A DNA stretch of 64,000 nt from the IMG/VR virus record IMGVR_UViG_3300047319_001547, positions 31,061 to 95,060 of that record. One strand, 5' to 3'. This DNA is from a virus. The first letter of the stretch is position 1. Each line of letters opens with the position of its first letter. The translations under genes were made by a program, and so were the position numbers. Below the pieces are notes generated by a model. It saw only the letters and a program-made list of their open reading frames with translations, ran no database searches and had not been told where the DNA came from. This document shows positions 1 through 64,000 of this stretch, piece by piece.

Positions 1-154
1 CGATGCTGGCCAGCCCCAGACGCTGCAGACGCTTCTGGATCGCATTCGCGCTCCGCCCGACGTAGCTCACGACTTGCTCGATCGTCGCGTATTCGCTCAG
101 CGCTTCCTGGAGGTTCAGGTCGTCTTCGGGCGTCCAGCGATACGAGTCGGTCAT
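1..154 (-). CDS. Partial gene with N-terminal Myb/SANT-like HTH (runs off window)
   Basis: Hand translation: MTDSYRWTPEDDLNLQEAL...VGRSANAIQKRLQRLGL. ATG overlaps the upstream stop (ATGA). Confidence 0.6.
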   Translation of the reverse strand, partial: MTDSYRWTPEDDLNLQEALSEYATIEQVVSYVGRSANAIQKRLQRLGLASI

Positions 155-567
155 TCGAACCTCGGGGGCTTAGGGAACTTCAGCCAGCCGTTCCGCACCA
201 GGACGTCGAACAGCGGGCCTTCGATCAGGCAGATGATGTGCTCTTCGCGGTCGGACAGAACCGCCTCGTCTTTCGCGCCGAACACCTTCAGCCGCAGGTC
301 GACGCCGATCGTCTCGAGGCATCGGTGGAACGTCTCGTGAAACAGCCGCTGCTTCTGGATCGACTCCTCGGCGACGCCGATGTCGATCTCGTTCTTCTTG
401 CGGTCGAACGACGCGTCGCACTCGTTCCCGTCGTCGTCGGTGGGAGTGGGGTGGACGAAGACGGGCGTCACGCCGCCGTGCGTCTCCATCTTGGTCCAGA
501 GCCGCCGCCTGCGTCGCCGGGGGTTTGCCACGCCCGGAGTATGCCGCCCGACGCGTGAATGCTGCAC
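151..567 (-). CDS. Hypothetical protein with HExxH motif (possible metallopeptidase)
   Basis: LFHETFH motif; start may instead be ATG 489. Confidence 0.5.
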   Translation of the reverse strand: MQHSRVGRHTPGVANPRRRRRRLWTKMETHGGVTPVFVHPTPTDDDGNECDASFDRKKNEIDIGVAEESIQKQRLFHETFHRCLETIGVDLRLKVFGAKDEAVLSDREEHIICLIEGPLFDVLVRNGWLKFPKPPRFE

Positions 568-581
568 GTCTCGGGGGGTAA

Positions 582-610
582 TTGTGGGCGATCCCGGCGG
601 CGAGTAGCCT
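582..610 (+). promoter_or_regulatory. Putative sigma70-like promoter TTGTGG-17-TAGCCT
   Basis: 17-bp spacing, upstream of ATG 621; same pattern recurs before other virion genes. Confidence 0.4.
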
Positions 611-620
611 CAGCGGGGCG

Positions 621-1316
621 ATGAGTAAATCAGACGGCCTCGAGAACTCCTGGCTGCTGCTTTATTTCACCGCAACGGCGATCGCGAACATCGCCGACAA
701 CGCAGCGAGCGTGCCCGCGACGAACATCTTCATCTCGCTCCACACGGCAGATCCCGGCGAGGGCGGCAATCAGACGTCGAACGAGTGCGCCTACACGGGT
801 TATGCCCGCATCGCGGTCGTGCGAACGAGCGGAGGCTGGACGGTCTCCGGGACGAACCCGACGCAGGCCGTCAATGCGGCGCTCGTTCAATTCGCGAAGT
901 CGACCGGGGTCGCCGACAACACCAACGCCATCTACTTCGGCGTGGGCCGTTCGTCGTCGGGGGCGGGAACTCTCGACTATTCGGGCGTCCTCGGAACGGC
1001 GCTCGGCCCCGGAACAGCCGAGACGGACGACAACACCGTCACGATTCCCGGCCTGGCGGGCGTCGCGGTCGGCGACAAGATCATCTTCGTTCACTCGCCC
1101 AACGGTCTGACGCCGGGCGGGATCGTCGAAGGGACGACCTACTTCGCCAAGACGGTCGCGGGCGACGTGCTGACGCTCTCCGCCACGTCGGGAGGCGCGA
1201 CGCTGACCGTCACGTCGGACGGTTCGGGATTCTGGTATCGGAGCTCGCCGCTTCAGATCACGCTCAACGTTCAGCCGCAGTTCGCGGCCGGCACGCTCGT
1301 CGTCACCGAGGACTGA
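621..1316 (+). CDS. Phage structural/tail-fibre-associated protein
   Basis: LHTADPG...E..YTGYARIAV motif typical of phage tail-associated proteins; Thr/Gly-rich. Confidence 0.6.
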   Translation: MSKSDGLENSWLLLYFTATAIANIADNAASVPATNIFISLHTADPGEGGNQTSNECAYTGYARIAVVRTSGGWTVSGTNPTQAVNAALVQFAKSTGVADNTNAIYFGVGRSSSGAGTLDYSGVLGTALGPGTAETDDNTVTIPGLAGVAVGDKIIFVHSPNGLTPGGIVEGTTYFAKTVAGDVLTLSATSGGATLTVTSDGSGFWYRSSPLQITLNVQPQFAAGTLVVTED

Positions 1317-1672
1317 TGGCCGCGACAGACGGCACGCAGCTCAACTTGGGTCTCGCCGGAGATCTAGTCAGCGACGAGGACATGACGGGACTGCCGCGAG
1401 GCGTCGCTGACGTTCCGCAGCTGGGATCGGGCAACGCAAACTACAAGGTCGAGCGGACGAAGGTCGCCGTGGGCCGCTACGGACACGACGACGGAGACGC
1501 CGAACCGGACAGCCCGCTGTGGGTTGGAATGCGCCGGGAGCGTCTGGTGCTCGAAACAGAAATGCTCGCACGATTGGACGCAAACGCGATGAGCATGCAG
1601 CGCAGATGCTACGAACGCGTCGGCCTGAGCGATCGGCGCGGACGAACAGCGGAGAGAGGAAACGTCAGATGA
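1316..1672 (+). CDS. Hypothetical protein
   Basis: ATG coupled to upstream TGA (TGATG); MAATDGTQLNLG... Confidence 0.55.
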   Translation: MAATDGTQLNLGLAGDLVSDEDMTGLPRGVADVPQLGSGNANYKVERTKVAVGRYGHDDGDAEPDSPLWVGMRRERLVLETEMLARLDANAMSMQRRCYERVGLSDRRGRTAERGNVR

Positions 1673-2325
1673 TTCTCGAAGGCATCTATCGTCGATTCCA
1701 GGCACTTCGTGCAGGGAAGGGCCCGATCGATCTGAGGCTCACGCACGCCGAGAGTCTGGCGATCTGTCAGGTGGAGCCGATCGGCTTCGAGATGGCGCGC
1801 GCAGGACGGCGATTCGCCCTCGGCTACTCGGCTGCCGTCACCGGGATCGCTCCCGTCCAGGCGCTTCCGACCACCGCCGCCCAGTGGGTGTGGTGGAACA
1901 ACGATGCGACGAAGTCGCACATCGTTCAGACGCTGGGAGCTCAGGTTTTGAGCGGGACCCCGGGAGTCGCCGGTCAGCTTTTCGCTGCTCTGATTCAGGC
2001 ACCCGCCACGGTTGGAACCGTCAGCAAGGCGGGACTGACCGTGGCGTCGAAGTCCAACGGAGGACTCACAAGCAAGGCAGTCTTCACGTCGGGCGTGACG
2101 GTGACGGCGCCAGCCGCACCGGCGTGGTTTTCTGTCGCGGAGAACCTGTCGCCCAACGTCGGGGCGTTCCCGGGATCGGGAATCATGGTCAACCGGATAC
2201 TCGATGGACGGATCGTGATTCCGCCCGGTCAGGGTCTCGCGCTCGCCGTCGTCGCACTCGCCGGCACGACGCCGCTGTTTGGTCCGATCGCTGAGTGGGT
2301 CGAGTTGGAAACCGATCTCGAATAA
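1669..2325 (+). CDS. Hypothetical (probable virion) protein
   Basis: ATGA coupling; beta-rich Ala/Gly/Thr composition. Confidence 0.55.
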   Translation: MILEGIYRRFQALRAGKGPIDLRLTHAESLAICQVEPIGFEMARAGRRFALGYSAAVTGIAPVQALPTTAAQWVWWNNDATKSHIVQTLGAQVLSGTPGVAGQLFAALIQAPATVGTVSKAGLTVASKSNGGLTSKAVFTSGVTVTAPAAPAWFSVAENLSPNVGAFPGSGIMVNRILDGRIVIPPGQGLALAVVALAGTTPLFGPIAEWVELETDLE

Positions 2326-2334
2326 AACGGGGTC

Positions 2335-3558
2335 ATGCGTCTCGCGAAGATCGCGAACAACCTCAACCCGCAGCTGGCTTTCATTGCGGGCGTGAGCGCG
2401 TCTCTCGCTGCGGGGAGTGGGGCGCCGTCAGCGCAGGGCGCCGTCGTCGGCAGTTCGGACGGCGCCGCGACGTGCCTCTCGTCCGTGACGGGAGTCGGAG
2501 TGGAGTCAGGAGTCTCGGCGGCGGATTCTACCGCTCAATCGAGCGTCGTCGGCGTGGGTGGCGCGCCCGCGATCGCCGTCGGGAGCTCCCTGGATTCGGC
2601 GTCACCGCCGACCGGGCAGGGATCGGTGGTCGGATCGTCGGCGGGTGCTGCGGCAGGATCTGGAGTTGCTGCGGGTCTGGGCGGCGTCGCGGGATCTAGC
2701 GCGGGGGGAGATGCGCCGCGGGGTGACGTCACCGGCGTGTTCGCCGCCGGCGGCACGACGTCGGGGGATTCTGCTGCAGCGGGCGTTGTGATCGGCGTGG
2801 GAGGAGTCGCGGGCAAACCCGTGGGTGGATCAACTGCGTCGGCTTCCCTGGCGGGCCCAGCTGGGATGGCGGCGCGCGCGGATGCGAGTTCTACGGCGTC
2901 TTCGGCGGCTGCGGGAATCGGAAGCGTCGGTGGATATTCGTCGGGAATCGCGGCCCCGACCTCTTCCGTCGTGGGGGCGGGCGTGGAGAGCGGTTCGAGC
3001 GCAGGCGATGCTGCAGCGTCGGGTTCGGTCGCCGGGTTCGGCGCAGCAGCGGGCGTCTCCAACACGGTCGCGGCCGCCCGCGGCGTGATTGGGGGTCCCG
3101 CGTCTGCTCTCGCTGCGTCGTCGGGAGGAGCCGCAGCGCGCGCCAGTGCATCGGCAATCGGGGCGGTGGCGGGACGATCAGACGCCTTCGGCGCGGCGAC
3201 TGCGCAGGTCATGTCTTCAGGGATTCTTTTCGGCGCCGGGGTGTCGGCCGGGATCTCCGTCGTGGCGGGGATCGTCGCCGGAACGGCATCCGGTTCCGGA
3301 ATCTCGGGAGGTTCGTCGTCCGTCTTCAGTGCGCTGGTCGCGGCGGGCGTCGTCTCCGGCGCGTCGCGCAGTTCGTCTTCGGTGGGCGGCACCTTCAGCG
3401 CTGCGGGATACCTGGGGGGTGTCGTCGTCGGAGTCGCGGGCGGTTGCGGCATCATCGACCCCCCTCCGCTCGCCACACTTCTCGGCGCGGCCGCCGTCAT
3501 CACGACGACGCGAACGGTCGTCGTCCGCTACGGAATTGCTCGACTGCGACGCCGATGA
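2335..3558 (+). CDS. Gly/Ala/Ser-rich low-complexity protein (fibre-like)
   Basis: 407 aa of degenerate GSSAG-type repeats within the structural cluster. Confidence 0.55.
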   Translation: MRLAKIANNLNPQLAFIAGVSASLAAGSGAPSAQGAVVGSSDGAATCLSSVTGVGVESGVSAADSTAQSSVVGVGGAPAIAVGSSLDSASPPTGQGSVVGSSAGAAAGSGVAAGLGGVAGSSAGGDAPRGDVTGVFAAGGTTSGDSAAAGVVIGVGGVAGKPVGGSTASASLAGPAGMAARADASSTASSAAAGIGSVGGYSSGIAAPTSSVVGAGVESGSSAGDAAASGSVAGFGAAAGVSNTVAAARGVIGGPASALAASSGGAAARASASAIGAVAGRSDAFGAATAQVMSSGILFGAGVSAGISVVAGIVAGTASGSGISGGSSSVFSALVAAGVVSGASRSSSSVGGTFSAAGYLGGVVVGVAGGCGIIDPPPLATLLGAAAVITTTRTVVVRYGIARLRRR

Positions 3559-3723
3559 GATCCTCGACGTCATGTCGAACCCGCGCGACAACGTGTCGTT
3601 CTCGCTGACTCGAGCGACCGTCAACGCGGTCTCGACGAACCCGGATGCGGAAGTCGATCCCGCCGCGTCGACGAACCGCGACCGAGAAGTCGTGGTGAGG
3701 GTCTCGATCAAAAGTCTGAACCG

Positions 3724-4203
3724 ATGAGCTCCTCGTTTCCGCCCGGCCCGTCGTCCGATCGCCCGTCGGATCGTCCGCTCTACACGGACGAAGAGCTGGT
3801 GCTCCAGCCCCACTATCAGCGCCGGACGATGTACGGAGGCGACACCTTCATCTTCGACATCCAGATCCAACGGCCGCCCGCCGGCAGTCCCCCCGGCACG
3901 CCTCCGCAGCCCGTGAATCTGACTGGATATTTCATCTGGTTTTCGGCGAAATACCACGCGGTCGATCCGGACAATCAGGCGGTGTCGTTTCTGACGACCG
4001 CATTGTCGGGCGGGATCGTCGTGACGGACGCGCTGAACGGCAAGGTGGAGATCACGATGCCTGCGATCGCCACGCGCAGCTTCCCGAGCGGCGTCACGCC
4101 TCTCATCACGACCGTCAAGGTCAAAGACACGTCGGGCAACGTCTTCACCGCAGAAGTGGCAGTGCTCGAGGTCTGGCCGTCCGGGGTCGCCGCCATCTCC
4201 TGA
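3724..4203 (+). CDS. BppU-N-like structural protein
   Basis: GDTF..IQ...PVNLTGY...TDALNGKVEITM pattern. Confidence 0.55.
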   Translation: MSSSFPPGPSSDRPSDRPLYTDEELVLQPHYQRRTMYGGDTFIFDIQIQRPPAGSPPGTPPQPVNLTGYFIWFSAKYHAVDPDNQAVSFLTTALSGGIVVTDALNGKVEITMPAIATRSFPSGVTPLITTVKVKDTSGNVFTAEVAVLEVWPSGVAAIS

Positions 4204-4207
4204 AGGT

Positions 4208-4223
4208 TGGAACTCGAGTTCCA
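4208..4223. repeat. Palindrome TGGAACTCGAGTTCCA, copy 1 (intergenic)
   Basis: Exact match, 4 nt after a TGA; overlaps the -35 of TTGGAA-17-TAGGGT. Confidence 0.97.
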
Positions 4224-4241
4224 GCCCGGTAGGGTTTCGGC

Positions 4242-5063
4242 ATGGCGAACCTCACGCCCCTCCTCCAGCGAGGGATGGGGCACATTCCTGGCCCGTTCCC
4301 CGAGGGGACGCTGTCGACCAAGCACCTGTTCGGCGCACGCCGCGTCGGGCTGTCGGGCAACGTCGACCTGTCAGATTACGTCGACATGATTCGCGACCAG
4401 GGGCAGACGAGCCGCTGCGTCGGCGCCGCGAACGCGCGCACGCTGCACGTCGCGGCGCAGCGCCAGAAGTTCGGCGGTCCGAACCCGACTCAGATGCCGT
4501 ATCCGAGCGAGCGCGGTCTCTACTCGCTGGCGCGCGCGGAGGAGAGCGTCACGGGCGACGAGGAGCTGATCGACGAGGGATCGGTGCCGGGTCTGCTGGT
4601 GACGGCGGTGCAGCGCGACATCGGGGTGCCGCTCGAGCGCGACTTCCCGGAGGACGACGCCAACATCAACGAGCGCGTGCCGGCCGAAGTGATCGCCGCC
4701 GCGCTGTCGATCAAGGTCAAGGCGATCCACCTGATCGACTCCGACGGGTTGAACCGCGTCGACGACGCCGTCCAGACGCTGCTCGAGGGGTTCGCCTTCA
4801 CGATGGCGATTCCGGTCGGCCCTGAGTACGAGGGCTGCAACTCCGAGACGCCCGTCGAGGCGTGCGGCGCCCAGGTGTTCGGCGGCCACGACGTCGCGAT
4901 CCTTGGCGTCAAGACCGTGAACGGACGGCGGTTCTTCAAGAACGCCGGATCGTGGGGCACCCGCTTCGGCTTCAACGGCTGGGTGTGGCTGGCCGAGTCG
5001 GTCCTGACGGACCCGCGCGCGCGAGACTTCATCGTCCCAACCGTCGTCACGGACTGGAGCTGA
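4242..5063 (+). CDS. Papain-like (C1A) cysteine peptidase
   Basis: DQGQTSRCVG (Gln/Cys), GGHDVAILG (His), NAGSWG..FG..G..W. Confidence 0.85.
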   Translation: MANLTPLLQRGMGHIPGPFPEGTLSTKHLFGARRVGLSGNVDLSDYVDMIRDQGQTSRCVGAANARTLHVAAQRQKFGGPNPTQMPYPSERGLYSLARAEESVTGDEELIDEGSVPGLLVTAVQRDIGVPLERDFPEDDANINERVPAEVIAAALSIKVKAIHLIDSDGLNRVDDAVQTLLEGFAFTMAIPVGPEYEGCNSETPVEACGAQVFGGHDVAILGVKTVNGRRFFKNAGSWGTRFGFNGWVWLAESVLTDPRARDFIVPTVVTDWS

Positions 5064-5067
5064 TCCG

Positions 5068-5385
5068 ATGCTGCGTCATTTCGTGTTCGCCGTCGTGCTG
5101 ACCGCCCTCTCGTGCTGCGTTCCGCAGCCGGGCCCGGCCCCCATGCCACCGGACGCCACGGACGCGTCTCCGCCCGTCCTGGACGCCGCACCGCCCGACG
5201 ACGACTCGTCCGATCCCGCCTCCCAGGCGTGCGCGCACCTGCGGGATCTCGGCTGCCCGCTCGGGTCAGCCGCGACGTGCGTCGCGGTCTTCTCGCTCGA
5301 CCCAAAGTGGGGCATCACTCCCGCGTGCGTCCTGAGGGCTCGCGGTCCGGCAGAACTCGAAACCTGCCACGTCATCTGCAGGTGA
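5068..5385 (+). CDS. Cys-rich putative lipoprotein
   Basis: Hydrophobic signal ending ALSCC; Pro/Asp linker; 6 further Cys. Confidence 0.6.
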   Translation: MLRHFVFAVVLTALSCCVPQPGPAPMPPDATDASPPVLDAAPPDDDSSDPASQACAHLRDLGCPLGSAATCVAVFSLDPKWGITPACVLRARGPAELETCHVICR

Positions 5386-5389
5386 TCGG

Positions 5390-5674
5390 GTGCCGGGCCT
5401 GACGGGACTCGGTTCCTGGGTGGCAGACTCCAAGAGGCGAAAGTTCAGCCTTCCGATCGCGCACAAGCCCTACATGGTGCTGCCGCGCGGTGGAACCGGG
5501 CCGTTTTCGTGCGCCAATTGTGCATTCATCTTCAAGAAGGGTGATGAGCATCACTGCTCGAACCGTGATTATCAATCGTTCGCCGGCACGACTCTGCTGG
5601 TGGCGGAAGACGGGAAGACTCCGTTGGACGATCCGTCGCGCGCCTGCAGCGACTTCTTCCGGCCCGCGCGTTGA
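5390..5674 (+). CDS. Small 4-Cys protein
   Basis: CANC...HC...CSDF; possible metal binding. Confidence 0.5.
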   Translation: MPGLTGLGSWVADSKRRKFSLPIAHKPYMVLPRGGTGPFSCANCAFIFKKGDEHHCSNRDYQSFAGTTLLVAEDGKTPLDDPSRACSDFFRPAR

Positions 5675-5718
5675 CGACCGCGCGCCCGCGGGGTCTTCTG
5701 GACCGCGGAGGCGCTGAC

Positions 5719-6300
5719 ATGATGGGAGAGAAGACGGACCACGTCATCGTGTGGGATCCGAGCGGTGACTTCTGGCCGGGCGGGATCGTCACGTCGGAGG
5801 TCGCCGACTCGCTGCTGTCGGCCGGGGTCGTGATGCTGCCGGTCGAGCGCAACCTCATCGAGCAGTGCGCGATCGGCGGCTACTTCTTCCGGTCGTGGGG
5901 GGCGGGGGTTCCGCTTCCGCTGGGGGTTCCGCGGATGATCTGCCCGCTGGCGCTGTACGTGTCGCGAATCAACAACTCCAAGCCGGACGCGCCGACGCGT
6001 CTCAGCTGGGTGGCGCGGCTCGTCCAGGTGAATCCCTACGGGCAGCTGGTGAAGCCGAAGGGAACGATCCGGCTGGCGCCCGACACCGGGCAGACCGGGA
6101 TGTTCGGCGGCGGCGTGTCGGCGAACGACAAGACGGCCGTCGATCTCGGGCTGCTTCAGGCCCCCGACGAGCACGGTGGCTGGACGGTGAGGGGCGAGGC
6201 GGGCGTGAACGTCGCGATCGACGCCATGCTGGGGCTCGGCCTTTATTGTTCGGGTGAGGGCGCGCGGATAGCCTGGGCGGCAGTCAGCCAGTCTCGCTGA
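5719..6300 (+). CDS. Hypothetical protein
   Basis: GGAGG RBS before the ATG; fills the operon. Confidence 0.55.
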   Translation: MMGEKTDHVIVWDPSGDFWPGGIVTSEVADSLLSAGVVMLPVERNLIEQCAIGGYFFRSWGAGVPLPLGVPRMICPLALYVSRINNSKPDAPTRLSWVARLVQVNPYGQLVKPKGTIRLAPDTGQTGMFGGGVSANDKTAVDLGLLQAPDEHGGWTVRGEAGVNVAIDAMLGLGLYCSGEGARIAWAAVSQSR

Positions 6301-6316
6301 CGCGGAGGCTCTTCCG

Positions 6317-7063
6317 ATGCGGTTTCCCCTGACGTTTCAGCGCCGAAAGGGCGGATCCGGATCGGTGCCGGTGATCGGCGGATCTCAGGACGCAGCTCCG
6401 GTTTCGACGCCGCCGAGCGCCAAGGCGGACAACATCCTGTTCTGCGGGCTGCGGGACGTGAACGGCTGGCCGATCCAGCGCATCGCGATCTGCTGGACGC
6501 TCGAGACCAACTCCTACACGCTCGCGGCGGCCGGGACCGCACCTCCCGCCGTCACCCTCTCGGGCACGACTTCCGGCAGGCCGGCGGTCACGATCGAGAT
6601 CGACATCACGCTGACGGGCATCCGCGGAGTCGCGACGTTTCAGTGGCTGCTCAATGGCGTCGTCCAGCAGACCGGCCAGCTGACGGCCGCGACGTTCGCG
6701 CTCGGAACGACTGGCCTGACTGCCAACTTCCCGGCCGGCACCTACACGAACGACAACGTCTACACGTCGTCGCCGACGGTTCCGACTGCGTTCAACGTCG
6801 ACGCGTACTTCTGGGAGGCCGCGACCGGCCGCTGGTACAAGATCAACGACACGGCGCTGTCGGTGAAGCCGAATCAGCTCTTCTTCTTCGACACCGTGAC
6901 GATCGCCGCGCCGGCGCCGTCGAACTCCACCATCAATCAACCGGGGTCGCCCGCGCAGCCCGGTGGGATGGAGATCTTCATCGTCGTCACGGACCCGGGT
7001 GCCCAGGTGAACGGCACGTACTCGTTCGCGGTGGGCGGCGACCTGACGACTGTCGGGACGTGA
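6317..7063 (+). CDS. Hypothetical (probable virion) protein
   Basis: GGAGG RBS; Thr-rich beta composition. Confidence 0.55.
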   Translation: MRFPLTFQRRKGGSGSVPVIGGSQDAAPVSTPPSAKADNILFCGLRDVNGWPIQRIAICWTLETNSYTLAAAGTAPPAVTLSGTTSGRPAVTIEIDITLTGIRGVATFQWLLNGVVQQTGQLTAATFALGTTGLTANFPAGTYTNDNVYTSSPTVPTAFNVDAYFWEAATGRWYKINDTALSVKPNQLFFFDTVTIAAPAPSNSTINQPGSPAQPGGMEIFIVVTDPGAQVNGTYSFAVGGDLTTVGT

Positions 7064-7070
7064 GCCCCGC

Positions 7071-8936
7071 ATGCCGTCCCCCAGCCAGTCTGGAGTGATC
7101 GACACGAACAGCATGGGCTCGGGTGGCTCGCTGATCGCGCCGTCGGCGTTCCGCGGCACCAGCTTCCTGTCGAGCCCGCGCTTCAAGGAGCTCGACCGCC
7201 GGCAGTCCTACTACGACTGCCAGCAGCACGACGGGAAGAAGTACGACTTCGACGGGCGCATCATCGACCTTCAGGGGCCGGGCGCCATGTCGACCCAGCG
7301 GCTGCTGAACTCCGACGTCGCCCCCTACTACGTGCCGCTCCGCGCGCGCCGCCCCAGCGCGCCCGCGCGGCTGGCGCGCGTCATCACGAACGCCTTCACC
7401 AACATGGTGTTCGGCGCCCAGCGGTTTCCCGAGCTGAAGGTCGAGGGGGATCCGGACACGCAGGACTTCGACGCCGCGATCGCGAAGGCCACCAGCCTGT
7501 CGACGAAGATGATCCGCGCCCGGACGATCGGCGGGTCGGTCGGCACGGTCGGGATGTCGTGGTGCTTCGATCGCAAGGGGCGGCCCCGCATCGAGACCCA
7601 CAACGGCAAATACCTGTTCGTCCACGACTGGGAGGACCGCGAGGAGCTGGTCCCGAAGTGGGTGACGGAAGTCTACCTGACGGCGCGCCCCGAGTGGGAC
7701 GGCAGCCGGAAGAAGTTCGTCATCAACTGGTACTGGCACCGGCGCGACTGGGACGCCCGCAACGACATCCTCTTCAAGGAGTGCCTCTACAAGGCAGGCG
7801 AGGAGCCGATCTGGATGCCGGATCCGCTCAACTCCGTCACGCACGACGACGGGTTCTGCCACATGACGTGGATCCAGAACCTGCCGACCGAAGACCTCGA
7901 CGGGCTGCCGGACTTCGACGGGCTGTTCGACCTGTTCGACTCCATCGACATCCTGAACAGCGTCGTCGTCAAGGGGGCGATCCTCAATCTCGACCCGACG
8001 CTGGTGCTGAAGATCGACCGCGACATCGCGGGCTCGATGGGGGTCAAGACCGGCAGCGACGACGCGCTCATAGTGGGCGAGGAGGGCGGGGCCGAATACC
8101 TGGAGCTGACCGGCACGTCGCTCGAGTCGGGCATCAAGCTGCTGAACGAGCAGCGCCGCAACGCGCTCGAGACCGCGCAGTGCATCGTGCCGGATCCGGC
8201 CGACATCGCCGCCCAGGGGATCTCGAGCGTCGCCCTGAAGGGCATCTTCGGCCCGATGATCGGCAAGTGCGAGACGCTGCGCGACCAGTACGGCAAGGGG
8301 ATGAAGCGCGTGCTGGACCAGATGACGGACGTCGCGCGAGCGAAGCTCGGCCAGAAGACGATCATCTACGTCAAGAACGACGCGGGCGAGCCGGAGGCTC
8401 AGGAGGTCGAGTTCTTCATCGACCTGCCGGCGAAGGTGGTGGAGACGCCGCAGCAGAGTCCCGACGGTCAGCCGGTCGTCGAGGAGGACACCGGCAAGCC
8501 GGTGGTCGACACCCAGAAGGTCGAGCTCAAGCCCGGCGACGGCGGCGAGCTGGAGCTCGTGTGGCCCGAGTACTTCCCGGCGACTCCCGCCGATCAGGCG
8601 GCAGTCGTGACGACGCTCGGCACTGCCGCGGGCGGCAAGCCGATCATCAGCCAGCAGACCGCGGTCGAGAAGACGGCGGCCGTCTACGGGGTCGAGCCCG
8701 CCGAGGAGTGGGCGCGCGTCCAGAAGGGCAACGCCGAAGACAAGGCGGCCGCTGCCGAGAACGCGAAGGCGATGGGGACAGACGGAGACTTCGCGGGCGG
8801 GAAACCTGGGGCGGACGGCATGCCGGAAGGCGCCAAGCCGAAGCCGCTCGCCGCGCCGAAGTTCGGCGGCTCCAAGGCACCGTTCGGCGGCAAGCAGGAC
8901 GACGACGCGGGCGGAGACGACGACGGGGGGAAGTGA
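7071..8936 (+). CDS. Portal protein
   Basis: 621 aa, directly before MuF and the head genes; SSVALK and LVWPEYFP motifs; disordered C-terminal tail. Confidence 0.75.
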   Translation: MPSPSQSGVIDTNSMGSGGSLIAPSAFRGTSFLSSPRFKELDRRQSYYDCQQHDGKKYDFDGRIIDLQGPGAMSTQRLLNSDVAPYYVPLRARRPSAPARLARVITNAFTNMVFGAQRFPELKVEGDPDTQDFDAAIAKATSLSTKMIRARTIGGSVGTVGMSWCFDRKGRPRIETHNGKYLFVHDWEDREELVPKWVTEVYLTARPEWDGSRKKFVINWYWHRRDWDARNDILFKECLYKAGEEPIWMPDPLNSVTHDDGFCHMTWIQNLPTEDLDGLPDFDGLFDLFDSIDILNSVVVKGAILNLDPTLVLKIDRDIAGSMGVKTGSDDALIVGEEGGAEYLELTGTSLESGIKLLNEQRRNALETAQCIVPDPADIAAQGISSVALKGIFGPMIGKCETLRDQYGKGMKRVLDQMTDVARAKLGQKTIIYVKNDAGEPEAQEVEFFIDLPAKVVETPQQSPDGQPVVEEDTGKPVVDTQKVELKPGDGGELELVWPEYFPATPADQAAVVTTLGTAAGGKPIISQQTAVEKTAAVYGVEPAEEWARVQKGNAEDKAAAAENAKAMGTDGDFAGGKPGADGMPEGAKPKPLAAPKFGGSKAPFGGKQDDDAGGDDDGGK

Positions 8937-8939
8937 CGC

Positions 8940-9962
8940 GTGGCCGCGACACCGCGCGACGTTCTGGCGTCTGACCACCGCGACTCGCTCGAGATGCTCA
9001 AGCAGCTCGGCGCCGTCAGGACGCGGAAGATCCTGGCGCGCGCGCAGCGCGACCTGGAGCGGCGACTCGACCAGGCGGTGAGGGCACCCGGCGCCCAGTC
9101 CTACACGGCGGCGAACCTCAGGACGGCCCTCACGCAAGTCAGGGAGGCGACGCGCATCGTCCAGAAGGGGATGAGGGGTGTGCTGCTGGACGGGGCCGGC
9201 TACGCGGCCGAGCGGTCGGTCGAGAACCTGTCGCGCTACCTGCACGCGGCGAATCAGCAGTTCAGCGGGGTGTCGCGTCCTCTCGCGCTCGACACCGCCG
9301 CGATGGTGGACGAGGCAAGCTCGGGCGCGCGCGCGACGGTGCTGCGTCGCCTGGCGTCATCCGGCACGCAGGTTCCGGGCGCGGAGCCGGATCCCCACCC
9401 CGCGCGCGCCGGCATCATGGAGCGCTACGGGCTGGCGACGATCGGACACTTCGAGCAGATACTTCAGCGCGGGCTGATCGCGCGCGCGCCGTGGGAGGAC
9501 GTAAAGGACGAGATGACGGGTGCGAGCTCCTTCCTCCAGGGAGCACCCCGCTTCTGGAGCGAGCGGATCGTCAGGACCGAGACGGCCGGCATCTACAACC
9601 GCGCCGGCTGGGAGGCGATCCGCACCGCCGACGACGAGCTGGGCGACATGCTGAAGATCCTGTCGGCGACGTTCGACGATCGGACCGCCAGCGACTCGTA
9701 TGCGGTCCACGGGCAGATCCGCAAGCCCGAGCAGGCGTTCGAGTCGTGGTACGGGCTGTACCAACATCCGCCCAACCGACCCAACGACCGCGAGGTGGTG
9801 GTGCCGCACAGGATGTCGTGGCCGATCCCTCCCTACCTGAAGTGGATGACCGCCGAGCAGATCGCCGCGCGGTGGCGCCACGAGGGACGCAAGGGGAAGG
9901 TGCCGCCCCGCCCGATGATGACGACCGTCCCGCTGGACCAGATCGGCAGGGGGAAGAAGTGA
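8940..9962 (+). CDS. MuF-like minor head protein
   Basis: RIVRTE...DDRT...HGQ...HPPNRPNDR; follows the portal. Confidence 0.75.
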   Translation: MAATPRDVLASDHRDSLEMLKQLGAVRTRKILARAQRDLERRLDQAVRAPGAQSYTAANLRTALTQVREATRIVQKGMRGVLLDGAGYAAERSVENLSRYLHAANQQFSGVSRPLALDTAAMVDEASSGARATVLRRLASSGTQVPGAEPDPHPARAGIMERYGLATIGHFEQILQRGLIARAPWEDVKDEMTGASSFLQGAPRFWSERIVRTETAGIYNRAGWEAIRTADDELGDMLKILSATFDDRTASDSYAVHGQIRKPEQAFESWYGLYQHPPNRPNDREVVVPHRMSWPIPPYLKWMTAEQIAARWRHEGRKGKVPPRPMMTTVPLDQIGRGKK

Positions 9963-9966
9963 GGGT

Positions 9967-9982
9967 TGGAACTCGAGTTCCA
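9967..9982. repeat. Palindrome copy 2 (intergenic)
   Basis: Exact match; symmetry extends to 20 bp (GTTGGAACTCGAGTTCCAAC). Confidence 0.97.
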
Positions 9983-9992
9983 ACTTGATTCT

Positions 9993-10021
9993 TTGCGGGC
10001 CCCGCCCACCGCCGCTAGGGT
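9993..10021 (+). promoter_or_regulatory. Putative promoter TTGCGG-17-TAGGGT (leaderless)
   Basis: ATG 10029 lies 7 nt after the -10; no SD. Confidence 0.45.
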
Positions 10022-10028
10022 TTTGCTC

Positions 10029-10292
10029 ATGGCAACGTTCATCCTCATGAACACGGTGCGGCTGAAGGGGGCGAGCGGACCGATCGTTCTGACTGCCGGA
10101 CGCACGATCGACGACGCGAAGACCCCCACCGCCCCCATCACGGCGGCCGGCGGAGTTCTCGCCGCGACGGCCGACACGTCGGTCGCTGCAGCCGCGGTTC
10201 TCGCCGTCAAGATGAAGAAGGGCGGCCGCGACTACTGGGAGATGAACGACGTCATGCTGGCGGCGGGGCTGAAGCAGCTCGGCCTGACCTGA
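10029..10292 (+). CDS. Hypothetical protein
   Basis: MATFILMNTVRLKG...; strong GC3 bias. Confidence 0.6.
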   Translation: MATFILMNTVRLKGASGPIVLTAGRTIDDAKTPTAPITAAGGVLAATADTSVAAAAVLAVKMKKGGRDYWEMNDVMLAAGLKQLGLT

Positions 10293-10302
10293 GAGGCTCC
10301 CC

Positions 10303-10605
10303 GTGAGCACTCCGTTCAAGAACATGAAGGGCGGCAGCGCCCCGGCGGGATTCGAAGGCGGCGCCAAGCAGGCACCGCGACCCCGCCACAACGCCGCCGA
10401 GACGGCGAAGCACGCGCAGGACGAGGGCGAGACCCTGGTCGAGGCGGCCGCCGAGGAGATGGTGCCGGACTACGAGGTGTCGAGTGCGACGCCGCACGAG
10501 GCCGGGCAGTCTCACGGCGAGGGTCACGCTCAGCGTCCGACGTACGAGCGATCAAACCCGTGGCCGGACGCGAAGCCGGTCGCGCACAAGCCCTTCAAGG
10601 TCTGA
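10303..10605 (+). CDS. Small disordered protein
   Basis: ORF ending AHKPFKV. Confidence 0.55.
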   Translation: MSTPFKNMKGGSAPAGFEGGAKQAPRPRHNAAETAKHAQDEGETLVEAAAEEMVPDYEVSSATPHEAGQSHGEGHAQRPTYERSNPWPDAKPVAHKPFKV

Positions 10606-10670
10606 GGCTCTGCTTCTTTGCCGGGCCGCGCGCGGCGCGCTACGGATTTCTGGAGAGCAAGGAGACGACC

Positions 10671-11039
10671 ATGGGTGACGGCAAGAGCAATCCCTTCGGC
10701 AGCGGCAAGAGCGGAGCCGACGGCAACAAGTCGGGCGGAAGCTCGGCCGGCATGTCGGGTCACCGCGGTCCCGAGCGCTCGCAGAAGATGGGCGAGAGCA
10801 CCACCGGGCAGTTCGACGGCGACCGTCCCCCGACGGGCGACAAGTACCTGAAGGTCGACCCCCCGACGGACCGCAAGGGTCTGGTGGGGCAGAAGGCGGA
10901 CGACAAGGGCGGGATGAAGCACAAGCCCTTCAAGCTCGGTGGAAAAGGTCCGTCGATGGGCGGCGAGAACTCCGACTCTGATCTCGAAGGCGGAGTCGGC
11001 GATCTCCGCGACGAGCCGACGCCCGACGAAGGGTTCTGA
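10671..11039 (+). CDS. Small Gly/Lys/Asp-rich disordered protein
   Basis: AAGGAG RBS; contains KHKPFKL. Confidence 0.6.
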   Translation: MGDGKSNPFGSGKSGADGNKSGGSSAGMSGHRGPERSQKMGESTTGQFDGDRPPTGDKYLKVDPPTDRKGLVGQKADDKGGMKHKPFKLGGKGPSMGGENSDSDLEGGVGDLRDEPTPDEGF

Positions 11040-11044
11040 CCGCC

Positions 11045-11470
11045 GTGCCGGGGCTGACGCTCGAAGCGAACCTGACGGAGACGCCCCCGAGCAGCTCCGA
11101 CAGTCCCTTTCCGTCCGCCACGACGACGATCCCGTTCGGCCTCAGCACGGCGCCGCAGCCCAAGCAGGTTCAGGCATCGACGGGGCGGACGCTCCGCACC
11201 CTCAACTCGCCGTCTGCGTTCGTCACGCTCGACAACATCGGCACGGGACTCGACGTCACGCAGGCGTCGACGTTCTACATGCGGGTCCGCAGCGGCGGCT
11301 TTCAGGTGCGGCTCACGTACGCGAATCCGCTGGGCGGATCGATCATCGCCATCACGCCGCTGGCGGGCGTGATGCTGATCGAGCCCGACGCCGGCGGTGG
11401 GTTCTTCATCACGAAGGTCGAACTTCAGGGATCCGGCCAGTACGAGCTGTATGCGTCCGGGTCGCTGTGA
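11045..11470 (+). CDS. Hypothetical head-module protein
   Basis: ORF in head operon. Confidence 0.55.
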   Translation: MPGLTLEANLTETPPSSSDSPFPSATTTIPFGLSTAPQPKQVQASTGRTLRTLNSPSAFVTLDNIGTGLDVTQASTFYMRVRSGGFQVRLTYANPLGGSIIAITPLAGVMLIEPDAGGGFFITKVELQGSGQYELYASGSL

Positions 11471-11482
11471 CGTCGCAGTAAA

Positions 11483-11511
11483 TTGGCACCGCGCGGGCGC
11501 GACCCTAGCAT
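11483..11511 (+). promoter_or_regulatory. Putative promoter TTGGCA-17-TAGCAT
   Basis: Close to sigma70 consensus; upstream of AAGGAG and ATG 11540. Confidence 0.5.
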
Positions 11512-11539
11512 CCGCTGAAGACACTCCAAGGAGATACCG

Positions 11540-12304
11540 ATGGCCCTGAATCCGCTCCCGACCGCAAACACGCTCAAGCAGCGACTCGACGCCGCTGACC
11601 TGAACACGCTCGCGGACGCGATGCGGGTTCTGGGATTCGGCACGGTTCTGCGTCAGATGGTCGGCGTCCTCAGGCGTCAGAACCCGTTCGCGCAGCCCGC
11701 GAGCCCGTACGATCTCGCGACCCTCAAGGTCATCCAGCTTCCGGACGACGCGAAGGCGATGAGCATCGACCCCGGTGCGGCCGCACCCGCGTACGTTCGC
11801 ACCCAGGACGCTTCGGCGTCGACCGGAGCAGCGGGCGTCTACACCTACAAGACGCCGGCCGGAACGACTGCGACGACCGGCACGGTCGGCATCACGCCCG
11901 CCGGCAACATCGCGTTCCTCGCGACCGACGCCCCGAACGACGTCGACCTCGAGTACAACGTCTTCGTCGGCGACATGGTGGAGCTCACCCTCAACGCGGT
12001 CGCCGGCACTGGCGTCTGCGCGCTTCCGGCCAGCGTGGTCGGGGCAGGCCCCGGCAAGGGCGCGGGACCCGGCGTGCTGTTCATGTCGGAAGCTGAGATT
12101 CTGGTCGGCACGGCGGTCGGCAAGAAGATCGTTCTCGTTCCCGCGGCGGGCGCACCCGCGGCAGGAAACGCACGGCTCGACGTCGCGAAGCTCAACGTCC
12201 AGTTCGCAGTGGCGGACGGCGCGACAAGCGTGCGGGTGAAGCTGATGACCTGCAGCAAGATCGACGTGAACGCGCTGCTCGAGGCTGCGTCGCCCGTCCT
12301 CTGA
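11540..12304 (+). CDS. Probable head decoration/structural protein
   Basis: Strong RBS; own promoter and terminator; Ala/Gly/Val-rich; in head module. Confidence 0.55.
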   Translation: MALNPLPTANTLKQRLDAADLNTLADAMRVLGFGTVLRQMVGVLRRQNPFAQPASPYDLATLKVIQLPDDAKAMSIDPGAAAPAYVRTQDASASTGAAGVYTYKTPAGTTATTGTVGITPAGNIAFLATDAPNDVDLEYNVFVGDMVELTLNAVAGTGVCALPASVVGAGPGKGAGPGVLFMSEAEILVGTAVGKKIVLVPAAGAPAAGNARLDVAKLNVQFAVADGATSVRVKLMTCSKIDVNALLEAASPVL

Positions 12305-12323
12305 TTCTGTCGACTCTGACCCC

Positions 12324-12357
12324 GCGGCGCCTCGCAGAAATGCCAGGCGCCGCTTTT
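12324..12357 (+). terminator. Rho-independent terminator
   Basis: GCGGCGCCT...AGGCGCCGC followed by TTTT. Confidence 0.7.
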
Positions 12358-12406
12358 CATTTGGGGTGCCTCCGTGAGACATTCGCGGTTCGAGGAGGCC
12401 ACCAAC

Positions 12407-13294
12407 ATGACGACTGCTGCTGCCGCGACTGAAGGCAAACCGGGCGAAGTCCCGGCCGCCGAACCCCCCAAGCCCGCCGCCGAACCCCCCAAGCCGCCCG
12501 CAGTGGTGGCCCCGGTGGTGCCGGCCGCCGAACCCCCCAAACCCGCCGCGCAGGAAGCGCCCGTGGAGCTCGCCGACGACGCCGAGCCGAAGCCCGGCCA
12601 GCGCATCTCGATGACGAGCGAGGCGATGCGCAAGCGCATCGAGCGCGGCACGAAGGCGAGCCTGAAGGAGGAGTTCGGGACCGACGATCCGAAGGTGCTG
12701 AAGGACAAGCTCGCGCGGCTCGACAAATTCGAAGCCGACGCCGAGGCGTCCCGTCAGGCGCAGCTCACCAAGGAGCAGAAGCTCGAAGAGAAGGCGACGG
12801 CCGCCGAGCAGCGCGCCACCGCGGCCGAGCAGCGCGCCCTCGAGGTCGAAGAGCAGCACGAGGTCAGCCAGGCCGACACGGCGCTGCGCGACAGCCTGAA
12901 GGACACCATCAAGCCGAAGTACTGGCGCCACGTGCGCGAGGACCTGGCGACCTGGCTGTCGGAGAATCACGACCCCGAGAAGCTCGACGCCATGAACGAC
13001 TCGGATCGCGAGAAGATCGTGACCGACTGGGCGGCTGCGTACGCGAAGGAGAACCCCGAGTTCGCCGTCACGGCCGCGATTCCCGTGCCAGAACCGAAGC
13101 CCGCGGTGGCTGCGAAGGTGCCGCTGACGAACGGCGTGACGAACCCCCAGGGGCGCGGCGCGAATGCCAAGCCGACGCCCGTCGCGATCGCCACCGGGAA
13201 GTTCGCCGGCAAGACGGCGGCTCCCGGGCATCCGAACTCGATGAGTCCTGCCGAATTCGCCGAGTGGAAGCGCGCCACCGGCAACAACTTCTGA
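12407..13294 (+). CDS. Capsid scaffolding protein
   Basis: PAAEPPK repeats and charged coiled coil, directly upstream of the capsid gene; GAGGAGG RBS. Confidence 0.7.
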   Translation: MTTAAAATEGKPGEVPAAEPPKPAAEPPKPPAVVAPVVPAAEPPKPAAQEAPVELADDAEPKPGQRISMTSEAMRKRIERGTKASLKEEFGTDDPKVLKDKLARLDKFEADAEASRQAQLTKEQKLEEKATAAEQRATAAEQRALEVEEQHEVSQADTALRDSLKDTIKPKYWRHVREDLATWLSENHDPEKLDAMNDSDREKIVTDWAAAYAKENPEFAVTAAIPVPEPKPAVAAKVPLTNGVTNPQGRGANAKPTPVAIATGKFAGKTAAPGHPNSMSPAEFAEWKRATGNNF

Positions 13295-13317
13295 CGGCCA
13301 CACCTCGCCGTCAGCAG

Positions 13318-13350
13318 GGGCGCACCGGAGAGATCTGGTGCGCCCTTTTT
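13318..13350 (+). terminator. Rho-independent terminator
   Basis: GGGCGCACCGGA-gaga-TCTGGTGCGCCC followed by TTTTT. Confidence 0.75.
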
Positions 13351-13563
13351 ATTTTCGTCGATCAGGATCTTTGCGCGCCCTCTGACGCTCTCTGATTCTG
13401 GGCGGGACGAGACACCCACAAGGCCAGTGAGCCGAAAGCCCAGCACCTCGAACACGCGCACGCCGGCGGTCAACAGGCGGATCCTTCGGGGGGTCGGGCA
13501 GCAAGCACCAGCAGGCAGGCGTCTCCAAGCGAAGTTTTCGACGAAACCCCGGAGGATCGACCG

Positions 13564-14955
13564 ATGTCCGTTCTGCTGCTCGTGCCGCCCGCGATTCAGG
13601 AGCTGAATCAGCAAGGAGCGATCGAACGCGCCTTCCACGACGCGCTGTTCCCCAACCTGGCGTTCCGCGCCGAAGCGATGGCCGAAGAGTGGCCCGCCAA
13701 CACCGGCCAAGAGATCTTCCAGAGCCGCCCCGGGCTGATCCCCCCGAAGACGACCCCGCTCGTCCCCGGACAGGATCCGGTCCCGAGCGTCGTCCCCTAC
13801 GAGCAGTGGAAGGCCGTGCTGGCCCAGTTCGGCGACGCAGTCGACACCCACATGCCGACCGCCATCACGAGCAACGCGAACTTGTTCCTCAGGAACATCC
13901 AGCAGCTCGGACTCGGCGCCGGCCAGTCGATCAACCGCGTGGCCCGCAATCAGCTTTTCCAGAGCTATCTCTCGGGCAACACCCTGACGAACGCCGCCGT
14001 GTCGGCTGCCGCGACCGCGATCCACGTCGCGAGCGTGAACGGCTTCACGGACGTGATCGTCCCTGGTGTGAACGTCGCCCCGAAGCCCGTCAGCCCCTCG
14101 ACGCCGCTTGCTGCCGTCATCGGCATCTCGCCGACGTTCGAGACGGTTCAGATCGTCGGCTTCGTGCTCGACAACCCGGCCGACCCGGTCGGTCCCGGCA
14201 CGCTGCTTCTCGCCGCCGGTCTTGTGAACGGCTACGCGACCCGCAGCTCGGTCAAGAGCGTCAACGCCCCCCGCATCGTCCGCTCGGGCGGCGGCGCGAC
14301 GGTCGACGCCATCGGGCCGTCCGACACGCTCCTGCTCCAGGACTGCATCAACGCGGTCGCGCTCCTGCGGCGCGCCAACATCCTGCCGCACGAGGATGGC
14401 TACTACCACGCGCACATCAGCCCGCTCGCGAACGCTCAGGTGTTCGCCGACCCGGTCTTCCAGCGCCTCAACACCGCGCTGCCCGAGGGGGTCATGTACT
14501 CCCAGGGATTCATCGGCCACATCTCGGGCGTGATGTTCTTCATGAACACCGAGGCGCCGGACCCCACCAACACCGGGACGCGCGTCCTCACGGGCACCAA
14601 CGCGTTCTACAGCCCCGACATCGGGGCCGAGACGACCAACGACAGCGGCGTCGACATCGGGCGCGTGATCGTGACCGGCAAGGGAGCTCTCTACGAGCGC
14701 TACCTCGACGAGTCGCAGTACGTGACGGAGGCCGGCACTGTCGGAAAGATCGGCGAGTTCGACGTCGTGAACAACGGCATCACGATCCTGACGGAGCGCA
14801 TCCGCCTCGTCATCCGCGCGCCGCTTGACCGCCTGCAGCAAGTCGTGAGCTCCGCCTGGAGCATCTCGACGTCGTTCCCGGTTCCGTCCGACATCACGGC
14901 GACGACCGGGCCGGAGCGCTTCAAGCGCAGCATCGTTCTCGAGCACGCGCTCTGA
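13564..14955 (+). CDS. Major capsid protein
   Basis: 463 aa after the scaffold; PLDRLQQ..S.AW C-terminal motif; followed by a terminator. Confidence 0.8.
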   Translation: MSVLLLVPPAIQELNQQGAIERAFHDALFPNLAFRAEAMAEEWPANTGQEIFQSRPGLIPPKTTPLVPGQDPVPSVVPYEQWKAVLAQFGDAVDTHMPTAITSNANLFLRNIQQLGLGAGQSINRVARNQLFQSYLSGNTLTNAAVSAAATAIHVASVNGFTDVIVPGVNVAPKPVSPSTPLAAVIGISPTFETVQIVGFVLDNPADPVGPGTLLLAAGLVNGYATRSSVKSVNAPRIVRSGGGATVDAIGPSDTLLLQDCINAVALLRRANILPHEDGYYHAHISPLANAQVFADPVFQRLNTALPEGVMYSQGFIGHISGVMFFMNTEAPDPTNTGTRVLTGTNAFYSPDIGAETTNDSGVDIGRVIVTGKGALYERYLDESQYVTEAGTVGKIGEFDVVNNGITILTERIRLVIRAPLDRLQQVVSSAWSISTSFPVPSDITATTGPERFKRSIVLEHAL

Positions 14956-14986
14956 GATACCCGCGCCTGACGGCGCGAATCAGGAG

Positions 14987-15017
14987 GGCCCGCCCGGCGA
15001 AAGCTCGGCGGGCCTTT
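14987..15017 (+). terminator. Terminator hairpin after the capsid gene
   Basis: GGCCCGCC...GGCGGGCC-TTT, between convergent genes. Confidence 0.6.
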
Positions 15018-15024
15018 CGTCATT

Positions 15025-15246
15025 TCAGCCGAGATGAACGCGAAGCGTGAAGAGCTCTTGCTCGAGTTCTGCGATTCGTTCATCGCGGGCGATGAGGGTG
15101 GCCAGCAGTTTCGGAACGATTCTCGGCGCCGCAAAGTGCCAGTCGACCGCCGCCGCATGGGACAACCCCAAGTTCTGGAGTTCCGAGGCGTTCAGTGGAC
15201 CGAATTCGCGCGCATCCAGCGCCATCGATTGAGATCGTCTGGGCAC
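15025..15246 (-). CDS. Small antisense hypothetical protein
   Basis: Coiled-coil-like C-terminus ARDERIAELEQEL; alternative start 15225. Confidence 0.4.
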   Translation of the reverse strand: MPRRSQSMALDAREFGPLNASELQNLGLSHAAAVDWHFAAPRIVPKLLATLIARDERIAELEQELFTLRVHLG

Positions 15247-15265
15247 GTCTGCTGGATGCCGCCGT

Positions 15266-15433
15266 CTAGTCGGCGGAGTCGGCGCCCGCGTCGCAGTCGC
15301 GCACCATCGCGGTGCTGCCCGGCAGCTCGACGATCACGCATTTGATCTCGATCTTCGGCTCCGGCACGTCGACCTTCTCGACTCGGAGCGTGCAGGCGGA
15401 GAGGAGGATCATGAGCGCAGCGATTGACCGCAT
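15266..15433 (-). CDS. 55-aa lipoprotein (absent from ORF track)
   Basis: MRSIAALMILLSAC lipobox; AGAGGA upstream. Confidence 0.6.
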   Translation of the reverse strand: MRSIAALMILLSACTLRVEKVDVPEPKIEIKCVIVELPGSTAMVRDCDAGADSAD

Positions 15434-15508
15434 GCGTCCAATCCTCTCATTGCAGCTTTGGCGGGGCTCGTGACCCGTGAGACGCTCGGCTCACGAGGAG
15501 GCACGAAG

Positions 15509-16054
15509 ATGAGAAACGCGACTAAGGCAGGAGGGCCGCAGATGCCCGGGGGGGCGTCTGGCGCGCCGCAGGTGGCGGCAGCCGGGATGCAGCAGGCGGG
15601 GGTCGGGATGGTGAAGCCGCAGGCGTCTGCCGGTCACGGGCCGCCTCCGCGCGAGCCAGTGAGGTACCGGGTGATGAACGGCGGGACGATCGTCTGGCAC
15701 GGCTGCCGGACGCCCCTGAGGGCCGGCAAAGAGATCTCCGACGCTCAGTACGACATCACGCTGCTGAAGCGCCAGGGGATCCGGCTCGCCCGCATCGACC
15801 AGGACGGCGAAGAGGAGTACGTGGAGCGCGGGGGCGAGATCACGCGCGACACCCACGGGGTGAGGCGCTCCGAGGTGCTGGTGCCGGGATCTCCCGAGGC
15901 GATCTCCCAGGGGAATCAGTGGGAGAAAGAGCGCAAGTCCGCGGAGGCTTGGGAGGCCGAGAAGAAGAAGGCGAAGGCGGAGGGACGCGAGCCCGATCAG
16001 AAGCTCTCCGCCCCGACGCTGTCGGATCCGAAACCCCAGTTCGCGAAGGCTTGA
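15509..16054 (+). CDS. Hypothetical head-associated protein
   Basis: GAGGAGG RBS; lies between capsid and neck genes. Confidence 0.6.
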   Translation: MRNATKAGGPQMPGGASGAPQVAAAGMQQAGVGMVKPQASAGHGPPPREPVRYRVMNGGTIVWHGCRTPLRAGKEISDAQYDITLLKRQGIRLARIDQDGEEEYVERGGEITRDTHGVRRSEVLVPGSPEAISQGNQWEKERKSAEAWEAEKKKAKAEGREPDQKLSAPTLSDPKPQFAKA

Positions 16055-16059
16055 CCTAG

Positions 16060-16458
16060 ATGCCTGGACCGTCCGGCGAAGAGCGCGTGAAGATCAGGAT
16101 GCACCTGGGGTACCTCAACGTGCAGATGGCCTTCACGTTCGTCTTGGGGGTGCCGGCCGCGGTCCAGACGCAGTTCACCGTCGAAGGCGCGATGGACCGA
16201 CTGCTGCTCGACGCCGAGCCGGAGATGCGCCGCCACCTGAGGATCCTCGACAAGATCCAGGACCAGATGGTGGACGACCTCGAGCTGCTGGCGGTAGAGG
16301 GGATCGACGAGATCAAGATCCGCAAGGACGAGCAGGCGGCCCTCTGGGATCAGTACGAGCAGTGGCGCCGGGGACTTGCGAACCTGTTCGGAATCGCGCC
16401 CAATCCGTTCGACCAGCGGCTGAAGTCGAAGGGCGTCAACGTCGCGCGGACACACTGA
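16060..16458 (+). CDS. Probable head-tail adaptor
   Basis: 132 aa, helical; E.VKIR.HLGY start; position. Confidence 0.55.
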   Translation: MPGPSGEERVKIRMHLGYLNVQMAFTFVLGVPAAVQTQFTVEGAMDRLLLDAEPEMRRHLRILDKIQDQMVDDLELLAVEGIDEIKIRKDEQAALWDQYEQWRRGLANLFGIAPNPFDQRLKSKGVNVARTH

Positions 16459-16461
16459 TGC

Positions 16462-16477
16462 TGGAACTCGAGTTCCA
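16462..16477. repeat. Palindrome copy 3 (intergenic)
   Basis: Exact match, 3 nt after a TGA. Confidence 0.97.
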
Positions 16478-16508
16478 GGCCCCCTCGAAAGGCGATAAGG
16501 TGACCGAC

Positions 16509-16775
16509 ATGATGACCGGCGTGAAAATGCTGTTTCTGGGTTCTCTAGCGGCGCTCTGCGCCGGATGCCTCAACACGCCCGCCAAGGTGGTGGAGACGAC
16601 CGTCCTGACGGCCGAGATGACGACCTGCATCCTGGAGCACGTCACGGACCAGCTCCCCGCCATCCTGGTCGAGTGCAACATCCCGAAGGCGCTCGCCGAC
16701 GAGGTGAAGGTGCTCGACACGGCGAACAAGAAGATGGCGGCCAAGAAGGCTGCCGCCTGCGCGGGCGCGAAGTAA
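16509..16775 (+). CDS. Putative lipoprotein
   Basis: KMLFLGSLAALCAGC lipobox-like signal. Confidence 0.55.
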   Translation: MMTGVKMLFLGSLAALCAGCLNTPAKVVETTVLTAEMTTCILEHVTDQLPAILVECNIPKALADEVKVLDTANKKMAAKKAAACAGAK

Positions 16776-16785
16776 CGTCTGGGGC

Positions 16786-16902
16786 GTGTGGTCGATCTCT
16801 GAACTCACCGCCGCGAAGCTGAAGTACTTCGCCGCCGGGCTGACGCTGGCGGGCGCCATCTGGTGCTTCGCGCACGCGTGGTCGGTCGGGTGGGCGCAGT
16901 GA
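16786..16902 (+). CDS. 38-aa single-TM peptide
   Basis: Hand translation: ...KYFAAGLTLAGAIWCFAHAW... Confidence 0.4.
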   Translation: MWSISELTAAKLKYFAAGLTLAGAIWCFAHAWSVGWAQ

Positions 16903-16994
16903 TCCCGGTCGTGCGATTCGTCATCGGCGCGGTGCTGCTTGCCGGCGCCCTTCTGTTCGTCGTCCGGGCGAACTTTCAGAACCGGAGGCGCTGA
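16899..16994 (+). CDS. 31-aa single-TM peptide
   Basis: GTGA coupling; MIPVVRFVIGAVLLAGALLFVVRANFQNRRR. Confidence 0.45.
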   Translation: MIPVVRFVIGAVLLAGALLFVVRANFQNRRR

Positions 16995-16995
16995 G

Positions 16996-17622
16996 GTGCC
17001 GCGCCCCAGACCGCTGAGCGACGGCGAGGCGCGCCGGACTCTCGCCCACCGACTGGGGGGAAGGGTCGACCGCCTCCGGCAGTTCGCCACCCGGCTCGGC
17101 ATCCGGCCGTATCGCTGCTGGCTTCACTGGACGAAGTGGACCGGGGCGGAGCGCGGCCAGGGGCGCGAGGTCGAGATCCCGGGCGGTCTGATGGAGATCC
17201 TGCCGACCCCGAAGATCAAGAACCTCGACCAGGGCAGCTACCAGTTCTTCTCGGGCGGCGTGCTGCCGGTCGGGAGCGTGAGGGTTCAGCAGATCAGCGT
17301 GAACTACACGGCCGACCAGCTGACCGGGCTGGCGGTGCCGACGGCCGACTTCACGGAGGACAACAACCCGCCGCGCCGGCGGAGCGCGCGCGAGCTGCCA
17401 GCCAAGCCGTCCAACATCGACCTGCCGCACCCGTTCGACTTCTGCTGGGAGATCGCCGAGGACGAGCGTGGGGACGACCCGGCGGCGCGCCACAAGTTCC
17501 GCCTGCTGTCGTGGCCGTGGCGCGACGCGGGGGGCGTCCAGTGGAGCGTGCTGCTCGAACGCGTCTCGAACGACGAGAACCGCGACGGAACGCTCGACAG
17601 CGGGTTCGATCAGGATCGCTGA
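16996..17622 (+). CDS. Probable head closure/neck protein
   Basis: Position in the neck region; coupled to the next gene. Confidence 0.5.
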   Translation: MPRPRPLSDGEARRTLAHRLGGRVDRLRQFATRLGIRPYRCWLHWTKWTGAERGQGREVEIPGGLMEILPTPKIKNLDQGSYQFFSGGVLPVGSVRVQQISVNYTADQLTGLAVPTADFTEDNNPPRRRSARELPAKPSNIDLPHPFDFCWEIAEDERGDDPAARHKFRLLSWPWRDAGGVQWSVLLERVSNDENRDGTLDSGFDQDR

Positions 17623-18326
17623 TGGGACTCTTCAACACGCTGCGCCGGATGATCGTCGGCACCCTCTGGGGGGACGTCGTGCCGGAGAAGTCCGAGCCGC
17701 CCAAGCAGCCGCTCGACGCGCGCCAGTGGGCAATTTCGGCGCTGCTCGACTACATCGCGACGATCCGCTTTCAGATCGACAACTCGCCCGCGCCCCCGAA
17801 GGCGTTCCAGATCGCGCGCGAGAACCTGCTGGACGAGTGGCCGGACAACATGGACACGCTGGTGTTCCCGTCGATCGCGGTGCTGCCGGGCGAGCCGATC
17901 ATCACGCCGCGCGGGATGTCGAACTCGATCGACGAGTCGACGCTGGACGTGTTCGGGATCGGGACCGCCGTGCTGCCGATCCACGAGCACCAGGAGCGGA
18001 TCGTCCTGGAGGTCTGGGCGACAACGCGCTTCATGCGGGCCGCCATCGTGGCGGGACTGCAGTCGGCGTTCGACGCCTCCGAGGAGATGAGCGGGATCCG
18101 CATTCCGCTCCCCCACTACTTCGGCCAGGTGGCGCGCTTCACCCTCGAGGGGGACGCGCGGGTCGACGACGAGAACAGCGCGCGCCGCCGGCGGCGGCAG
18201 CGCATGACGGTCCGGATGGAGGTCGACGTCGTTCGACTGGTCAACACCGTGCCGATCCTGCCCGAGACCGAAGTGGTGGTGGTGGGGCCGCTCGACTCGC
18301 TCGACGGCTCGCCCCCCACCCCCTGA
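17622..18326 (+). CDS. Probable tail completion/terminator protein
   Basis: FPSIAV motif; directly before the sheath. Confidence 0.55.
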   Translation: MGLFNTLRRMIVGTLWGDVVPEKSEPPKQPLDARQWAISALLDYIATIRFQIDNSPAPPKAFQIARENLLDEWPDNMDTLVFPSIAVLPGEPIITPRGMSNSIDESTLDVFGIGTAVLPIHEHQERIVLEVWATTRFMRAAIVAGLQSAFDASEEMSGIRIPLPHYFGQVARFTLEGDARVDDENSARRRRRQRMTVRMEVDVVRLVNTVPILPETEVVVVGPLDSLDGSPPTP

Positions 18327-18362
18327 AACGTGCAAGCCAGAAATCCGAGCCCTAGCCTGGGC

Positions 18363-18378
18363 TGGAACTCGAGTTCCA
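18363..18378. repeat. Palindrome copy 4 (intergenic)
   Basis: Exact match, 4 nt downstream of a TAGCCT -10, covering the predicted TSS of the sheath gene. Confidence 0.97.
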
Positions 18379-18401
18379 GGCGGACAGGGGAAAGCTGAGC
18401 C

Positions 18402-20993
18402 ATGTCGATCTTCACGCGCAGATTCCTGAGCGATCCGGGCGAGCAGGTTCTGCTCAACATCGAGTCGGTCAACATCATCGACCTCCAGCCTCCGAGCGAC
18501 ATCACGGGGGTAGGCAGCGGCACGGTCTGCATCGTCGGCGAGTTCGAGAACGGGCCATTCAACACCCCCACCGAGGTCTTCAGCGGCAACGGGTTCGTCG
18601 CCTCGTTCGGGTCGCTCGGCTACACGTACGGCGGCATCCAGGCGCAGAATCCCTGCGCGCGCGCCCGCAAGTCGGACGGCGCGCTCGTGCCGGAGTACTG
18701 GAACGGCAACGGGTTCGTCCAGCTCAACGCCAAACGGTTCTCTCGCCTCGTCGTGGCGCGCGTCGACACGAGCGTGGGAGCGGTCAGCGTCCAGCGGCTC
18801 GCGTTCCTGACGGGCGCCGCGTCGTTCCGCTACCAGCTCGCGAACGCTCAGGTGCTGCAGCTCGACGTCGGGGCGGGCCCGCTGAGCGCGACCTTCAACG
18901 CCACGGCGGCGACCGTCACGGCGGCCGGCGGCGTCTACCCCACCACCTTCGCGGGCGGCAACACGCTGACGCTCGGCTACGACTCGACGCCGAACTTCGT
19001 CGTCACCTTCCTGGCGGCCGATCAGACGCTCGCCCAGGTGGTGGCGCGCATCAATCAGTACGCCGGGTTCGCGTTCGCGGACTCGACGGGCGGGCAGCTG
19101 CGCCTGACGGGACTCCAGCAGGGGTCGGGCGCCCAGGTGCGGGTCGTGTCGGGTTCGGCCGGCGTGCTGACGCAGCTCGGCCTGACGTCCGCCACCACGT
19201 TCGGGACCGGCAACGTCGCGAACGTCGCGGCCGTCACCGCCCAGGAGATCACACTTGTGGTCCAGGCGGCGGTCGCCAACACGAAGGTCGAAGTCGACCA
19301 GAACGGGGCGCTGCGGATCTCCAACACGGTCGCGCCGGGCTTCATCCTGGTGGGCGCCGCCACGACGGCGGTCAACCTCGGCTTCCTGGTGGGCGCTGAG
19401 GCGACCGACAACGGCCAGCCCGTTCTGGTCAGCGGAGCCGGCACCTACAATCTCGGGACGACCGGGACCATCACACTTCAACTCGACGCGGCGCTGCCGA
19501 GCGTCGTGACGACCGTGACGGCGGGCGACAGCCTGGCGACGACCGTCACGAACCTCAACGCAGCCTTCACGGCGGCCGGTCAGGGCGCGCCCGTGGTGGC
19601 TGACGGCGCGGTGCGGTTCGCCGTGACGGGCCCGAACCCGGGCGGAACCGTCTCGGTCGTAGCGGCAAGTTTGCCGGCCGTCCTGACGGAGCTCGGCCTG
19701 GTGGTGGGTGGCACGAAGGGACTTCTGCCGCCGTTCGGTCTGCTGCCGGCCGGCACGCAGGTGGGGGTGTCGGGCGGCGTCCAGTTCGTGACGATGCAGG
19801 ACATCGACTTCGAGCTGGCGGGCGTCAGCATCTCGGGCGTCCTTCAGGTGAAGGCCGCCAGCTACTCGGTGAAGATCCGGCACGCACTCGACGACGGGAC
19901 GGGGCTCGGAACGGGCGCCGGGACCGTGACGGTGATCGCGAGCTCGCCGGCGATCGGCGCCTTCTCGGTCATCAACCCCCAGATCGTCTCTGCTGCCCTC
20001 ACGGAGGCGGCGATCGACTCTCAGTACACGACCGCCCTTCAGTCGACGACCAACATCACGAACGTCGGGCAGCAGATCAACGTCCAGTGGTCGGCCCGGC
20101 AGTCGAACACGATCCGGAGCGCGCTGAAGAACACCGCTCTGAACGCCAGCGCGGCCGGATGTCTCGGCCGGATGGCGATCGTCCGGACGCCGATGAACAC
20201 GCTCGAGGCGACCGCGCTCTCCACGACTGCCCAGCCGGGCGTCGGCGCGACGCGCGATCAGCGGGTCGTCTTCTGCTACCCGCAGGCCAACACGTTCGTG
20301 CCCATCATCGCCCTCCTGGGGATCAGCGGCGGCACGGGCTTCACGGCGACCGGCAACGTCGACGTCGGGGCGGACGGCTTCCTGGCGTCGATCCTCAGCC
20401 TTCTGAACCCCGAGGAGGACCCCGGGCAGGCGACGAGCTTCACGGGCGGCGTCAACAGCCTGGAGAGCGGCGCGAACATCCAGCAGGCCAACGGCGGGCT
20501 GGGCTTCCAGATGAGCGACTACCAAGCCTTCAAGGCGGCGGGCATCTGCGCGCTCCGGATCGACACCGGCGTTGCGATCTTCCAGAGCGGCGTGACGAGC
20601 GTCGACCCGCTGGTGTTCCCGAATCTGGTGGACATCAATCGCCGGCGGATCGCCGACTTCATCCAGGACAGCATCGCGATCTCGATGAAGCAGTACGGAA
20701 AGAAGCTCTCGACCGTCAAGCGGCGCGCCGCGATCGTGACGCAGATCCGAAACTTCATGACGGGACTCGCCGGCGGCGGGCCGGGGGCGGCGGACGGCAA
20801 CCCGAACAACCCCGACGCTCAGAGGATCGCGGGCTTCTCGCTCGACCCGAAGACGGCCAACACGGTGACGTCCCTCGGCAAGGGTCTGTTCCGCCTGATC
20901 CTGCGCACCCGCACGCTCTCGAGCCTGAAGGCCATCGTGATTCAGACCGAGATCGGACCGACCGTCGTCACCGTCAGCGAGCTGACGGGCTGA
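18402..20993 (+). CDS. Contractile tail sheath protein
   Basis: IVGEFENGPFNTPTEV N-terminus; INRRRIADFI C-terminus; large Gly/Thr-rich insertion. Confidence 0.85.
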   Translation: MSIFTRRFLSDPGEQVLLNIESVNIIDLQPPSDITGVGSGTVCIVGEFENGPFNTPTEVFSGNGFVASFGSLGYTYGGIQAQNPCARARKSDGALVPEYWNGNGFVQLNAKRFSRLVVARVDTSVGAVSVQRLAFLTGAASFRYQLANAQVLQLDVGAGPLSATFNATAATVTAAGGVYPTTFAGGNTLTLGYDSTPNFVVTFLAADQTLAQVVARINQYAGFAFADSTGGQLRLTGLQQGSGAQVRVVSGSAGVLTQLGLTSATTFGTGNVANVAAVTAQEITLVVQAAVANTKVEVDQNGALRISNTVAPGFILVGAATTAVNLGFLVGAEATDNGQPVLVSGAGTYNLGTTGTITLQLDAALPSVVTTVTAGDSLATTVTNLNAAFTAAGQGAPVVADGAVRFAVTGPNPGGTVSVVAASLPAVLTELGLVVGGTKGLLPPFGLLPAGTQVGVSGGVQFVTMQDIDFELAGVSISGVLQVKAASYSVKIRHALDDGTGLGTGAGTVTVIASSPAIGAFSVINPQIVSAALTEAAIDSQYTTALQSTTNITNVGQQINVQWSARQSNTIRSALKNTALNASAAGCLGRMAIVRTPMNTLEATALSTTAQPGVGATRDQRVVFCYPQANTFVPIIALLGISGGTGFTATGNVDVGADGFLASILSLLNPEEDPGQATSFTGGVNSLESGANIQQANGGLGFQMSDYQAFKAAGICALRIDTGVAIFQSGVTSVDPLVFPNLVDINRRRIADFIQDSIAISMKQYGKKLSTVKRRAAIVTQIRNFMTGLAGGGPGAADGNPNNPDAQRIAGFSLDPKTANTVTSLGKGLFRLILRTRTLSSLKAIVIQTEIGPTVVTVSELTG

Positions 20994-21005
20994 CAGGAGA
21001 ACTCG

Positions 21006-21443
21006 ATGCCCTCACTGCGAATCAGGGGTCAGGAGACCCAAATCGTCCTCACGCGCGGCGGCGTCCTCGAGACGACGTTCGACAACATCCACTCGCTCAA
21101 CATCGAACTCGAGAGCGAGATCCTGGAGGCGTCCTACCTGGGGATGAAGACGAAGCTCCACGACGACATCTTCCACGGCGTGAAGGGCGACTTCGAGTGG
21201 CACTCGCACTCTCAGGACTGGCTGCGGTGGGCGCTCGCCCTGATGGACCGGCAGAAGCGCAACACGCCGGCGCTCGTGTTCAACATCACGACCGTGCTGT
21301 TCTACCCGAACTTCGACAACCCCCAGATCTTCATCCCGGACGTGAAGTTCGGGCCGCTCGGCGTCGGAATCCCGAACCGGGAAGCGTACGTGAACAAGAA
21401 GATCACCTACGCGGCTGACGACTTTGATGTGCAGTTGTCGTGA
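21006..21443 (+). CDS. Tail tube protein
   Basis: 145 aa directly after the sheath; AGGAG RBS. Confidence 0.75.
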   Translation: MPSLRIRGQETQIVLTRGGVLETTFDNIHSLNIELESEILEASYLGMKTKLHDDIFHGVKGDFEWHSHSQDWLRWALALMDRQKRNTPALVFNITTVLFYPNFDNPQIFIPDVKFGPLGVGIPNREAYVNKKITYAADDFDVQLS

Positions 21444-21481
21444 GGTTGTACATCATCTAAGTTAGCTACTAAGCTAACGGG

Positions 21482-22162
21482 ATGACAACAAGACGGCGGG
21501 TGTTTCGCGGGCCAGATCTGACGGGGCGGACGTTCGAACGACTTTTCGTAATCGAACGAACGACGTTCGACGGGCGCAAATGGAAATGGCGGTGCCGTTG
21601 CGCGTGCGGCTCTGAGGTCGACGTCATCGGCCAGAACCTCGTACGGGGGAATACGCGTTCGTGCGGGTGCTTTCACAGCCAGCGCGTCAAAGAGACCTTC
21701 ACGACGCACGGGTTTTGCGCCGAAGGTCCGCCAAAGACGGAGTACCGGATCTGGAACTGCATCCAGCAGCGATGCCAGAACCCGAAGAACCCCAACTGGC
21801 CGAACTACGGGGGGCGAGGGATTCGTCTGTGTGCCCAGTGGCAGACGTTCGAGGGGTTCTTCGCAGACGTCGGTCCGCGACCGTCTCCCGATCTCACGCT
21901 CGACCGGAAGGACAACAACGGCGACTACGAGCCCGGGAACGTTCGGTGGGCCACGCAGGCAGAGCAGATCCGCAATCGGCGCAGCAGCGTCATTGTGGAG
22001 CACGCTGGCGAAAAACTGTCAGTGACGGAGTGGGGGCGACGTTTTGGGATCGAACCGAAGACTCTCAAGAACCGACTCTTCCACCAGAAGTTGTCGTTCG
22101 AGGAGGCGACATCGCGACCAGGACGGAAAGCGTGCGTAGGGGGCTCGCCTCCCCCAGCCTGA
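21482..22162 (+). CDS. Free-standing HNH homing endonuclease
   Basis: WRCRCACG, TRSCGC, YGGRGI, TLDRKDNNGDYEPGNVRWAT. Confidence 0.85.
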   Translation: MTTRRRVFRGPDLTGRTFERLFVIERTTFDGRKWKWRCRCACGSEVDVIGQNLVRGNTRSCGCFHSQRVKETFTTHGFCAEGPPKTEYRIWNCIQQRCQNPKNPNWPNYGGRGIRLCAQWQTFEGFFADVGPRPSPDLTLDRKDNNGDYEPGNVRWATQAEQIRNRRSSVIVEHAGEKLSVTEWGRRFGIEPKTLKNRLFHQKLSFEEATSRPGRKACVGGSPPPA

Positions 22163-22316
22163 CGGTGGGCTGACCGGGAGGCATCTACCTCGCGGGGGCC
22201 CGCCGGTCTCATGCAGCCGCGCCGCGCCTCCTCGCTGCGTCCTGCGCCTCCCGGAGGCCGGCGGGCACCCACCATCCCGCGGACGCGTCTGCGGGGCGCC
22301 CAGGAGCGGGACGGGG

Positions 22317-22613
22317 CTATCCGGTGACCTTCCCGCAGTCCATCTCCGTTTCGTTCAGAGCGGCTTCGAGCGCCCTGATGGGGTTAGGATCGCCCGCCGG
22401 AAGCTCGACCGCAGCCAGCAGCTCCTTCTGAAGCTGGTCGATCGTCCCGGCGTGCCCCTTCACGAAGTCGCCCAGCAGGCAGCAGAGACCCTCGACGGCC
22501 TCCGCACGCGTCTCGCCGTGGGCCGCCGCCCCGACGCCTTCGATGCTGGCCTCCCAGTGGCCGCCCTCTTGACGCTCCGTCTTCAGCACGCTCTTGACCT
22601 CTAGATCGCTCAT
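22317..22613 (-). CDS. HicB-like (antitoxin-fold) protein
   Basis: EGGHWEASIEGVGAAAHGETRAEAVEGL; ATGA-coupled to the ligase. Confidence 0.55.
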   Translation of the reverse strand: MSDLEVKSVLKTERQEGGHWEASIEGVGAAAHGETRAEAVEGLCCLLGDFVKGHAGTIDQLQKELLAAVELPAGDPNPIRALEAALNETEMDCGKVTG

Positions 22614-23191
22614 GGGGCGGGAGATGCCGCGCGCGACTTCGGCTCGTCGTCCTTCTCGATCGTCTGCTTGTAGAGGTTCCCCGACGGTGCGTGGAAGATG
22701 ACGATGCCCTCCGGGCGCATGAAGCCGGGGGCTGCAACGCTTCCTTTTTCTTTCAGATCGTTCATGCACATGCGGATCCCGTCGGTGTCGAACGTGTCGA
22801 ACAGTCCGAGAATTGGAACGACGTCGCAGCAGGGCGGCCGAATCTGGCGAGCTTCACCGTGAGGCTCTTCCGCGAGCCAGCGTCCGACGTTGAAGAGTGA
22901 GAAACGCTTCTCCTTCAAGTCGTAGCGGCGCTGGATCCCTTGACCCCACCACTCGCCGAAGTGCCGACCGGGCCCGAGTCCTCGCAGCTCTTCGCGGTGT
23001 TCCGACACCCAGAAGGCGAAGCCGAAGTTGTCCGCATCGGGAGAGATCCAGCGTGTGCGGGATCCCGCCGTCACGGTTCCGTCTTCGGCCACATGCACGC
23101 AGGCGTTCGTGCCGTCGATCTTCTCCGTCACGATGATGCGGCGCTGGAGGCGGAAGATCTTCGGGAACTCGACGAAGTCGTTGTCGCTCAT
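22610..23191 (-). CDS. RNA ligase (Rnl2-like adenylation domain)
   Basis: TEKIDGTNA (motif I), FGEWWGQGIQ, FSLFN, EGIVI. Confidence 0.85.
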   Translation of the reverse strand: MSDNDFVEFPKIFRLQRRIIVTEKIDGTNACVHVAEDGTVTAGSRTRWISPDADNFGFAFWVSEHREELRGLGPGRHFGEWWGQGIQRRYDLKEKRFSLFNVGRWLAEEPHGEARQIRPPCCDVVPILGLFDTFDTDGIRMCMNDLKEKGSVAAPGFMRPEGIVIFHAPSGNLYKQTIEKDDEPKSRAASPAP

Positions 23192-23424
23192 GCGTCAGGA
23201 GTTGCCGCGCGAATTATCGCGTCGACGGCATACGGGAGCCACGGAGGAGGAGAAGGATACCCAGCACGGATCATCCAACCCCACGCCCATTGAGCAGCTT
23301 CGTGAGACCCCATCCCCATCCGCGCCGACAGCGAAGCGTACGCCGCCACGTCGGGGGCAATTTCGCCGTTTACACCCCAGCGCGTATCACCAATCGCTAA
23401 TCGGATCGCATCCTCGTGCGTCAC
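23188..23424 (-). CDS. Hypothetical protein
   Basis: Coupled on both sides within the antisense operon. Confidence 0.55.
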   Translation of the reverse strand: MTHEDAIRLAIGDTRWGVNGEIAPDVAAYASLSARMGMGSHEAAQWAWGWMIRAGYPSPPPWLPYAVDAIIRAATPDA

Positions 23425-23729
23425 GGTTCCGCCGATTCATCGGGCGCCAGGACGGTCAGGCAGATGCGCGCGCCCGCATCGTCCCGGACGACGAACCGGA
23501 TCGGCGCGCCGTCGGTCGCGCACCAGATCTCGTCGCCCGTCCCGGTCCGCCCCTGGGTGCGCTCGGCGGTCCGGCTGATGATCATGCACTCGACGCGCGC
23601 CCTCCCGGGGGACAGCTGGGGGCAGATGCGCTCGCGGAACTGGTCGAACGCGTGCCCGGAGATGAAGAACGGGCCGTCGTGGCGGCGCTTCGGGCCCCCG
23701 TGAGCTGCTGACTTGTGAGACTTCCCCAC
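23421..23729 (-). CDS. Hypothetical protein, possible RNase-toxin-like fold
   Basis: ISGHAFDQFRER...RFVV...CLTVL; GTG start after a purine-rich run. Confidence 0.5.
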   Translation of the reverse strand: MGKSHKSAAHGGPKRRHDGPFFISGHAFDQFRERICPQLSPGRARVECMIISRTAERTQGRTGTGDEIWCATDGAPIRFVVRDDAGARICLTVLAPDESAEP

Positions 23730-23749
23730 GGCTTCTTCTTGCCGCTCGC

Positions 23750-23765
23750 TGGAACTCGAGTTCCA
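23750..23765. repeat. Palindrome copy 5 (between divergent genes)
   Basis: Exact match. Confidence 0.97.
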
Positions 23766-23781
23766 AGCGACGATCCGGTGG

Positions 23782-24303
23782 GTGAGCAAGATCACGATCG
23801 ACCAGGCGCCCGGGTGGGTGAAGAACCTGGAGGGGGAGCTGCACCGCGCCGCCCTGAAGGGCGTCAGGTCTGCCGGCCAGCGGCTCGTCTCTCACATCCA
23901 GACGGAGGTCATCCCGGCGGAGTCGCGCGTGCCGGTCGACCGCGGGATCTACAAGGCGGCCTGGAGGTCGACGAACGAGCCGAACGGCTGCGACGTCCAC
24001 AACGACAGCCCGCACGCGGGCTTCATCGATGACGGGGTGAGGGGGGCGAACGTGAAGATCGGCCGCAAGCTGATCGAGGCGCTGGTCGACTGGGTGCAGC
24101 GCAAGGGGTTGGTGCGGGACGTTTCGCGCAACTCCAAGACGGCGGCCGCGCGTCAGATCGCCTGGGGGATCGCCAAGTCGATGCAGAAGAAAGGGATCTT
24201 CAACTCGGGTGCGGGCCTGAAGATCCTCGAGAAGGGGCGGCGCCAGGTGGCGCGCTTCATCGACGAGGAGGTCAGACGCGAGATTGAGAAGATCCGACGC
24301 TGA
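23782..24303 (+). CDS. HK97 gp10-like tail/neck protein
   Basis: PVDRGIYKAAW...V.ND.PHA.FIDDG. Confidence 0.65.
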   Translation: MSKITIDQAPGWVKNLEGELHRAALKGVRSAGQRLVSHIQTEVIPAESRVPVDRGIYKAAWRSTNEPNGCDVHNDSPHAGFIDDGVRGANVKIGRKLIEALVDWVQRKGLVRDVSRNSKTAAARQIAWGIAKSMQKKGIFNSGAGLKILEKGRRQVARFIDEEVRREIEKIRR

Positions 24304-24331
24304 GCGCACAATCGCCGCGGAGGCGCGTGAG

Positions 24332-24904
24332 ATGAGCGAGATCGGCGAGAATCCGGAGCGCGAAGAGCGCAAGAAGAGCCTGACGGACGCCCTGCGGTCG
24401 GCCGCCGCGGACGGCGGAGCGATCCCCGGAGTGGTCGACCTCGACGACGAGGAAGACGTCGCGGAGGTGGCGCCCGGCGGCTCCGCGCCCGCTTGGGCGA
24501 TCGTGCCGAGCGGCGGCGAAATCCCGTTCGTGATGCCGGAAGGCTGGGTGGTGTTCTTCATCCGGTTCCGCGCCAAGTGGACGAACCGGCCCGGCAGCGC
24601 GGACCGCCAGTGCATCCTCTGGAACCTCTCGGAGTCCGACGAGAAGCGCGCCAGCGCCCGCGCGCGCGGCGACGGGATGAGGCTCGTCGAGGAGATGAGC
24701 AAGCAGATGATCCGCGCGATCGACGGCGAGCGCGCCGACTGGAGCGGCGCCCCGGGCCCGCAGAACGTCGGGCAGTTCTGGAGCGAGATCGGCGGAAAGT
24801 GCCGCTACATGCTCAAGTCTCACTACCTCAAGACTCACACGATGAGCACGGAGGAGACCGTCGATTTTTTCGACAACTGCGTCGCGTCGAGGTCGGTCGG
24901 CTGA
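24332..24904 (+). CDS. Tail assembly chaperone (gpG-like); -1 frameshift product extends to 25191
   Basis: Upstream of tape measure; slippery T TTT TTC leads into the open -1 frame. Confidence 0.7.
   Translation: MSEIGENPEREERKKSLTDALRSAAADGGAIPGVVDLDDEEDVAEVAPGGSAPAWAIVPSGGEIPFVMPEGWVVFFIRFRAKWTNRPGSADRQCILWNLSESDEKRASARARGDGMRLVEEMSKQMIRAIDGERADWSGAPGPQNVGQFWSEIGGKCRYMLKSHYLKTHTMSTEETVDFFDNCVASRSVG
24865..24871 (+). other. Programmed -1 ribosomal frameshift site TTTTTTC
   Basis: X XXY YYZ heptamer in the correct phase; -1 frame open to 25191. Confidence 0.7.
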
Positions 24905-25183
24905 CCGACCGCGGGCGGCCGTTCCCGGCCGACCCGGACGCCGTCGAAGACATCCTCGACCGGCTGGTGGTGTGCCGCAGCCTGGACGTCTCGCTGCTGG
25001 CTCGGTTCGACGCCGCCGCGCAGGCGCGAACCCGCCTGAGAATGAAGCTCTCGCTGGCCCGCCACGGCCGGATCCCGCCCTCCTACTGGGATGGGAAGGA
25101 TGTCGCGGAGATCCGCGCCTACTACCATGAGCTGGTCGCGATGATCACCGCCGAGCACGGTGCGCCCGACGTGGAGGACGCTG

Positions 25184-27154
25184 GTGGCTGAGCACACGGA
25201 AGTAAAAACGAAGCTGACGCTCGACGACGCGGCCAGCACCGCCCTGCACCACATCCGCGAGGGATTCGCGGACGTCGGCGAGAAGGTCAAGGAGGTCGGG
25301 CACGAGCTGGTCTCGATGGCCAAGCAGGCGGCCGCGGTGGCGATCGGCTTTCAGCTGAGCGGAATGATCGACAGCTTCAAGGAGCTGGGCCACGAGCTCG
25401 TCGAGGGGGCGACCCACCTCGAGAATCAGAAGAAGGAGCTCGCCGGCGTCATCTCGCTCGCCGAGAAGGGTGACATGTCGATGGAGGAGCTCGGCGAGCG
25501 TGCCGGGCAGCTCAATGAGAGGTTCGAGATGCTCGGCATCACGGCGGGCGTCTCGAAGGACTCGCTGGTCGACATGTTCGAGATGATGGCGAGCCGCTCG
25601 ACGCGCGGCAGCGCGGCGGCTGCCGACATGGCGGAGCAGATGGCGATCGCCGCGCGCGTGCTCCCGGGCGGCGCTGACGCGATGGCGGCGGCGTGGCGCG
25701 ACCTCGAGTCGGGGATCGTCCGGCCCAAGAACGCGCTCGTGATGCTGATGCGTCAGACCGGCGTGGCGGCCGGCACCAGCAAGCAGATCGCCAAGGGGCT
25801 GAGCGCCCTCTTCACGGCCGGCAAGCAGGAGAAGGCGATGCAGATGGCAGAGCAGGCCATCAGCCGCATGGCGGAGAAGATGCGCCACGTTCCGCCGACG
25901 TTCGAGCAGGTTCTGACGAGCCTGAAGGGCTTCCGCGAGATGTTCATCGAGACGATGGGAACGCCGATCCTCCGGCAGATCGTCCCGCAGTTCGAGCGCC
26001 TCAAGCAGTACCTGATCGGCCACCGCGAGGAGATCGAGAAGCTTGCCCACACGATGGGGGAGAAGGTCGGCGAGTGGGTGTCGCGCGCGGCCGAGATGAT
26101 CCGCGACGCCTTCATGTACCTGCAGTCTCATTCGCAGGAGATCTTCGAAGCGCTCGAGGGCGGAGCGAAAGCCATCAAGGACGCAGTGTCTTTCATGGTG
26201 ACGCACCGGCAGCTTCTGCTGGGGCTGGCGGCGGCGAACTTCGTGGGCGGCGCGGTCGGGGGCGAGGGCGGGAAGGCCGCCAAGCTGGCGGGGTCGCTGC
26301 CGCAGATCGGCACCGCGCTCGGCGAAGGACTCAAGAAGGCGCTGAATCAGAAGACGTTCGGGGTCCAGATGGGACTCGGCGGGATGGCGCTCGGCGCGGG
26401 CGCCGGCATCGCGGCCGTGGCGGCCTGGCGGGGCGCGTTCGAGCAGGCGGCAGTGCTCGAGAAGGAGAGCGGCCTGACGACCCTCCAGACGATGAAGCAC
26501 CTGCTTCACATCGGGGGCGGACTGTCGACCGCCAGCAACCGCATCATGAACTTCGGCTCTGTGCTGGGGAGGTTCGCCGAGGACTCCGCCAACATCGACG
26601 CGTCGGGCGACGACCTCGAGCAGCTGGCGGACAAGATCGGGCGCCTGGGGCGCGCGGCCGTCGCGGCGGGCGACATGACCCAGGAGGCGCTCGACAAGAC
26701 GATGCGCGCCACCAACGAGCGGCTCGAGACCGAGACGAAGCTGCGGGGGGCTCTCGACCAGATGAGGGACTCGAACGTCGAGGCGGCCAGCGGGCCGCTC
26801 GGCAGCATCGATCCGATGCACCACTACATGGAGGCGTTCGCGGCCGCGAACGAGGGGCACGCCAAGGAGGCGGTCCTTCAGGCGCACCGCATGAGCGACG
26901 CGATGCGGATCGCCATCGCGGGCCCGATGGGGACGATCGACGACGCCATCAAGAAGCTTCAGGCATACGCGACGGGCAAAACTGATGGGGAATTCAAGCC
27001 GCCGCAGATCAACTTCGGCCCGACGACGATGAACATCAAGCAGGATTTCAGAGACCAGGATCCCGACAGGATCGCGATCGTCTTCCGGAAGGACATCGCG
27101 AAGAACGCAGCGAGCCGCGTGAGCGCCCGCACCGCGACTCCGTTCGGCTACTGA
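25184..27154 (+). CDS. Tape measure protein
   Basis: About 656 aa, Ala/Met/Gly-rich and helical; LTLDD.AS N-terminus; position. Confidence 0.8.
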   Translation: MAEHTEVKTKLTLDDAASTALHHIREGFADVGEKVKEVGHELVSMAKQAAAVAIGFQLSGMIDSFKELGHELVEGATHLENQKKELAGVISLAEKGDMSMEELGERAGQLNERFEMLGITAGVSKDSLVDMFEMMASRSTRGSAAAADMAEQMAIAARVLPGGADAMAAAWRDLESGIVRPKNALVMLMRQTGVAAGTSKQIAKGLSALFTAGKQEKAMQMAEQAISRMAEKMRHVPPTFEQVLTSLKGFREMFIETMGTPILRQIVPQFERLKQYLIGHREEIEKLAHTMGEKVGEWVSRAAEMIRDAFMYLQSHSQEIFEALEGGAKAIKDAVSFMVTHRQLLLGLAAANFVGGAVGGEGGKAAKLAGSLPQIGTALGEGLKKALNQKTFGVQMGLGGMALGAGAGIAAVAAWRGAFEQAAVLEKESGLTTLQTMKHLLHIGGGLSTASNRIMNFGSVLGRFAEDSANIDASGDDLEQLADKIGRLGRAAVAAGDMTQEALDKTMRATNERLETETKLRGALDQMRDSNVEAASGPLGSIDPMHHYMEAFAAANEGHAKEAVLQAHRMSDAMRIAIAGPMGTIDDAIKKLQAYATGKTDGEFKPPQINFGPTTMNIKQDFRDQDPDRIAIVFRKDIAKNAASRVSARTATPFGY

Positions 27155-27193
27155 GTGTTCGCGCCCGCCCGGCGGCGCTGCTAGACAGGCTGA

Positions 27194-27418
27194 ATGACGA
27201 CCGTCGACAACACGCAGCTGGCAGCCCTCGTTTCCGACTTCGAATCCAAGGAGCAGGCGCTCTCAGACGCGTCCGACTCCGACGGCGCTGCCCAGAAGGC
27301 GCTCGCCGACGCGACCGCGGCCGCAGCTGCGACGCTGGCGGCCAAGAGCGCGGCTCACGACGCCCTGGTGGCGTCCGGCAACGCTCTCGTCAGCTTCGTC
27401 CACACCGTCGCGTCCTGA
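27194..27418 (+). CDS. Small Ala-rich helical protein
   Basis: 74-aa ORF. Confidence 0.55.
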   Translation: MTTVDNTQLAALVSDFESKEQALSDASDSDGAAQKALADATAAAAATLAAKSAAHDALVASGNALVSFVHTVAS

Positions 27419-27421
27419 CGC

Positions 27422-27437
27422 TGGAACTCGAGTTCCA
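27422..27437. repeat. Palindrome copy 6 (intergenic)
   Basis: Exact match, 3 nt after a TGA and 6 nt before TTGCGG-17-TACGAC. Confidence 0.97.
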
Positions 27438-27497
27438 GGTCGTTTGCGGGGCTCGATCCCGCCTGTTACGACGGAAAGTGCGAAGGAGCTCCGGCAG

Positions 27498-27824
27498 ATG
27501 GCTTTTCCCAAGCTGAACAAGTTCGTCAAGGCGAAGAAGGGCGGAAAGCCGCCGCCCGCCAAGGCTCCTCCCTCCGGTTCCCCGTCGGGCTCGCCGTCGA
27601 TGAGCGCCTCCAGCGCTTCCGCGGCTCCCCCCAGCGCGGCCCCGCCGTCTGCCTCACCCGCGTCCGGATCGGCGTCGACCATGAGCGCGTCTCCGGGGTC
27701 GTCCGGATCCGGATCGGCGTCGACCATGAGCGGATCGTCCGCGTCGACTGTCGGCGGGACGTCGAAGTCCAAGGCTCCGAACCCCCTCTCGGTTTGGGTG
27801 AACAAGAACAAGAAGGCGCGCTGA
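27498..27824 (+). CDS. Ser/Pro-rich basic disordered protein
   Basis: AAGGAG RBS; GSASTMS repeats; Lys-rich ends. Confidence 0.55.
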   Translation: MAFPKLNKFVKAKKGGKPPPAKAPPSGSPSGSPSMSASSASAAPPSAAPPSASPASGSASTMSASPGSSGSGSASTMSGSSASTVGGTSKSKAPNPLSVWVNKNKKAR

Positions 27825-27852
27825 CGGGGCGTTCCCCCCGGGGGAGGCTCCG

Positions 27853-29106
27853 TTGAGTTACTCAAGCGCCATCGTCATCGAGGAGCTCGACTCCAATCAG
27901 AAGCCCCTGAGGGTTCTGGAGCTCCGCGGACCCGGGCTGCCCAAGCAGGGGGCCAACTGGGGCGGCGAGAGCGTCGTGCCGACGACGTGGCTGCCCGGCA
28001 ACCCGGACGACGCCACCCAGCAGGTGCTGGTCTCGAAGGAGATCCCGACCCGCTGGGAGGGGATGTGGCATCTCACGATGCTGAACCGGACCCCCTGCAG
28101 GCTCCGGGATCCGTCCGGCCTGGCGGGCATCAGCCCGCAGGAGGCGCAGGACGTCACGTCGCCGAAGCTCTTGGTCGACACCATCGAGGACATGCGCCGC
28201 AAGGGGCGGCTGATTCGCGTCACCTGGGCGGTGAACTCGAGCGACCTGGACGCGCAGTCGATCTCGCGGCTCGGCCGCATGACGCGCGCCGACTTCAAGT
28301 ACAAGCGCCACGTCGACATCGACTGGGAGATCGAGTGGACCTGGAAGTCGCGCGGCACGACGCAGACGCGCGTGACGTCGACCCGCGACGACAACGTGCC
28401 GAGCGCCGCGACGGCAGTTCAAGCAGCCATCGCTGCCGCCGTCACGGCAGCAAATTCTAAGATTCTGAGCGTGAATAGTGAAATCCGGGCGAGCGCATCC
28501 CAATTCACCCTGGGTCAGCTCGAAGTATTTGCCGATGCGCCGCGCGCTTTCGTGCAAATACTTCTCGGGAATCTGTCGCGGTTCGTGAATCGGTTCGACG
28601 AGGTCGGTCGTCTGCTTATTCAGGTGAAGTCGATTCCTCTGCAGATCGCAAACGAAGCGGTCCAATTTGCACGCAACACCGTCGATGTCGGGAATCAATT
28701 CGTCGACGACATCTCGGGAGTACCGGCCGAGCAGACGACGCTATCCAACAACACGACCGATCTTCTTCGTTCGTTCTGTTATTTCGCGCACATCGACGAC
28801 GCGACTCAAACGGTCAACCGACGTGCGGCCGAGATGCAGATGCAGCTGCGTCAGACGCTGTCGACCAACCCCGGACGCGGCGCGCCGTCGATTCGAGAGA
28901 CGTCCGCCACGCAGGCGCGTGACATCATCACGATCCGCGTCGTCAAGAAGGGTGACACCCCGCAGTCGCTCTCGATGCTGTTCTACGGCACGCCCGACCG
29001 CGACGTCGACATCCTGCGGGCCAACCGACTGCCGCTCTATCAGCCGTCGTTCGACGCCGGGTCGCTAGTCGTCATCCCGGTCGTCTCGACCTCTAAGAAG
29101 ATCTGA
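27853..29106 (+). CDS. Tail tube initiator-like protein with C-terminal LysM
   Basis: VVKKGDTPQSLSMLFYG...ILRANRL. Confidence 0.7.
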   Translation: MSYSSAIVIEELDSNQKPLRVLELRGPGLPKQGANWGGESVVPTTWLPGNPDDATQQVLVSKEIPTRWEGMWHLTMLNRTPCRLRDPSGLAGISPQEAQDVTSPKLLVDTIEDMRRKGRLIRVTWAVNSSDLDAQSISRLGRMTRADFKYKRHVDIDWEIEWTWKSRGTTQTRVTSTRDDNVPSAATAVQAAIAAAVTAANSKILSVNSEIRASASQFTLGQLEVFADAPRAFVQILLGNLSRFVNRFDEVGRLLIQVKSIPLQIANEAVQFARNTVDVGNQFVDDISGVPAEQTTLSNNTTDLLRSFCYFAHIDDATQTVNRRAAEMQMQLRQTLSTNPGRGAPSIRETSATQARDIITIRVVKKGDTPQSLSMLFYGTPDRDVDILRANRLPLYQPSFDAGSLVVIPVVSTSKKI

Positions 29107-30815
29107 TGCCCCAGCCGGAGCAGACCTATTGGCCCAGCGCGCTAGTGCGCCTGATCGTGCGGTTCGACGAGTTCGGATCAACCGCCGTCCAGCAGCAGTC
29201 CCCGAAGAAGCCGTCGACGGTGCTGAGGGGCATCAAGGACAGCCGTCAGCCGCTCGTCGCGCAGCTCGACCACACCAACCCGGGGGTGACGCGCATCCTG
29301 CTGGTGCCGGCGGGCGGGACGGCGCCGCCGGGCGGCCCCCAGGGGCAGACGGGGTCGAGCGATCTCCTGACCTGGACGGTTGCGGGCATCATCCCGAAGC
29401 GCGCCAGCTGGTCTCAGAACGGCATCCGGGTCGCCGACACCCTCTCGGCGACGCTGAAGTTCATCGACTGCCCGATCGATCCGCGGACCATCCGGTCGTG
29501 CGCGATCGAGTACTACAGCGGGACCGTGACGGGCGACCAGTACGCGCGCGGGGTCGCGGGCGAGACCCGGACCCCGAAGGGTCAGACGGCCGCCAAGCAG
29601 TCGCTGAACGTCATCCCGGAGACGTGGGTGGACGACTCCGGCCGGCAGCGCACGAATCAGCGCTTTCAGGGATTCGTCGACAAGTGGACGGTCGACTGGG
29701 ACGAGAACGAGGAGCCGATCATTCAGCTCGAGTGCCGCGACAACACGCAGCTGCTGATCGACACCGAGGCGCCGTCTGCGCTGACGATCTCGCCCAAGAA
29801 GACGATCGACCATGCGATCGCCGACTACCTGGCGAACTTCCCGACATTCAGCGGTCTGGCGGTCGAGTATCGTCCGACCGGCGCGACTCCTCCGACGCTC
29901 GGCGGCGCGCTGGCCGGCACCGCATTTCAGCCTCACCTGGGGCCCGCGCCCGCGAAGGGGGGCGGAGCGTCGGCGGGCGAGAAGCTGTCGGTGTGGGACT
30001 ACCTGACGGACGTCTGCGGAGCTCTCGGGCACAACATCCGGGTCGAGGGGACGACGATCGTCATCGAGCAGGTCTCGACGCTGCTCTCCAACAAGGCGGC
30101 GCGCCGCGCTGACGATCCCTTCCAGGGCCGGACGGTCGACGGCGTGCCGTTCACCTATCGGCGCTTCATCTGGGGCCGCAACCTCAAGAAGCTGCAGATC
30201 TCGCGCAATTACTCGAAGCACGCGCCGACCTGCATCGAGGTGAGGAGCTACAGCACGCGTCGCAAAAAGACGCTGGTGGTGCGGTTTCCCGACCCTCAGA
30301 CGCAGCGCGCGCTCCTTCAGGCGCACGCGCTCCCGGGCAACGGCGGGACCGACCAGAAGTGGCTGGTCCTGAAGGTCCGGGGCATCGAAGACAAGGCGAC
30401 CCTGACGGTGATCGCGCAGAACGCCTACCAGTCGATCGGCCGCAACGAGTTCGGCATCCAGCTCGAGACGCCGAACCTCGCGAGCTTCGGCGGCGACAGC
30501 TTGGATCCGGACGTGCTCGACATGCTGGTGGGCGACACGTTCGAGGTGCTGGTGGCGCGCGACCAGGAGACGGACGCGATGAGCGGCACCGAGGACGACC
30601 TGCTGGCGCGCGGCACCGAGCTGATGAGATCTCTGGGGTTCGACGAGGGGTTCTCGGCCGCCTACTCGAACGCCTACACGTCGGCCGGGTTCCTGACGAC
30701 GTTCCGGGTGCGCCAGATGACGCAGGAGTGGGACGCCGAGGAGGGACTCAACATCGCGATCCACGGCGTGAATTATCTGGAAGTCCGGGTCGATCAACCG
30801 TTCGCGGGGTCCTGA
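29106..30815 (+). CDS. Baseplate hub protein
   Basis: FQGFVD...IQLECRDNT; between the LysM gene and the spike. Confidence 0.7.
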   Translation: MPQPEQTYWPSALVRLIVRFDEFGSTAVQQQSPKKPSTVLRGIKDSRQPLVAQLDHTNPGVTRILLVPAGGTAPPGGPQGQTGSSDLLTWTVAGIIPKRASWSQNGIRVADTLSATLKFIDCPIDPRTIRSCAIEYYSGTVTGDQYARGVAGETRTPKGQTAAKQSLNVIPETWVDDSGRQRTNQRFQGFVDKWTVDWDENEEPIIQLECRDNTQLLIDTEAPSALTISPKKTIDHAIADYLANFPTFSGLAVEYRPTGATPPTLGGALAGTAFQPHLGPAPAKGGGASAGEKLSVWDYLTDVCGALGHNIRVEGTTIVIEQVSTLLSNKAARRADDPFQGRTVDGVPFTYRRFIWGRNLKKLQISRNYSKHAPTCIEVRSYSTRRKKTLVVRFPDPQTQRALLQAHALPGNGGTDQKWLVLKVRGIEDKATLTVIAQNAYQSIGRNEFGIQLETPNLASFGGDSLDPDVLDMLVGDTFEVLVARDQETDAMSGTEDDLLARGTELMRSLGFDEGFSAAYSNAYTSAGFLTTFRVRQMTQEWDAEEGLNIAIHGVNYLEVRVDQPFAGS

Positions 30816-31765
30816 TGTTCAGCGCGTTCGATCACACGACGGCAGGCTCCGCGTACGCGCGCCCCGGGATGGACACCCGCCAGTGGTGCAGCCACGGGAC
30901 GGTCGCGCCCGAGACGGCCGACCAGAAGAGCGTGACCTTCACCAAGGAGTACGGGCCGCTGGTGAACGTGACGCTTCATCCGAGCGGCACGCCGTGCGTC
31001 TGCCGGGTCGCCCACGAGGTCGCCGGAAATGGCGAGGGGGAGTGGTTTCCCTTCATAGCGGGCGACGAGGTGATCGTTCTGATTCCGGAGGGGGACGAGT
31101 CGGCGGGCTGCGTGATCGTCGGCCGCCTCAATCAGGAGATCGACCAGTGGCCGCAGACGGTCGCCGGCCAGGACGCCACCAAGAACAACTTCGGGTTCCG
31201 GCGGCTGCGCGTCCCCTACATCATCGAGACCGCGTCCGGCTGGATGGTGCGGCACGCCACCACGGGGGCGTTCTTCGGCTTCTCGCCAGAAGGCGCGCTG
31301 ACGTTCTCGAATTCTGACAAGGCGTTCTTCGCGATCCGGCCCGACTTCATCGGAATGCAGAACGGCGACGCCGACGTGCTGCTGCAGATCGACGTCTCGG
31401 CCAAGCAGATCGTCGCGGAGGCGGCCGGCACCAAGATGGTGCTGGACGCGCTGAAGTCGAGCATCTACACGCTCGGCACCATCGAGCTCGGCACCGCCGG
31501 CAATCAGGCGAGCGAACACGCCACCAGCATCGAGAGCGTCATCCTGCTGATTCAGGCGCTGTTCGCCGCGATCGGTGTGGCGAGTCCGGGTCCGCTGACG
31601 GGAGCAGCGCTGGCGGCTCTCGTTCTGCCTCAGATGAACCTCGCGCTTCCCGCGTCCGCCATCCTCCCCATCGCGCCCTACACGGCGGCTCTCACGACCG
31701 CGCTGTCGATTCCCAAGGTGCCGGGCGTGACGCCGGGCGTCGCAGCACCGGGGTTGAAGATATGA
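30815..31765 (+). CDS. Baseplate spike (gpV-like)
   Basis: OB-fold motif FP..GDEVIVLIPEGD...VIVGRL. Confidence 0.75.
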   Translation: MFSAFDHTTAGSAYARPGMDTRQWCSHGTVAPETADQKSVTFTKEYGPLVNVTLHPSGTPCVCRVAHEVAGNGEGEWFPFIAGDEVIVLIPEGDESAGCVIVGRLNQEIDQWPQTVAGQDATKNNFGFRRLRVPYIIETASGWMVRHATTGAFFGFSPEGALTFSNSDKAFFAIRPDFIGMQNGDADVLLQIDVSAKQIVAEAAGTKMVLDALKSSIYTLGTIELGTAGNQASEHATSIESVILLIQALFAAIGVASPGPLTGAALAALVLPQMNLALPASAILPIAPYTAALTTALSIPKVPGVTPGVAAPGLKI

Positions 31766-32196
31766 GCCTCCCGATCCCCGACGGACCGCCGCTGGCGGTG
31801 CAGCAGGCGCAGGCGGCAGCCGCGACGTTTCCGCAGGCTCCCGTCGATCCGACCGCGGTGCTGCTTCTGGCCGACCAGACGATCGATCTGAACGCCATAC
31901 TCGATCAGGCGGGAGCGAGCGCGATTGCAGGCGGCGGGACGTTCAACGTTGGCACCATCAGCACGCCGCATTTTCCCCCGTTCTGCGGCTTCAAGCTTCC
32001 GTTCCTGCTGTTCGGTTTCTCGTTCAATGTCCCCGAGTTTGATTTTCCGCCGAAGCTTCCGGTCTTCCGGCTGTCGATCGGCATCAACTGCCTGCTGTCG
32101 AACCCGGTCAACATCTCGGCCGGGGTGGCGTACGGGGGCGGGCGGGTATCGACGTCGGATCCGGATCCCGATCTCGCGCTCGACCAGGCATCCTGA
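31762..32196 (+). CDS. Hypothetical baseplate-region protein
   Basis: ATGA coupling. Confidence 0.5.
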   Translation: MSLPIPDGPPLAVQQAQAAAATFPQAPVDPTAVLLLADQTIDLNAILDQAGASAIAGGGTFNVGTISTPHFPPFCGFKLPFLLFGFSFNVPEFDFPPKLPVFRLSIGINCLLSNPVNISAGVAYGGGRVSTSDPDPDLALDQAS

Positions 32197-32208
32197 GAGA
32201 CTTCCATC

Positions 32209-33102
32209 ATGCCGTGCGGATGGGGCGCAGGAGAATGGGGAGGGAGCGCCTGGGGTGGTATCTGTCTACCTACCGTGGCCGGCATGACGATCACGTCGGC
32301 GCTGGCGATCTCCGAGAACGTCATCCGGGTCACCTTCAGCGAGCAGCCGTTCTTCTCGACTCTCCTCGAGCCCGACGATGCGTCGTCGGGGCGCCACTAC
32401 ATCGTGACGCCGATCGCCGGCACGGTGGGGCTGGACGGCAACCCGGTCAGGAGCGTCACGGCCCTGTACGCCACGCAGGATCCGAGCGACCCGACGGGGT
32501 CGACGCTGGACGTAGTGCTGGACCGGCCGATGACGCCCGCTCCCGCGCAGTACCAGATCGAGATCGTCGGCACGACGGACTTCACGACCCGCTCGCCGTC
32601 CGTGCCGGATCCGACCTTTCTGACCTTCACGAGCGTCTTCAAGCAGGTGGCGCGCCCGCAGCTCGACGCGGCCGCGCCATCGCGCGACATCGGCAACCCG
32701 CAGACCGCGGGCGCGCTGCTGGACCCGCTGCCGGTGACCTCCAATCCGCTGGCGCTCGGAACCTTCAACGCAGACGACACGGGCGATTACTCGTTCGACC
32801 AGGGGCTGGTCAGCTACAAGAAGCGGGTGCTGCGGCGCGGCATCACGACCCCGAACGGGTTCGCCCACCTGCCCGGCTACGGGGTGGGGATCCCCGGCTA
32901 CGGGAAGAAGCTCGCCAGCCCGGCGACGCGCGAGAAGATCGCCGCGAACTACCAGGCGCAGATCCTCAAGGAGCCCGAGACGGCGAGCGTCGTCGTGACG
33001 GCCCGCACCGGGACGGATCCCCATCTGGTGTTCTTCGTCGTCAAAGCGAAGATGAAGGGCGGCCAGAGCACGTCTTTCGCCCTGCCGTTCGCCGTCGCCT
33101 AG
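32209..33102 (+). CDS. Baseplate wedge protein (Ig-like + gp25/W-like)
   Basis: RRGITTPNGFAHLPGYGVG; precedes the J-like gene. Confidence 0.6.
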   Translation: MPCGWGAGEWGGSAWGGICLPTVAGMTITSALAISENVIRVTFSEQPFFSTLLEPDDASSGRHYIVTPIAGTVGLDGNPVRSVTALYATQDPSDPTGSTLDVVLDRPMTPAPAQYQIEIVGTTDFTTRSPSVPDPTFLTFTSVFKQVARPQLDAAAPSRDIGNPQTAGALLDPLPVTSNPLALGTFNADDTGDYSFDQGLVSYKKRVLRRGITTPNGFAHLPGYGVGIPGYGKKLASPATREKIAANYQAQILKEPETASVVVTARTGTDPHLVFFVVKAKMKGGQSTSFALPFAVA

Positions 33103-33112
33103 CATCTGGGGC

Positions 33113-34228
33113 GTGCCGGACCTTCCCACGCGCGCAGATCTGTTCCTGCTCGGCAGCGACTACGTCACGCAGCGCGCCAAGCGGATCGATCCGTCCCAGG
33201 TCAACGTCGAGGGGTCGGACGTCAACCTGTTCGTCGGCTCCCAGGCGGTTGTGGCGTTCACGATCGTCAAGCAGCTCGCGTACCGCATCAACGCGCTGCT
33301 GCTGGACGGCGCGGAGGGGGACGATCTCGACCGCTACGCATACGACCGCTACAAGCTGACCCGCAAGGGCGCGAGCGCTGCGCTCGGCACCGTGCGGTTC
33401 TTCCGTCAGAGCGCGGCGCTGGGAGCCGGATCGATCCCCATCGGCACGACGGTCCGCAGCCTGACGGGCATCGAATACATCACCTACACGACCGCGACGT
33501 TCGGCGGGTCAGACCTCGACAACATCACGTGCTTCGTGCGGGCCACGCAGGCCGGCAAGGCGTCGCAGGTCGGGGCGAATCAGATCCGGCAGTTCGCGAA
33601 CGTCCAGGCGCTCTTCGACCCCACCATCCAGGTGACGAACGACGCCGCGACGGCGGGCGGTGAGGACGCCGAGGACGACGACACGTTCCGCAACCGAATC
33701 CGCGACTTCTGGCTGACGGCCCGCCGCGGAGTCTTGGCGGCGATCGAGTTCGGCGCCAAGACGGTGCCGGGCGTCGTGAGCGCGATGGCGGTCGAGGCGC
33801 TGAATCCGTTCGGCCAGCCGGCGCGCGTCGTGAATCTTTACATCGCCGACTCGAGCGGAGTGGCGTCAGCGGCGCTCGCCCAGCAGGTGTCGTTCGCGCT
33901 CGACGACTTCCGGGCAGGGGGGATCGCCGTCCTGGTCTTCCCGTCGCTGCCGCAGATCGTTCCCGTCCAGCTCCGGCTGGCCTTCATCTCGGGCGTCGAC
34001 ACGCTGTCGCTCAAGACGCAGATCCAGGCGGCGGTCGTCGAGTTCATCAACAGCCTGCCGGTCAACGGGCCGCTGTACCTGATCCAGCTCGGAAGCGTGC
34101 TGCAGCGGTTCGTTCAGGACGGGCTGATCGTCGCCAACACGACGATCGTCGTGCCGACCGGCGACGTCTTCCCGTCGAACGGCCAGACGTTGAGGACCAC
34201 CCCCGACCAAGTCACATTCCTGCCGTGA
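33113..34228 (+). CDS. Baseplate J-like protein
   Basis: G.DLD.YA...L.RK.A; GGEDAEDDDTFRNRI; VPGV. Confidence 0.88.
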   Translation: MPDLPTRADLFLLGSDYVTQRAKRIDPSQVNVEGSDVNLFVGSQAVVAFTIVKQLAYRINALLLDGAEGDDLDRYAYDRYKLTRKGASAALGTVRFFRQSAALGAGSIPIGTTVRSLTGIEYITYTTATFGGSDLDNITCFVRATQAGKASQVGANQIRQFANVQALFDPTIQVTNDAATAGGEDAEDDDTFRNRIRDFWLTARRGVLAAIEFGAKTVPGVVSAMAVEALNPFGQPARVVNLYIADSSGVASAALAQQVSFALDDFRAGGIAVLVFPSLPQIVPVQLRLAFISGVDTLSLKTQIQAAVVEFINSLPVNGPLYLIQLGSVLQRFVQDGLIVANTTIVVPTGDVFPSNGQTLRTTPDQVTFLP

Positions 34229-36150
34229 GCACTCAGCCCAAGACCGGCCCCCTCACGCAGGCGGAGCTCCAGGGAATCTGGGAGTCCGCCGTCGATCCGT
34301 CGTTCTGGCGTCCTCTCGAGCAGGCGGGCAGCGGGAACGGCTTCGAGGCGTATCAGCAGGCGTGGGCGCAGTTCGAGCGCGTCTCTCAGGCGATCGACGC
34401 CACCACGCAGTCGATGTTCATCCAGGGGTGGAGCGGCCAATCGGGCGCGCCCGCGAGCGGCCCCGCGAACGCGACCGTCACGATCCAGCTGACGCGCACC
34501 AAGCTGCTGAATCAGCCGCTCATTCTGTCGAAGGGAACCCTGGTCGAGGAGCAGATCACCGACTGGGGGACGCCCGAAGGCGTCGTCGTCCTGACGGGAC
34601 GCCGCTACGCGCTCAACAACGACGTCGTGTTCGAGCCCGGCCAGCGGGGTCCGCTGACCGTCCAGGCGACCGCCGAGCGTCCCGGGTGGGGATACAACAA
34701 CCCGCGGATCGGGACCCTCACGTCCGTCAAGCAGGTCGGGACGAAGTTCAGCAACATCGACGGCACCGTCCGGATCGTCGGCCCGACCAGCGCATCGTCC
34801 CCAACCCCCATTCCGACCGCGACGGTCGAGATCGTCTACGTGGACGCGATCGATCAGCCAGACGCGTTTCTGCCCGATCACGTCGGCCAGTACATCTCAT
34901 TCACGGCCGGGGCGAACGCCGGATCGATCGCGCGGATCGTCGGCTGGCAGCCACCCGATCTGACCGTCACTCCGCCCACCGGAGGGACGATCCACATCGA
35001 GCGCACCGAGAGCACGGTGAGCTTCGGGGGTTCGTTCAACGCGCCCTTCTGGGCGTCTCCTCCCGCCCCCGGGACGCTCCTCCAGTTCAAGGAGTCGCTC
35101 GCGGGCCCGTACGTCGGGACGGGGATCCTTCAGGACTCGCAGGTCGTCGCAGGCAAGCTCTATCTGACGTTCGCCAAGCGGGTCGGAACGCTGACGTTCG
35201 GCGCCCCCGGGACGATCTTCGTCTTCGACGGGCTGGCGTGGGTCGCGGAAGCGTTCGCTGACCAGATCGCCGTCTCGTACGAGTTCACGCCCGAGACGTT
35301 CGCCGCCAGCTGGCAGATCCTCGACTGGGTGGACGACTGGGGGCTGACGGCGACCAACACGACGAGACCGTCGGGCGGACGCGCCGCGATGCTGGACGCT
35401 CTCGGGCGCGAGCGGAACATCTTCCGGTCGACCAACGAGGGCGACGAAGCATTCCGAGACCGGGTGGCGAACCTCGCCGACGTCGTGACGCCGAACGCCA
35501 TCAAGCGGCTTCTGAACAAGATCCTGGGGGCGCTCCCGTGGTGCTTTCGAGAAGCCGGCCAGATCGGCTATCCGGGGTTCTTCTTGGATCACGACGCTCT
35601 CGACTACGACCGCATCATCCCGACGTTCGACCTGGGGGATCCGCCGTACTTTCCGGACGAGCGCGTCACGCAGCTCGACCCGACGACCGGCAAGGTGGCG
35701 AGAGGACGGATCCTCATCCAGGTGCTGATCCCGGCCGGGCCGGTGCCGGGTCCGTCGAGCGGGAATCAGATCAAGGGGATCGCCGACGTCGAGGGAACGT
35801 TCGTGACCGGAACGGCGAAAATAATCGGCGAATCGAGCGGCGCATCAGGGACGGTAAACACGATCGTGGGTGGTCTGAGGGACGAGGACCGCTTCAGGGT
35901 TCTGTTCGACTATTTGAGGATGAGGGCGTGGTTTTATGTCGGGGTTCCTCCTCTCGACACGGGCGACTACGGGTTCGCGTACGACACGGGCCCGACGGGC
36001 GCGTACGACGGGATCGGCTTCCTCGACTTCTACGACGGCTACGCGGTCGGGGCGGCCAACACGTACCGGCAGGTGTTCGCTGCGGTGGACAAGATCCGCG
36101 CCGGCGGGACGGGTTTCGACCTGCTTCTCGCGACCGGGCCCTGCCCGTGA
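34225..36150 (+). CDS. Baseplate wedge/gpI-like tail protein
   Basis: LDALGRERNIFR..NEGDEAFRDRV; follows J. Confidence 0.6.
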   Translation: MSTQPKTGPLTQAELQGIWESAVDPSFWRPLEQAGSGNGFEAYQQAWAQFERVSQAIDATTQSMFIQGWSGQSGAPASGPANATVTIQLTRTKLLNQPLILSKGTLVEEQITDWGTPEGVVVLTGRRYALNNDVVFEPGQRGPLTVQATAERPGWGYNNPRIGTLTSVKQVGTKFSNIDGTVRIVGPTSASSPTPIPTATVEIVYVDAIDQPDAFLPDHVGQYISFTAGANAGSIARIVGWQPPDLTVTPPTGGTIHIERTESTVSFGGSFNAPFWASPPAPGTLLQFKESLAGPYVGTGILQDSQVVAGKLYLTFAKRVGTLTFGAPGTIFVFDGLAWVAEAFADQIAVSYEFTPETFAASWQILDWVDDWGLTATNTTRPSGGRAAMLDALGRERNIFRSTNEGDEAFRDRVANLADVVTPNAIKRLLNKILGALPWCFREAGQIGYPGFFLDHDALDYDRIIPTFDLGDPPYFPDERVTQLDPTTGKVARGRILIQVLIPAGPVPGPSSGNQIKGIADVEGTFVTGTAKIIGESSGASGTVNTIVGGLRDEDRFRVLFDYLRMRAWFYVGVPPLDTGDYGFAYDTGPTGAYDGIGFLDFYDGYAVGAANTYRQVFAAVDKIRAGGTGFDLLLATGPCP

Positions 36151-36155
36151 GAGGT

Positions 36156-36171
36156 TGGAACTCGAGTTCCA
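36156..36171. repeat. Palindrome copy 7 (intergenic)
   Basis: Exact match, 5 nt after a TGA. Confidence 0.97.
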
Positions 36172-36186
36172 GGAAGGATTGAGCGA

Positions 36187-37827
36187 ATGTCGTCTTCGGG
36201 CTGGAAGGAGGAGATCTACAATCCATCAGAGCGCGCTCTCTCGAGCGATCTGATGAGGATGCAGCGCTTCAAGGGGGCGGACGCGGCGGAGATCTGGCGC
36301 AAGCAGATCCAGGACACGCGCGGGACCGACGACTCTCTGGCGGGCGGCGGCGCACTGCCGCTCACCATCACGACGACCGCGCCCGTTTCGGCGGAGGTTC
36401 ACGGCGGCCTGCTGGTGCGGCCCCAGAACGGCAGCCTGAGCCTGTTCGTCGACGATGGGATCGTGACCCTCATCGACCCCGACTCGCCCGAGAACCCCGA
36501 CGAGAGCATCTACAAGTTCGTTCGAGATCCCGGCATCTCGGTGCTGGGCACGCTGCTCATGACCGCCAACCCGGCGGGCAGCATCCGGATCGACATCATC
36601 GAGTGCGCGCGCACCGGATCTCCCGACCTGATTCTCGAGACCGACAACCGCGACATCTTCAACCCCATCACCGGCCTGTTCGCGCCCGCCACCGTCTCGA
36701 AGGTCTCGGCCGGGCGGCTTCAGTACAGGGTTCGTGCCGGCGTGGCGGGAGCTGGATTCCCCGGGCTCGTCGCCGGATGGCTGCCGCTCGCCGTCGTCAG
36801 CAATCCGCCCGCTTCCACGACGAACGACGACATGACCTTCTGGGACGTCAGGCCGCTCATCTCCGACCGCGTCTGGGCGCCCTTCAAGAACGCCTACACG
36901 AACCCGCGGCTGCGCCGGAACTACATCTCGATCGACCGCACGGCCGTCGCCGGCAAGGCGTTTCTGATCGGCCAGGTGGACGCGTCGGTCCACTTCGCCA
37001 ACAACGGCGTGGACGTCGGCTGGTATCGGCTGGGCGGCACGATGAACCGCGGCACCCCCGGGACCGACGGGACGTGCGACCTGAACGACGCCGCCAATCA
37101 GTCGGGCGCGCTGGCGTCTCCCTGCTACGTCTACCTGCTGGAACCCTACGGGCTGCCCCGCTGGGCGCGCTACCTCGACTCGATCGCGGGCACGCGGGTC
37201 CCGCGCTCTCCGCGAGGGATCCCTGTCGTGACGACGATCGCGCCGGTGGCGCTCACCAACGCACCGTCCGCCCCCATCTCACCCCCCGCCTCCACGGGAC
37301 TCATCACCGGAACGCTGGGGGCCGTCTGCATCGGCTGCACGGGATTCGCTGCCGGCACCGTCTTGGGTCTTCAGACCAACGAGGAGGGTGACCAGTGGAC
37401 CGAGGGGGTCATCGGCCTGCTGGGACCGTTCGGGGCCGCCCAGACGGTGGCGGGAACGATCGCCGGGACGGTGTCTAAGTGGACCCTGACGCCCGGCACG
37501 AACTTCCCGGTGATCGCCAAGGCGCTGCGGATTTCGATGACCTTCACCGCAACGGTCGCAACCGGGGTCGATTCTGCTCTGGCTCCCCTTCTGACGCTGA
37601 AGAACACCGGGACCGGGATCGCCGCCTACTGCACGTTCGCGCTCGGCACGTCGACGCAGCGCAACGACAGCGGAATCAATCAGGCATTTGAGTGGACGTA
37701 CAGCGTGAAGATCCCTGTGTCGCCCGCCATGATGGCGAACGGGGCGTTCGACGTATCGGTCGACACGCTGTCGTTCGGCGCGACTTTGACTGCCGGGTCA
37801 CTAAACATCGCCGGATGGGACGTCTGA
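36187..37827 (+). CDS. Probable tail fibre protein
   Basis: Last large tail gene; RIDII...LPLA.V N-terminal motif; beta-rich C-terminus. Confidence 0.6.
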   Translation: MSSSGWKEEIYNPSERALSSDLMRMQRFKGADAAEIWRKQIQDTRGTDDSLAGGGALPLTITTTAPVSAEVHGGLLVRPQNGSLSLFVDDGIVTLIDPDSPENPDESIYKFVRDPGISVLGTLLMTANPAGSIRIDIIECARTGSPDLILETDNRDIFNPITGLFAPATVSKVSAGRLQYRVRAGVAGAGFPGLVAGWLPLAVVSNPPASTTNDDMTFWDVRPLISDRVWAPFKNAYTNPRLRRNYISIDRTAVAGKAFLIGQVDASVHFANNGVDVGWYRLGGTMNRGTPGTDGTCDLNDAANQSGALASPCYVYLLEPYGLPRWARYLDSIAGTRVPRSPRGIPVVTTIAPVALTNAPSAPISPPASTGLITGTLGAVCIGCTGFAAGTVLGLQTNEEGDQWTEGVIGLLGPFGAAQTVAGTIAGTVSKWTLTPGTNFPVIAKALRISMTFTATVATGVDSALAPLLTLKNTGTGIAAYCTFALGTSTQRNDSGINQAFEWTYSVKIPVSPAMMANGAFDVSVDTLSFGATLTAGSLNIAGWDV

Positions 37828-38039
37828 TGGTCGCGGGCGGACATCACGCGGCGATCGGGATCGGCATCACGACGGCGGTGGCGTCGTTCGCGGTCCCGGA
37901 CGGGATCGCGTCGTTCGCCATGAAGCTCCTGGCGGCGCTCGTCACCGGGCTGGTGAGCGGCATCGCCGTGAAGGCCGGCGGGGCGATCTGGAACGCGGTA
38001 ATGCGTTCTAGGGACGGAACTCACCGCCGTTCTGGATGA
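37827..38039 (+). CDS. Small membrane protein (holin candidate)
   Basis: Two hydrophobic segments and a basic C-terminus. Confidence 0.5.
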   Translation: MVAGGHHAAIGIGITTAVASFAVPDGIASFAMKLLAALVTGLVSGIAVKAGGAIWNAVMRSRDGTHRRSG

Positions 38040-38544
38040 TGTTCCGCAGGATGGCGATCAGCCGGCCCTTGTAGTCGCTGGGGCGCCCACGCGTGGCCCA
38101 AAAAAAGAGCGCGCGATCTCGTTCGGCTTCGCTGAGGAGATCCGAGAAACAGGGATTCTCCTCGAACGCGACTTCGATCATCGCGATCTGAGTCCGGGAG
38201 AAGTGCTGGCTGAGCTTCTCGTAGACTCCCCGAGACCCGCTGCACCAATCTCTGACCGTCACGTCGTCGAACCGCACCGCTTTCGCGAGAAACAGAGCGC
38301 CCAAGCCGCACACCCGGCAGGGCCCCATCTCGACGTCCCGCAGTTGGTCGTCCATCCGGGCCTGTCCATTGTTGCGGGGATCGCGAAGGCGGTTGACGGG
38401 ATACCCGTACGTGGATCCCTGCGCGATGAGGGCGCCCGCCTTCAGCCACGCGATCGCGTCCAGCGCGATCGCGATGCGCTGCTCCGCCTTCGTCATCCCG
38501 CCGAACTTCGCGTTCTTCTTCCGCACCGTTTCTGTCTGAGTCAT
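38008..38544 (-). CDS. Hypothetical protein
   Basis: AGGAGGA RBS on the minus strand; CRVC motif. Confidence 0.6.
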   Translation of the reverse strand: MTQTETVRKKNAKFGGMTKAEQRIAIALDAIAWLKAGALIAQGSTYGYPVNRLRDPRNNGQARMDDQLRDVEMGPCRVCGLGALFLAKAVRFDDVTVRDWCSGSRGVYEKLSQHFSRTQIAMIEVAFEENPCFSDLLSEAERDRALFFWATRGRPSDYKGRLIAILRNIIQNGGEFRP

Positions 38545-38584
38545 GGTCGTCCTCCTGACCCATCCTTGCCGCCGCCTCTTTGCT

Positions 38585-38600
38585 TGGAACTCGAGTTCCA
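38585..38600. repeat. Palindrome copy 8 (between divergent genes)
   Basis: Exact match; fills the spacer of TTGCTT-17-CATCCT. Confidence 0.97.
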
Positions 38601-38615
38601 GGCATCCTGACCGGC

Positions 38616-39005
38616 ATGGATCCGACACAATTCGCTCAGCTCTGGGCCGCCCTCGCGACCCACCAGTACGTCGCGGTCGCGGCCGTCCTGATCGGCATGC
38701 TGGTCAGCCTCGCCAAGCAGGGCTGGCTCTCCGCCTGGGTGGCCGAGAAGGTTCCGGCGGCCGCGCGCCCCGTGCTGGCGGCCGTCATAGGCGTGGTCGG
38801 ATCCGTCGCGCTCGCGGTCGCGAGCGGGCAGGACTGGCACCCCGCGCTCTTCCAGGGACTCGCCGCCGCCATGACGGCCGTCTTCGGTCACCAGATGCTG
38901 GTGGAAGGAATGCTGGGCGGCCACGAGCTCGTCTCGAAGGCTCCCTGGATGAAGAAGCCGCCCGCCAACGACGTCGATGCCCAATCCCCTCCGAAGGCCG
39001 CCTGA
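38616..39005 (+). CDS. Membrane protein, about 3 TM (holin-like)
   Basis: Three hydrophobic stretches; at the end of the virion module. Confidence 0.6.
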   Translation: MDPTQFAQLWAALATHQYVAVAAVLIGMLVSLAKQGWLSAWVAEKVPAAARPVLAAVIGVVGSVALAVASGQDWHPALFQGLAAAMTAVFGHQMLVEGMLGGHELVSKAPWMKKPPANDVDAQSPPKAA

Positions 39006-39321
39006 GCACTGATCCGCTTCGGGCGGACAGAACGAGGGCTGGACCAGCCGGACATTGTTGTCCATTCGAGATCTGCGTCGCGCGGTCAAAACCGGACTGT
39101 TTCGCGTCGTGAAAATAATGCTGGACAGGCGGTCCGACGCGGAAGTATTTCCTGATCCTCGCTGCGCTCGTCTCAGGAAATACGCGCTAACCTTGAATCG
39201 ATCCCGGGATCAGAGATCCGAGGAAAAGGTTGACCGCGAGTTCGCGCAAGCGAACGAGCTGTGTCGGATCTGAAATAGATCCCGCGCGCGCCCGCGCGAC
39301 CCCGGCGGCAACTGGATCCGC

Positions 39322-39894
39322 ATGCAGCGCCAAGACGGAGTGAGACCGGGACGAGTTGTGCGGATCCGCGAGATCGATCTCGCGCGAGTGGGGAACTGCT
39401 GGATGAAGGGCCGACTGCTCGTCGACGATCTCGCGATGGCGATCAGCCACTCGGGCGACTGCTTCTTCAACTACGAGCTTCTCGACTCGTTCCTGCACTA
39501 CGGGGGCGGTCAGGAGATGAGGGTCGGGTATCGAAGGATCCCGGGGAGCAGGTTCGGCGCCTACACGCTGGGGGTGGCGCACGAGTTCCAGCCGAGCGAG
39601 CGGGAGTTCCACCTGCTGATGGCGGGTGAGAACGTCTCGTTCGAGAGCCAGCGGGTTGGAACTCGAGTTCCAAGGGCGCGCCTGGACCCCGACGGGACCG
39701 CCACCGGCAAGACGATCCTGACGGGCCACGTCGTGGCGGGGCGGGAGGGGACGATGCACCACGGGCCGGGCGACACCCACGTCGACCTCGAGACGGGCCG
39801 CCGCACGCCGCTGGGGGCCCGCCGCAGCCCTCCCGGCAAGGCGGAGGGGCGCCGGGTAGTCTCCCACGGCCGGACGCGTCTGAAGGGCGCGTAG
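39322..39894 (+). CDS. Hypothetical protein
   Basis: First ORF of the replication module; start uncertain. Confidence 0.5.
   Translation: MQRQDGVRPGRVVRIREIDLARVGNCWMKGRLLVDDLAMAISHSGDCFFNYELLDSFLHYGGGQEMRVGYRRIPGSRFGAYTLGVAHEFQPSEREFHLLMAGENVSFESQRVGTRVPRARLDPDGTATGKTILTGHVVAGREGTMHHGPGDTHVDLETGRRTPLGARRSPPGKAEGRRVVSHGRTRLKGA
39657..39672. repeat. Palindrome copy 9 (intragenic, reads GTRVP)
   Basis: Exact match; a 13/16 degenerate copy lies at 39575-39590. Confidence 0.97.
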
Positions 39895-39917
39895 GCGCCG
39901 GGCGGCATCATCGCTGG

Positions 39918-41339
39918 ATGACGGCGGTGGTGCGGGACTCCCGGGTGCGGGTCTGCCTGGAGGGGCTGCCCGAGGAGGCGGGAGACCGAATCCGCGCAGC
40001 CTTCACGCACCCGAACCCCCGGCACGGCGATCTGAGGCGCCCCGACGAACCGCGTTTTCTGCGGACGTGGCGGAACGACCGCGGGATGCTGACGGTGCCG
40101 CGCGGCGGCTGGCGGCGCGTTCGGGACGCCCTGCCGGGCGCGTCGTTCGCGGACGCGTGGACGTGGCGCCATCCCGAGCGGGACTTCCCCGACCATCTTC
40201 TGGAGGCGCGCGACTACCAGCGGGAGATGATCGACGCGGCCGCGGTCGGGGAGACGGGGATCCTGCGCGCCCCCACCGGCAGCGGGAAGACGACGGCGGC
40301 GTTCGGGCTGCTGGCGCGCCTGAAGCGCCGGGCGCTGGTGCTGGTCTGGACCAAGAACCTGTTCGAGCAGTGGAGGGAGCGCGCCGGCGCGGAGCTGGGC
40401 CTTACGGGCGACGACGTCGGCATCATCCACGGATCGACGACCCGCATCCGGCCGCTGACGATCGCCATGCAGCAGACCGTCCACTCGCGCTTCAAGCGCG
40501 ACCTCTCGCTTGCGGGCGAGTTCGACGTCGTGGTGGCGGACGAGATCCAGCGGGCCGCCGCCGACACCATGTATGCGGCGATCGACCCCTTCAGCGCCCG
40601 CTATCGGATCGGCATCTCGGCCGACGAGACGCGGCGCGACCGGATGGAGCAGCTCACCTACGACCTGTTCGGCGACGTGCTTCACTCGGTCGACAACCGG
40701 AAGCTCATCGACTCCGGGGCGGTGGTGGACGTCGAGATGCTGGTGGTGCCGACCGACTTCCGGGCCGGCTGGTACCGCTTCCGGCAGGACTTCAACCGCC
40801 TGCTGGCCCAGATGACGACCGACCCGGACCGCAACGCGCTGCTGCTGGACGTGGCGCGCCGGATCGTCTCTCAGGGGCAGCAGTGCCTGATCTTCACCCA
40901 CCGGGTCGAGCACGCGCGCGACATCGACGCCCGACTGACCGAGATGGGGATCCGAAGCGGAACCCTCATAGGCGGCGTCGAGAACGAGATCGCGTTCGAG
41001 CGATCCAAGACGGGACTGAAGTCCGGCGCGGCGCGCGCGGGGGTCGGCACCTACGGGGCGATCGCCCAGGGGCTGGATCTTCCGACCGTCGCGCGCGGGA
41101 TCTGCGCGACCCCGATAGGGAACAACAGACAGCAGATGGGGCAGGTGCGCGGCCGCCTCTGCCGAGAGCCGGGCGGCAAGGGGATCGCGCGGCTGGTCTA
41201 CCTGCTGGACCGGCAGGTGTACGGCACCAAGCCGGTCAGGAACTTCCTCGACTGGTATGGGGTCGTGCGGGTTCTCGAGGGTCGGGAGTGGATCGACGGC
41301 GCCGCTTGGCTGAATGCCCAGAAGGGGAATCGACGATGA
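39918..41339 (+). CDS. SF2 helicase (XPB/UvsW-like)
   Basis: RDYQ, APTGSGKT, DEIQ, GLDLP, QVRGRLCR. Confidence 0.88.
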   Translation: MTAVVRDSRVRVCLEGLPEEAGDRIRAAFTHPNPRHGDLRRPDEPRFLRTWRNDRGMLTVPRGGWRRVRDALPGASFADAWTWRHPERDFPDHLLEARDYQREMIDAAAVGETGILRAPTGSGKTTAAFGLLARLKRRALVLVWTKNLFEQWRERAGAELGLTGDDVGIIHGSTTRIRPLTIAMQQTVHSRFKRDLSLAGEFDVVVADEIQRAAADTMYAAIDPFSARYRIGISADETRRDRMEQLTYDLFGDVLHSVDNRKLIDSGAVVDVEMLVVPTDFRAGWYRFRQDFNRLLAQMTTDPDRNALLLDVARRIVSQGQQCLIFTHRVEHARDIDARLTEMGIRSGTLIGGVENEIAFERSKTGLKSGAARAGVGTYGAIAQGLDLPTVARGICATPIGNNRQQMGQVRGRLCREPGGKGIARLVYLLDRQVYGTKPVRNFLDWYGVVRVLEGREWIDGAAWLNAQKGNRR

Positions 41340-41794
41340 GAAAGCGAAGTTCGGTTGCGGGAACCGTCACGGAAGTCAGCCGGGAGCTCGCGAAGAGTCT
41401 CGAATACGTCCGAATGGACGAACCTGAAATTCGAATCCCACCTGGAACTCGAGTTCCAGATCCGGGATTCCCTATGCAGGAAATGGAGGCGGCCAGCAAT
41501 GCCATTTTCGCCGAAGCGCGATCGGCGATGAATGAAGACGCAGTTGGCTCGATCGTGGAGGCGACCTGGGGTGAGGAACTCTTTCAGCCGCTGCAGTTCA
41601 ACACGTTTCGGGTCGGCCCCTTCAAAGCCAGCACGGTTGTGCGTGACGGCGAGACGATCGCAAATGCGATGATTCGTCTTCATCGAGAACTCGATTCGGC
41701 CGCCGCGCAGATTCGCACTCACAAGATCGACGGGTATCTCCGCGCTCTTGTAGATGTCGGTGAGGAAGTTCAGATCCGGCAAAGCAAACGATGA
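41336..41794 (+). CDS. Hypothetical protein
   Basis: ATGA coupling on both sides. Confidence 0.55.
   Translation: MRKRSSVAGTVTEVSRELAKSLEYVRMDEPEIRIPPGTRVPDPGFPMQEMEAASNAIFAEARSAMNEDAVGSIVEATWGEELFQPLQFNTFRVGPFKASTVVRDGETIANAMIRLHRELDSAAAQIRTHKIDGYLRALVDVGEEVQIRQSKR
41443..41458. repeat. Palindrome copy 10 (intragenic, GTRVP)
   Basis: Exact match. Confidence 0.97.
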
Positions 41795-42309
41795 AGCCGC
41801 CCAACGACCTGTTCGACGATCTGCCGTTCGCGCCGCCGACCAAACGCGGCGTCGCCGCCGAGCAGTTCGCCCGCATGGCGGACGCCAAGCAGGAGCAGAT
41901 CGACCGGCGTCCGAAGGGCTTCAAGCTGTCGCCGACCTCGATCGCGAAGGCGAAGCGCGAGATGGACGAGATGGCGGACGCGGGGGAGTGGACGAGCGCG
42001 CGGGGCGTCCACCTCGTGGCGCTCTACAGCTGGCTTCACGTGGCGATCTACGGCGTCGAGCCCGCGGAGCTCGACGGGCGCGAGTGGGCGCTGGCAAGCG
42101 TGTTGGCGCAGCGCTTCTGCGCCACCAACTTCGAGGGAGACTTCGGGGACTGCGTGGAGTTCATGCGGTGGGTGTGGAAGCGCGAGGCGTCTCGCGAGGA
42201 GTACAGGCGCACCCAGAAGCAGTCGGGCGGCAGGATCGGTTGGCGGCTTCAGTTCGGGGCGGCTCTCGTCACCGACTGGCGGGTCGACCGCGCGAGGGTG
42301 AGCAGATGA
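41791..42309 (+). CDS. Hypothetical protein
   Basis: Coupled ORF in the replication operon. Confidence 0.6.
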   Translation: MKPPNDLFDDLPFAPPTKRGVAAEQFARMADAKQEQIDRRPKGFKLSPTSIAKAKREMDEMADAGEWTSARGVHLVALYSWLHVAIYGVEPAELDGREWALASVLAQRFCATNFEGDFGDCVEFMRWVWKREASREEYRRTQKQSGGRIGWRLQFGAALVTDWRVDRARVSR

Positions 42310-42524
42310 GATGGAGACGAAGAAGGTTTGCGCGAATCCGAAGATCCAACAGGCGACTCGTCGAGAGTCTTCGGATTCAGATCCGCGATGACGTGAAGGC
42401 GGGCCGCATGGCGATCGTCGGCGGAGTCGCGATGCCGAGAACTCTCGCGACTGTCGTCCGCACCATGAAGGGGAAGATCCTGGAGAAGCTCCGGATCGAG
42501 GCAAACTTCGATGCGTCAGAGTGA
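42306..42524 (+). CDS. Small basic hypothetical protein
   Basis: ATGA coupling. Confidence 0.4.
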   Translation: MRWRRRRFARIRRSNRRLVESLRIQIRDDVKAGRMAIVGGVAMPRTLATVVRTMKGKILEKLRIEANFDASE

Positions 42525-42846
42525 CGGCTGGCCGGACGGCGCGATCGTCGGGTGCGGGATCGGCATCTGCTGGCGCGTGTTCGCGCCGCGTTGGTGGGAG
42601 CTGGGGAGGTGGGTGAACTGGCTGTTCGATCATCGCCCGCACGGATCGCTGACCTTCACGATGACGAACGCAGGACTGCCGGATCGAAAGTTCGATATTC
42701 GCGTCGTGCTGGCCGACTACGCGCCGCCGAACGTGCCCACCACCGAGGCGACGATCGTCCTGTCTGGCACGACGCCTGAAGTCGAGCGTCGCGTGGGCAA
42801 ACGGGTCCGCGGCTGGTACGGCAAAGGCGCAAGGCGGCGGATGTAG
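42511..42846 (+). CDS. Hypothetical protein
   Basis: Fills the gap before DnaB. Confidence 0.45.
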   Translation: MRQSDGWPDGAIVGCGIGICWRVFAPRWWELGRWVNWLFDHRPHGSLTFTMTNAGLPDRKFDIRVVLADYAPPNVPTTEATIVLSGTTPEVERRVGKRVRGWYGKGARRRM

Positions 42847-44298
42847 ATGCAGGGCGAGCGACGCGGCGCCGAACTAATTTTCCGGGCGGATCCCGTCACG
42901 GAGCAGACCGTGCTGGCGGCCGAGATGGCGGACGCCGAGGTGGCGCGCGCCACGACCGACCGCGTTCCGGCCGACTCCTTCCTGGCGCCCGAGCATCAGG
43001 CGATCCAGCGCGCCATCCGGGAGGCAGTCAGGCGCGGGCTGGGCCGGGACCCGTCGACGCTCGCAAAGCTTTCGAACGGCGAGGTGGAGGTCGGCTACCT
43101 GGCGGAGCTCTCAAGCTCGCGCCCGACCGCGCCGGACGCCGCGACGCTGAAGTTCCACGTCGACCAGCTGCTTTGGGACCACCAGCGCTACGTCGCCATG
43201 ACGGGCCCGGTCTCGAGCCTCATGGAGGCGATCGAGAAGAACGAGTCACCGGAGCGCGTGCGCGCGCTGGCGCGCTCGATCGGGACGTCGTTCGACGGGT
43301 GGTCGGACCGCCGCCACCTTCACGACCCCGATCAGCTGATACGCGAGCAGATCGCCGACGTGAAGCTCCGGATGTCGGGCCGCGCCGTCTACCCGTTCGG
43401 CCTGCCGGGGCTCGACCTGTTCGACAACCCCGACGGCACGCCGTCCGACCGCCGCCGCGTCATCCCGGGCGCCGCACCGGGACTCGTGACGGTCGTGACG
43501 GGTGTGCCGGGCAGCGGGAAGAGCACGCTGGTGGCTCGCAAGGCTCTCGGCCTGGCGCGCCAGAAGCGCCGCGTGCTGTTCGGCGCGTGGGAGATGCGGC
43601 CCGGCACGACGCTGGAGCTCATCGCATGCCTGTCGCTCAACTGGTCGCGCTCCGACCTGACGGAGGGAAAGATCGTCCCCGAGCAGCTGGCGCAGCTTCA
43701 GCTCCGGATGGAGCAGCTGTCGAAGTGGATCCGGTTCCTCGAGAACCCGTTCCGGCGCCGCGCCGGCGGGAAGGTGACGAACGAGGGAAACCTGGACGTC
43801 ATTCAAGGCTATCTGGCGGACGCCGCGTGCGACGTCTTCATAGCCGACCTCTGGAAGCGCTGCCTGAAGGAGACGCGCCCCGAGGACGAGGAGGAGGCTC
43901 TCTATCGCCAGCAGGCCATGGCGGAGGAGATGGGGGTTCACGTCATCCTGGTGCAGCAGCAGCGCCTGAAGGACATCGAGCTGCGGCCCGACAAGCGCCC
44001 GACCCGCGAGGGCATCAAGGGCAGCGGCGCCTGGACGGAGGTGCCGGACAACATCTTCGGCGTCCACCGCCCCGCCCTCTGGAAGCCCGTCCCGGACAAC
44101 GTCCTGGAGATCGACGTTCTGAAGCAGCGCTACGGGAAGTGGCCGCTGGCGGTCGAGTTCGACTGGGACCCGGACCGGGGACAGATCTCGGGCGGACGGT
44201 CGGTCGAGTACGACCAGGCGGCCGCGATGGGGGAGGGCGGATCGAATCCGATCGATCAGAAGCTGCACGCCGGAAGGGGCGGCAAGAAGAAGTCATGA
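42847..44298 (+). CDS. dnaB: DnaB-like replicative helicase
   Basis: GVPGSGKST, WEM, IADL, KRPT...IKGSG, KQRYG. Confidence 0.88.
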   Translation: MQGERRGAELIFRADPVTEQTVLAAEMADAEVARATTDRVPADSFLAPEHQAIQRAIREAVRRGLGRDPSTLAKLSNGEVEVGYLAELSSSRPTAPDAATLKFHVDQLLWDHQRYVAMTGPVSSLMEAIEKNESPERVRALARSIGTSFDGWSDRRHLHDPDQLIREQIADVKLRMSGRAVYPFGLPGLDLFDNPDGTPSDRRRVIPGAAPGLVTVVTGVPGSGKSTLVARKALGLARQKRRVLFGAWEMRPGTTLELIACLSLNWSRSDLTEGKIVPEQLAQLQLRMEQLSKWIRFLENPFRRRAGGKVTNEGNLDVIQGYLADAACDVFIADLWKRCLKETRPEDEEEALYRQQAMAEEMGVHVILVQQQRLKDIELRPDKRPTREGIKGSGAWTEVPDNIFGVHRPALWKPVPDNVLEIDVLKQRYGKWPLAVEFDWDPDRGQISGGRSVEYDQAAAMGEGGSNPIDQKLHAGRGGKKKS

Positions 44299-44783
44299 GA
44301 GTCGAGCGTGAAATAAGGCATCCGGAGACCGACTGCCCCCGGGGCGAGCACTGGAGGACCCGCATCGAGTTCGACGACGAGTTCGGCGTCACGTACCTGG
44401 CGGACGAGCAGCTGACGAGCGCCGCCAAGCGGGCGCAGTTCATCGAGGGCACGACGCTCGAGTTCACCGAAGAGACGGTGAGGTGGGTGCACGCGACGTT
44501 CGGTGAGCTGATTCGCTACTGGGATCGCCGCAACGGAGACCCCAAGAAGCCAGATCTTCCACTGGCGCGCCCGCAGAACGACGTCGACCACGTCGAGGCG
44601 CTGAAGTTCGTCGCCGACGACGCGAAGGCGGCTTTCAAGGAGTGGGAAAAGGGACCGCCCACCGATCAGATCGACGAAGAGTTGGCGGACGCGATGGGCG
44701 AGCTCCGAATCTCGCTCGACCGACTGAGGAAGATCGAGAGCAAGGTGGTGCCGATCCGCGCGCTGGAAGACGAGGACTCATGA
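44295..44783 (+). CDS. Hypothetical protein
   Basis: ATGA coupling. Confidence 0.55.
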   Translation: MRVEREIRHPETDCPRGEHWRTRIEFDDEFGVTYLADEQLTSAAKRAQFIEGTTLEFTEETVRWVHATFGELIRYWDRRNGDPKKPDLPLARPQNDVDHVEALKFVADDAKAAFKEWEKGPPTDQIDEELADAMGELRISLDRLRKIESKVVPIRALEDEDS

Positions 44784-45268
44784 TCACGATTCACGAACTG
44801 CAGCTCAATCTGCCTTGGACGATCCGCTATTCGCGAGACTTCCGGGCGTCGCCGCAGACCCACAAGGACTTCGCGCACGCGCTTCATCACGTCAGCAAGG
44901 CGGCCGGGAAGCTCCACGCGCTGGTGGACGACATGGATCACGATCGAGAGGTTGCGGACGACCCGACTCTGCGCGCGCGCAATGCGAAGTACGTTGCGGA
45001 TCTGGTCGTCTGCGCGCTGAGGCTCGCCAACACGTTCCCGGGTGGCGTCGTGGATCTCGAGCGCGCCGTCTTGGATCGCATCCAGGAGAAGAACACGCAG
45101 CCAAAGGCGCCCGAGATCCACGTGCCGGCGGAGGTTCTTCCCTGGGGGCCGCTTCCGAAGGGGATAGATCTCGAGCCTGCGTCCGACCCGCTGCCGGGCG
45201 TCGAGGACGCGCCGGTCGATCCCGTGATGGACGCGCGCCCCCGAGTGGGGCCGAAGAAGTTCGGATGA
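44780..45268 (+). CDS. MazG-like fold protein (atypical)
   Basis: VADLVVCALRLAN...DLERAV..RI.EKN. Confidence 0.55.
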   Translation: MITIHELQLNLPWTIRYSRDFRASPQTHKDFAHALHHVSKAAGKLHALVDDMDHDREVADDPTLRARNAKYVADLVVCALRLANTFPGGVVDLERAVLDRIQEKNTQPKAPEIHVPAEVLPWGPLPKGIDLEPASDPLPGVEDAPVDPVMDARPRVGPKKFG

Positions 45269-45459
45269 CGCGCGCCACCAAGCAGGCGCGCGAGGTTGTG
45301 CGGATGTTCCGCGTCATCCTGAAGCTCGAAGACGAACTGCAGAAGGCGCACGGCGAGGGCAGCTGGGAGAAGTCGTGGGAGATCGCCGTCCGGCTGCGCC
45401 GCGCCATCAAGGCGTCCCGCCATCAGGTTGATCGATTCGCCGACCTGATAGGGGACTAG
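45265..45459 (+). CDS. Small hypothetical protein
   Basis: ATGA coupling. Confidence 0.45.
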   Translation: MTRATKQAREVVRMFRVILKLEDELQKAHGEGSWEKSWEIAVRLRRAIKASRHQVDRFADLIGD

Positions 45460-45460
45460 C

Positions 45461-46447
45461 GTGGTCGCGCCGGTCGACCGCGCGCTTGAGAAGCTCGGGA
45501 TCGTCGCTCAGCGCCGGGGCGGAAGATGGTGGGCGGAGAACTGCCCGCTGCCGACTCACGGCCAGCCGAATCCCGAGCATCGTTGGCAGAACTTCTTCGT
45601 AAGAGACAACCGTTCGCCGCGTCCCGGACAGTTCCACTGCTTCAGCTGCAAGTCGGGCGGGACGCTGGTCGAGCTCGTGATGGCGATGCGCGACGTCGAG
45701 TTCGCAGACGCGGCCGATTGGCTCAGGACGCTGGGCGAGCAGGCGCCGCCACCAGTCCTCAGCGTGAGGTTCGACCCGACGGGCCCGCGCGTCTTCCGGA
45801 TGCCTGTGGGGGTCGAGTTCACGCCGCTCGAGGAGTGGAACAGCGTGCCGCGCTCCTACCTGGAGGGGCGCGGAGTCGACTCTCAGCAGGTGAAGGGGTG
45901 GGGGATCGGCTACGCGCTGGAGGGCAGGCTGGCGGGCAGGATCGTGATCCCGATCCGGGACCAGCGGGGCCGACTGGCGAACTACGCGGCCCGCACGTTC
46001 GTCGGCGACGAGACGCGCTACCTGGCGGCTCAGTCGAGCGAGCGGCCCGACAAGTCCGCCCTCTGGGGGGAGGAGTTCTGGAAGGAGCCCGGCTACCTGC
46101 TGACCGGGCGGGACGTCGTGGTGGTGTTCGAGGGGGCGCTGAACGGCCTGGCGATCGAGCGCGCTCTGCGGAGTTGGAACTCGAGTTCCAGGCCGTCGCT
46201 GGCGGGCCTTCAGGGCAGCGAGCTCGATCACCGAAGGCTCGCGAAGCTCGGGACCTTCCGGACGATCGTCTGCGCGACCGACCCCGACCGGGCGGGCGAC
46301 CGGGCGGCGCGCGAGATCGCCGCCGCGCTGGGACGCCGCGCGGACGTCCGGAGGGCGCGCTATCCTGACGAGCGTGACGCAGCCGACCTGCAGCGATGGG
46401 AGCTCGAAAAGATGCTCGCCGAGACGACGTCCCATCAATGGGAGTGA
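45461..46447 (+). CDS. dnaG: DNA primase (Zn finger + TOPRIM)
   Basis: CPLPTH...HCFSC, YLEGRG, RIVIPIRD, FEG, DPDRAG. Confidence 0.88.
   Translation: MVAPVDRALEKLGIVAQRRGGRWWAENCPLPTHGQPNPEHRWQNFFVRDNRSPRPGQFHCFSCKSGGTLVELVMAMRDVEFADAADWLRTLGEQAPPPVLSVRFDPTGPRVFRMPVGVEFTPLEEWNSVPRSYLEGRGVDSQQVKGWGIGYALEGRLAGRIVIPIRDQRGRLANYAARTFVGDETRYLAAQSSERPDKSALWGEEFWKEPGYLLTGRDVVVVFEGALNGLAIERALRSWNSSSRPSLAGLQGSELDHRRLAKLGTFRTIVCATDPDRAGDRAAREIAAALGRRADVRRARYPDERDAADLQRWELEKMLAETTSHQWE
46175..46190. repeat. Palindrome copy 11 (inside primase, WNSSS)
   Basis: Exact match. Confidence 0.97.
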
Positions 46448-46475
46448 GACCCGCAGCAAGTCGATCTTCACCAAG

Positions 46476-46661
46476 ATGGGGGTCGACCGGGAGCTGACGA
46501 TCCGCCACGTGCTGGCCCTGGAGAGCGGCTGCGTGACGGCGGCCGCCCGGCGCCTCACCATCACGCGCGAGGCTCTCTGGCAGCACATGAGGAGCCTGGG
46601 GATCGGCTCCCTGCCGAAGCGGCTGCGCGACGAGGCTCGCCGAAGGTTCGTCGTGCCGTAG
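46476..46661 (+). CDS. Fis-type HTH protein
   Basis: GCVTAAARRLTITREALWQHMRSLGI. Confidence 0.65.
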   Translation: MGVDRELTIRHVLALESGCVTAAARRLTITREALWQHMRSLGIGSLPKRLRDEARRRFVVP

Positions 46662-46680
46662 CGGCATCCAAGATGGCAAG

Positions 46681-46872
46681 ATGACGTTCCGCCTGACCGA
46701 CATGGCCTACCTGGTGAGATCCGACCCCGCGCGCGCCCGGCGCAAGCTGAAGGCCGCGCTGAAGAAGAGCGGGGGAGACGTCACGCAGGCGGCGTTCCAG
46801 TTCGGCGTGACGCGCCGCACGTTCGACCGCTGGACGGCGCTCGTGCAGGCCCACGCCCTCCCACCTATCTGA
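46681..46872 (+). CDS. Fis-type HTH protein
   Basis: ALKKSGGDVTQAAFQFGVTRRTFDRW. Confidence 0.7.
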   Translation: MTFRLTDMAYLVRSDPARARRKLKAALKKSGGDVTQAAFQFGVTRRTFDRWTALVQAHALPPI

Positions 46873-46962
46873 CGCCGCCGGTCGTTTCTATTAGACAAGC
46901 TTGCCGGCAATGCGCTAAGCCTAGGTTGAGGCCGCCAATGCGGCTGAGAAAGGCCGGCCGCA

Positions 46963-49041
46963 ATGACCAGTCCCGCGTGGGAGAAGTCGATGAACCCCGA
47001 GCAGCTCGAGGCGATTCGCCACGAGTCCGGGCCCCTGCAGCTCCTAGCGCAGGCGGGGAGCGGGAAGACGCGAGTCGCGGTCCACCGGGTGGCGCGCCTC
47101 ATCGAGGAGTGCGGAGTGCCGGCCGACCGGATCTTCCTGGTGACCTTTTCGAGGAAGGCCGCCGACGAGATGGACGCGCGAGTCCGATTCATGGGAATCA
47201 GCGGCGTGGCGTGCCAGACCTGGCATGCCTTCTGTCTGCGCGTTCTGCGCGAGGACGGGTGCGAGCAGTCGCGCTGGACGGTCGACGAGAAGGACCGCGC
47301 GAAGGTGTTCGTCAAGAAGGCGATGGGTCACGAGCACGAGAACTGGAAGGGCGGAGACCTGACGAAGGTCCGGCGCTTCATCGGCTGCTGCAAGGCGAAC
47401 ATCTGGGAGCCCGACTCCGACGGAGCGCGCGCTCTGGCGGCGAAGACGTTCGGCTCGAACGCCAACCGGGCGATCCGCGTCTTCTCGATCTCGCAGAACC
47501 TGATCGAGACCGCCGGGCTGCTGACGTTCGACGACATGCTGGTGTTCGCGCACCGCCACCTGAGTGAGGAGACGTTCCGCGAGACGTGGGCGGGCCGGTT
47601 CGACTACGTGATTCAGGACGAGGCGCAGGACGCGAACGCCATCCAGTGCGCGATCGCCGAGCAGCTCTCGCGCGACCACCGGAACTACATGATCGTCGGC
47701 GACCCGGCGCAGTCCATCTTTGGGTTCCGCGGAAGCTCGCCGAAGTTCATCGCGGAGTTCGCCGACACCTGGGGAGCGCGACGGATCGCGATGTGCCGGA
47801 ACTACAGGAGTGGCAGCTCGATTGTAGCTGCAGCTAACACGATCATCCGGCCCGCCGAGTTCCGGCTGCCGGAGGACATGATCGCGGAGCGTGACGGCGG
47901 GAAGCTGGAGGGGCGAGTCGAGATCGTCGCGGCCGACACGCTCGAGGACGAGGCTCGCGAATTCGTCGACTTCGCGAAGGCGCAGATCGAGGGCGGACGT
48001 CACCCGGCCGACATGTGCGTGATCTTCCGGTTGAACGCCCAGAGCCGAGCGCTCGAGGAGGCGCTGCTGAAGGCCAAGCTGCCGTACGTGCTGATCGGCG
48101 GGACGAACTTCTACGAGCGCAAGGAGGTCAAAGACCTGCTGGCGTATCTGCGCGTCGCGACCGGCAAGGATCGGGACGGCGACGCGGTCCGGCGCTGCAT
48201 CAACGCGCCGTTCCGGTTCCTCGGCGCGCGGTTCGTCGAGAAGGTCATGCAGGCCCGCCAGGAAGTGATCGACGAGGATTCGCAGAGCTACACGTGGACG
48301 AGCGTCGTGAGTCGCGCCGCGGAGCTGACCGGCATTCAGCGCCGGCAGTCCGACAGCGCGCACGTGTGGGTTCAGATCATCGACGACGTCGCGGCGATGA
48401 CGCAGGACCCGGAGAAGACCCCGTTCGACGTGCTGGACGCGGTCGTGCGTCGAACCGGCTACATCACGTGGCTCGAGCAGGAGGAGGGCGAGGAGTCGAT
48501 CGAGAGCTCGCACGCCGCGAACGTCCGGGAGCTCCTGAGGGTCGCGCAGAACTTCAAGACGGTCGAAGACCTGCTGGACTACGTGGACCAGAACGTCCGG
48601 GACTCCGCGAAGCAGAAGCGCCGGGGCAACGGCGACAAGTCCATCACGCTGATTAGCATCCACCGCTCGAAGGGACTCGAGTGGCCGATCGTCTGGGTGG
48701 TGGGGGTGAATGACTCGATCCTCCCGCACATCAAGGGCGACATCGAGGAGGAGCGCCGCCTGATGTACGTTGCGGCGACGCGCGCCCGCGATCATCTGGT
48801 GATCTCTCACGTGCGCGAGATGGCGACCCGCACCGGCCTGCGGACGGTCGAGCGATCGCAGTTTCTGGAGGGCATTGAGCCGCAAAATCCAAATACGGGT
48901 TTCCAACTTGATTTAGTGGAATCGGGGGAAATAACGATAGGTCGCCGCCCAGTCTTCATAGGCGTCGACATGGGATTTGGGGAGGATTCGAACACGACGG
49001 TCGTCATCGAAAACGGCGATGTTGTGGAGGTGATGTCGTGA
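46963..49041 (+). CDS. uvrD: UvrD/PcrA SF1 helicase
   Basis: AQAGSGKT, DEAQD, VGDPAQSIFGFRG, NYRS, SKGLEW, EERRLMYVAATRA. Confidence 0.92.
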   Translation: MTSPAWEKSMNPEQLEAIRHESGPLQLLAQAGSGKTRVAVHRVARLIEECGVPADRIFLVTFSRKAADEMDARVRFMGISGVACQTWHAFCLRVLREDGCEQSRWTVDEKDRAKVFVKKAMGHEHENWKGGDLTKVRRFIGCCKANIWEPDSDGARALAAKTFGSNANRAIRVFSISQNLIETAGLLTFDDMLVFAHRHLSEETFRETWAGRFDYVIQDEAQDANAIQCAIAEQLSRDHRNYMIVGDPAQSIFGFRGSSPKFIAEFADTWGARRIAMCRNYRSGSSIVAAANTIIRPAEFRLPEDMIAERDGGKLEGRVEIVAADTLEDEAREFVDFAKAQIEGGRHPADMCVIFRLNAQSRALEEALLKAKLPYVLIGGTNFYERKEVKDLLAYLRVATGKDRDGDAVRRCINAPFRFLGARFVEKVMQARQEVIDEDSQSYTWTSVVSRAAELTGIQRRQSDSAHVWVQIIDDVAAMTQDPEKTPFDVLDAVVRRTGYITWLEQEEGEESIESSHAANVRELLRVAQNFKTVEDLLDYVDQNVRDSAKQKRRGNGDKSITLISIHRSKGLEWPIVWVVGVNDSILPHIKGDIEEERRLMYVAATRARDHLVISHVREMATRTGLRTVERSQFLEGIEPQNPNTGFQLDLVESGEITIGRRPVFIGVDMGFGEDSNTTVVIENGDVVEVMS

Positions 49042-49220
49042 CCTGTTGCCGGGACTATTGCGGGACAATTCGGTTGATCACTGGGAACTATTTTCTCGTC
49101 TGCCGGAGCTGCGGCGCGAAAGTTCCTGTGGCGCAACATATCGCGCCAGCAAGACTCGAGAAGGTCCGCGCAGCTGTCTCGGATTTGCTTGCGCGATTGT
49201 CGGAGAAAAATCTCAACTAA
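49038..49220 (+). CDS. Small Zn-ribbon protein
   Basis: CRDYC...CRSC; GTGA coupling. Confidence 0.45.
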   Translation: MTCCRDYCGTIRLITGNYFLVCRSCGAKVPVAQHIAPARLEKVRAAVSDLLARLSEKNLN

Positions 49221-49235
49221 AAGGAACGAAGTGAG

Positions 49236-51137
49236 ATGAAATCCCACCACAACGCTAAGGCGATCGAAGCTCAGTACGAGGTGAGGATCGGCGGCGATTC
49301 TCGCTGGCAGCATCAGGCGCGAGATCTCCGAGATCTGCGTCGGGCTACTTCCGGGGATTCGTGGCGCGTTCTTTACGTGGCCTTCATGGGCAGCGGGAAG
49401 ACGGTCGTCGCCGCGAAGCTCGTGAACGAGTGGGTGGCCGCCGGCCAGCGCGCCCTGGTGCTGACCCACCGCCAGGAGATCCTCGAGCAGACGGACGCGA
49501 AGCTACGGAAGGCCGGGATCTCGGAGGAGAAGATCGGCATCATCTGGCGCGACAGCCCGCGCGCAAATCCGTCCGCTCCCGTCCAGCTGGCGAGCATCGA
49601 CACGCTTGTGCGACGAGATCGCCCGGAGGGCATCACCCGAATCGTCATCGACGAGGCGCATCACGCCGCCGCCGCGAAGTGGCGGAAGGTACTGGCGTGG
49701 TATCCGGGCGTCCCGATTCTCGGCATGACCGCCACCCCCGAGCGTCTCGACGGCAAGCCGTTAGGCGATCTGTTCGACACGATGGTGGAGAGCGATCCGC
49801 CCGAGACACTCATCAACGCCGGCACGATCTCCCGCCCGGAGGTCTACGGGCGAGACGACGACTGGATGCCCGACATGACGGGCAGCAAGAAGCGCGGTGG
49901 AGATTGGCGTCCCGAGGACGCAGCGGCCGCGATGTCCGGGACTGTCATCGTCGGGTCGATCCCGGGTCACTGGCGCAAGCACGCCGAGAACCTGCCGACC
50001 GTAGGGTTCGCCGCGACGGTCGCGCAGGCCGAGGGGCTGGTCGCTGCCTTCATGAAAGCGGGGATACGCGCCGAGCTGCTGGTCGGCACGATGAACTCGT
50101 TCCGGCGCCGGGGAGCACTTGCGAGGCTGAAGAGCGGCGAGACGAAGGTGCTGTGGACGTGCGACGTTCTGGGCGAGGGGTGGGATTACCCGGGGGCGCG
50201 CTGCGCCATCTTGGCCCGCCAGACGTGCTCGCTGGCTCGTTACCTTCAGTGGTGCGGGCGCGTCATGAGGGCGGGCGCCGTCACGCCGAAGATTCTCGAC
50301 CACTGCGGGAACTACAGCATCCACCAGGGGCCACCCTGGCAGGACCAAGAGTGGGATCTCCACAAGAAGAGAGGAGACCGGAAGATCGTCGCGCGGAAGG
50401 CAGAGGGAGGGCGCGTCGAGTGGCTGCCGCCTGTCCAGATCGAGGGGCAGTTGGTGCGGTTGGGAGAGAAGCCGAGACAGAGGGTTTGCGCAGGAATCCC
50501 CGGGAGAAATTGTGATAAAATCCCTCATAGGGCGGCGTTTTATTCGAAGCAAATTCAAAGCCGACGCGGCGAACCGTGGCGATGCAAATCGTGCGCCGCT
50601 CATCCGAATGTTCTGCTGCCCCAAGAATATTGTGCTGGGTCGGGTGACGGGCTGCTGTGTAAAAATAAAACGCCCGTACGGGCGTTTTCTCCTAAACAGA
50701 CTCGTTCTAGAAATGGCGAACCGTGGATTTGCCAATCGTGTTTTCTGAAGAAAAGAGATAGACACATAGTAAATAGGCAATTGGTATGTGATGGGTGTTT
50801 TGGCGAGCCTTGCCCGAAGGCGGCAATTCCTCCGCGCAAGGCATTGCATCCGAGCAGTTTTAGAAACCGAGGCGGTCCTTGGAAGTGCGTCAGCTGTGCT
50901 ATGCGTAAAACCGCTCCATCGACGCAGCTTATTTGTGCTGGATGGAAAGGAAAATGCCCAAGCGCAGCGGTTCCCGTCAAGCACGCGTTCAATCCGGCAA
51001 TTGTCAGAAGTCGAAATGGCGAACCGTGGCGATGCAAATCGTGTGGCGCTAGAAAAGCTACAGATACGATTGGTAAAAGTCGGCTGCGAGAGATCAGACA
51101 ACGCGCGTGGGACAGCCGGAAGGGGAAGAAGTCGTGA
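49236..51137 (+). CDS. SF2 DEAH helicase with four C-terminal Cys4 repeats
   Basis: MGSGKT, DEAHH, TATP, EGWD, QWCGRVMR. Confidence 0.85.
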   Translation: MKSHHNAKAIEAQYEVRIGGDSRWQHQARDLRDLRRATSGDSWRVLYVAFMGSGKTVVAAKLVNEWVAAGQRALVLTHRQEILEQTDAKLRKAGISEEKIGIIWRDSPRANPSAPVQLASIDTLVRRDRPEGITRIVIDEAHHAAAAKWRKVLAWYPGVPILGMTATPERLDGKPLGDLFDTMVESDPPETLINAGTISRPEVYGRDDDWMPDMTGSKKRGGDWRPEDAAAAMSGTVIVGSIPGHWRKHAENLPTVGFAATVAQAEGLVAAFMKAGIRAELLVGTMNSFRRRGALARLKSGETKVLWTCDVLGEGWDYPGARCAILARQTCSLARYLQWCGRVMRAGAVTPKILDHCGNYSIHQGPPWQDQEWDLHKKRGDRKIVARKAEGGRVEWLPPVQIEGQLVRLGEKPRQRVCAGIPGRNCDKIPHRAAFYSKQIQSRRGEPWRCKSCAAHPNVLLPQEYCAGSGDGLLCKNKTPVRAFSPKQTRSRNGEPWICQSCFLKKRDRHIVNRQLVCDGCFGEPCPKAAIPPRKALHPSSFRNRGGPWKCVSCAMRKTAPSTQLICAGWKGKCPSAAVPVKHAFNPAIVRSRNGEPWRCKSCGARKATDTIGKSRLREIRQRAWDSRKGKKS

Positions 51138-51853
51138 GCTCCGAAGCGGCGAAGCTTCTCGATGACGCGGCGCACGCGCTCCGCGCCGGCACCATCACGG
51201 CGAACGAGTTCCTGAAGAGGACAGGTCCCCGCTGGCGCTCGACCGCGCGCCATCTCCACACGCGATGGCGCAGGAAGCTGCCGGCGTGGGTGGAGCGTGA
51301 CGACGTCGAGCAGGAGCTGAAGATCTTGGCGGTCGAGTTCGTCCGTACGTGGGACGCGGATCGATCCACCCGGGCGTCCCTCGGCAGCTACGTGATGTGG
51401 TGCGCGGTCCACCGCACGCAGCGCAAGATGGATCACTGGCGCGGCGCGTCCCTGACGGGCAACTCCGGGAAGAACCCAGGACGCCACGAGCTGGCGTTCT
51501 CGCGCGTCTACGACCCGGCGGACGGCGACCCTGGAACTCGAGTTCCAGCTCCCGAAGACGACCCGATCGATCGGCTGGAGTCGGGCGAGCAGTTCGAGAT
51601 CATCCTGGCGCGCTGCCAGACGGTCCGCCAGGCGCTCGTCCTGCTGGCCCTCAGGGCGACCGACGGGGCGGTCGACAAGGCGGCTGACGCCCTCTGGCGG
51701 AACTTCAGGGCCCGCCTGGAGTGCGACCTCAGGAGCGAGCAGCACGCCGCCGAGGTGGTGCGGCGCGTCATCGAGGAGTGCGAGTCCCTGGGGGAGGCGC
51801 CGGCCGACGTCCGGCCGCCCGCCGACCTGTTCGACGAAGTCGGCGCGGCATAG
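51134..51853 (+). CDS. Sigma70-family-like factor
   Basis: Region-2-like DDVEQE...AV..WDADR...SLGSYV. Confidence 0.6.
   Translation: MSSEAAKLLDDAAHALRAGTITANEFLKRTGPRWRSTARHLHTRWRRKLPAWVERDDVEQELKILAVEFVRTWDADRSTRASLGSYVMWCAVHRTQRKMDHWRGASLTGNSGKNPGRHELAFSRVYDPADGDPGTRVPAPEDDPIDRLESGEQFEIILARCQTVRQALVLLALRATDGAVDKAADALWRNFRARLECDLRSEQHAAEVVRRVIEECESLGEAPADVRPPADLFDEVGAA
51532..51547. repeat. Palindrome copy 12 (inside sigma-like gene, GTRVP)
   Basis: Exact match. Confidence 0.97.
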
Positions 51854-51864
51854 CGGAGATCAAG

Positions 51865-52857
51865 ATGGAGAAGCCCGACTTTTCGAAGCTCGACCCCGAG
51901 TCGATGTATCCCGTCCTGCTGCAGTTCGGACTGCAGACGAGCGGCGACCACGCGATCCACGCCGAGCGGCTGTTCGAGTACTTCGCCGACCGTAAGGATC
52001 TGTCGGGCCCGTGCGACAACTGCGGCGCCTGCTCGCCGAACCTGCTCGCCGTCTGCCCGTTCTGCGGCGTCGGCGAAGAAGCTCCCCCGGTGGCATCCGT
52101 GCTGGCCGGCGCCGTCCCACTGCCCCCACCCAAGACTCTCAAGGAGAAGCCGATGACGACCAGCATCACCAAGTCCGCGCCCGACACCGTCCAGACCGCA
52201 TCCGTGAAGCTGCTCGATCAGGCGGTCGCAGACATCAAGCGCATCCAGGCGACGCTCGGCGCCAACTCGTGGGCGCTGGCGGTCAAGCTCACGCAGGTGA
52301 ACGAGAGCGAGATCTGGAAGACGCGCCGCAACGAGGTCGGGACGGTCGCCTACAAGACGTTCGAGCAGTTCACCAAAGCGGAGGTGGGGTTCGGCCGCAA
52401 GCAGGCGCAGGACCTGATGCGCATCCAGGCCAACTTCACCGAGCAGGAGGTGTCTGACTACGGCTCGTCGAAGCTGCGTCTGGTCCTTCAGGCGGCGCCG
52501 GAGATGAAGTCGCGGCTGCTCGGCCGCATCAAGGCGGGCGCCTCCACGAAGGAGGTCGAACAAGAGGCGAGGAAGAACCCGGCGGACCCGAAGAAGAGTC
52601 ACGCCCAGAAGCGCAGCAAGAAGCCGGTCGCGACGAACGCCATCACGGTCGCGCAGATCGAGGGCAAGAAGATCGTCCGCGCGTACGCGAAGCCGTCGGG
52701 CAAGAAGGACGCCGAGCTGGTGCCGGCCACGAAGATCTCCGACGTGCCGTGGGGGCACATCGACCTGGCGAACGACGTGAGGCTGTTCATCAGCCTGATC
52801 GCGGCGCCGTCCGGTGAGCTCTCCTTCAGGCTCGACTTCAAGCGCAACGAGAAGTGA
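51865..52857 (+). CDS. Zn-finger + HTH-like putative DNA-binding protein
   Basis: CDNC...CPFC; YKTFEQF...VGFGRKQAQDLMRI. Confidence 0.55.
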   Translation: MEKPDFSKLDPESMYPVLLQFGLQTSGDHAIHAERLFEYFADRKDLSGPCDNCGACSPNLLAVCPFCGVGEEAPPVASVLAGAVPLPPPKTLKEKPMTTSITKSAPDTVQTASVKLLDQAVADIKRIQATLGANSWALAVKLTQVNESEIWKTRRNEVGTVAYKTFEQFTKAEVGFGRKQAQDLMRIQANFTEQEVSDYGSSKLRLVLQAAPEMKSRLLGRIKAGASTKEVEQEARKNPADPKKSHAQKRSKKPVATNAITVAQIEGKKIVRAYAKPSGKKDAELVPATKISDVPWGHIDLANDVRLFISLIAAPSGELSFRLDFKRNEK

Positions 52858-53042
52858 AGATCGACGCGCTGCGCGAGATGCGGCGCCTCCAGGGCGTGAG
52901 GGTCGCGAACGCGTCTAGGGGTGCCCGGGATCGCGAGATGCTGATCTACCGCCAGCTGGAGGCGAGGATCCGGCGAGAGGAGATCGAACGTGGTGAATCG
53001 GTGGAAGCATCAAGAGGGAACGTTCCTCACCCGGAGGGGTGA
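52854..53042 (+). CDS. Small hypothetical protein
   Basis: GTGA coupling. Confidence 0.4.
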   Translation: MKIDALREMRRLQGVRVANASRGARDREMLIYRQLEARIRREEIERGESVEASRGNVPHPEG

Positions 53043-53186
53043 GGGACCGCGCCGGATGGTCCCGATCAAACTCGGTGAGGTCGTCGAGGGATTTGAAACC
53101 CCGGGGCCGCTGCCCGACGGAATGCGGCCTGAGACCGACGAGGAGTGGCGCGATCGCCTGAAGCTGGCACTGCGCCGCGTGCTTGC

Positions 53187-55733
53187 GTGAACGAACCGGC
53201 GTACGTCAACGGGTTCGTCGACGGCGCCGATCTGGTGCTGCTCTACCGAGACGACGCCGGGCAGATGATGGCGCGCAGGAAGCGCGCCGAGTGGTCGAAC
53301 TTCTTCCGGCGCGCTGATGTCCCAGAACGCGTGTTGCGCGACCTGCGCAACAGCAGCCGCGTGGTGGGGATCTCCGAGGAGGGGGAGTGGACGCGGGTCC
53401 GCTGGCAGGCTCCCGAGTGGCGCCGGAAGATCTTCGGGCTGGAGCGCGGCCGCGATTCGGTCGACTTCTTCAAGTCGGAGCTCGGCATCGATCACTTCGA
53501 GGCGGACGTGGATCCGATCCGCCGCTTCTTCTCCGACACGGGCGCCGAGGTGGCGCTCCCGCGCCGCGCCTACCTGGACATCGAGACCGACTCGCGCGTC
53601 TCGCCCGTCCTGGCCCGCCAGGGAAAGGCGCGCGTCCTCTGCTGGACGCTCTGCCGGGAGGACGAGAGCATCATCGCCCAGGGGTGTCTGGCGGAGGAGA
53701 GCGACGAGGCGGAGGCCGCCATTCTGGAGCACCTCTGGCGGTCGCTGGAGCCGTACGACCAGGTGGTGGCGTGGTACGGCGACGGGTTCGACCATCCGAT
53801 CGTCCGCATGCGGGCAGACATCGTCGGGGCGCGCCACAAGGACTTCCGTCGCTGGCTGTTCGTCGACCACATGGTGGTGTTCGAGCGCAACAACAAGAAC
53901 AGCGCGGAGTCGGGCGACGAGAAGGTGAGCCTGAAGCTTCAGGACGTCGCGATGGCGAAGGTGGGCGAGGGCAAGTCCGATTTCGACGCGTCCAAGACGT
54001 ACGAGGAGTGGGCGGCCGGGGGAGAGCGGCGCCAGCGGATGGTCGACTACTGCGCGCAGGACACTCGACTGCTGCCGAAGATCGAGAAGAAGACGGGATA
54101 CCTGGCGCTGCACGACGCGGTCTGCGTCGTCACGCGCTGCTTCTCGGAGACGCGCTCCGCGCAGCCCACGATCTTCGTCGACGGCTTCATGCTGCGGCTC
54201 GGCGCCGAGCGGAACCTGCACTTCCCGACGCGGAAGTACCAGTTCGAAGAGGAGAAGAAGGACCACAAGAAGTTCCGCGGCGCCTGGGTGATGGAGCCGA
54301 CCAAGAAGGGAATCGTCAAGAACGTCCACGTGGCGGACTTCTCGGGCATGTATCCGAGCATCATCGAGACGTGGAACATGTCGCCGGAGACGAAGCGCGA
54401 CATCCCGGTGAACGGTCCGATCCCGCCCGGCCACTGCCGGGCACCGTCGACCCGCATCGGGTTCGTGACGAGCCCGCAGGGCATCCTGGCGTTCGCGGTC
54501 GAGGAAATAGGTCGCACGCGGAAGGTCTGGAGCAAGAAGCAGGCGGCGCTGCCGCCCGGCACGCCCGAGTGGCGCTACGCCGGGCAGCTCTCGATGGCGT
54601 TCAAGGTCGTTCGCAATTCGTTCTACGGAGTCGCCGGCAGCCCGGCCGCGCGGTTCTTCGATCCCCAGATCGCGGAGTCGATCACGCAGAACGGCGTCTG
54701 GCTGATTCAGATGACGATCAACGAGGGGGACAAGCGCGGGATCGAAGCCATCTACGGCGACACCGACGCGCTGAATGCCACCCAGACGACGCGCGAGCGG
54801 TTCGCGGAGTTCGTCGAGTGGTGCAACCGGGAGCTCTATCCGCCCGCCATCGCGGCGACGGGCTGCACGGAGAACCGCGTCGAGATCGCCTACGAGAAGG
54901 AATTCGAGCGAATCGTCTACGTCTCATCGAAGCGGTACTGCGCGACGTGGGCTCACTACAAGTGGACGGCGTCCTGCAGCTGCACGACCGACAAGGGCGA
55001 GCCGGGCGCGCTCGACATCCGGACGATGACGTGCCGGGACTGCGGACTCCATCACGCCGCGCTGCCGCCGCCCCGGGGCGAGCCGGAGGTGAAGGGACTC
55101 GAGTACAAGCGGGGAGACGCAGCCAAGCTGGCGCGCGCCCTTCAGTGGAGCTGCATCCAGAAGCTGATGGTCGACCTCTCAGAGGAGCCGACCGACTTCG
55201 TGCCGATCGTCGAGAAGATGCGCGACTACGTGCTGACGGGGGATCTGCCGGTGAAGGAGGTGCAGATCTCGAAGTCGATCTCGAAGTCGCTGAAGGAGTA
55301 CGCGACCAAGGAGAAGAAGGACGGAACGCCGACCGAGGATCTGGCGCACGTGAAGATCGGGAAGATCCTGCGCGAGCGAGGCCAGCAGATCGTCGAGGGA
55401 ACGCGGATCTTCTACTACGTGGTGGACGCGTCGGTGTCGCCCCAGATCGTCGCGCCGGCCGACGACTACGCGGGCGAGTGCGACCGCCACTACCTCTGGG
55501 ACTCTCTCATATGGCCCGCGACCGGCCGGCTGCTGGCGGCCGCCTTCCCGGATCACGACTGGAGCCCGTACGAGAAGACGCGCCCGCGGAAGGTGCGGGG
55601 ATCGTCGAAGGAGCAGACCGCGTTCGACCTGCCTGGAACTCGAGTTCCAACTCAGCGTCGCGGCGGCCGCGGTGCACCGCTCGGCCAGGGGGCGCTGTTC
55701 GACCTGCCGTCGCCGGCGGCATCAAGCAAGTAG
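53187..55733 (+). CDS. polB: Family B DNA polymerase
   Basis: ExoI LDIETD, DFSGMYPSII, KVVRNSFYG, YGDTD, KRY. Confidence 0.93.
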   Translation: MNEPAYVNGFVDGADLVLLYRDDAGQMMARRKRAEWSNFFRRADVPERVLRDLRNSSRVVGISEEGEWTRVRWQAPEWRRKIFGLERGRDSVDFFKSELGIDHFEADVDPIRRFFSDTGAEVALPRRAYLDIETDSRVSPVLARQGKARVLCWTLCREDESIIAQGCLAEESDEAEAAILEHLWRSLEPYDQVVAWYGDGFDHPIVRMRADIVGARHKDFRRWLFVDHMVVFERNNKNSAESGDEKVSLKLQDVAMAKVGEGKSDFDASKTYEEWAAGGERRQRMVDYCAQDTRLLPKIEKKTGYLALHDAVCVVTRCFSETRSAQPTIFVDGFMLRLGAERNLHFPTRKYQFEEEKKDHKKFRGAWVMEPTKKGIVKNVHVADFSGMYPSIIETWNMSPETKRDIPVNGPIPPGHCRAPSTRIGFVTSPQGILAFAVEEIGRTRKVWSKKQAALPPGTPEWRYAGQLSMAFKVVRNSFYGVAGSPAARFFDPQIAESITQNGVWLIQMTINEGDKRGIEAIYGDTDALNATQTTRERFAEFVEWCNRELYPPAIAATGCTENRVEIAYEKEFERIVYVSSKRYCATWAHYKWTASCSCTTDKGEPGALDIRTMTCRDCGLHHAALPPPRGEPEVKGLEYKRGDAAKLARALQWSCIQKLMVDLSEEPTDFVPIVEKMRDYVLTGDLPVKEVQISKSISKSLKEYATKEKKDGTPTEDLAHVKIGKILRERGQQIVEGTRIFYYVVDASVSPQIVAPADDYAGECDRHYLWDSLIWPATGRLLAAAFPDHDWSPYEKTRPRKVRGSSKEQTAFDLPGTRVPTQRRGGRGAPLGQGALFDLPSPAASSK
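55634..55649. repeat. Palindrome copy 13 (inside PolB C-terminal tail, GTRVP)
   Basis: Exact match. Confidence 0.97.
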
Positions 55734-55744
55734 GGAGAAGATGG

Positions 55745-55954
55745 ATGCCTAAAAATGTTTATTCGATTGCGGCGATCACCACCTTGAGTAATTTGTGCAC
55801 AAGCCGGGGAGGTTCTCCTGAAGAGTCGCGTCAAATGCTCGCGGGGTTCATTGCTGCGACGATTTCTATTGCGATCGCGCTGGATCGAGAGCGCGACGAG
55901 GTGATCGGTTGGGTGAACGAGGGTTGGGATCAGGTAGAAAGAAGTCGTTCATGA
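55745..55954 (+). CDS. Small lower-GC hypothetical protein
   Basis: GGAG RBS; coupled to the next gene. Confidence 0.45.
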   Translation: MPKNVYSIAAITTLSNLCTSRGGSPEESRQMLAGFIAATISIAIALDRERDEVIGWVNEGWDQVERSRS

Positions 55955-56577
55955 GGAAGCGAAGCGAAGCTCAGAGCCTGGCTGACGGGTTGATGAAGCC
56001 GGTCATCTCGACCACCGGCAGTCTTCTTCCCGGTGAAGCGGTTGATCTGAAGACCGAGCCGGTCCGAGCTCCGCTGTTTGCGTCCGCCAACCGCGGGCCC
56101 GGCATCACGCCCGACATGCAGCGGATCGTCGAAGCCGTCTACGCGGTCGACGCGTGGCGCGACTACCAGGATCTGGAGCAGAACCTGGAGATCGGCGACC
56201 AGCGGGGCGACTACAAGACCGTCGCGGCCCACGTGGACGGTGCCGAGAAGCGCGCGCGACGCGCCCACGCCCTCTACCTGTCTGCCAAGCTGGAGCTCCT
56301 GAGGTTCGAGAAGGAGAGCGACAAGGTGCTGTCCGGGATGCGCCAGAAGGCGTCCGAGACGCTCGAGGACGAGAAGTCGGCGGGCGAGCGCCGGAAGGCA
56401 ATCACGAACGAGGACGTGCGGTCGCAGATGGCGGCGATGTTCCCTGACGAGGTGGGGGCCCAGGAGGAGAAGCTCGCGCAGCTGAAGGGCGCGGTCTCTC
56501 ACATGGAGCGGCTGGCCGACCTCTGGAAGAATCGGTGCTTCAGCGCGGGAAACCTTCTGACGACTCTGAGGAAGTGA
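55951..56577 (+). CDS. Coiled-coil protein, UvsY-like recombination mediator candidate
   Basis: Helical; K.IT..DV motif; next to SSB and RecA. Confidence 0.5.
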   Translation: MRKRSEAQSLADGLMKPVISTTGSLLPGEAVDLKTEPVRAPLFASANRGPGITPDMQRIVEAVYAVDAWRDYQDLEQNLEIGDQRGDYKTVAAHVDGAEKRARRAHALYLSAKLELLRFEKESDKVLSGMRQKASETLEDEKSAGERRKAITNEDVRSQMAAMFPDEVGAQEEKLAQLKGAVSHMERLADLWKNRCFSAGNLLTTLRK

Positions 56578-56903
56578 TGAGCCAACTGCACCCGACCGCC
56601 GAAGACGACGCGTTTGCGAGCGGGCACGCCGACGCGGGACTCCGCAAGGCGCTGCGGCGGATCGAACGCCTGGAGGGACTTCTGAAGAGGGTGTGGGCGT
56701 GCCGCCACGTGGGACTGTCCCCCGAGTTGTCCCGCGACATCCCGCAAGCGCTGTCGACCACCCACTACGATGAGGTCGACGATGGTGCGTGGCGATTCCC
56801 AAAGACGCCTATCCGCGCCGCCGTCCAAGCGCGTCAGGATGGATTGCATGATTTGACTGCATTGGAATCGAATGCGGCAATCATAAATAAGAAGCGGGGC
56901 TAG
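56577..56903 (+). CDS. Hypothetical protein
   Basis: TGATG coupling. Confidence 0.45.
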   Translation: MSQLHPTAEDDAFASGHADAGLRKALRRIERLEGLLKRVWACRHVGLSPELSRDIPQALSTTHYDEVDDGAWRFPKTPIRAAVQARQDGLHDLTALESNAAIINKKRG

Positions 56904-56922
56904 GGCCCCAGGAGAAGAGCAG

Positions 56923-58257
56923 ATGAACACCGGAGCGCCCCGCGGGGGCATGAACATCGACCAGTTCCTCGGTCACTCGAGCAGAGGTCGCAAGCAGAAG
57001 ATGCTGGGTGACTGGAAGGACACGCCCGAGCACTCCATCATCGTGTGGCTTCACACCAACGCGTCCATTCTGGCGCTCTGGCGCCACAACTGGAAGCGCA
57101 TCAACGTCTGGGAGGATCGTCAGACGCGCGCCGTCACGCGGTCCGTCTGGGTCGACCGCATCGTCTGCTACGAGCACGAGGAGAATCTGAAGGTTCAGAA
57201 CTTCCGCGACAAGACGACGGGCGCGCGCGAGTATCCGCCGGTCCTCTGCCCTCACTGCAAGATGATCGAGCACTTCCGCGGGATGGTGGGACGCAGCGAG
57301 CTCAATTGGTGCGCGCCGGTGTTCGGCTTCCAAGGAGACGACCCGGCGAAGCACGAGACGATCCACGCGGGCGGTCTCTGGAACGCATTCGGAGACAAGA
57401 ACCTGACGGCCGTCCAGAAGGCCGAGATGGCGGCGGTGCTCCCGAAGGACGGCGGCCCCATCTACTCGAAGAACGCCTGGAAGGAGAATCAGAAGGCCAA
57501 GCTGGAATACGCCTTCACGGTCGTGGTGGACGCGAAGCCGGAGGACGGAATCCAGATCACCGTCGGGCCGAACGATCTGGGCCAGAAGGTCCAGGAGGTG
57601 ATCGCCAAGAGCATGAAGGAGCTCGGGCGCGAGGACGGCAACCCTGCAATCCATCCATTCGCGATCCAGTGGGAATACAACCCCGCAGACGGCGTCGAGT
57701 TCGGCAAGCGATACGACGCGACTCGCATGGGGAAGATCCGTCTCCGTCCGGCGATCGAGAAGCTGATACGCGTCGACGAGCCGCCGAGCCTCGTGCAGCT
57801 CGCCGAGCCGTTCAATCTCCAGACACACCGCGCCAACCTGGAGCGCCACTGCCTCGTGAAGGGGATCCCCTGGGATTCATTCTTCGAGGCGGCCCGCGGC
57901 GCTGCTGTGCAGGTTCCGATCAACATTGATTCGGGAAGACTGACGGCCGAAACCCCGCGCAGAGATCCAGAGCAAGTTGCTCTAGTCGGAGCGCTGTCGG
58001 ACGCGGCTGAACCCGAAGTCGTCGACGCCGATGGCAATCCGTTGTTCGGTTGCGACACCAAGGACTGCAAGGGCGTGATGCGCGCGACCGACACGGAGTG
58101 CCCGGCGTGCCATCGCTCCTACAAGGTTGCGGCCGCCGCACCGCCGCCCGCCCCAGCGCTTCCGAAGCGCTCCGAAGTCATGGCACGCGCAGTTGAACCT
58201 CAGCCTGCAGCGCCCACGACATCTCCCCCCGTCGAAGACGACGACATCCCATTCTGA
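56923..58257 (+). CDS. Single-stranded DNA-binding protein (gp32-like)
   Basis: C...CPHC; C-terminal EDDDIPF; directly before RecA. Confidence 0.65.
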   Translation: MNTGAPRGGMNIDQFLGHSSRGRKQKMLGDWKDTPEHSIIVWLHTNASILALWRHNWKRINVWEDRQTRAVTRSVWVDRIVCYEHEENLKVQNFRDKTTGAREYPPVLCPHCKMIEHFRGMVGRSELNWCAPVFGFQGDDPAKHETIHAGGLWNAFGDKNLTAVQKAEMAAVLPKDGGPIYSKNAWKENQKAKLEYAFTVVVDAKPEDGIQITVGPNDLGQKVQEVIAKSMKELGREDGNPAIHPFAIQWEYNPADGVEFGKRYDATRMGKIRLRPAIEKLIRVDEPPSLVQLAEPFNLQTHRANLERHCLVKGIPWDSFFEAARGAAVQVPINIDSGRLTAETPRRDPEQVALVGALSDAAEPEVVDADGNPLFGCDTKDCKGVMRATDTECPACHRSYKVAAAAPPPAPALPKRSEVMARAVEPQPAAPTTSPPVEDDDIPF

Positions 58258-59420
58258 TGGCGCGCCGCAAGCCTGCAGCAGATGAGAGCGCGGCCGACTT
58301 CGCGCCCGAGCTTCCCCCGAAGCATCCGGGCGCGAAGATCTTCGCCGACATCGCGGCGTCGACCGAGAGCTTCCGGCCGGCGCGCGAGACGCTGAAGAGG
58401 GTCCGGGCCGTCCCGACGATCTTCCCGGACGTCGACCGCAAGACGCGGGTGGGCGGCTGGCCGATCGAGCGCGTGTCTCTCGTCCACGGCCCGAGTGCGG
58501 CCGGCAAGACGCTGCTGTGCCACGGTGTCGGGCTGTCGTTCCTTCAGCGCGGCCACATGTACAACTTCGTCGACGCCGAGCTGACCACCCCCATCACGTG
58601 GCTAGAGCAGCTGTTCGGCCCGCACGCCGACTCGAGCGCCTTCCTGGCGAGCCGCCCCACCACATACGAGCAGGCGGTCGACGACATCCGGAAGGTCGCG
58701 GAGGGGCTGGCGGAGGCGCGCGAGAAGGAGCGGGTGCCGCCCCACACGAGCGCGCTGTTCGTCGTCGACTCGATCCGCAAGCTGGTCCCGAAGGACCTGA
58801 TGAAGCGCATTGAGAAGATGGGTGCGACGGGCGACAAGGGGAGCGTCGACGGCTACGGGGGCGGGGCGGCGCGCCTGAAGGCCAACCTGAACGCGTCGTG
58901 GCTCGACGAGCTCGGGCCGCTCATGTACCGGACCGGCTGCGCCATCATACTGGTGGGGCGCGAGTCGGACGACGCGACCGCGAGCGCGCGCGACCGACAG
59001 TTCGGCAGCGACTGGAAGCTGACGGGCGGCAAGGCGCTGTTCTTCGACAGCTCGCTGGTGGTGCGGGTCTCGCTCGCCGGCAAGGTGAAGGACGGCGCGG
59101 GTGAGGACGCGAAGATCGTCGGAGAGCGCCACCTGGTGGAGATCCACAAGACGAAGGTCAGCGAGAAGCAGGACCGCGTCGAGAAGGCGTATTTCCACAC
59201 GACCGCGCGAGGGTTCGACCGCGCGCGCGACATCCTGCGGATCGCCGACGAGCTGGGGGTCATCAAGAAGTCCGGCACGTGGCTGACGTTCGACGGCCAC
59301 CGCTGGCAGGGCGAGGCGCGGTTCGCCGAGAAGGCAGATGAAGAAGTGCTGGACGCGATCGAGGCGTCGTGCCGGGCCAAGTTCGACGACGAGGCGAAGC
59401 AGCTAGCGGACCATGTCTGA
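58257..59420 (+). CDS. recA: RecA/UvsX recombinase
   Basis: GGWP, GPSAAGKT, FVDAE, VVDSI, GGKALFF. Confidence 0.9.
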   Translation: MARRKPAADESAADFAPELPPKHPGAKIFADIAASTESFRPARETLKRVRAVPTIFPDVDRKTRVGGWPIERVSLVHGPSAAGKTLLCHGVGLSFLQRGHMYNFVDAELTTPITWLEQLFGPHADSSAFLASRPTTYEQAVDDIRKVAEGLAEAREKERVPPHTSALFVVDSIRKLVPKDLMKRIEKMGATGDKGSVDGYGGGAARLKANLNASWLDELGPLMYRTGCAIILVGRESDDATASARDRQFGSDWKLTGGKALFFDSSLVVRVSLAGKVKDGAGEDAKIVGERHLVEIHKTKVSEKQDRVEKAYFHTTARGFDRARDILRIADELGVIKKSGTWLTFDGHRWQGEARFAEKADEEVLDAIEASCRAKFDDEAKQLADHV

Positions 59421-59428
59421 GACGCGCG

Positions 59429-59821
59429 ATGTTCACGATAGAACGCTGCCTGCCGCACCCTCTCTGCGAGGCTGAATTCCTCGTCGTCGATGAAGTTCGG
59501 CGTCTCCTCCCGGGGGCCACCGTCGAATTCCAAACAATGATTTCGCCGACCATGCTGTTCGACGTCGGCGTGATGCGCGTTCGCAAGGGAACGAAGATTC
59601 TGGAGATCTCTCTGGCGCTCGACGGGTTGGCTCACGCGGACGACTTCGGCGCCGGCATGATCGATCTCATTCTGAAGACGTTCCGAGACGCGGTTGTGCA
59701 CCTGCTGTTTCCGACATTCCGGATCGGCCGCGCTGCTCCGCGCCATCTGAAGCCCGCCATCCTGGATCGTCCGGAGGCGAAACCCTGGAGGAAGTTTCGA
59801 TGCTCCCGATTCTTCTGCTGA
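59429..59821 (+). CDS. Hypothetical protein
   Basis: ORF filling the operon. Confidence 0.45.
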   Translation: MFTIERCLPHPLCEAEFLVVDEVRRLLPGATVEFQTMISPTMLFDVGVMRVRKGTKILEISLALDGLAHADDFGAGMIDLILKTFRDAVVHLLFPTFRIGRAAPRHLKPAILDRPEAKPWRKFRCSRFFC

Positions 59822-60228
59822 TCGCGTCGTGGCTTCACCCAGGAGCTGAGACGCGCCACCGCGCCTTTCTGGAGACGGTCGCAAAGTCATCACCCAGTGA
59901 GGAGATCGCCGCCGAGGAGCTCGTGTTCGCCGAGCACGAGAGCCGGTTCGGCGACGCGCTGAACGGCGTCCACTGGGACCCGGAGGCTCACGGGATCCTG
60001 CAGATACGCGGCTGGGGGAGTCGGTTGGATCGCGACGAGGTGGCGAGCGCACGCGCGTGGCTTCAGATCCGCGCCAAGGCAGCGAAGGCGTGCGGTGAAG
60101 AGAGCGCGCTCGCGGGGCTGTCGTCCGGCCACTGCGACCGTGCGATCCAGCTTGCGGGAGAACGCGCCGCGGAGGCGCGCTGGCTTCTGGGAATTGCTCG
60201 ACTGGTGCAAAGATGCCGAGGCCGTTGA
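59800..60228 (+). CDS. Lytic transglycosylase/lysozyme-like protein with hydrophobic N-terminus
   Basis: EHESRF and AHGILQI resemble SLT motifs I and II. Confidence 0.5.
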   Translation: MLPILLLIASWLHPGAETRHRAFLETVAKSSPSEEIAAEELVFAEHESRFGDALNGVHWDPEAHGILQIRGWGSRLDRDEVASARAWLQIRAKAAKACGEESALAGLSSGHCDRAIQLAGERAAEARWLLGIARLVQRCRGR

Positions 60229-60890
60229 CCGGTACCGTTCGCTACGACGTCAAAAAAGGGGCGTATCAGTATAAGCTGACGCTTCCAGACGGAAGCAGAA
60301 CGCCCTGGATCGCCGTAACTCCAACGGCGAGGAGCGCGATTGCCGAGGCACGAGTTCGCGAGGTGGCTCTAGAGGCATCACAATTGGCGCATCAGACGTG
60401 TGCGTGTAGAGCGGAATTTCTCGTCGAGAAATCTGTAGCGCCCGACGATTTGATTGACGTTGGTCCGCCGATCCAAAACTTTCGTTGTCCATTTATTCGG
60501 GATCCGGCTGTCCAAAAGAAAGAACGCATCAAGCAACTCAAAGAAAAGTTCGCGGTTAGAGTTTGGGCAAAAGAAGCGATTCGGTCTGCGAGACGACGAG
60601 CGGTCAAAAGAGGCTTAGATTTCGATCTCGATGAGTGTTGGCTCATCGGTAAGTTGGCGATGATTTCAACAAGGTGCCCCGCGCTAGGCACGCTCTTGAA
60701 ATTTTCTGCCAAAGGGTATGATCCGTCGTCGGCTAGCCTCGATCGAATTTTGCCAAATCTGGGATACGTAAAGGGAAACGTCGAGATTATTTCGCGAAGA
60801 GCGAATACAATAAAAAACGACGCAACCCCAGAGGAACTAGTGCGAATTGCTCGTTGGGTATCTCGCGCGCGCGGCAACGGAAGTCCGTGA
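60213..60890 (+). CDS. HNH-family endonuclease (lower GC)
   Basis: CPALG...SASLDRILPNLGYVKGNVEIISRRANTIKND. Confidence 0.75.
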   Translation: MPRPLTGTVRYDVKKGAYQYKLTLPDGSRTPWIAVTPTARSAIAEARVREVALEASQLAHQTCACRAEFLVEKSVAPDDLIDVGPPIQNFRCPFIRDPAVQKKERIKQLKEKFAVRVWAKEAIRSARRRAVKRGLDFDLDECWLIGKLAMISTRCPALGTLLKFSAKGYDPSSASLDRILPNLGYVKGNVEIISRRANTIKNDATPEELVRIARWVSRARGNGSP

Positions 60891-61621
60891 GCCGAATCGT
60901 CAATTCGTCCGACTGGCATACAGACGCCGCAACGTACGGCGTCCAGCGATTCCAGGACGTCGGCGACGCGGTACGGCAGACGGTGCGCGCTGCGATTGCC
61001 GAGAAGGCGGATCTGTATCTGTTCACCGGCGATCTCTGCGATCCGGACGACGGGCCGTGGGCTCTGCAGAGCATCGGGTTCATCATCTCGGTGGCGGTCG
61101 AACTGTCGCGCCACGGGATCCCCTTCTGGGCGATCGCCGGCAATCACGACGTCATCGACGACGGGACGGGACGGACGACGCTGACGCCGCTGCGCGACAT
61201 CGGGCTTCCGGAGGTGAGGGTGTTCGAGCAGCCGGAGATCGCCACCATCCCCGGCAAGTCGAAGTTCGACCCCGACCATCGGCCGGTTCAGATGCTGGCG
61301 CTGCCCTTCACCGCGACGTCGCACTCGTACGACCCCACGATGGCAGTCGAGATGGCGGCCGACCGGCTGGGGATGCGGGCAGTCGTGGCGGGCCACATGA
61401 CGAGCCTCGAGAGCGTGCGGGAGGGCGAGGAGACGACCGAGATGCCGAGGGGCCGCTCGATGAGGTTCCCGATCGAGAGCTGCCGGCCCGGATGGCTGAA
61501 GATAAACGGCCACTGGCACGAGCGTCAGGTCTGCAACGGCGTCCACATCCCGGGGTCGGTCGCGCGCCTGTCGTTCGGCGAGGAGCGCAACACGCCCGGC
61601 TACCTCGTCTTGGAGATCTGA
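60887..61621 (+). CDS. sbcD: SbcD/Mre11-like nuclease domain
   Basis: SDWH, TGDLCD, GNHD, GHWH, PGS...SFGE. Confidence 0.85.
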   Translation: MSRIVNSSDWHTDAATYGVQRFQDVGDAVRQTVRAAIAEKADLYLFTGDLCDPDDGPWALQSIGFIISVAVELSRHGIPFWAIAGNHDVIDDGTGRTTLTPLRDIGLPEVRVFEQPEIATIPGKSKFDPDHRPVQMLALPFTATSHSYDPTMAVEMAADRLGMRAVVAGHMTSLESVREGEETTEMPRGRSMRFPIESCRPGWLKINGHWHERQVCNGVHIPGSVARLSFGEERNTPGYLVLEI

Positions 61622-62085
61622 TGGCGCGCCGCAAGCAGCCTGAAACGAAACGTCGACAGTTGGCCGCAAGTGCCGACGGTTTGGAACTCGAGTTCCAGGT
61701 CGACGTGAGGGAGCTGGAGGGCGACCGGCCGCTGGTCAGGATCGCCGCCGACGATCAGATCTGGCAGACCGTTCTGCTGCACGACGCGTGGGACTCGACG
61801 CTCGACCCCGCACTGAAGGGCGCGATCGTGCGCATCGATCCGCCGATCGACTGCGACGAAGCGGTGATCGACACCGTCCAGTCCTGCTGCGAGCGAGCAG
61901 GAGCACTGGCGGTCCGAGCGTCGCCCCGCCGGCGCAGCAGGACGCTGACCGATCAGCCGGCGCGCCAGAAGGCGCACCACCGCGCGCGGGAGGTCGTCTG
62001 CGAGCTGGTGGCGGCCGCGAACGTCGAGGACCAAGCCGCGCTGGCGGCATTCTGCGAAACCGTGATGGCCCGTGTCGGGCTCTGA
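61621..62085 (+). CDS. Probable separately encoded SbcD C-terminal domain
   Basis: TGATG coupling; GAIVRI...GALAV; lies between sbcD and sbcC. Confidence 0.5.
   Translation: MARRKQPETKRRQLAASADGLELEFQVDVRELEGDRPLVRIAADDQIWQTVLLHDAWDSTLDPALKGAIVRIDPPIDCDEAVIDTVQSCCERAGALAVRASPRRRSRTLTDQPARQKAHHRAREVVCELVAAANVEDQAALAAFCETVMARVGL
61682..61697. repeat. Palindrome copy 14 (intragenic, LELEFQ)
   Basis: Exact match. Confidence 0.97.
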
Positions 62086-62095
62086 GGAGGACGAG

Positions 62096-62332
62096 ATGGA
62101 AGAACCGAAGGCAGTGCTGCCCAAGAAGGCGCGAGGGTTCGCGGCGCTGACGCCGCAGCACCTGGCGGAGATCTCTCAGATGGGGGGCCGGACCGCGCAC
62201 GCGATCGGGCGCGCCCACCAGTTCACGCCCGAGGAGGCGCGCGAGGCGGGCCGCAAGGGCGGGAAGACGACTCACGAGCGCCGCCGTCAGAGCAGCGAAG
62301 ACAAGCGCCCGACTCTTCGTCCCGTCGGCTAG
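62096..62332 (+). CDS. KGG-motif general stress protein
   Basis: RGFAAL...EISQMGG..AH..GRAHQFTPEEAREAGRKGG. Confidence 0.8.
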   Translation: MEEPKAVLPKKARGFAALTPQHLAEISQMGGRTAHAIGRAHQFTPEEAREAGRKGGKTTHERRRQSSEDKRPTLRPVG

Positions 62333-62336
62333 TCTA

Positions 62337-64000
62337 ATGCTGCTCACGATCGCCAAGCTGAGGACGCGGGCCTGGAAGCCCTACCGAGATGAGCAGGAGC
62401 TCGTGCTGCGTCCGACCGTCTACGCGATCGCCGCGCGTCACGAGCATGACCGGGACCGAAGCAACTGGCTCGGCAAGAGCTCTCTCCCAGAGGCGATCGA
62501 CTACGCGCTCTGGGGAAGGCTCACCAAGTCGGTGCGTCGCAAGGTCGACTGGATCACCGAGGGTGAGAAGTCGGGCGAGGTCGAGACGACGCTGTCAGAC
62601 GGCAGCCGGATCGTCAGGCAGCTGGGGCGTCACGGGTCGGAGAAGCTCTGGCTGTTCCCGCCCAATGCCGGGGCGGACGGCGTTCTGCACCAAGAGAAGG
62701 CGCAGGAGGCGATCGAGCGGCTGGTCGGGATGACGAAGGAAGACTTCCTGACGGTCGCGTACTTTCAGCAGCGCCAGATGGCGCGCCTGATCCTCTGCGA
62801 CCCCGGGCCCCGGATGGATCTGGTGGCGGGCTGGATACGGCTCGGGCCCCTTCAGGAGTGCGAGGAGCAGTCGAGCGCCGCGCTGTCGGAGCTGACGCGC
62901 CGCCGCGACGAGGAGACGACGCGCGCCGCGATGGCGCGAAGGACGATCGCGGACGCGCTGGCGCGCGAGAACATGCCGGACGTCGAGACGCTCAGGACCG
63001 CCGTCACGTTCTCGATGGGGTTCGTCGGCAAAGAACGAGAGTCGATTACTCGCATGCGCGCTGAGTGCGCGGCGACGACGCGGCGTCGGGCGCACGAACC
63101 CCACGCGCGCCGGTTCGAGGCGGTCGTCGAGGAGGGCAAGCGTCTGGCGGTTGAGAGAATCAGTCCGCCCAACCCGGCGGAAGTCGCGGCCGCCAAGAGT
63201 CAGCTTCAGGGAACGAGTTCTGCGAAGGGGGTGGCGGATCGGGATCTGGGCGCGCGCGTTCGGCTCGCCACCGGCAGGTTCGACGGCGCGTGCCCGCTCG
63301 TCGGCGAACCCTGCCCGTCCCGGGAGTTCGTGACGGGCGGGAAGGCGCGCAACGAAGCTCTGAGACTCGCGGCGGAGGACGGCGCCCAGCAGGCAACCGA
63401 GAAGTTCGAGATTTCCCGCAATTGGAACACAGAGCTCCAGAATCGAGTCGTGCGGGCCGCCCAGGACGAGAGGCGGCTCCAGGAGCTCCGCGACGAGGCG
63501 AGGCGTCTCAAGCCCGCCTGGGAGCTCTGGAGGGCCACCAAGGACGACCCGGAGGCGGCCGACCGTCTGGCGATCGCCGAGAAGGCGCTGCGGGACGCCG
63601 AGCAGCTGCACTTTCAGCGTCAGGCCGCCCTGCAGACTATCGAGCAGCAGGAGGATTGGATCAGGGATGCCGAAGAGAAGATCGCCCAGCTGGACGCCGG
63701 CGCTAAGGTGGCGAGCGCGGCCGCGACCGTGTTCGGCAAGATGGGGGCCCAGAGGGTCATCGCCGAGGGGGTGCTGGGCGACATCGAGGGGCGCGCGTCT
63801 GAGACGTTCGGGCGCTGCGGGATCGAGCTCGGCGTCAAGATGGTGTGGAGCCGCGAGGGAGACGGGATGGCGTCCGCCTGCGGGGCGTGCGGCCAGGGAC
63901 TGCCGGCCAGTCAGAAGGTCCGTGAGTGCCCGCGATGCGGCGCCGCGCGGGGCCCGAAGCTGGTCAACAAGCTCGACTTCGAAGTGTCGGACCGGAGCGG
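62337..64000 (+). CDS. sbcC: SbcC/Rad50-like ATPase (partial; absent from ORF track)
   Basis: Hand translation: SNWLGKSS..EAI.YALWG, YFQQ, coiled coil, CPLVGEPC hook-like motif. Confidence 0.8.
   Translation, partial: MLLTIAKLRTRAWKPYRDEQELVLRPTVYAIAARHEHDRDRSNWLGKSSLPEAIDYALWGRLTKSVRRKVDWITEGEKSGEVETTLSDGSRIVRQLGRHGSEKLWLFPPNAGADGVLHQEKAQEAIERLVGMTKEDFLTVAYFQQRQMARLILCDPGPRMDLVAGWIRLGPLQECEEQSSAALSELTRRRDEETTRAAMARRTIADALARENMPDVETLRTAVTFSMGFVGKERESITRMRAECAATTRRRAHEPHARRFEAVVEEGKRLAVERISPPNPAEVAAAKSQLQGTSSAKGVADRDLGARVRLATGRFDGACPLVGEPCPSREFVTGGKARNEALRLAAEDGAQQATEKFEISRNWNTELQNRVVRAAQDERRLQELRDEARRLKPAWELWRATKDDPEAADRLAIAEKALRDAEQLHFQRQAALQTIEQQEDWIRDAEEKIAQLDAGAKVASAAATVFGKMGAQRVIAEGVLGDIEGRASETFGRCGIELGVKMVWSREGDGMASACGACGQGLPASQKVRECPRCGAARGPKLVNKLDFEVSDRS

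Follow-up and report, generated by a model that had tools for sequence, protein, structure and literature searches.

Distribution of the palindrome

The window (the whole stretch of 64,000 nucleotides analysed, positions 31,061 to 95,060 of the IMG/VR virus record IMGVR_UViG_3300047319_001547) contains a virion module and a replication module, both of which carry exact copies of a short palindrome. The copies and the genes associated with them are listed in Table 1.

Table 1. Palindrome copies and relevant genes, in window coordinates (a dot denotes a feature without strand)
Feature	Position	Strand	Remarks
Eight virion-module copies	4208, 9967, 16462, 18363, 23750, 27422, 36156, 38585 (span 4208..38600)	.	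intergenic
Palindrome copy	39657..39672	.	inside ORF 39358-39894, reads GTRVP
Palindrome copy	41443..41458	.	spacer (probable) between helicase 39918-41339 and small gene 41474-41794
DnaG-type primase	45461..46447	+	Zn ribbon, DnaG_N, Toprim
Palindrome copy	46175..46190	.	inside DnaG-type primase, reads WNSSS
Two Fis-type mini-HTH genes	46476..46872	+	H1 46476-46661, H2 46681-46872; alternative candidate readers
Sigma-like protein	51134..51853	+	family profile matches FliA region 2
Palindrome copy	51532..51547	.	Pro/Asp linker of sigma-like gene 51134-51853, reads GTRVP
Core gene of the phage family, beside PolB	51865..52857	+	best candidate reader of the palindrome (predicted)
Family B DNA polymerase (PolB)	53187..55733	+
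Palindrome copy	55634..55649	.	C-terminal tail of PolB 53187-55733, reads GTRVP
Palindrome copy	61682..61697	.	spacer between SbcD nuclease ORF 60854-61621 and SbcD-C-like ORF

The window holds 14 exact copies, the expectation for the 14-bp core, allowing up to two mismatches, being 0.31, and the 95,060-bp virus record, of which the window is a part, holds 24 identical copies. The site, YTGGAACTCGAGTTCCAR, is a perfect 16-bp palindrome through its centre, and the centre is invariant among the 24 copies. No variants with one or two mismatches occur in the whole 95,060-bp record, and 48 of the 51 half-sites (TGGAACTC) belong to full sites. Such a complete absence of degenerate sites is unusual for operators, and it counts against the explanation by a protein reader. 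The palindrome is preceded by a pyrimidine (-1) and followed by a purine (+1), in the combinations C/G (8 copies), T/A (3), T/G (5) and C/A (8); across the 24 copies these flanking bases show no complementarity.

Searched as a host repeat in 185,579 species genomes, the site gave about 120 single scattered matches and no multi-copy stretch. A motif search of viral contigs yielded one chance match only, and a full-text literature search with the motif sequences returned only shRNA loops.

Intergenic and intragenic copies

An earlier note on this DNA had described the eight virion-module copies as intergenic, and the gene calls together with third-position GC agree in all eight cases. Most of these copies start 3-7 nt past a stop codon and end 15-60 nt ahead of the next start, and two lie between divergent gene starts, in gaps of only 52 and 72 bp. 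In the case of copy 16462, the downstream protein starts after the motif, with the signal-peptide-like sequence MMTGVKMLFLG.

For the replication module, the intragenic status of each copy was judged from third-position GC on either side of it and from homology. All six copies reported earlier are present as exact 16-mers (TGGAACTCGAGTTCCA), and the motif is indeed free of stop codons in all frames. The further statement that all six are intragenic stands for four of them (39657, 46175, 51532 and 55634), the copies at 41443 and 61682 being in spacers; likewise, the secure copies use two reading frames (GTRVP three times, WNSSS once) and not all three.

The peptides fall in loops, linkers and tails, as had been proposed: a loop of the primase, the Pro/Asp linker of the sigma-like protein and the tail of PolB. 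The variable primase loop that contains copy 46175 is flanked by the EG and DPD motifs of Toprim. The same linker of the sigma-like gene carries a different palindrome in two relatives (L004 and L005), their own. Copy 55634 is located 33 codons before the PolB stop, with the polymerase core on one side and a GQxxLF clamp-binding-like motif on the other, and a lineage-specific palindrome is found in or just past the PolB tail in G001, G003, L007, L008, L010, L011 and L012. Copy 39657 lies at the junction of two modules which are separate small proteins in relatives; L143, G001 and G003 have a site at the matching junction, upstream of the helicase.

Copy 41443, previously read as GTRVP in an ORF at 41336, sits in a stretch without a coding signal in third-position GC and is probably intergenic, 15 nt before the ATG (41474) of a small conserved gene whose homology begins about 24 codons past that ATG. 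Copy 61682 is outside SbcD, whose Metallophos ORF uses a different frame and stops at 61621, and the 20 codons preceding it have a third-position GC of about 0.55 (hand count). The homology of the SbcD-C-like ORF begins directly after the motif, with GTG 61705 as the likely start; the LELEFQ reading attributed to this gene is found only in doubtful ORF extensions. A site at the equivalent junction is present in G003.

Selection on the DNA and spacing of the sites

The sequence evidence indicates that the DNA and not the peptide is under selection at these sites, and the earlier proposal to this effect holds on the following grounds: (i) GTRVP is written entirely in rare codons: with third-position GC at 0.88 genome-wide, the five synonymous fractions multiply to 2e-6. 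(ii) The primase peptide falls within a hypervariable, indel-rich loop, and most homologues lack it. (iii) The closest relative, L143, keeps a site at the same primase codon position, with 14 of 16 bases identical and diverged flanks, in a gene that as a whole is 69% identical to that of our phage.

The sites are spaced more evenly than expected by chance. In this genome the coefficient of variation (CV) for the 24 sites is 0.52 (P=0.0006), and in five genomes (this one and four relatives) it ranges from 0.44 to 0.61, with P values from <0.0002 to 0.011. Site density and neighbourhood are conserved among the relatives with local turnover, such that sites shift between neighbouring permissive positions and exact positions are kept only roughly. 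The suggestion that coverage is kept is thereby borne out.

Lineage-specific sites in related phages

A PolB-only search of viral contigs found no relatives, the module had no megablast match among GenBank phages, and literature searches turned up no paper on this family of phages. A lineage-specific dyad-symmetric site is present in every related phage record of about 80-110 kb examined closely, except L017, in which no such site was found. The centre changes symmetrically between lineages (CCGG, TCGA) and is YCGR throughout 12 lineages, with asymmetric centres in G009 and G010. At three orthologous places L143 and our phage have identical arms around different centres. The change of about 20 sites in concert is a point counted against the protein-reader explanation.

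The half-site variants GGAAAC and GTAAAC combine freely in G004 (9 GG, 11 hybrid and 1 TT sites), and in G009 and G010 the half-sites likewise vary independently. Since the half-sites vary independently, a protein dimer on duplex DNA is favoured and a hairpin disfavoured. The site of L008 is a 30-bp palindrome with A and T runs alongside; its strong potential RNA hairpin (-24 kcal/mol) is a point against reading of the duplex DNA by a protein.

A candidate reader

The product of gene 51865-52857 is predicted to be the likeliest reader. Its family is present in all 17 related genomes or loci examined, and the gene is located in the replication operon. The modelled protein is composed of an N-terminal Zn ribbon, a central ParB/Noc-type DNA-binding fold (residues 107-237, pLDDT about 90) and a C-terminal beta domain. 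The model aligns with ParB, Spo0J and Noc over 109-114 residues (rmsd 2.4-3.5 Å), with VIA Z scores of 11.6, 11.2, 11.0 and 10.4 to ParB-parS, Spo0J-parS, Spo0J and Noc-NBS, respectively, although the tool itself advises caution for Z scores below 13 in helical domains, and those found here are near 11. After Raf1, the next unrelated fold scores a Z of 4. No match of this protein to a ParB-type domain was found at the sequence level. Comparison of the recognition helix with the half-site sequence gives no clean code. All covariation seen is confounded with phylogeny, and the helix differs between L006 and L014 though their core site is identical.

The two mini-HTH genes, H1 and H2, are absent from G004 and G005 (E<=0.01) and were therefore ranked below 51865-52857. 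A gene previously taken for a stand-alone ParB-N domain produced only a weak VapB-like match, and a six-frame search of the full record for the ParB N-terminal domain (PF02195) yielded nothing at E<=1. Integrase, recombinase, ParA and ParB families were not detected at E<=1e-3 in the ORFs scanned, and no repressor or partition genes were found. The lack of ParA and of the ParB N-terminal domain weighs against the protein-reader explanation. For ten conserved unknown proteins, PHROGs assigned no function.

Alternative explanations

The palindromes could be ordinary operators of a temporal transcription regulator, in which case only the promoter copies would matter and the intragenic ones would be tolerated bystanders. 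Four copies are positioned 3-34 nt upstream of TARGGT leaderless promoters, and all four TARGGT -10 elements with a leaderless ATG are accounted for in this manner; the two copies between divergent genes would also suit an operator. Because these four copies adjoin such promoters, some operator role is possible. As an account of the array, however, this explanation is unlikely: for most copies nothing resembling a promoter lies nearby (the search of 36-56 kb found none), the distance from palindrome to -10 element varies and the spacing is too even. Moreover, bystander sites should decay, whereas a relative whose primase is 65% identical still has the site in the primase loop.

We consider it less likely still that the sites act as hairpins, in RNA or single-strand DNA, by which transcripts are terminated, processed or stabilised at the boundaries of genes. 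The start of many copies 3-7 nt past a stop codon would fit such a role, as would the 10-16 bp stems of relatives, including that of L008 (-24 kcal/mol, with a short run of U residues). In our phage, however, the core stem amounts to about -7 kcal/mol (z -0.3 to -2.9), and unlike intrinsic terminators the sites have no GC-rich stem with a T run, nor any T enrichment downstream; none of the 7 copies in 36-56 kb is called as terminator-like, and Rfam gave no match. The flanks do not pair, two sites occupy divergent promoter gaps, the would-be loop positions covary symmetrically between lineages, and the hybrid half-sites of G004 would leave 11 of its 21 sites with a mismatched stem.

Even less credence is given to a sequence-specific enzyme (nickase, nuclease, methylase or replication initiator) acting at the conserved central CG. 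Such a target would agree with the all-or-none nature of the sites and with the YCGR centre of 12 lineages, and the genome codes for an N6_N4 methylase, an HNH protein and, in the replication operon, the candidate reader. The methylase and HNH genes, however, have no counterpart in G001 and G003, CTCGAG and CCCGGG occur at the frequencies expected in the genome, and the asymmetric centres of G009 and G010 also argue against it.

Least probable of all is a selfish miniature palindromic element spreading by insertion, like REP/RAYT or Rickettsia palindromic elements: the copies are identical, some are in frame within genes and they turn over between relatives, but unlike in REP/RAYT systems there is no Y1 (RAYT) transposase (PF01797 absent at E<=1) and no repeat abundance in host genomes (none of the bacterial genomes among the 185,579 contains it as a repeat), target-site duplications are lacking (a 12-nt flanking repeat is seen at the PolB copy alone, no more than chance would give among 24 sites), diverged relatives retain orthologous sites with a changed centre, and the spacing is even.

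Proposed function of the array

The explanation that we favour, and regard as probable, is that the six replication-module copies are part of a 24-site array for a phage-encoded reader, the sites being permitted in tolerant coding positions. We infer that the sites are bound by a protein, most likely a phage-encoded homodimer that would read them on duplex DNA, one monomer per half-site. This reader would be the 51865-52857 product, with its ParB/Noc-type DNA-binding fold and without the ParB CTPase domain. The selected property would be the presence of one site roughly every 4 kb. Short intergenic spacers would be used where available, and in the packed replication module copies would be placed within coding sequence, wherever a protein can absorb five or six additional residues: in a loop, a linker or a tail, or at a former junction between genes. 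The frame usually tolerated would be the one that gives the loop-friendly residues GTRVP. Each phage lineage would have its own arms and centre because site and reader co-evolve. As to the effect of binding, our guess is a role at the scale of the genome, for instance in organising or insulating transcription or replication, over control of single promoters.

A more specific version is put forward tentatively, as a possibility we would not bet on. The uncultivated phages of about 80-110 kb may form a family with its own parS/NBS-like system, in which a CTPase-less protein of ParB/Noc fold reads about 15-24 evenly spaced, lineage-specific palindromes and organises the chromosome, e.g., as multi-site loading points for replication, in transcription insulation or in packaging. 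Sites would then be pushed into genes because the spacing itself is under selection. Within this family both the sites and the genomes vary naturally in many ways, and there are a measurable spacing constraint, in-gene sites and a concrete candidate reader; together these render the question testable by binding assays and covariation.

Comparison with known systems

To our knowledge, arrays of invariant palindromes in phage genomes have been described in detail only once, in the Cluster O mycobacteriophages, and have been without a function since 2015. The 17-bp palindromic repeats of these apparently lytic phages (the Corndog group) occur genome-wide in tens of copies and have invariant inverted 7-bp arms around a variable 3-bp spacer (TGTTCGGNNNCCGAACA); about one third are in coding regions, most are away from promoters, and a dimeric protein is their predicted binding partner, with no function assigned (PMC4351075). 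They are the closest precedent for the 16-bp site. Both arrays consist of many copies with invariant inverted arms across the whole genome (24 copies in 95 kb here), mostly off promoters and with a substantial coding fraction (about 8-10 of 24 ORF-internal copies in our own gene calls, and 4 of 6 in the replication module). Unlike the Cluster O repeat, the site described here has no unconserved spacer, and its sequence and phage family are unrelated; the resemblance is one of kind and not of homology. Beyond Cluster O, the present array adds even spacing, lineage-specific versions throughout a family, independent half-site variation and a candidate reader.

The stoperators of Cluster A phages number 20-30 sites genome-wide, most of them off promoters, and their motif co-varies with the binding protein between lineages; they are asymmetric 13-14 bp sequences, oriented with transcription and bound by the monomeric immunity repressor of temperate phages (PMC6550527). 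Our sites are similarly dispersed, mostly off promoters and lineage-specific in motif, but they are dyad-symmetric (perfect palindromes), and no integrase, repressor or parABS was found.

In the ParB-parS, Noc-NBS and KorB-OB systems, a dimer uses its ParB-type HTH domain to recognise palindromes of 14-16 bp; the sites of Noc (NBS) and KorB (OB) are scattered, some of them within genes. Most relatives' sites share their centre, CCCGGG, with NBS. The site of our phage is of the same kind and size, and the candidate protein is predicted to share the DNA-binding fold (structures 6t1f, 4umk and 6y93). Unlike in these systems, the ParB N-terminal CTPase domain and ParA are missing, and the candidate instead combines a Zn ribbon with a C-terminal domain rich in beta structure. 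The sites are exact, evenly spaced and carried on a 95-kb virus genome. If the ParB/Noc-like reading is true, centromere-type arrays would extend to lytic-looking phages that have neither ParA nor the CTPase domain.

The palindrome array

The window covers positions 31061-95060 of the record (95,060 bp, 67% GC, nearly all genes on the + strand), which encodes virion proteins with a contractile tail in one module and replication proteins in another. The record holds 24 copies of the 16-bp palindrome TGGAACTCGAGTTCCA, 14 of them in the window, no variant with one or two mismatches and a single one with three; the chance expectation is 0.31 for the 14-bp core at ≤2 mismatches. Nearly all half-sites, TGGAACTC, lie within full sites (48 of 51), and among the 24 copies the flank bias is limited to a pyrimidine at -1 and a purine at +1. 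The contig ends are not genome ends, as the record opens and closes inside ORFs.

Coordinates of the palindrome copies under study and of other features (window numbering; G000, whole-record numbering; L, related loci)
Position	Feature	Context
G000 1-507	DNA methylase ORF (N6_N4_Mtase), C-terminal part only	record start
G000 21771-21800, 27004-27032; L149:2261	second dyad-symmetric motif, TTAGACAACCTTGTCTAA; TGGACAAGCTTGTCCA	G000 copies left of window
G000 25721-26047	sigma-70 region 4-only protein	
39657	copy	ORF 39358-39894 (open frame from 39322), coding signal on both sides
41443	copy	no surrounding coding signal; ATG of small conserved gene 15 nt downstream
41791-42309	172-residue conserved protein; N-terminal NDLFDDLPF, a clamp-binding-like motif	between helicase and DnaB
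46175	copy	DnaG-type primase, between Toprim EG and DPD motifs
49236-51137	additional ResIII/Helicase_C helicase	between UvrD and sigma-like gene
50667-50688	strong bidirectional terminator-like hairpin	
51532	copy	acidic, Pro-rich linker of sigma-like protein
51865-52857	candidate reader, 330 residues	just upstream of PolB
55634	copy	PolB, 33 codons ahead of stop, between polymerase core and GQGALF
55622-55708	12-nt direct repeat GTTCGACCTGCC, adjoining the PolB-tail palindrome and again 47 nt beyond	two FDLP motifs result
60854-62085	split SbcD: phosphoesterase ORF and C-terminal ORF in other frame	likewise in G001
61682	copy	spacer ahead of conserved part of next ORF, outside SbcD
62337-63998	SbcC-like ORF, incomplete	record end
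L012:5561-5625	two copies, 49 bp apart	upstream of helicase

Gene context of the replication-module copies

Genes were called from third-position GC and codon log-odds, and the calls were checked with Pfam, PHROGs and homology. The earlier note had all six replication-module copies inside genes, in three reading frames; this holds for four of them (39657, 46175, 51532 and 55634), which use only two frames. The copy assigned to ORF 41336 lies outside detectable coding sequence, and that assigned to an SbcD-C-like gene falls in a spacer, the phosphoesterase ORF being in a different frame and stopping at 61621. The eight virion-module copies are all intergenic, as previously stated.

The intragenic copies occupy a loop, a linker, a tail and a joint, and the proposed positions in the sigma-like gene and PolB tail were upheld. 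Among 36 homologues both the length and the sequence of the primase loop are hypervariable, which places the palindrome in a variable loop. The family profile of the sigma-like protein hits region 2 of the sigma factor FliA (E 4e-4). The GQGALF of PolB is a clamp-binding-like motif with similar counterparts near the PolB end in relatives, and the adjacent GTTCGACCTGCC repeat is probably a local duplication of this region. ORF 39358-39894 consists of two fused modules, separate small proteins in database and metagenomic homologues, with the palindrome exactly at their joint; the homologue P0059 likewise has GTRVP immediately ahead of the second module.

The additional helicase occupies an island of lower GC (0.63) and appears to have been inserted recently, because L143 (the closest relative) and G001 (a related phage) have none at that place.

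Selection on the DNA

The GTRVP codons are GGA ACT CGA GTT CCA, with synonymous fractions of 0.15, 0.05, 0.09, 0.07 and 0.04, respectively (product 2e-6), in a genome whose third-position GC is 0.88. In L143, a 12.7-kb metagenome contig with a 65% identical primase, the matching codon position of the primase loop carries TGGAACCCGGGTTCCA, reading WNPGSS: the arms are identical, the genes share 69% nucleotide identity, and a 3-codon indel adjoins the site. Two further L143 copies stand at junctions matching 38585 and 39657, with unalignable flanks. As judged from these rare codons and conserved arms, selection acts on the DNA of the palindrome and not on the peptide, as proposed earlier.

Lineage-specific sites and their spacing

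The primase alignment search yielded 19 viral and 31 metagenomic loci. A repeated dyad-symmetric site of its own is present in each related ~80-110 kb phage record that was examined closely, with the sole exception of L017, in which none was found.

Sites, whole-record copy numbers and evenness of inter-copy gaps
Record	Site	Copies	CV	P
This record	TGGAACTCGAGTTCCA	24	0.52	0.0006
G001	GGGAACCCGGGTTCCC	20	0.61	0.011
G002 (partial)		15 (incomplete)	0.72	0.13
G003	GGAAACCCGGGTTTCC	18	0.58	0.009
G004		21	0.56	0.004
G005	30-bp version	20	0.44	<0.0002
L003	CGGAACCCGGGTTCCG			
L004/L005	GGATGATCGATCATCC			
Further loci	GTCGCCCCGGGGCGAC, GTCTCCCCGGGGAGAC, GTTCACCCGGGTGAAC, GTAACCTCGAGGTTAC and others			

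Each G005 site (L201-L205) comprises two 12-bp palindromes, ATCCAATTGGAT, with CG between. At leaderless promoters with TAGGAT/TAGGCT, the second dyad motif overlaps the -35, and an identical 16-mer occurs in G001.

Copies are spaced more evenly than expected by chance in this record and four relatives, and for this record P is likewise 0.0006 with sites drawn from gene junctions only. In genome-wide synteny with G001 and G003, some junctions always bear a site, namely the one upstream of the helicase and, in eight lineages, the PolB tail or the stretch right after the PolB stop; several site-bearing junctions are common to two genomes, and other sites are shifted by one or two genes. L004/L005 have their own, unrelated palindrome within the same sigma-like linker. 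Density and neighbourhood are thus kept while exact positions turn over, which fits selection for coverage; such selection would account for copies inside genes where spacers are lacking. The earlier proposal that coverage persists even without intergenic space agrees with these patterns.

Duplex-bound protein or hairpin

The centre of the site is CCGG or TCGA in twelve lineages; the two versions differ symmetrically at two bases, which would be unpaired in a hairpin. The two half-site variants of G004 pair up at random (9 GG, 11 hybrid, 1 TT), and in G009 and G010, with inverted arms, inner positions vary independently. The -1/+1 pairs of the present palindrome are mutually non-complementary (C/G 8, T/A 3, T/G 5, C/A 8), and two copies lie in gaps of just 52 and 72 bp between divergent gene starts. 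The independence of the half-sites, the unpaired flanks and the narrow divergent gaps point to a putative target that a dimeric protein would bind in duplex DNA. A hairpin, whether of RNA or of DNA, is at odds with these features, and against it also stand a core stem of only about -7 kcal/mol, the lack of terminator-like copies within 36-56 kb and an Rfam search without a match.

A candidate reader

The best, as yet unproven, candidate for a protein recognizing the palindrome is the product of 51865-52857, whose family occurs in every one of the 17 relatives (genomes and loci) examined. AlphaFold models the central part of this protein with confidence (residues 107-237, pLDDT about 90), and the structures that match this domain best are the DNA-binding domains of ParB-parS, Spo0J-parS, Spo0J and Noc-NBS (Foldseek probability 1.00; VIA Z 11.6, 11.2, 11.0 and 10.4, respectively, over 109-114 residues); unrelated folds, Raf1 aside, score 4. 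The predicted recognition helix varies among lineages with no clean code relative to the site, and differs between L006 and L014 though they share the core site. Searches of this phage for a ParB N-terminal domain, ParA, an integrase and a Y1 transposase were negative. G001 and G003 do not share its methylase and HNH genes, and the two Fis-type mini-HTH genes that come after primase went undetected in G004 and G005.

Comparison with known systems

Cluster O mycobacteriophages similarly carry a many-copy palindrome (17 bp, 34 copies, one third intragenic) with no function assigned (PMC4351075). The stoperators of Cluster A provide a precedent for 20-30 sites co-evolving with a protein (PMC6550527); however, those sites are asymmetric and their phages temperate, whereas the present sites are dyad-symmetric. 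What is new here, relative to both arrays, is the family-wide comparison and a candidate reader.
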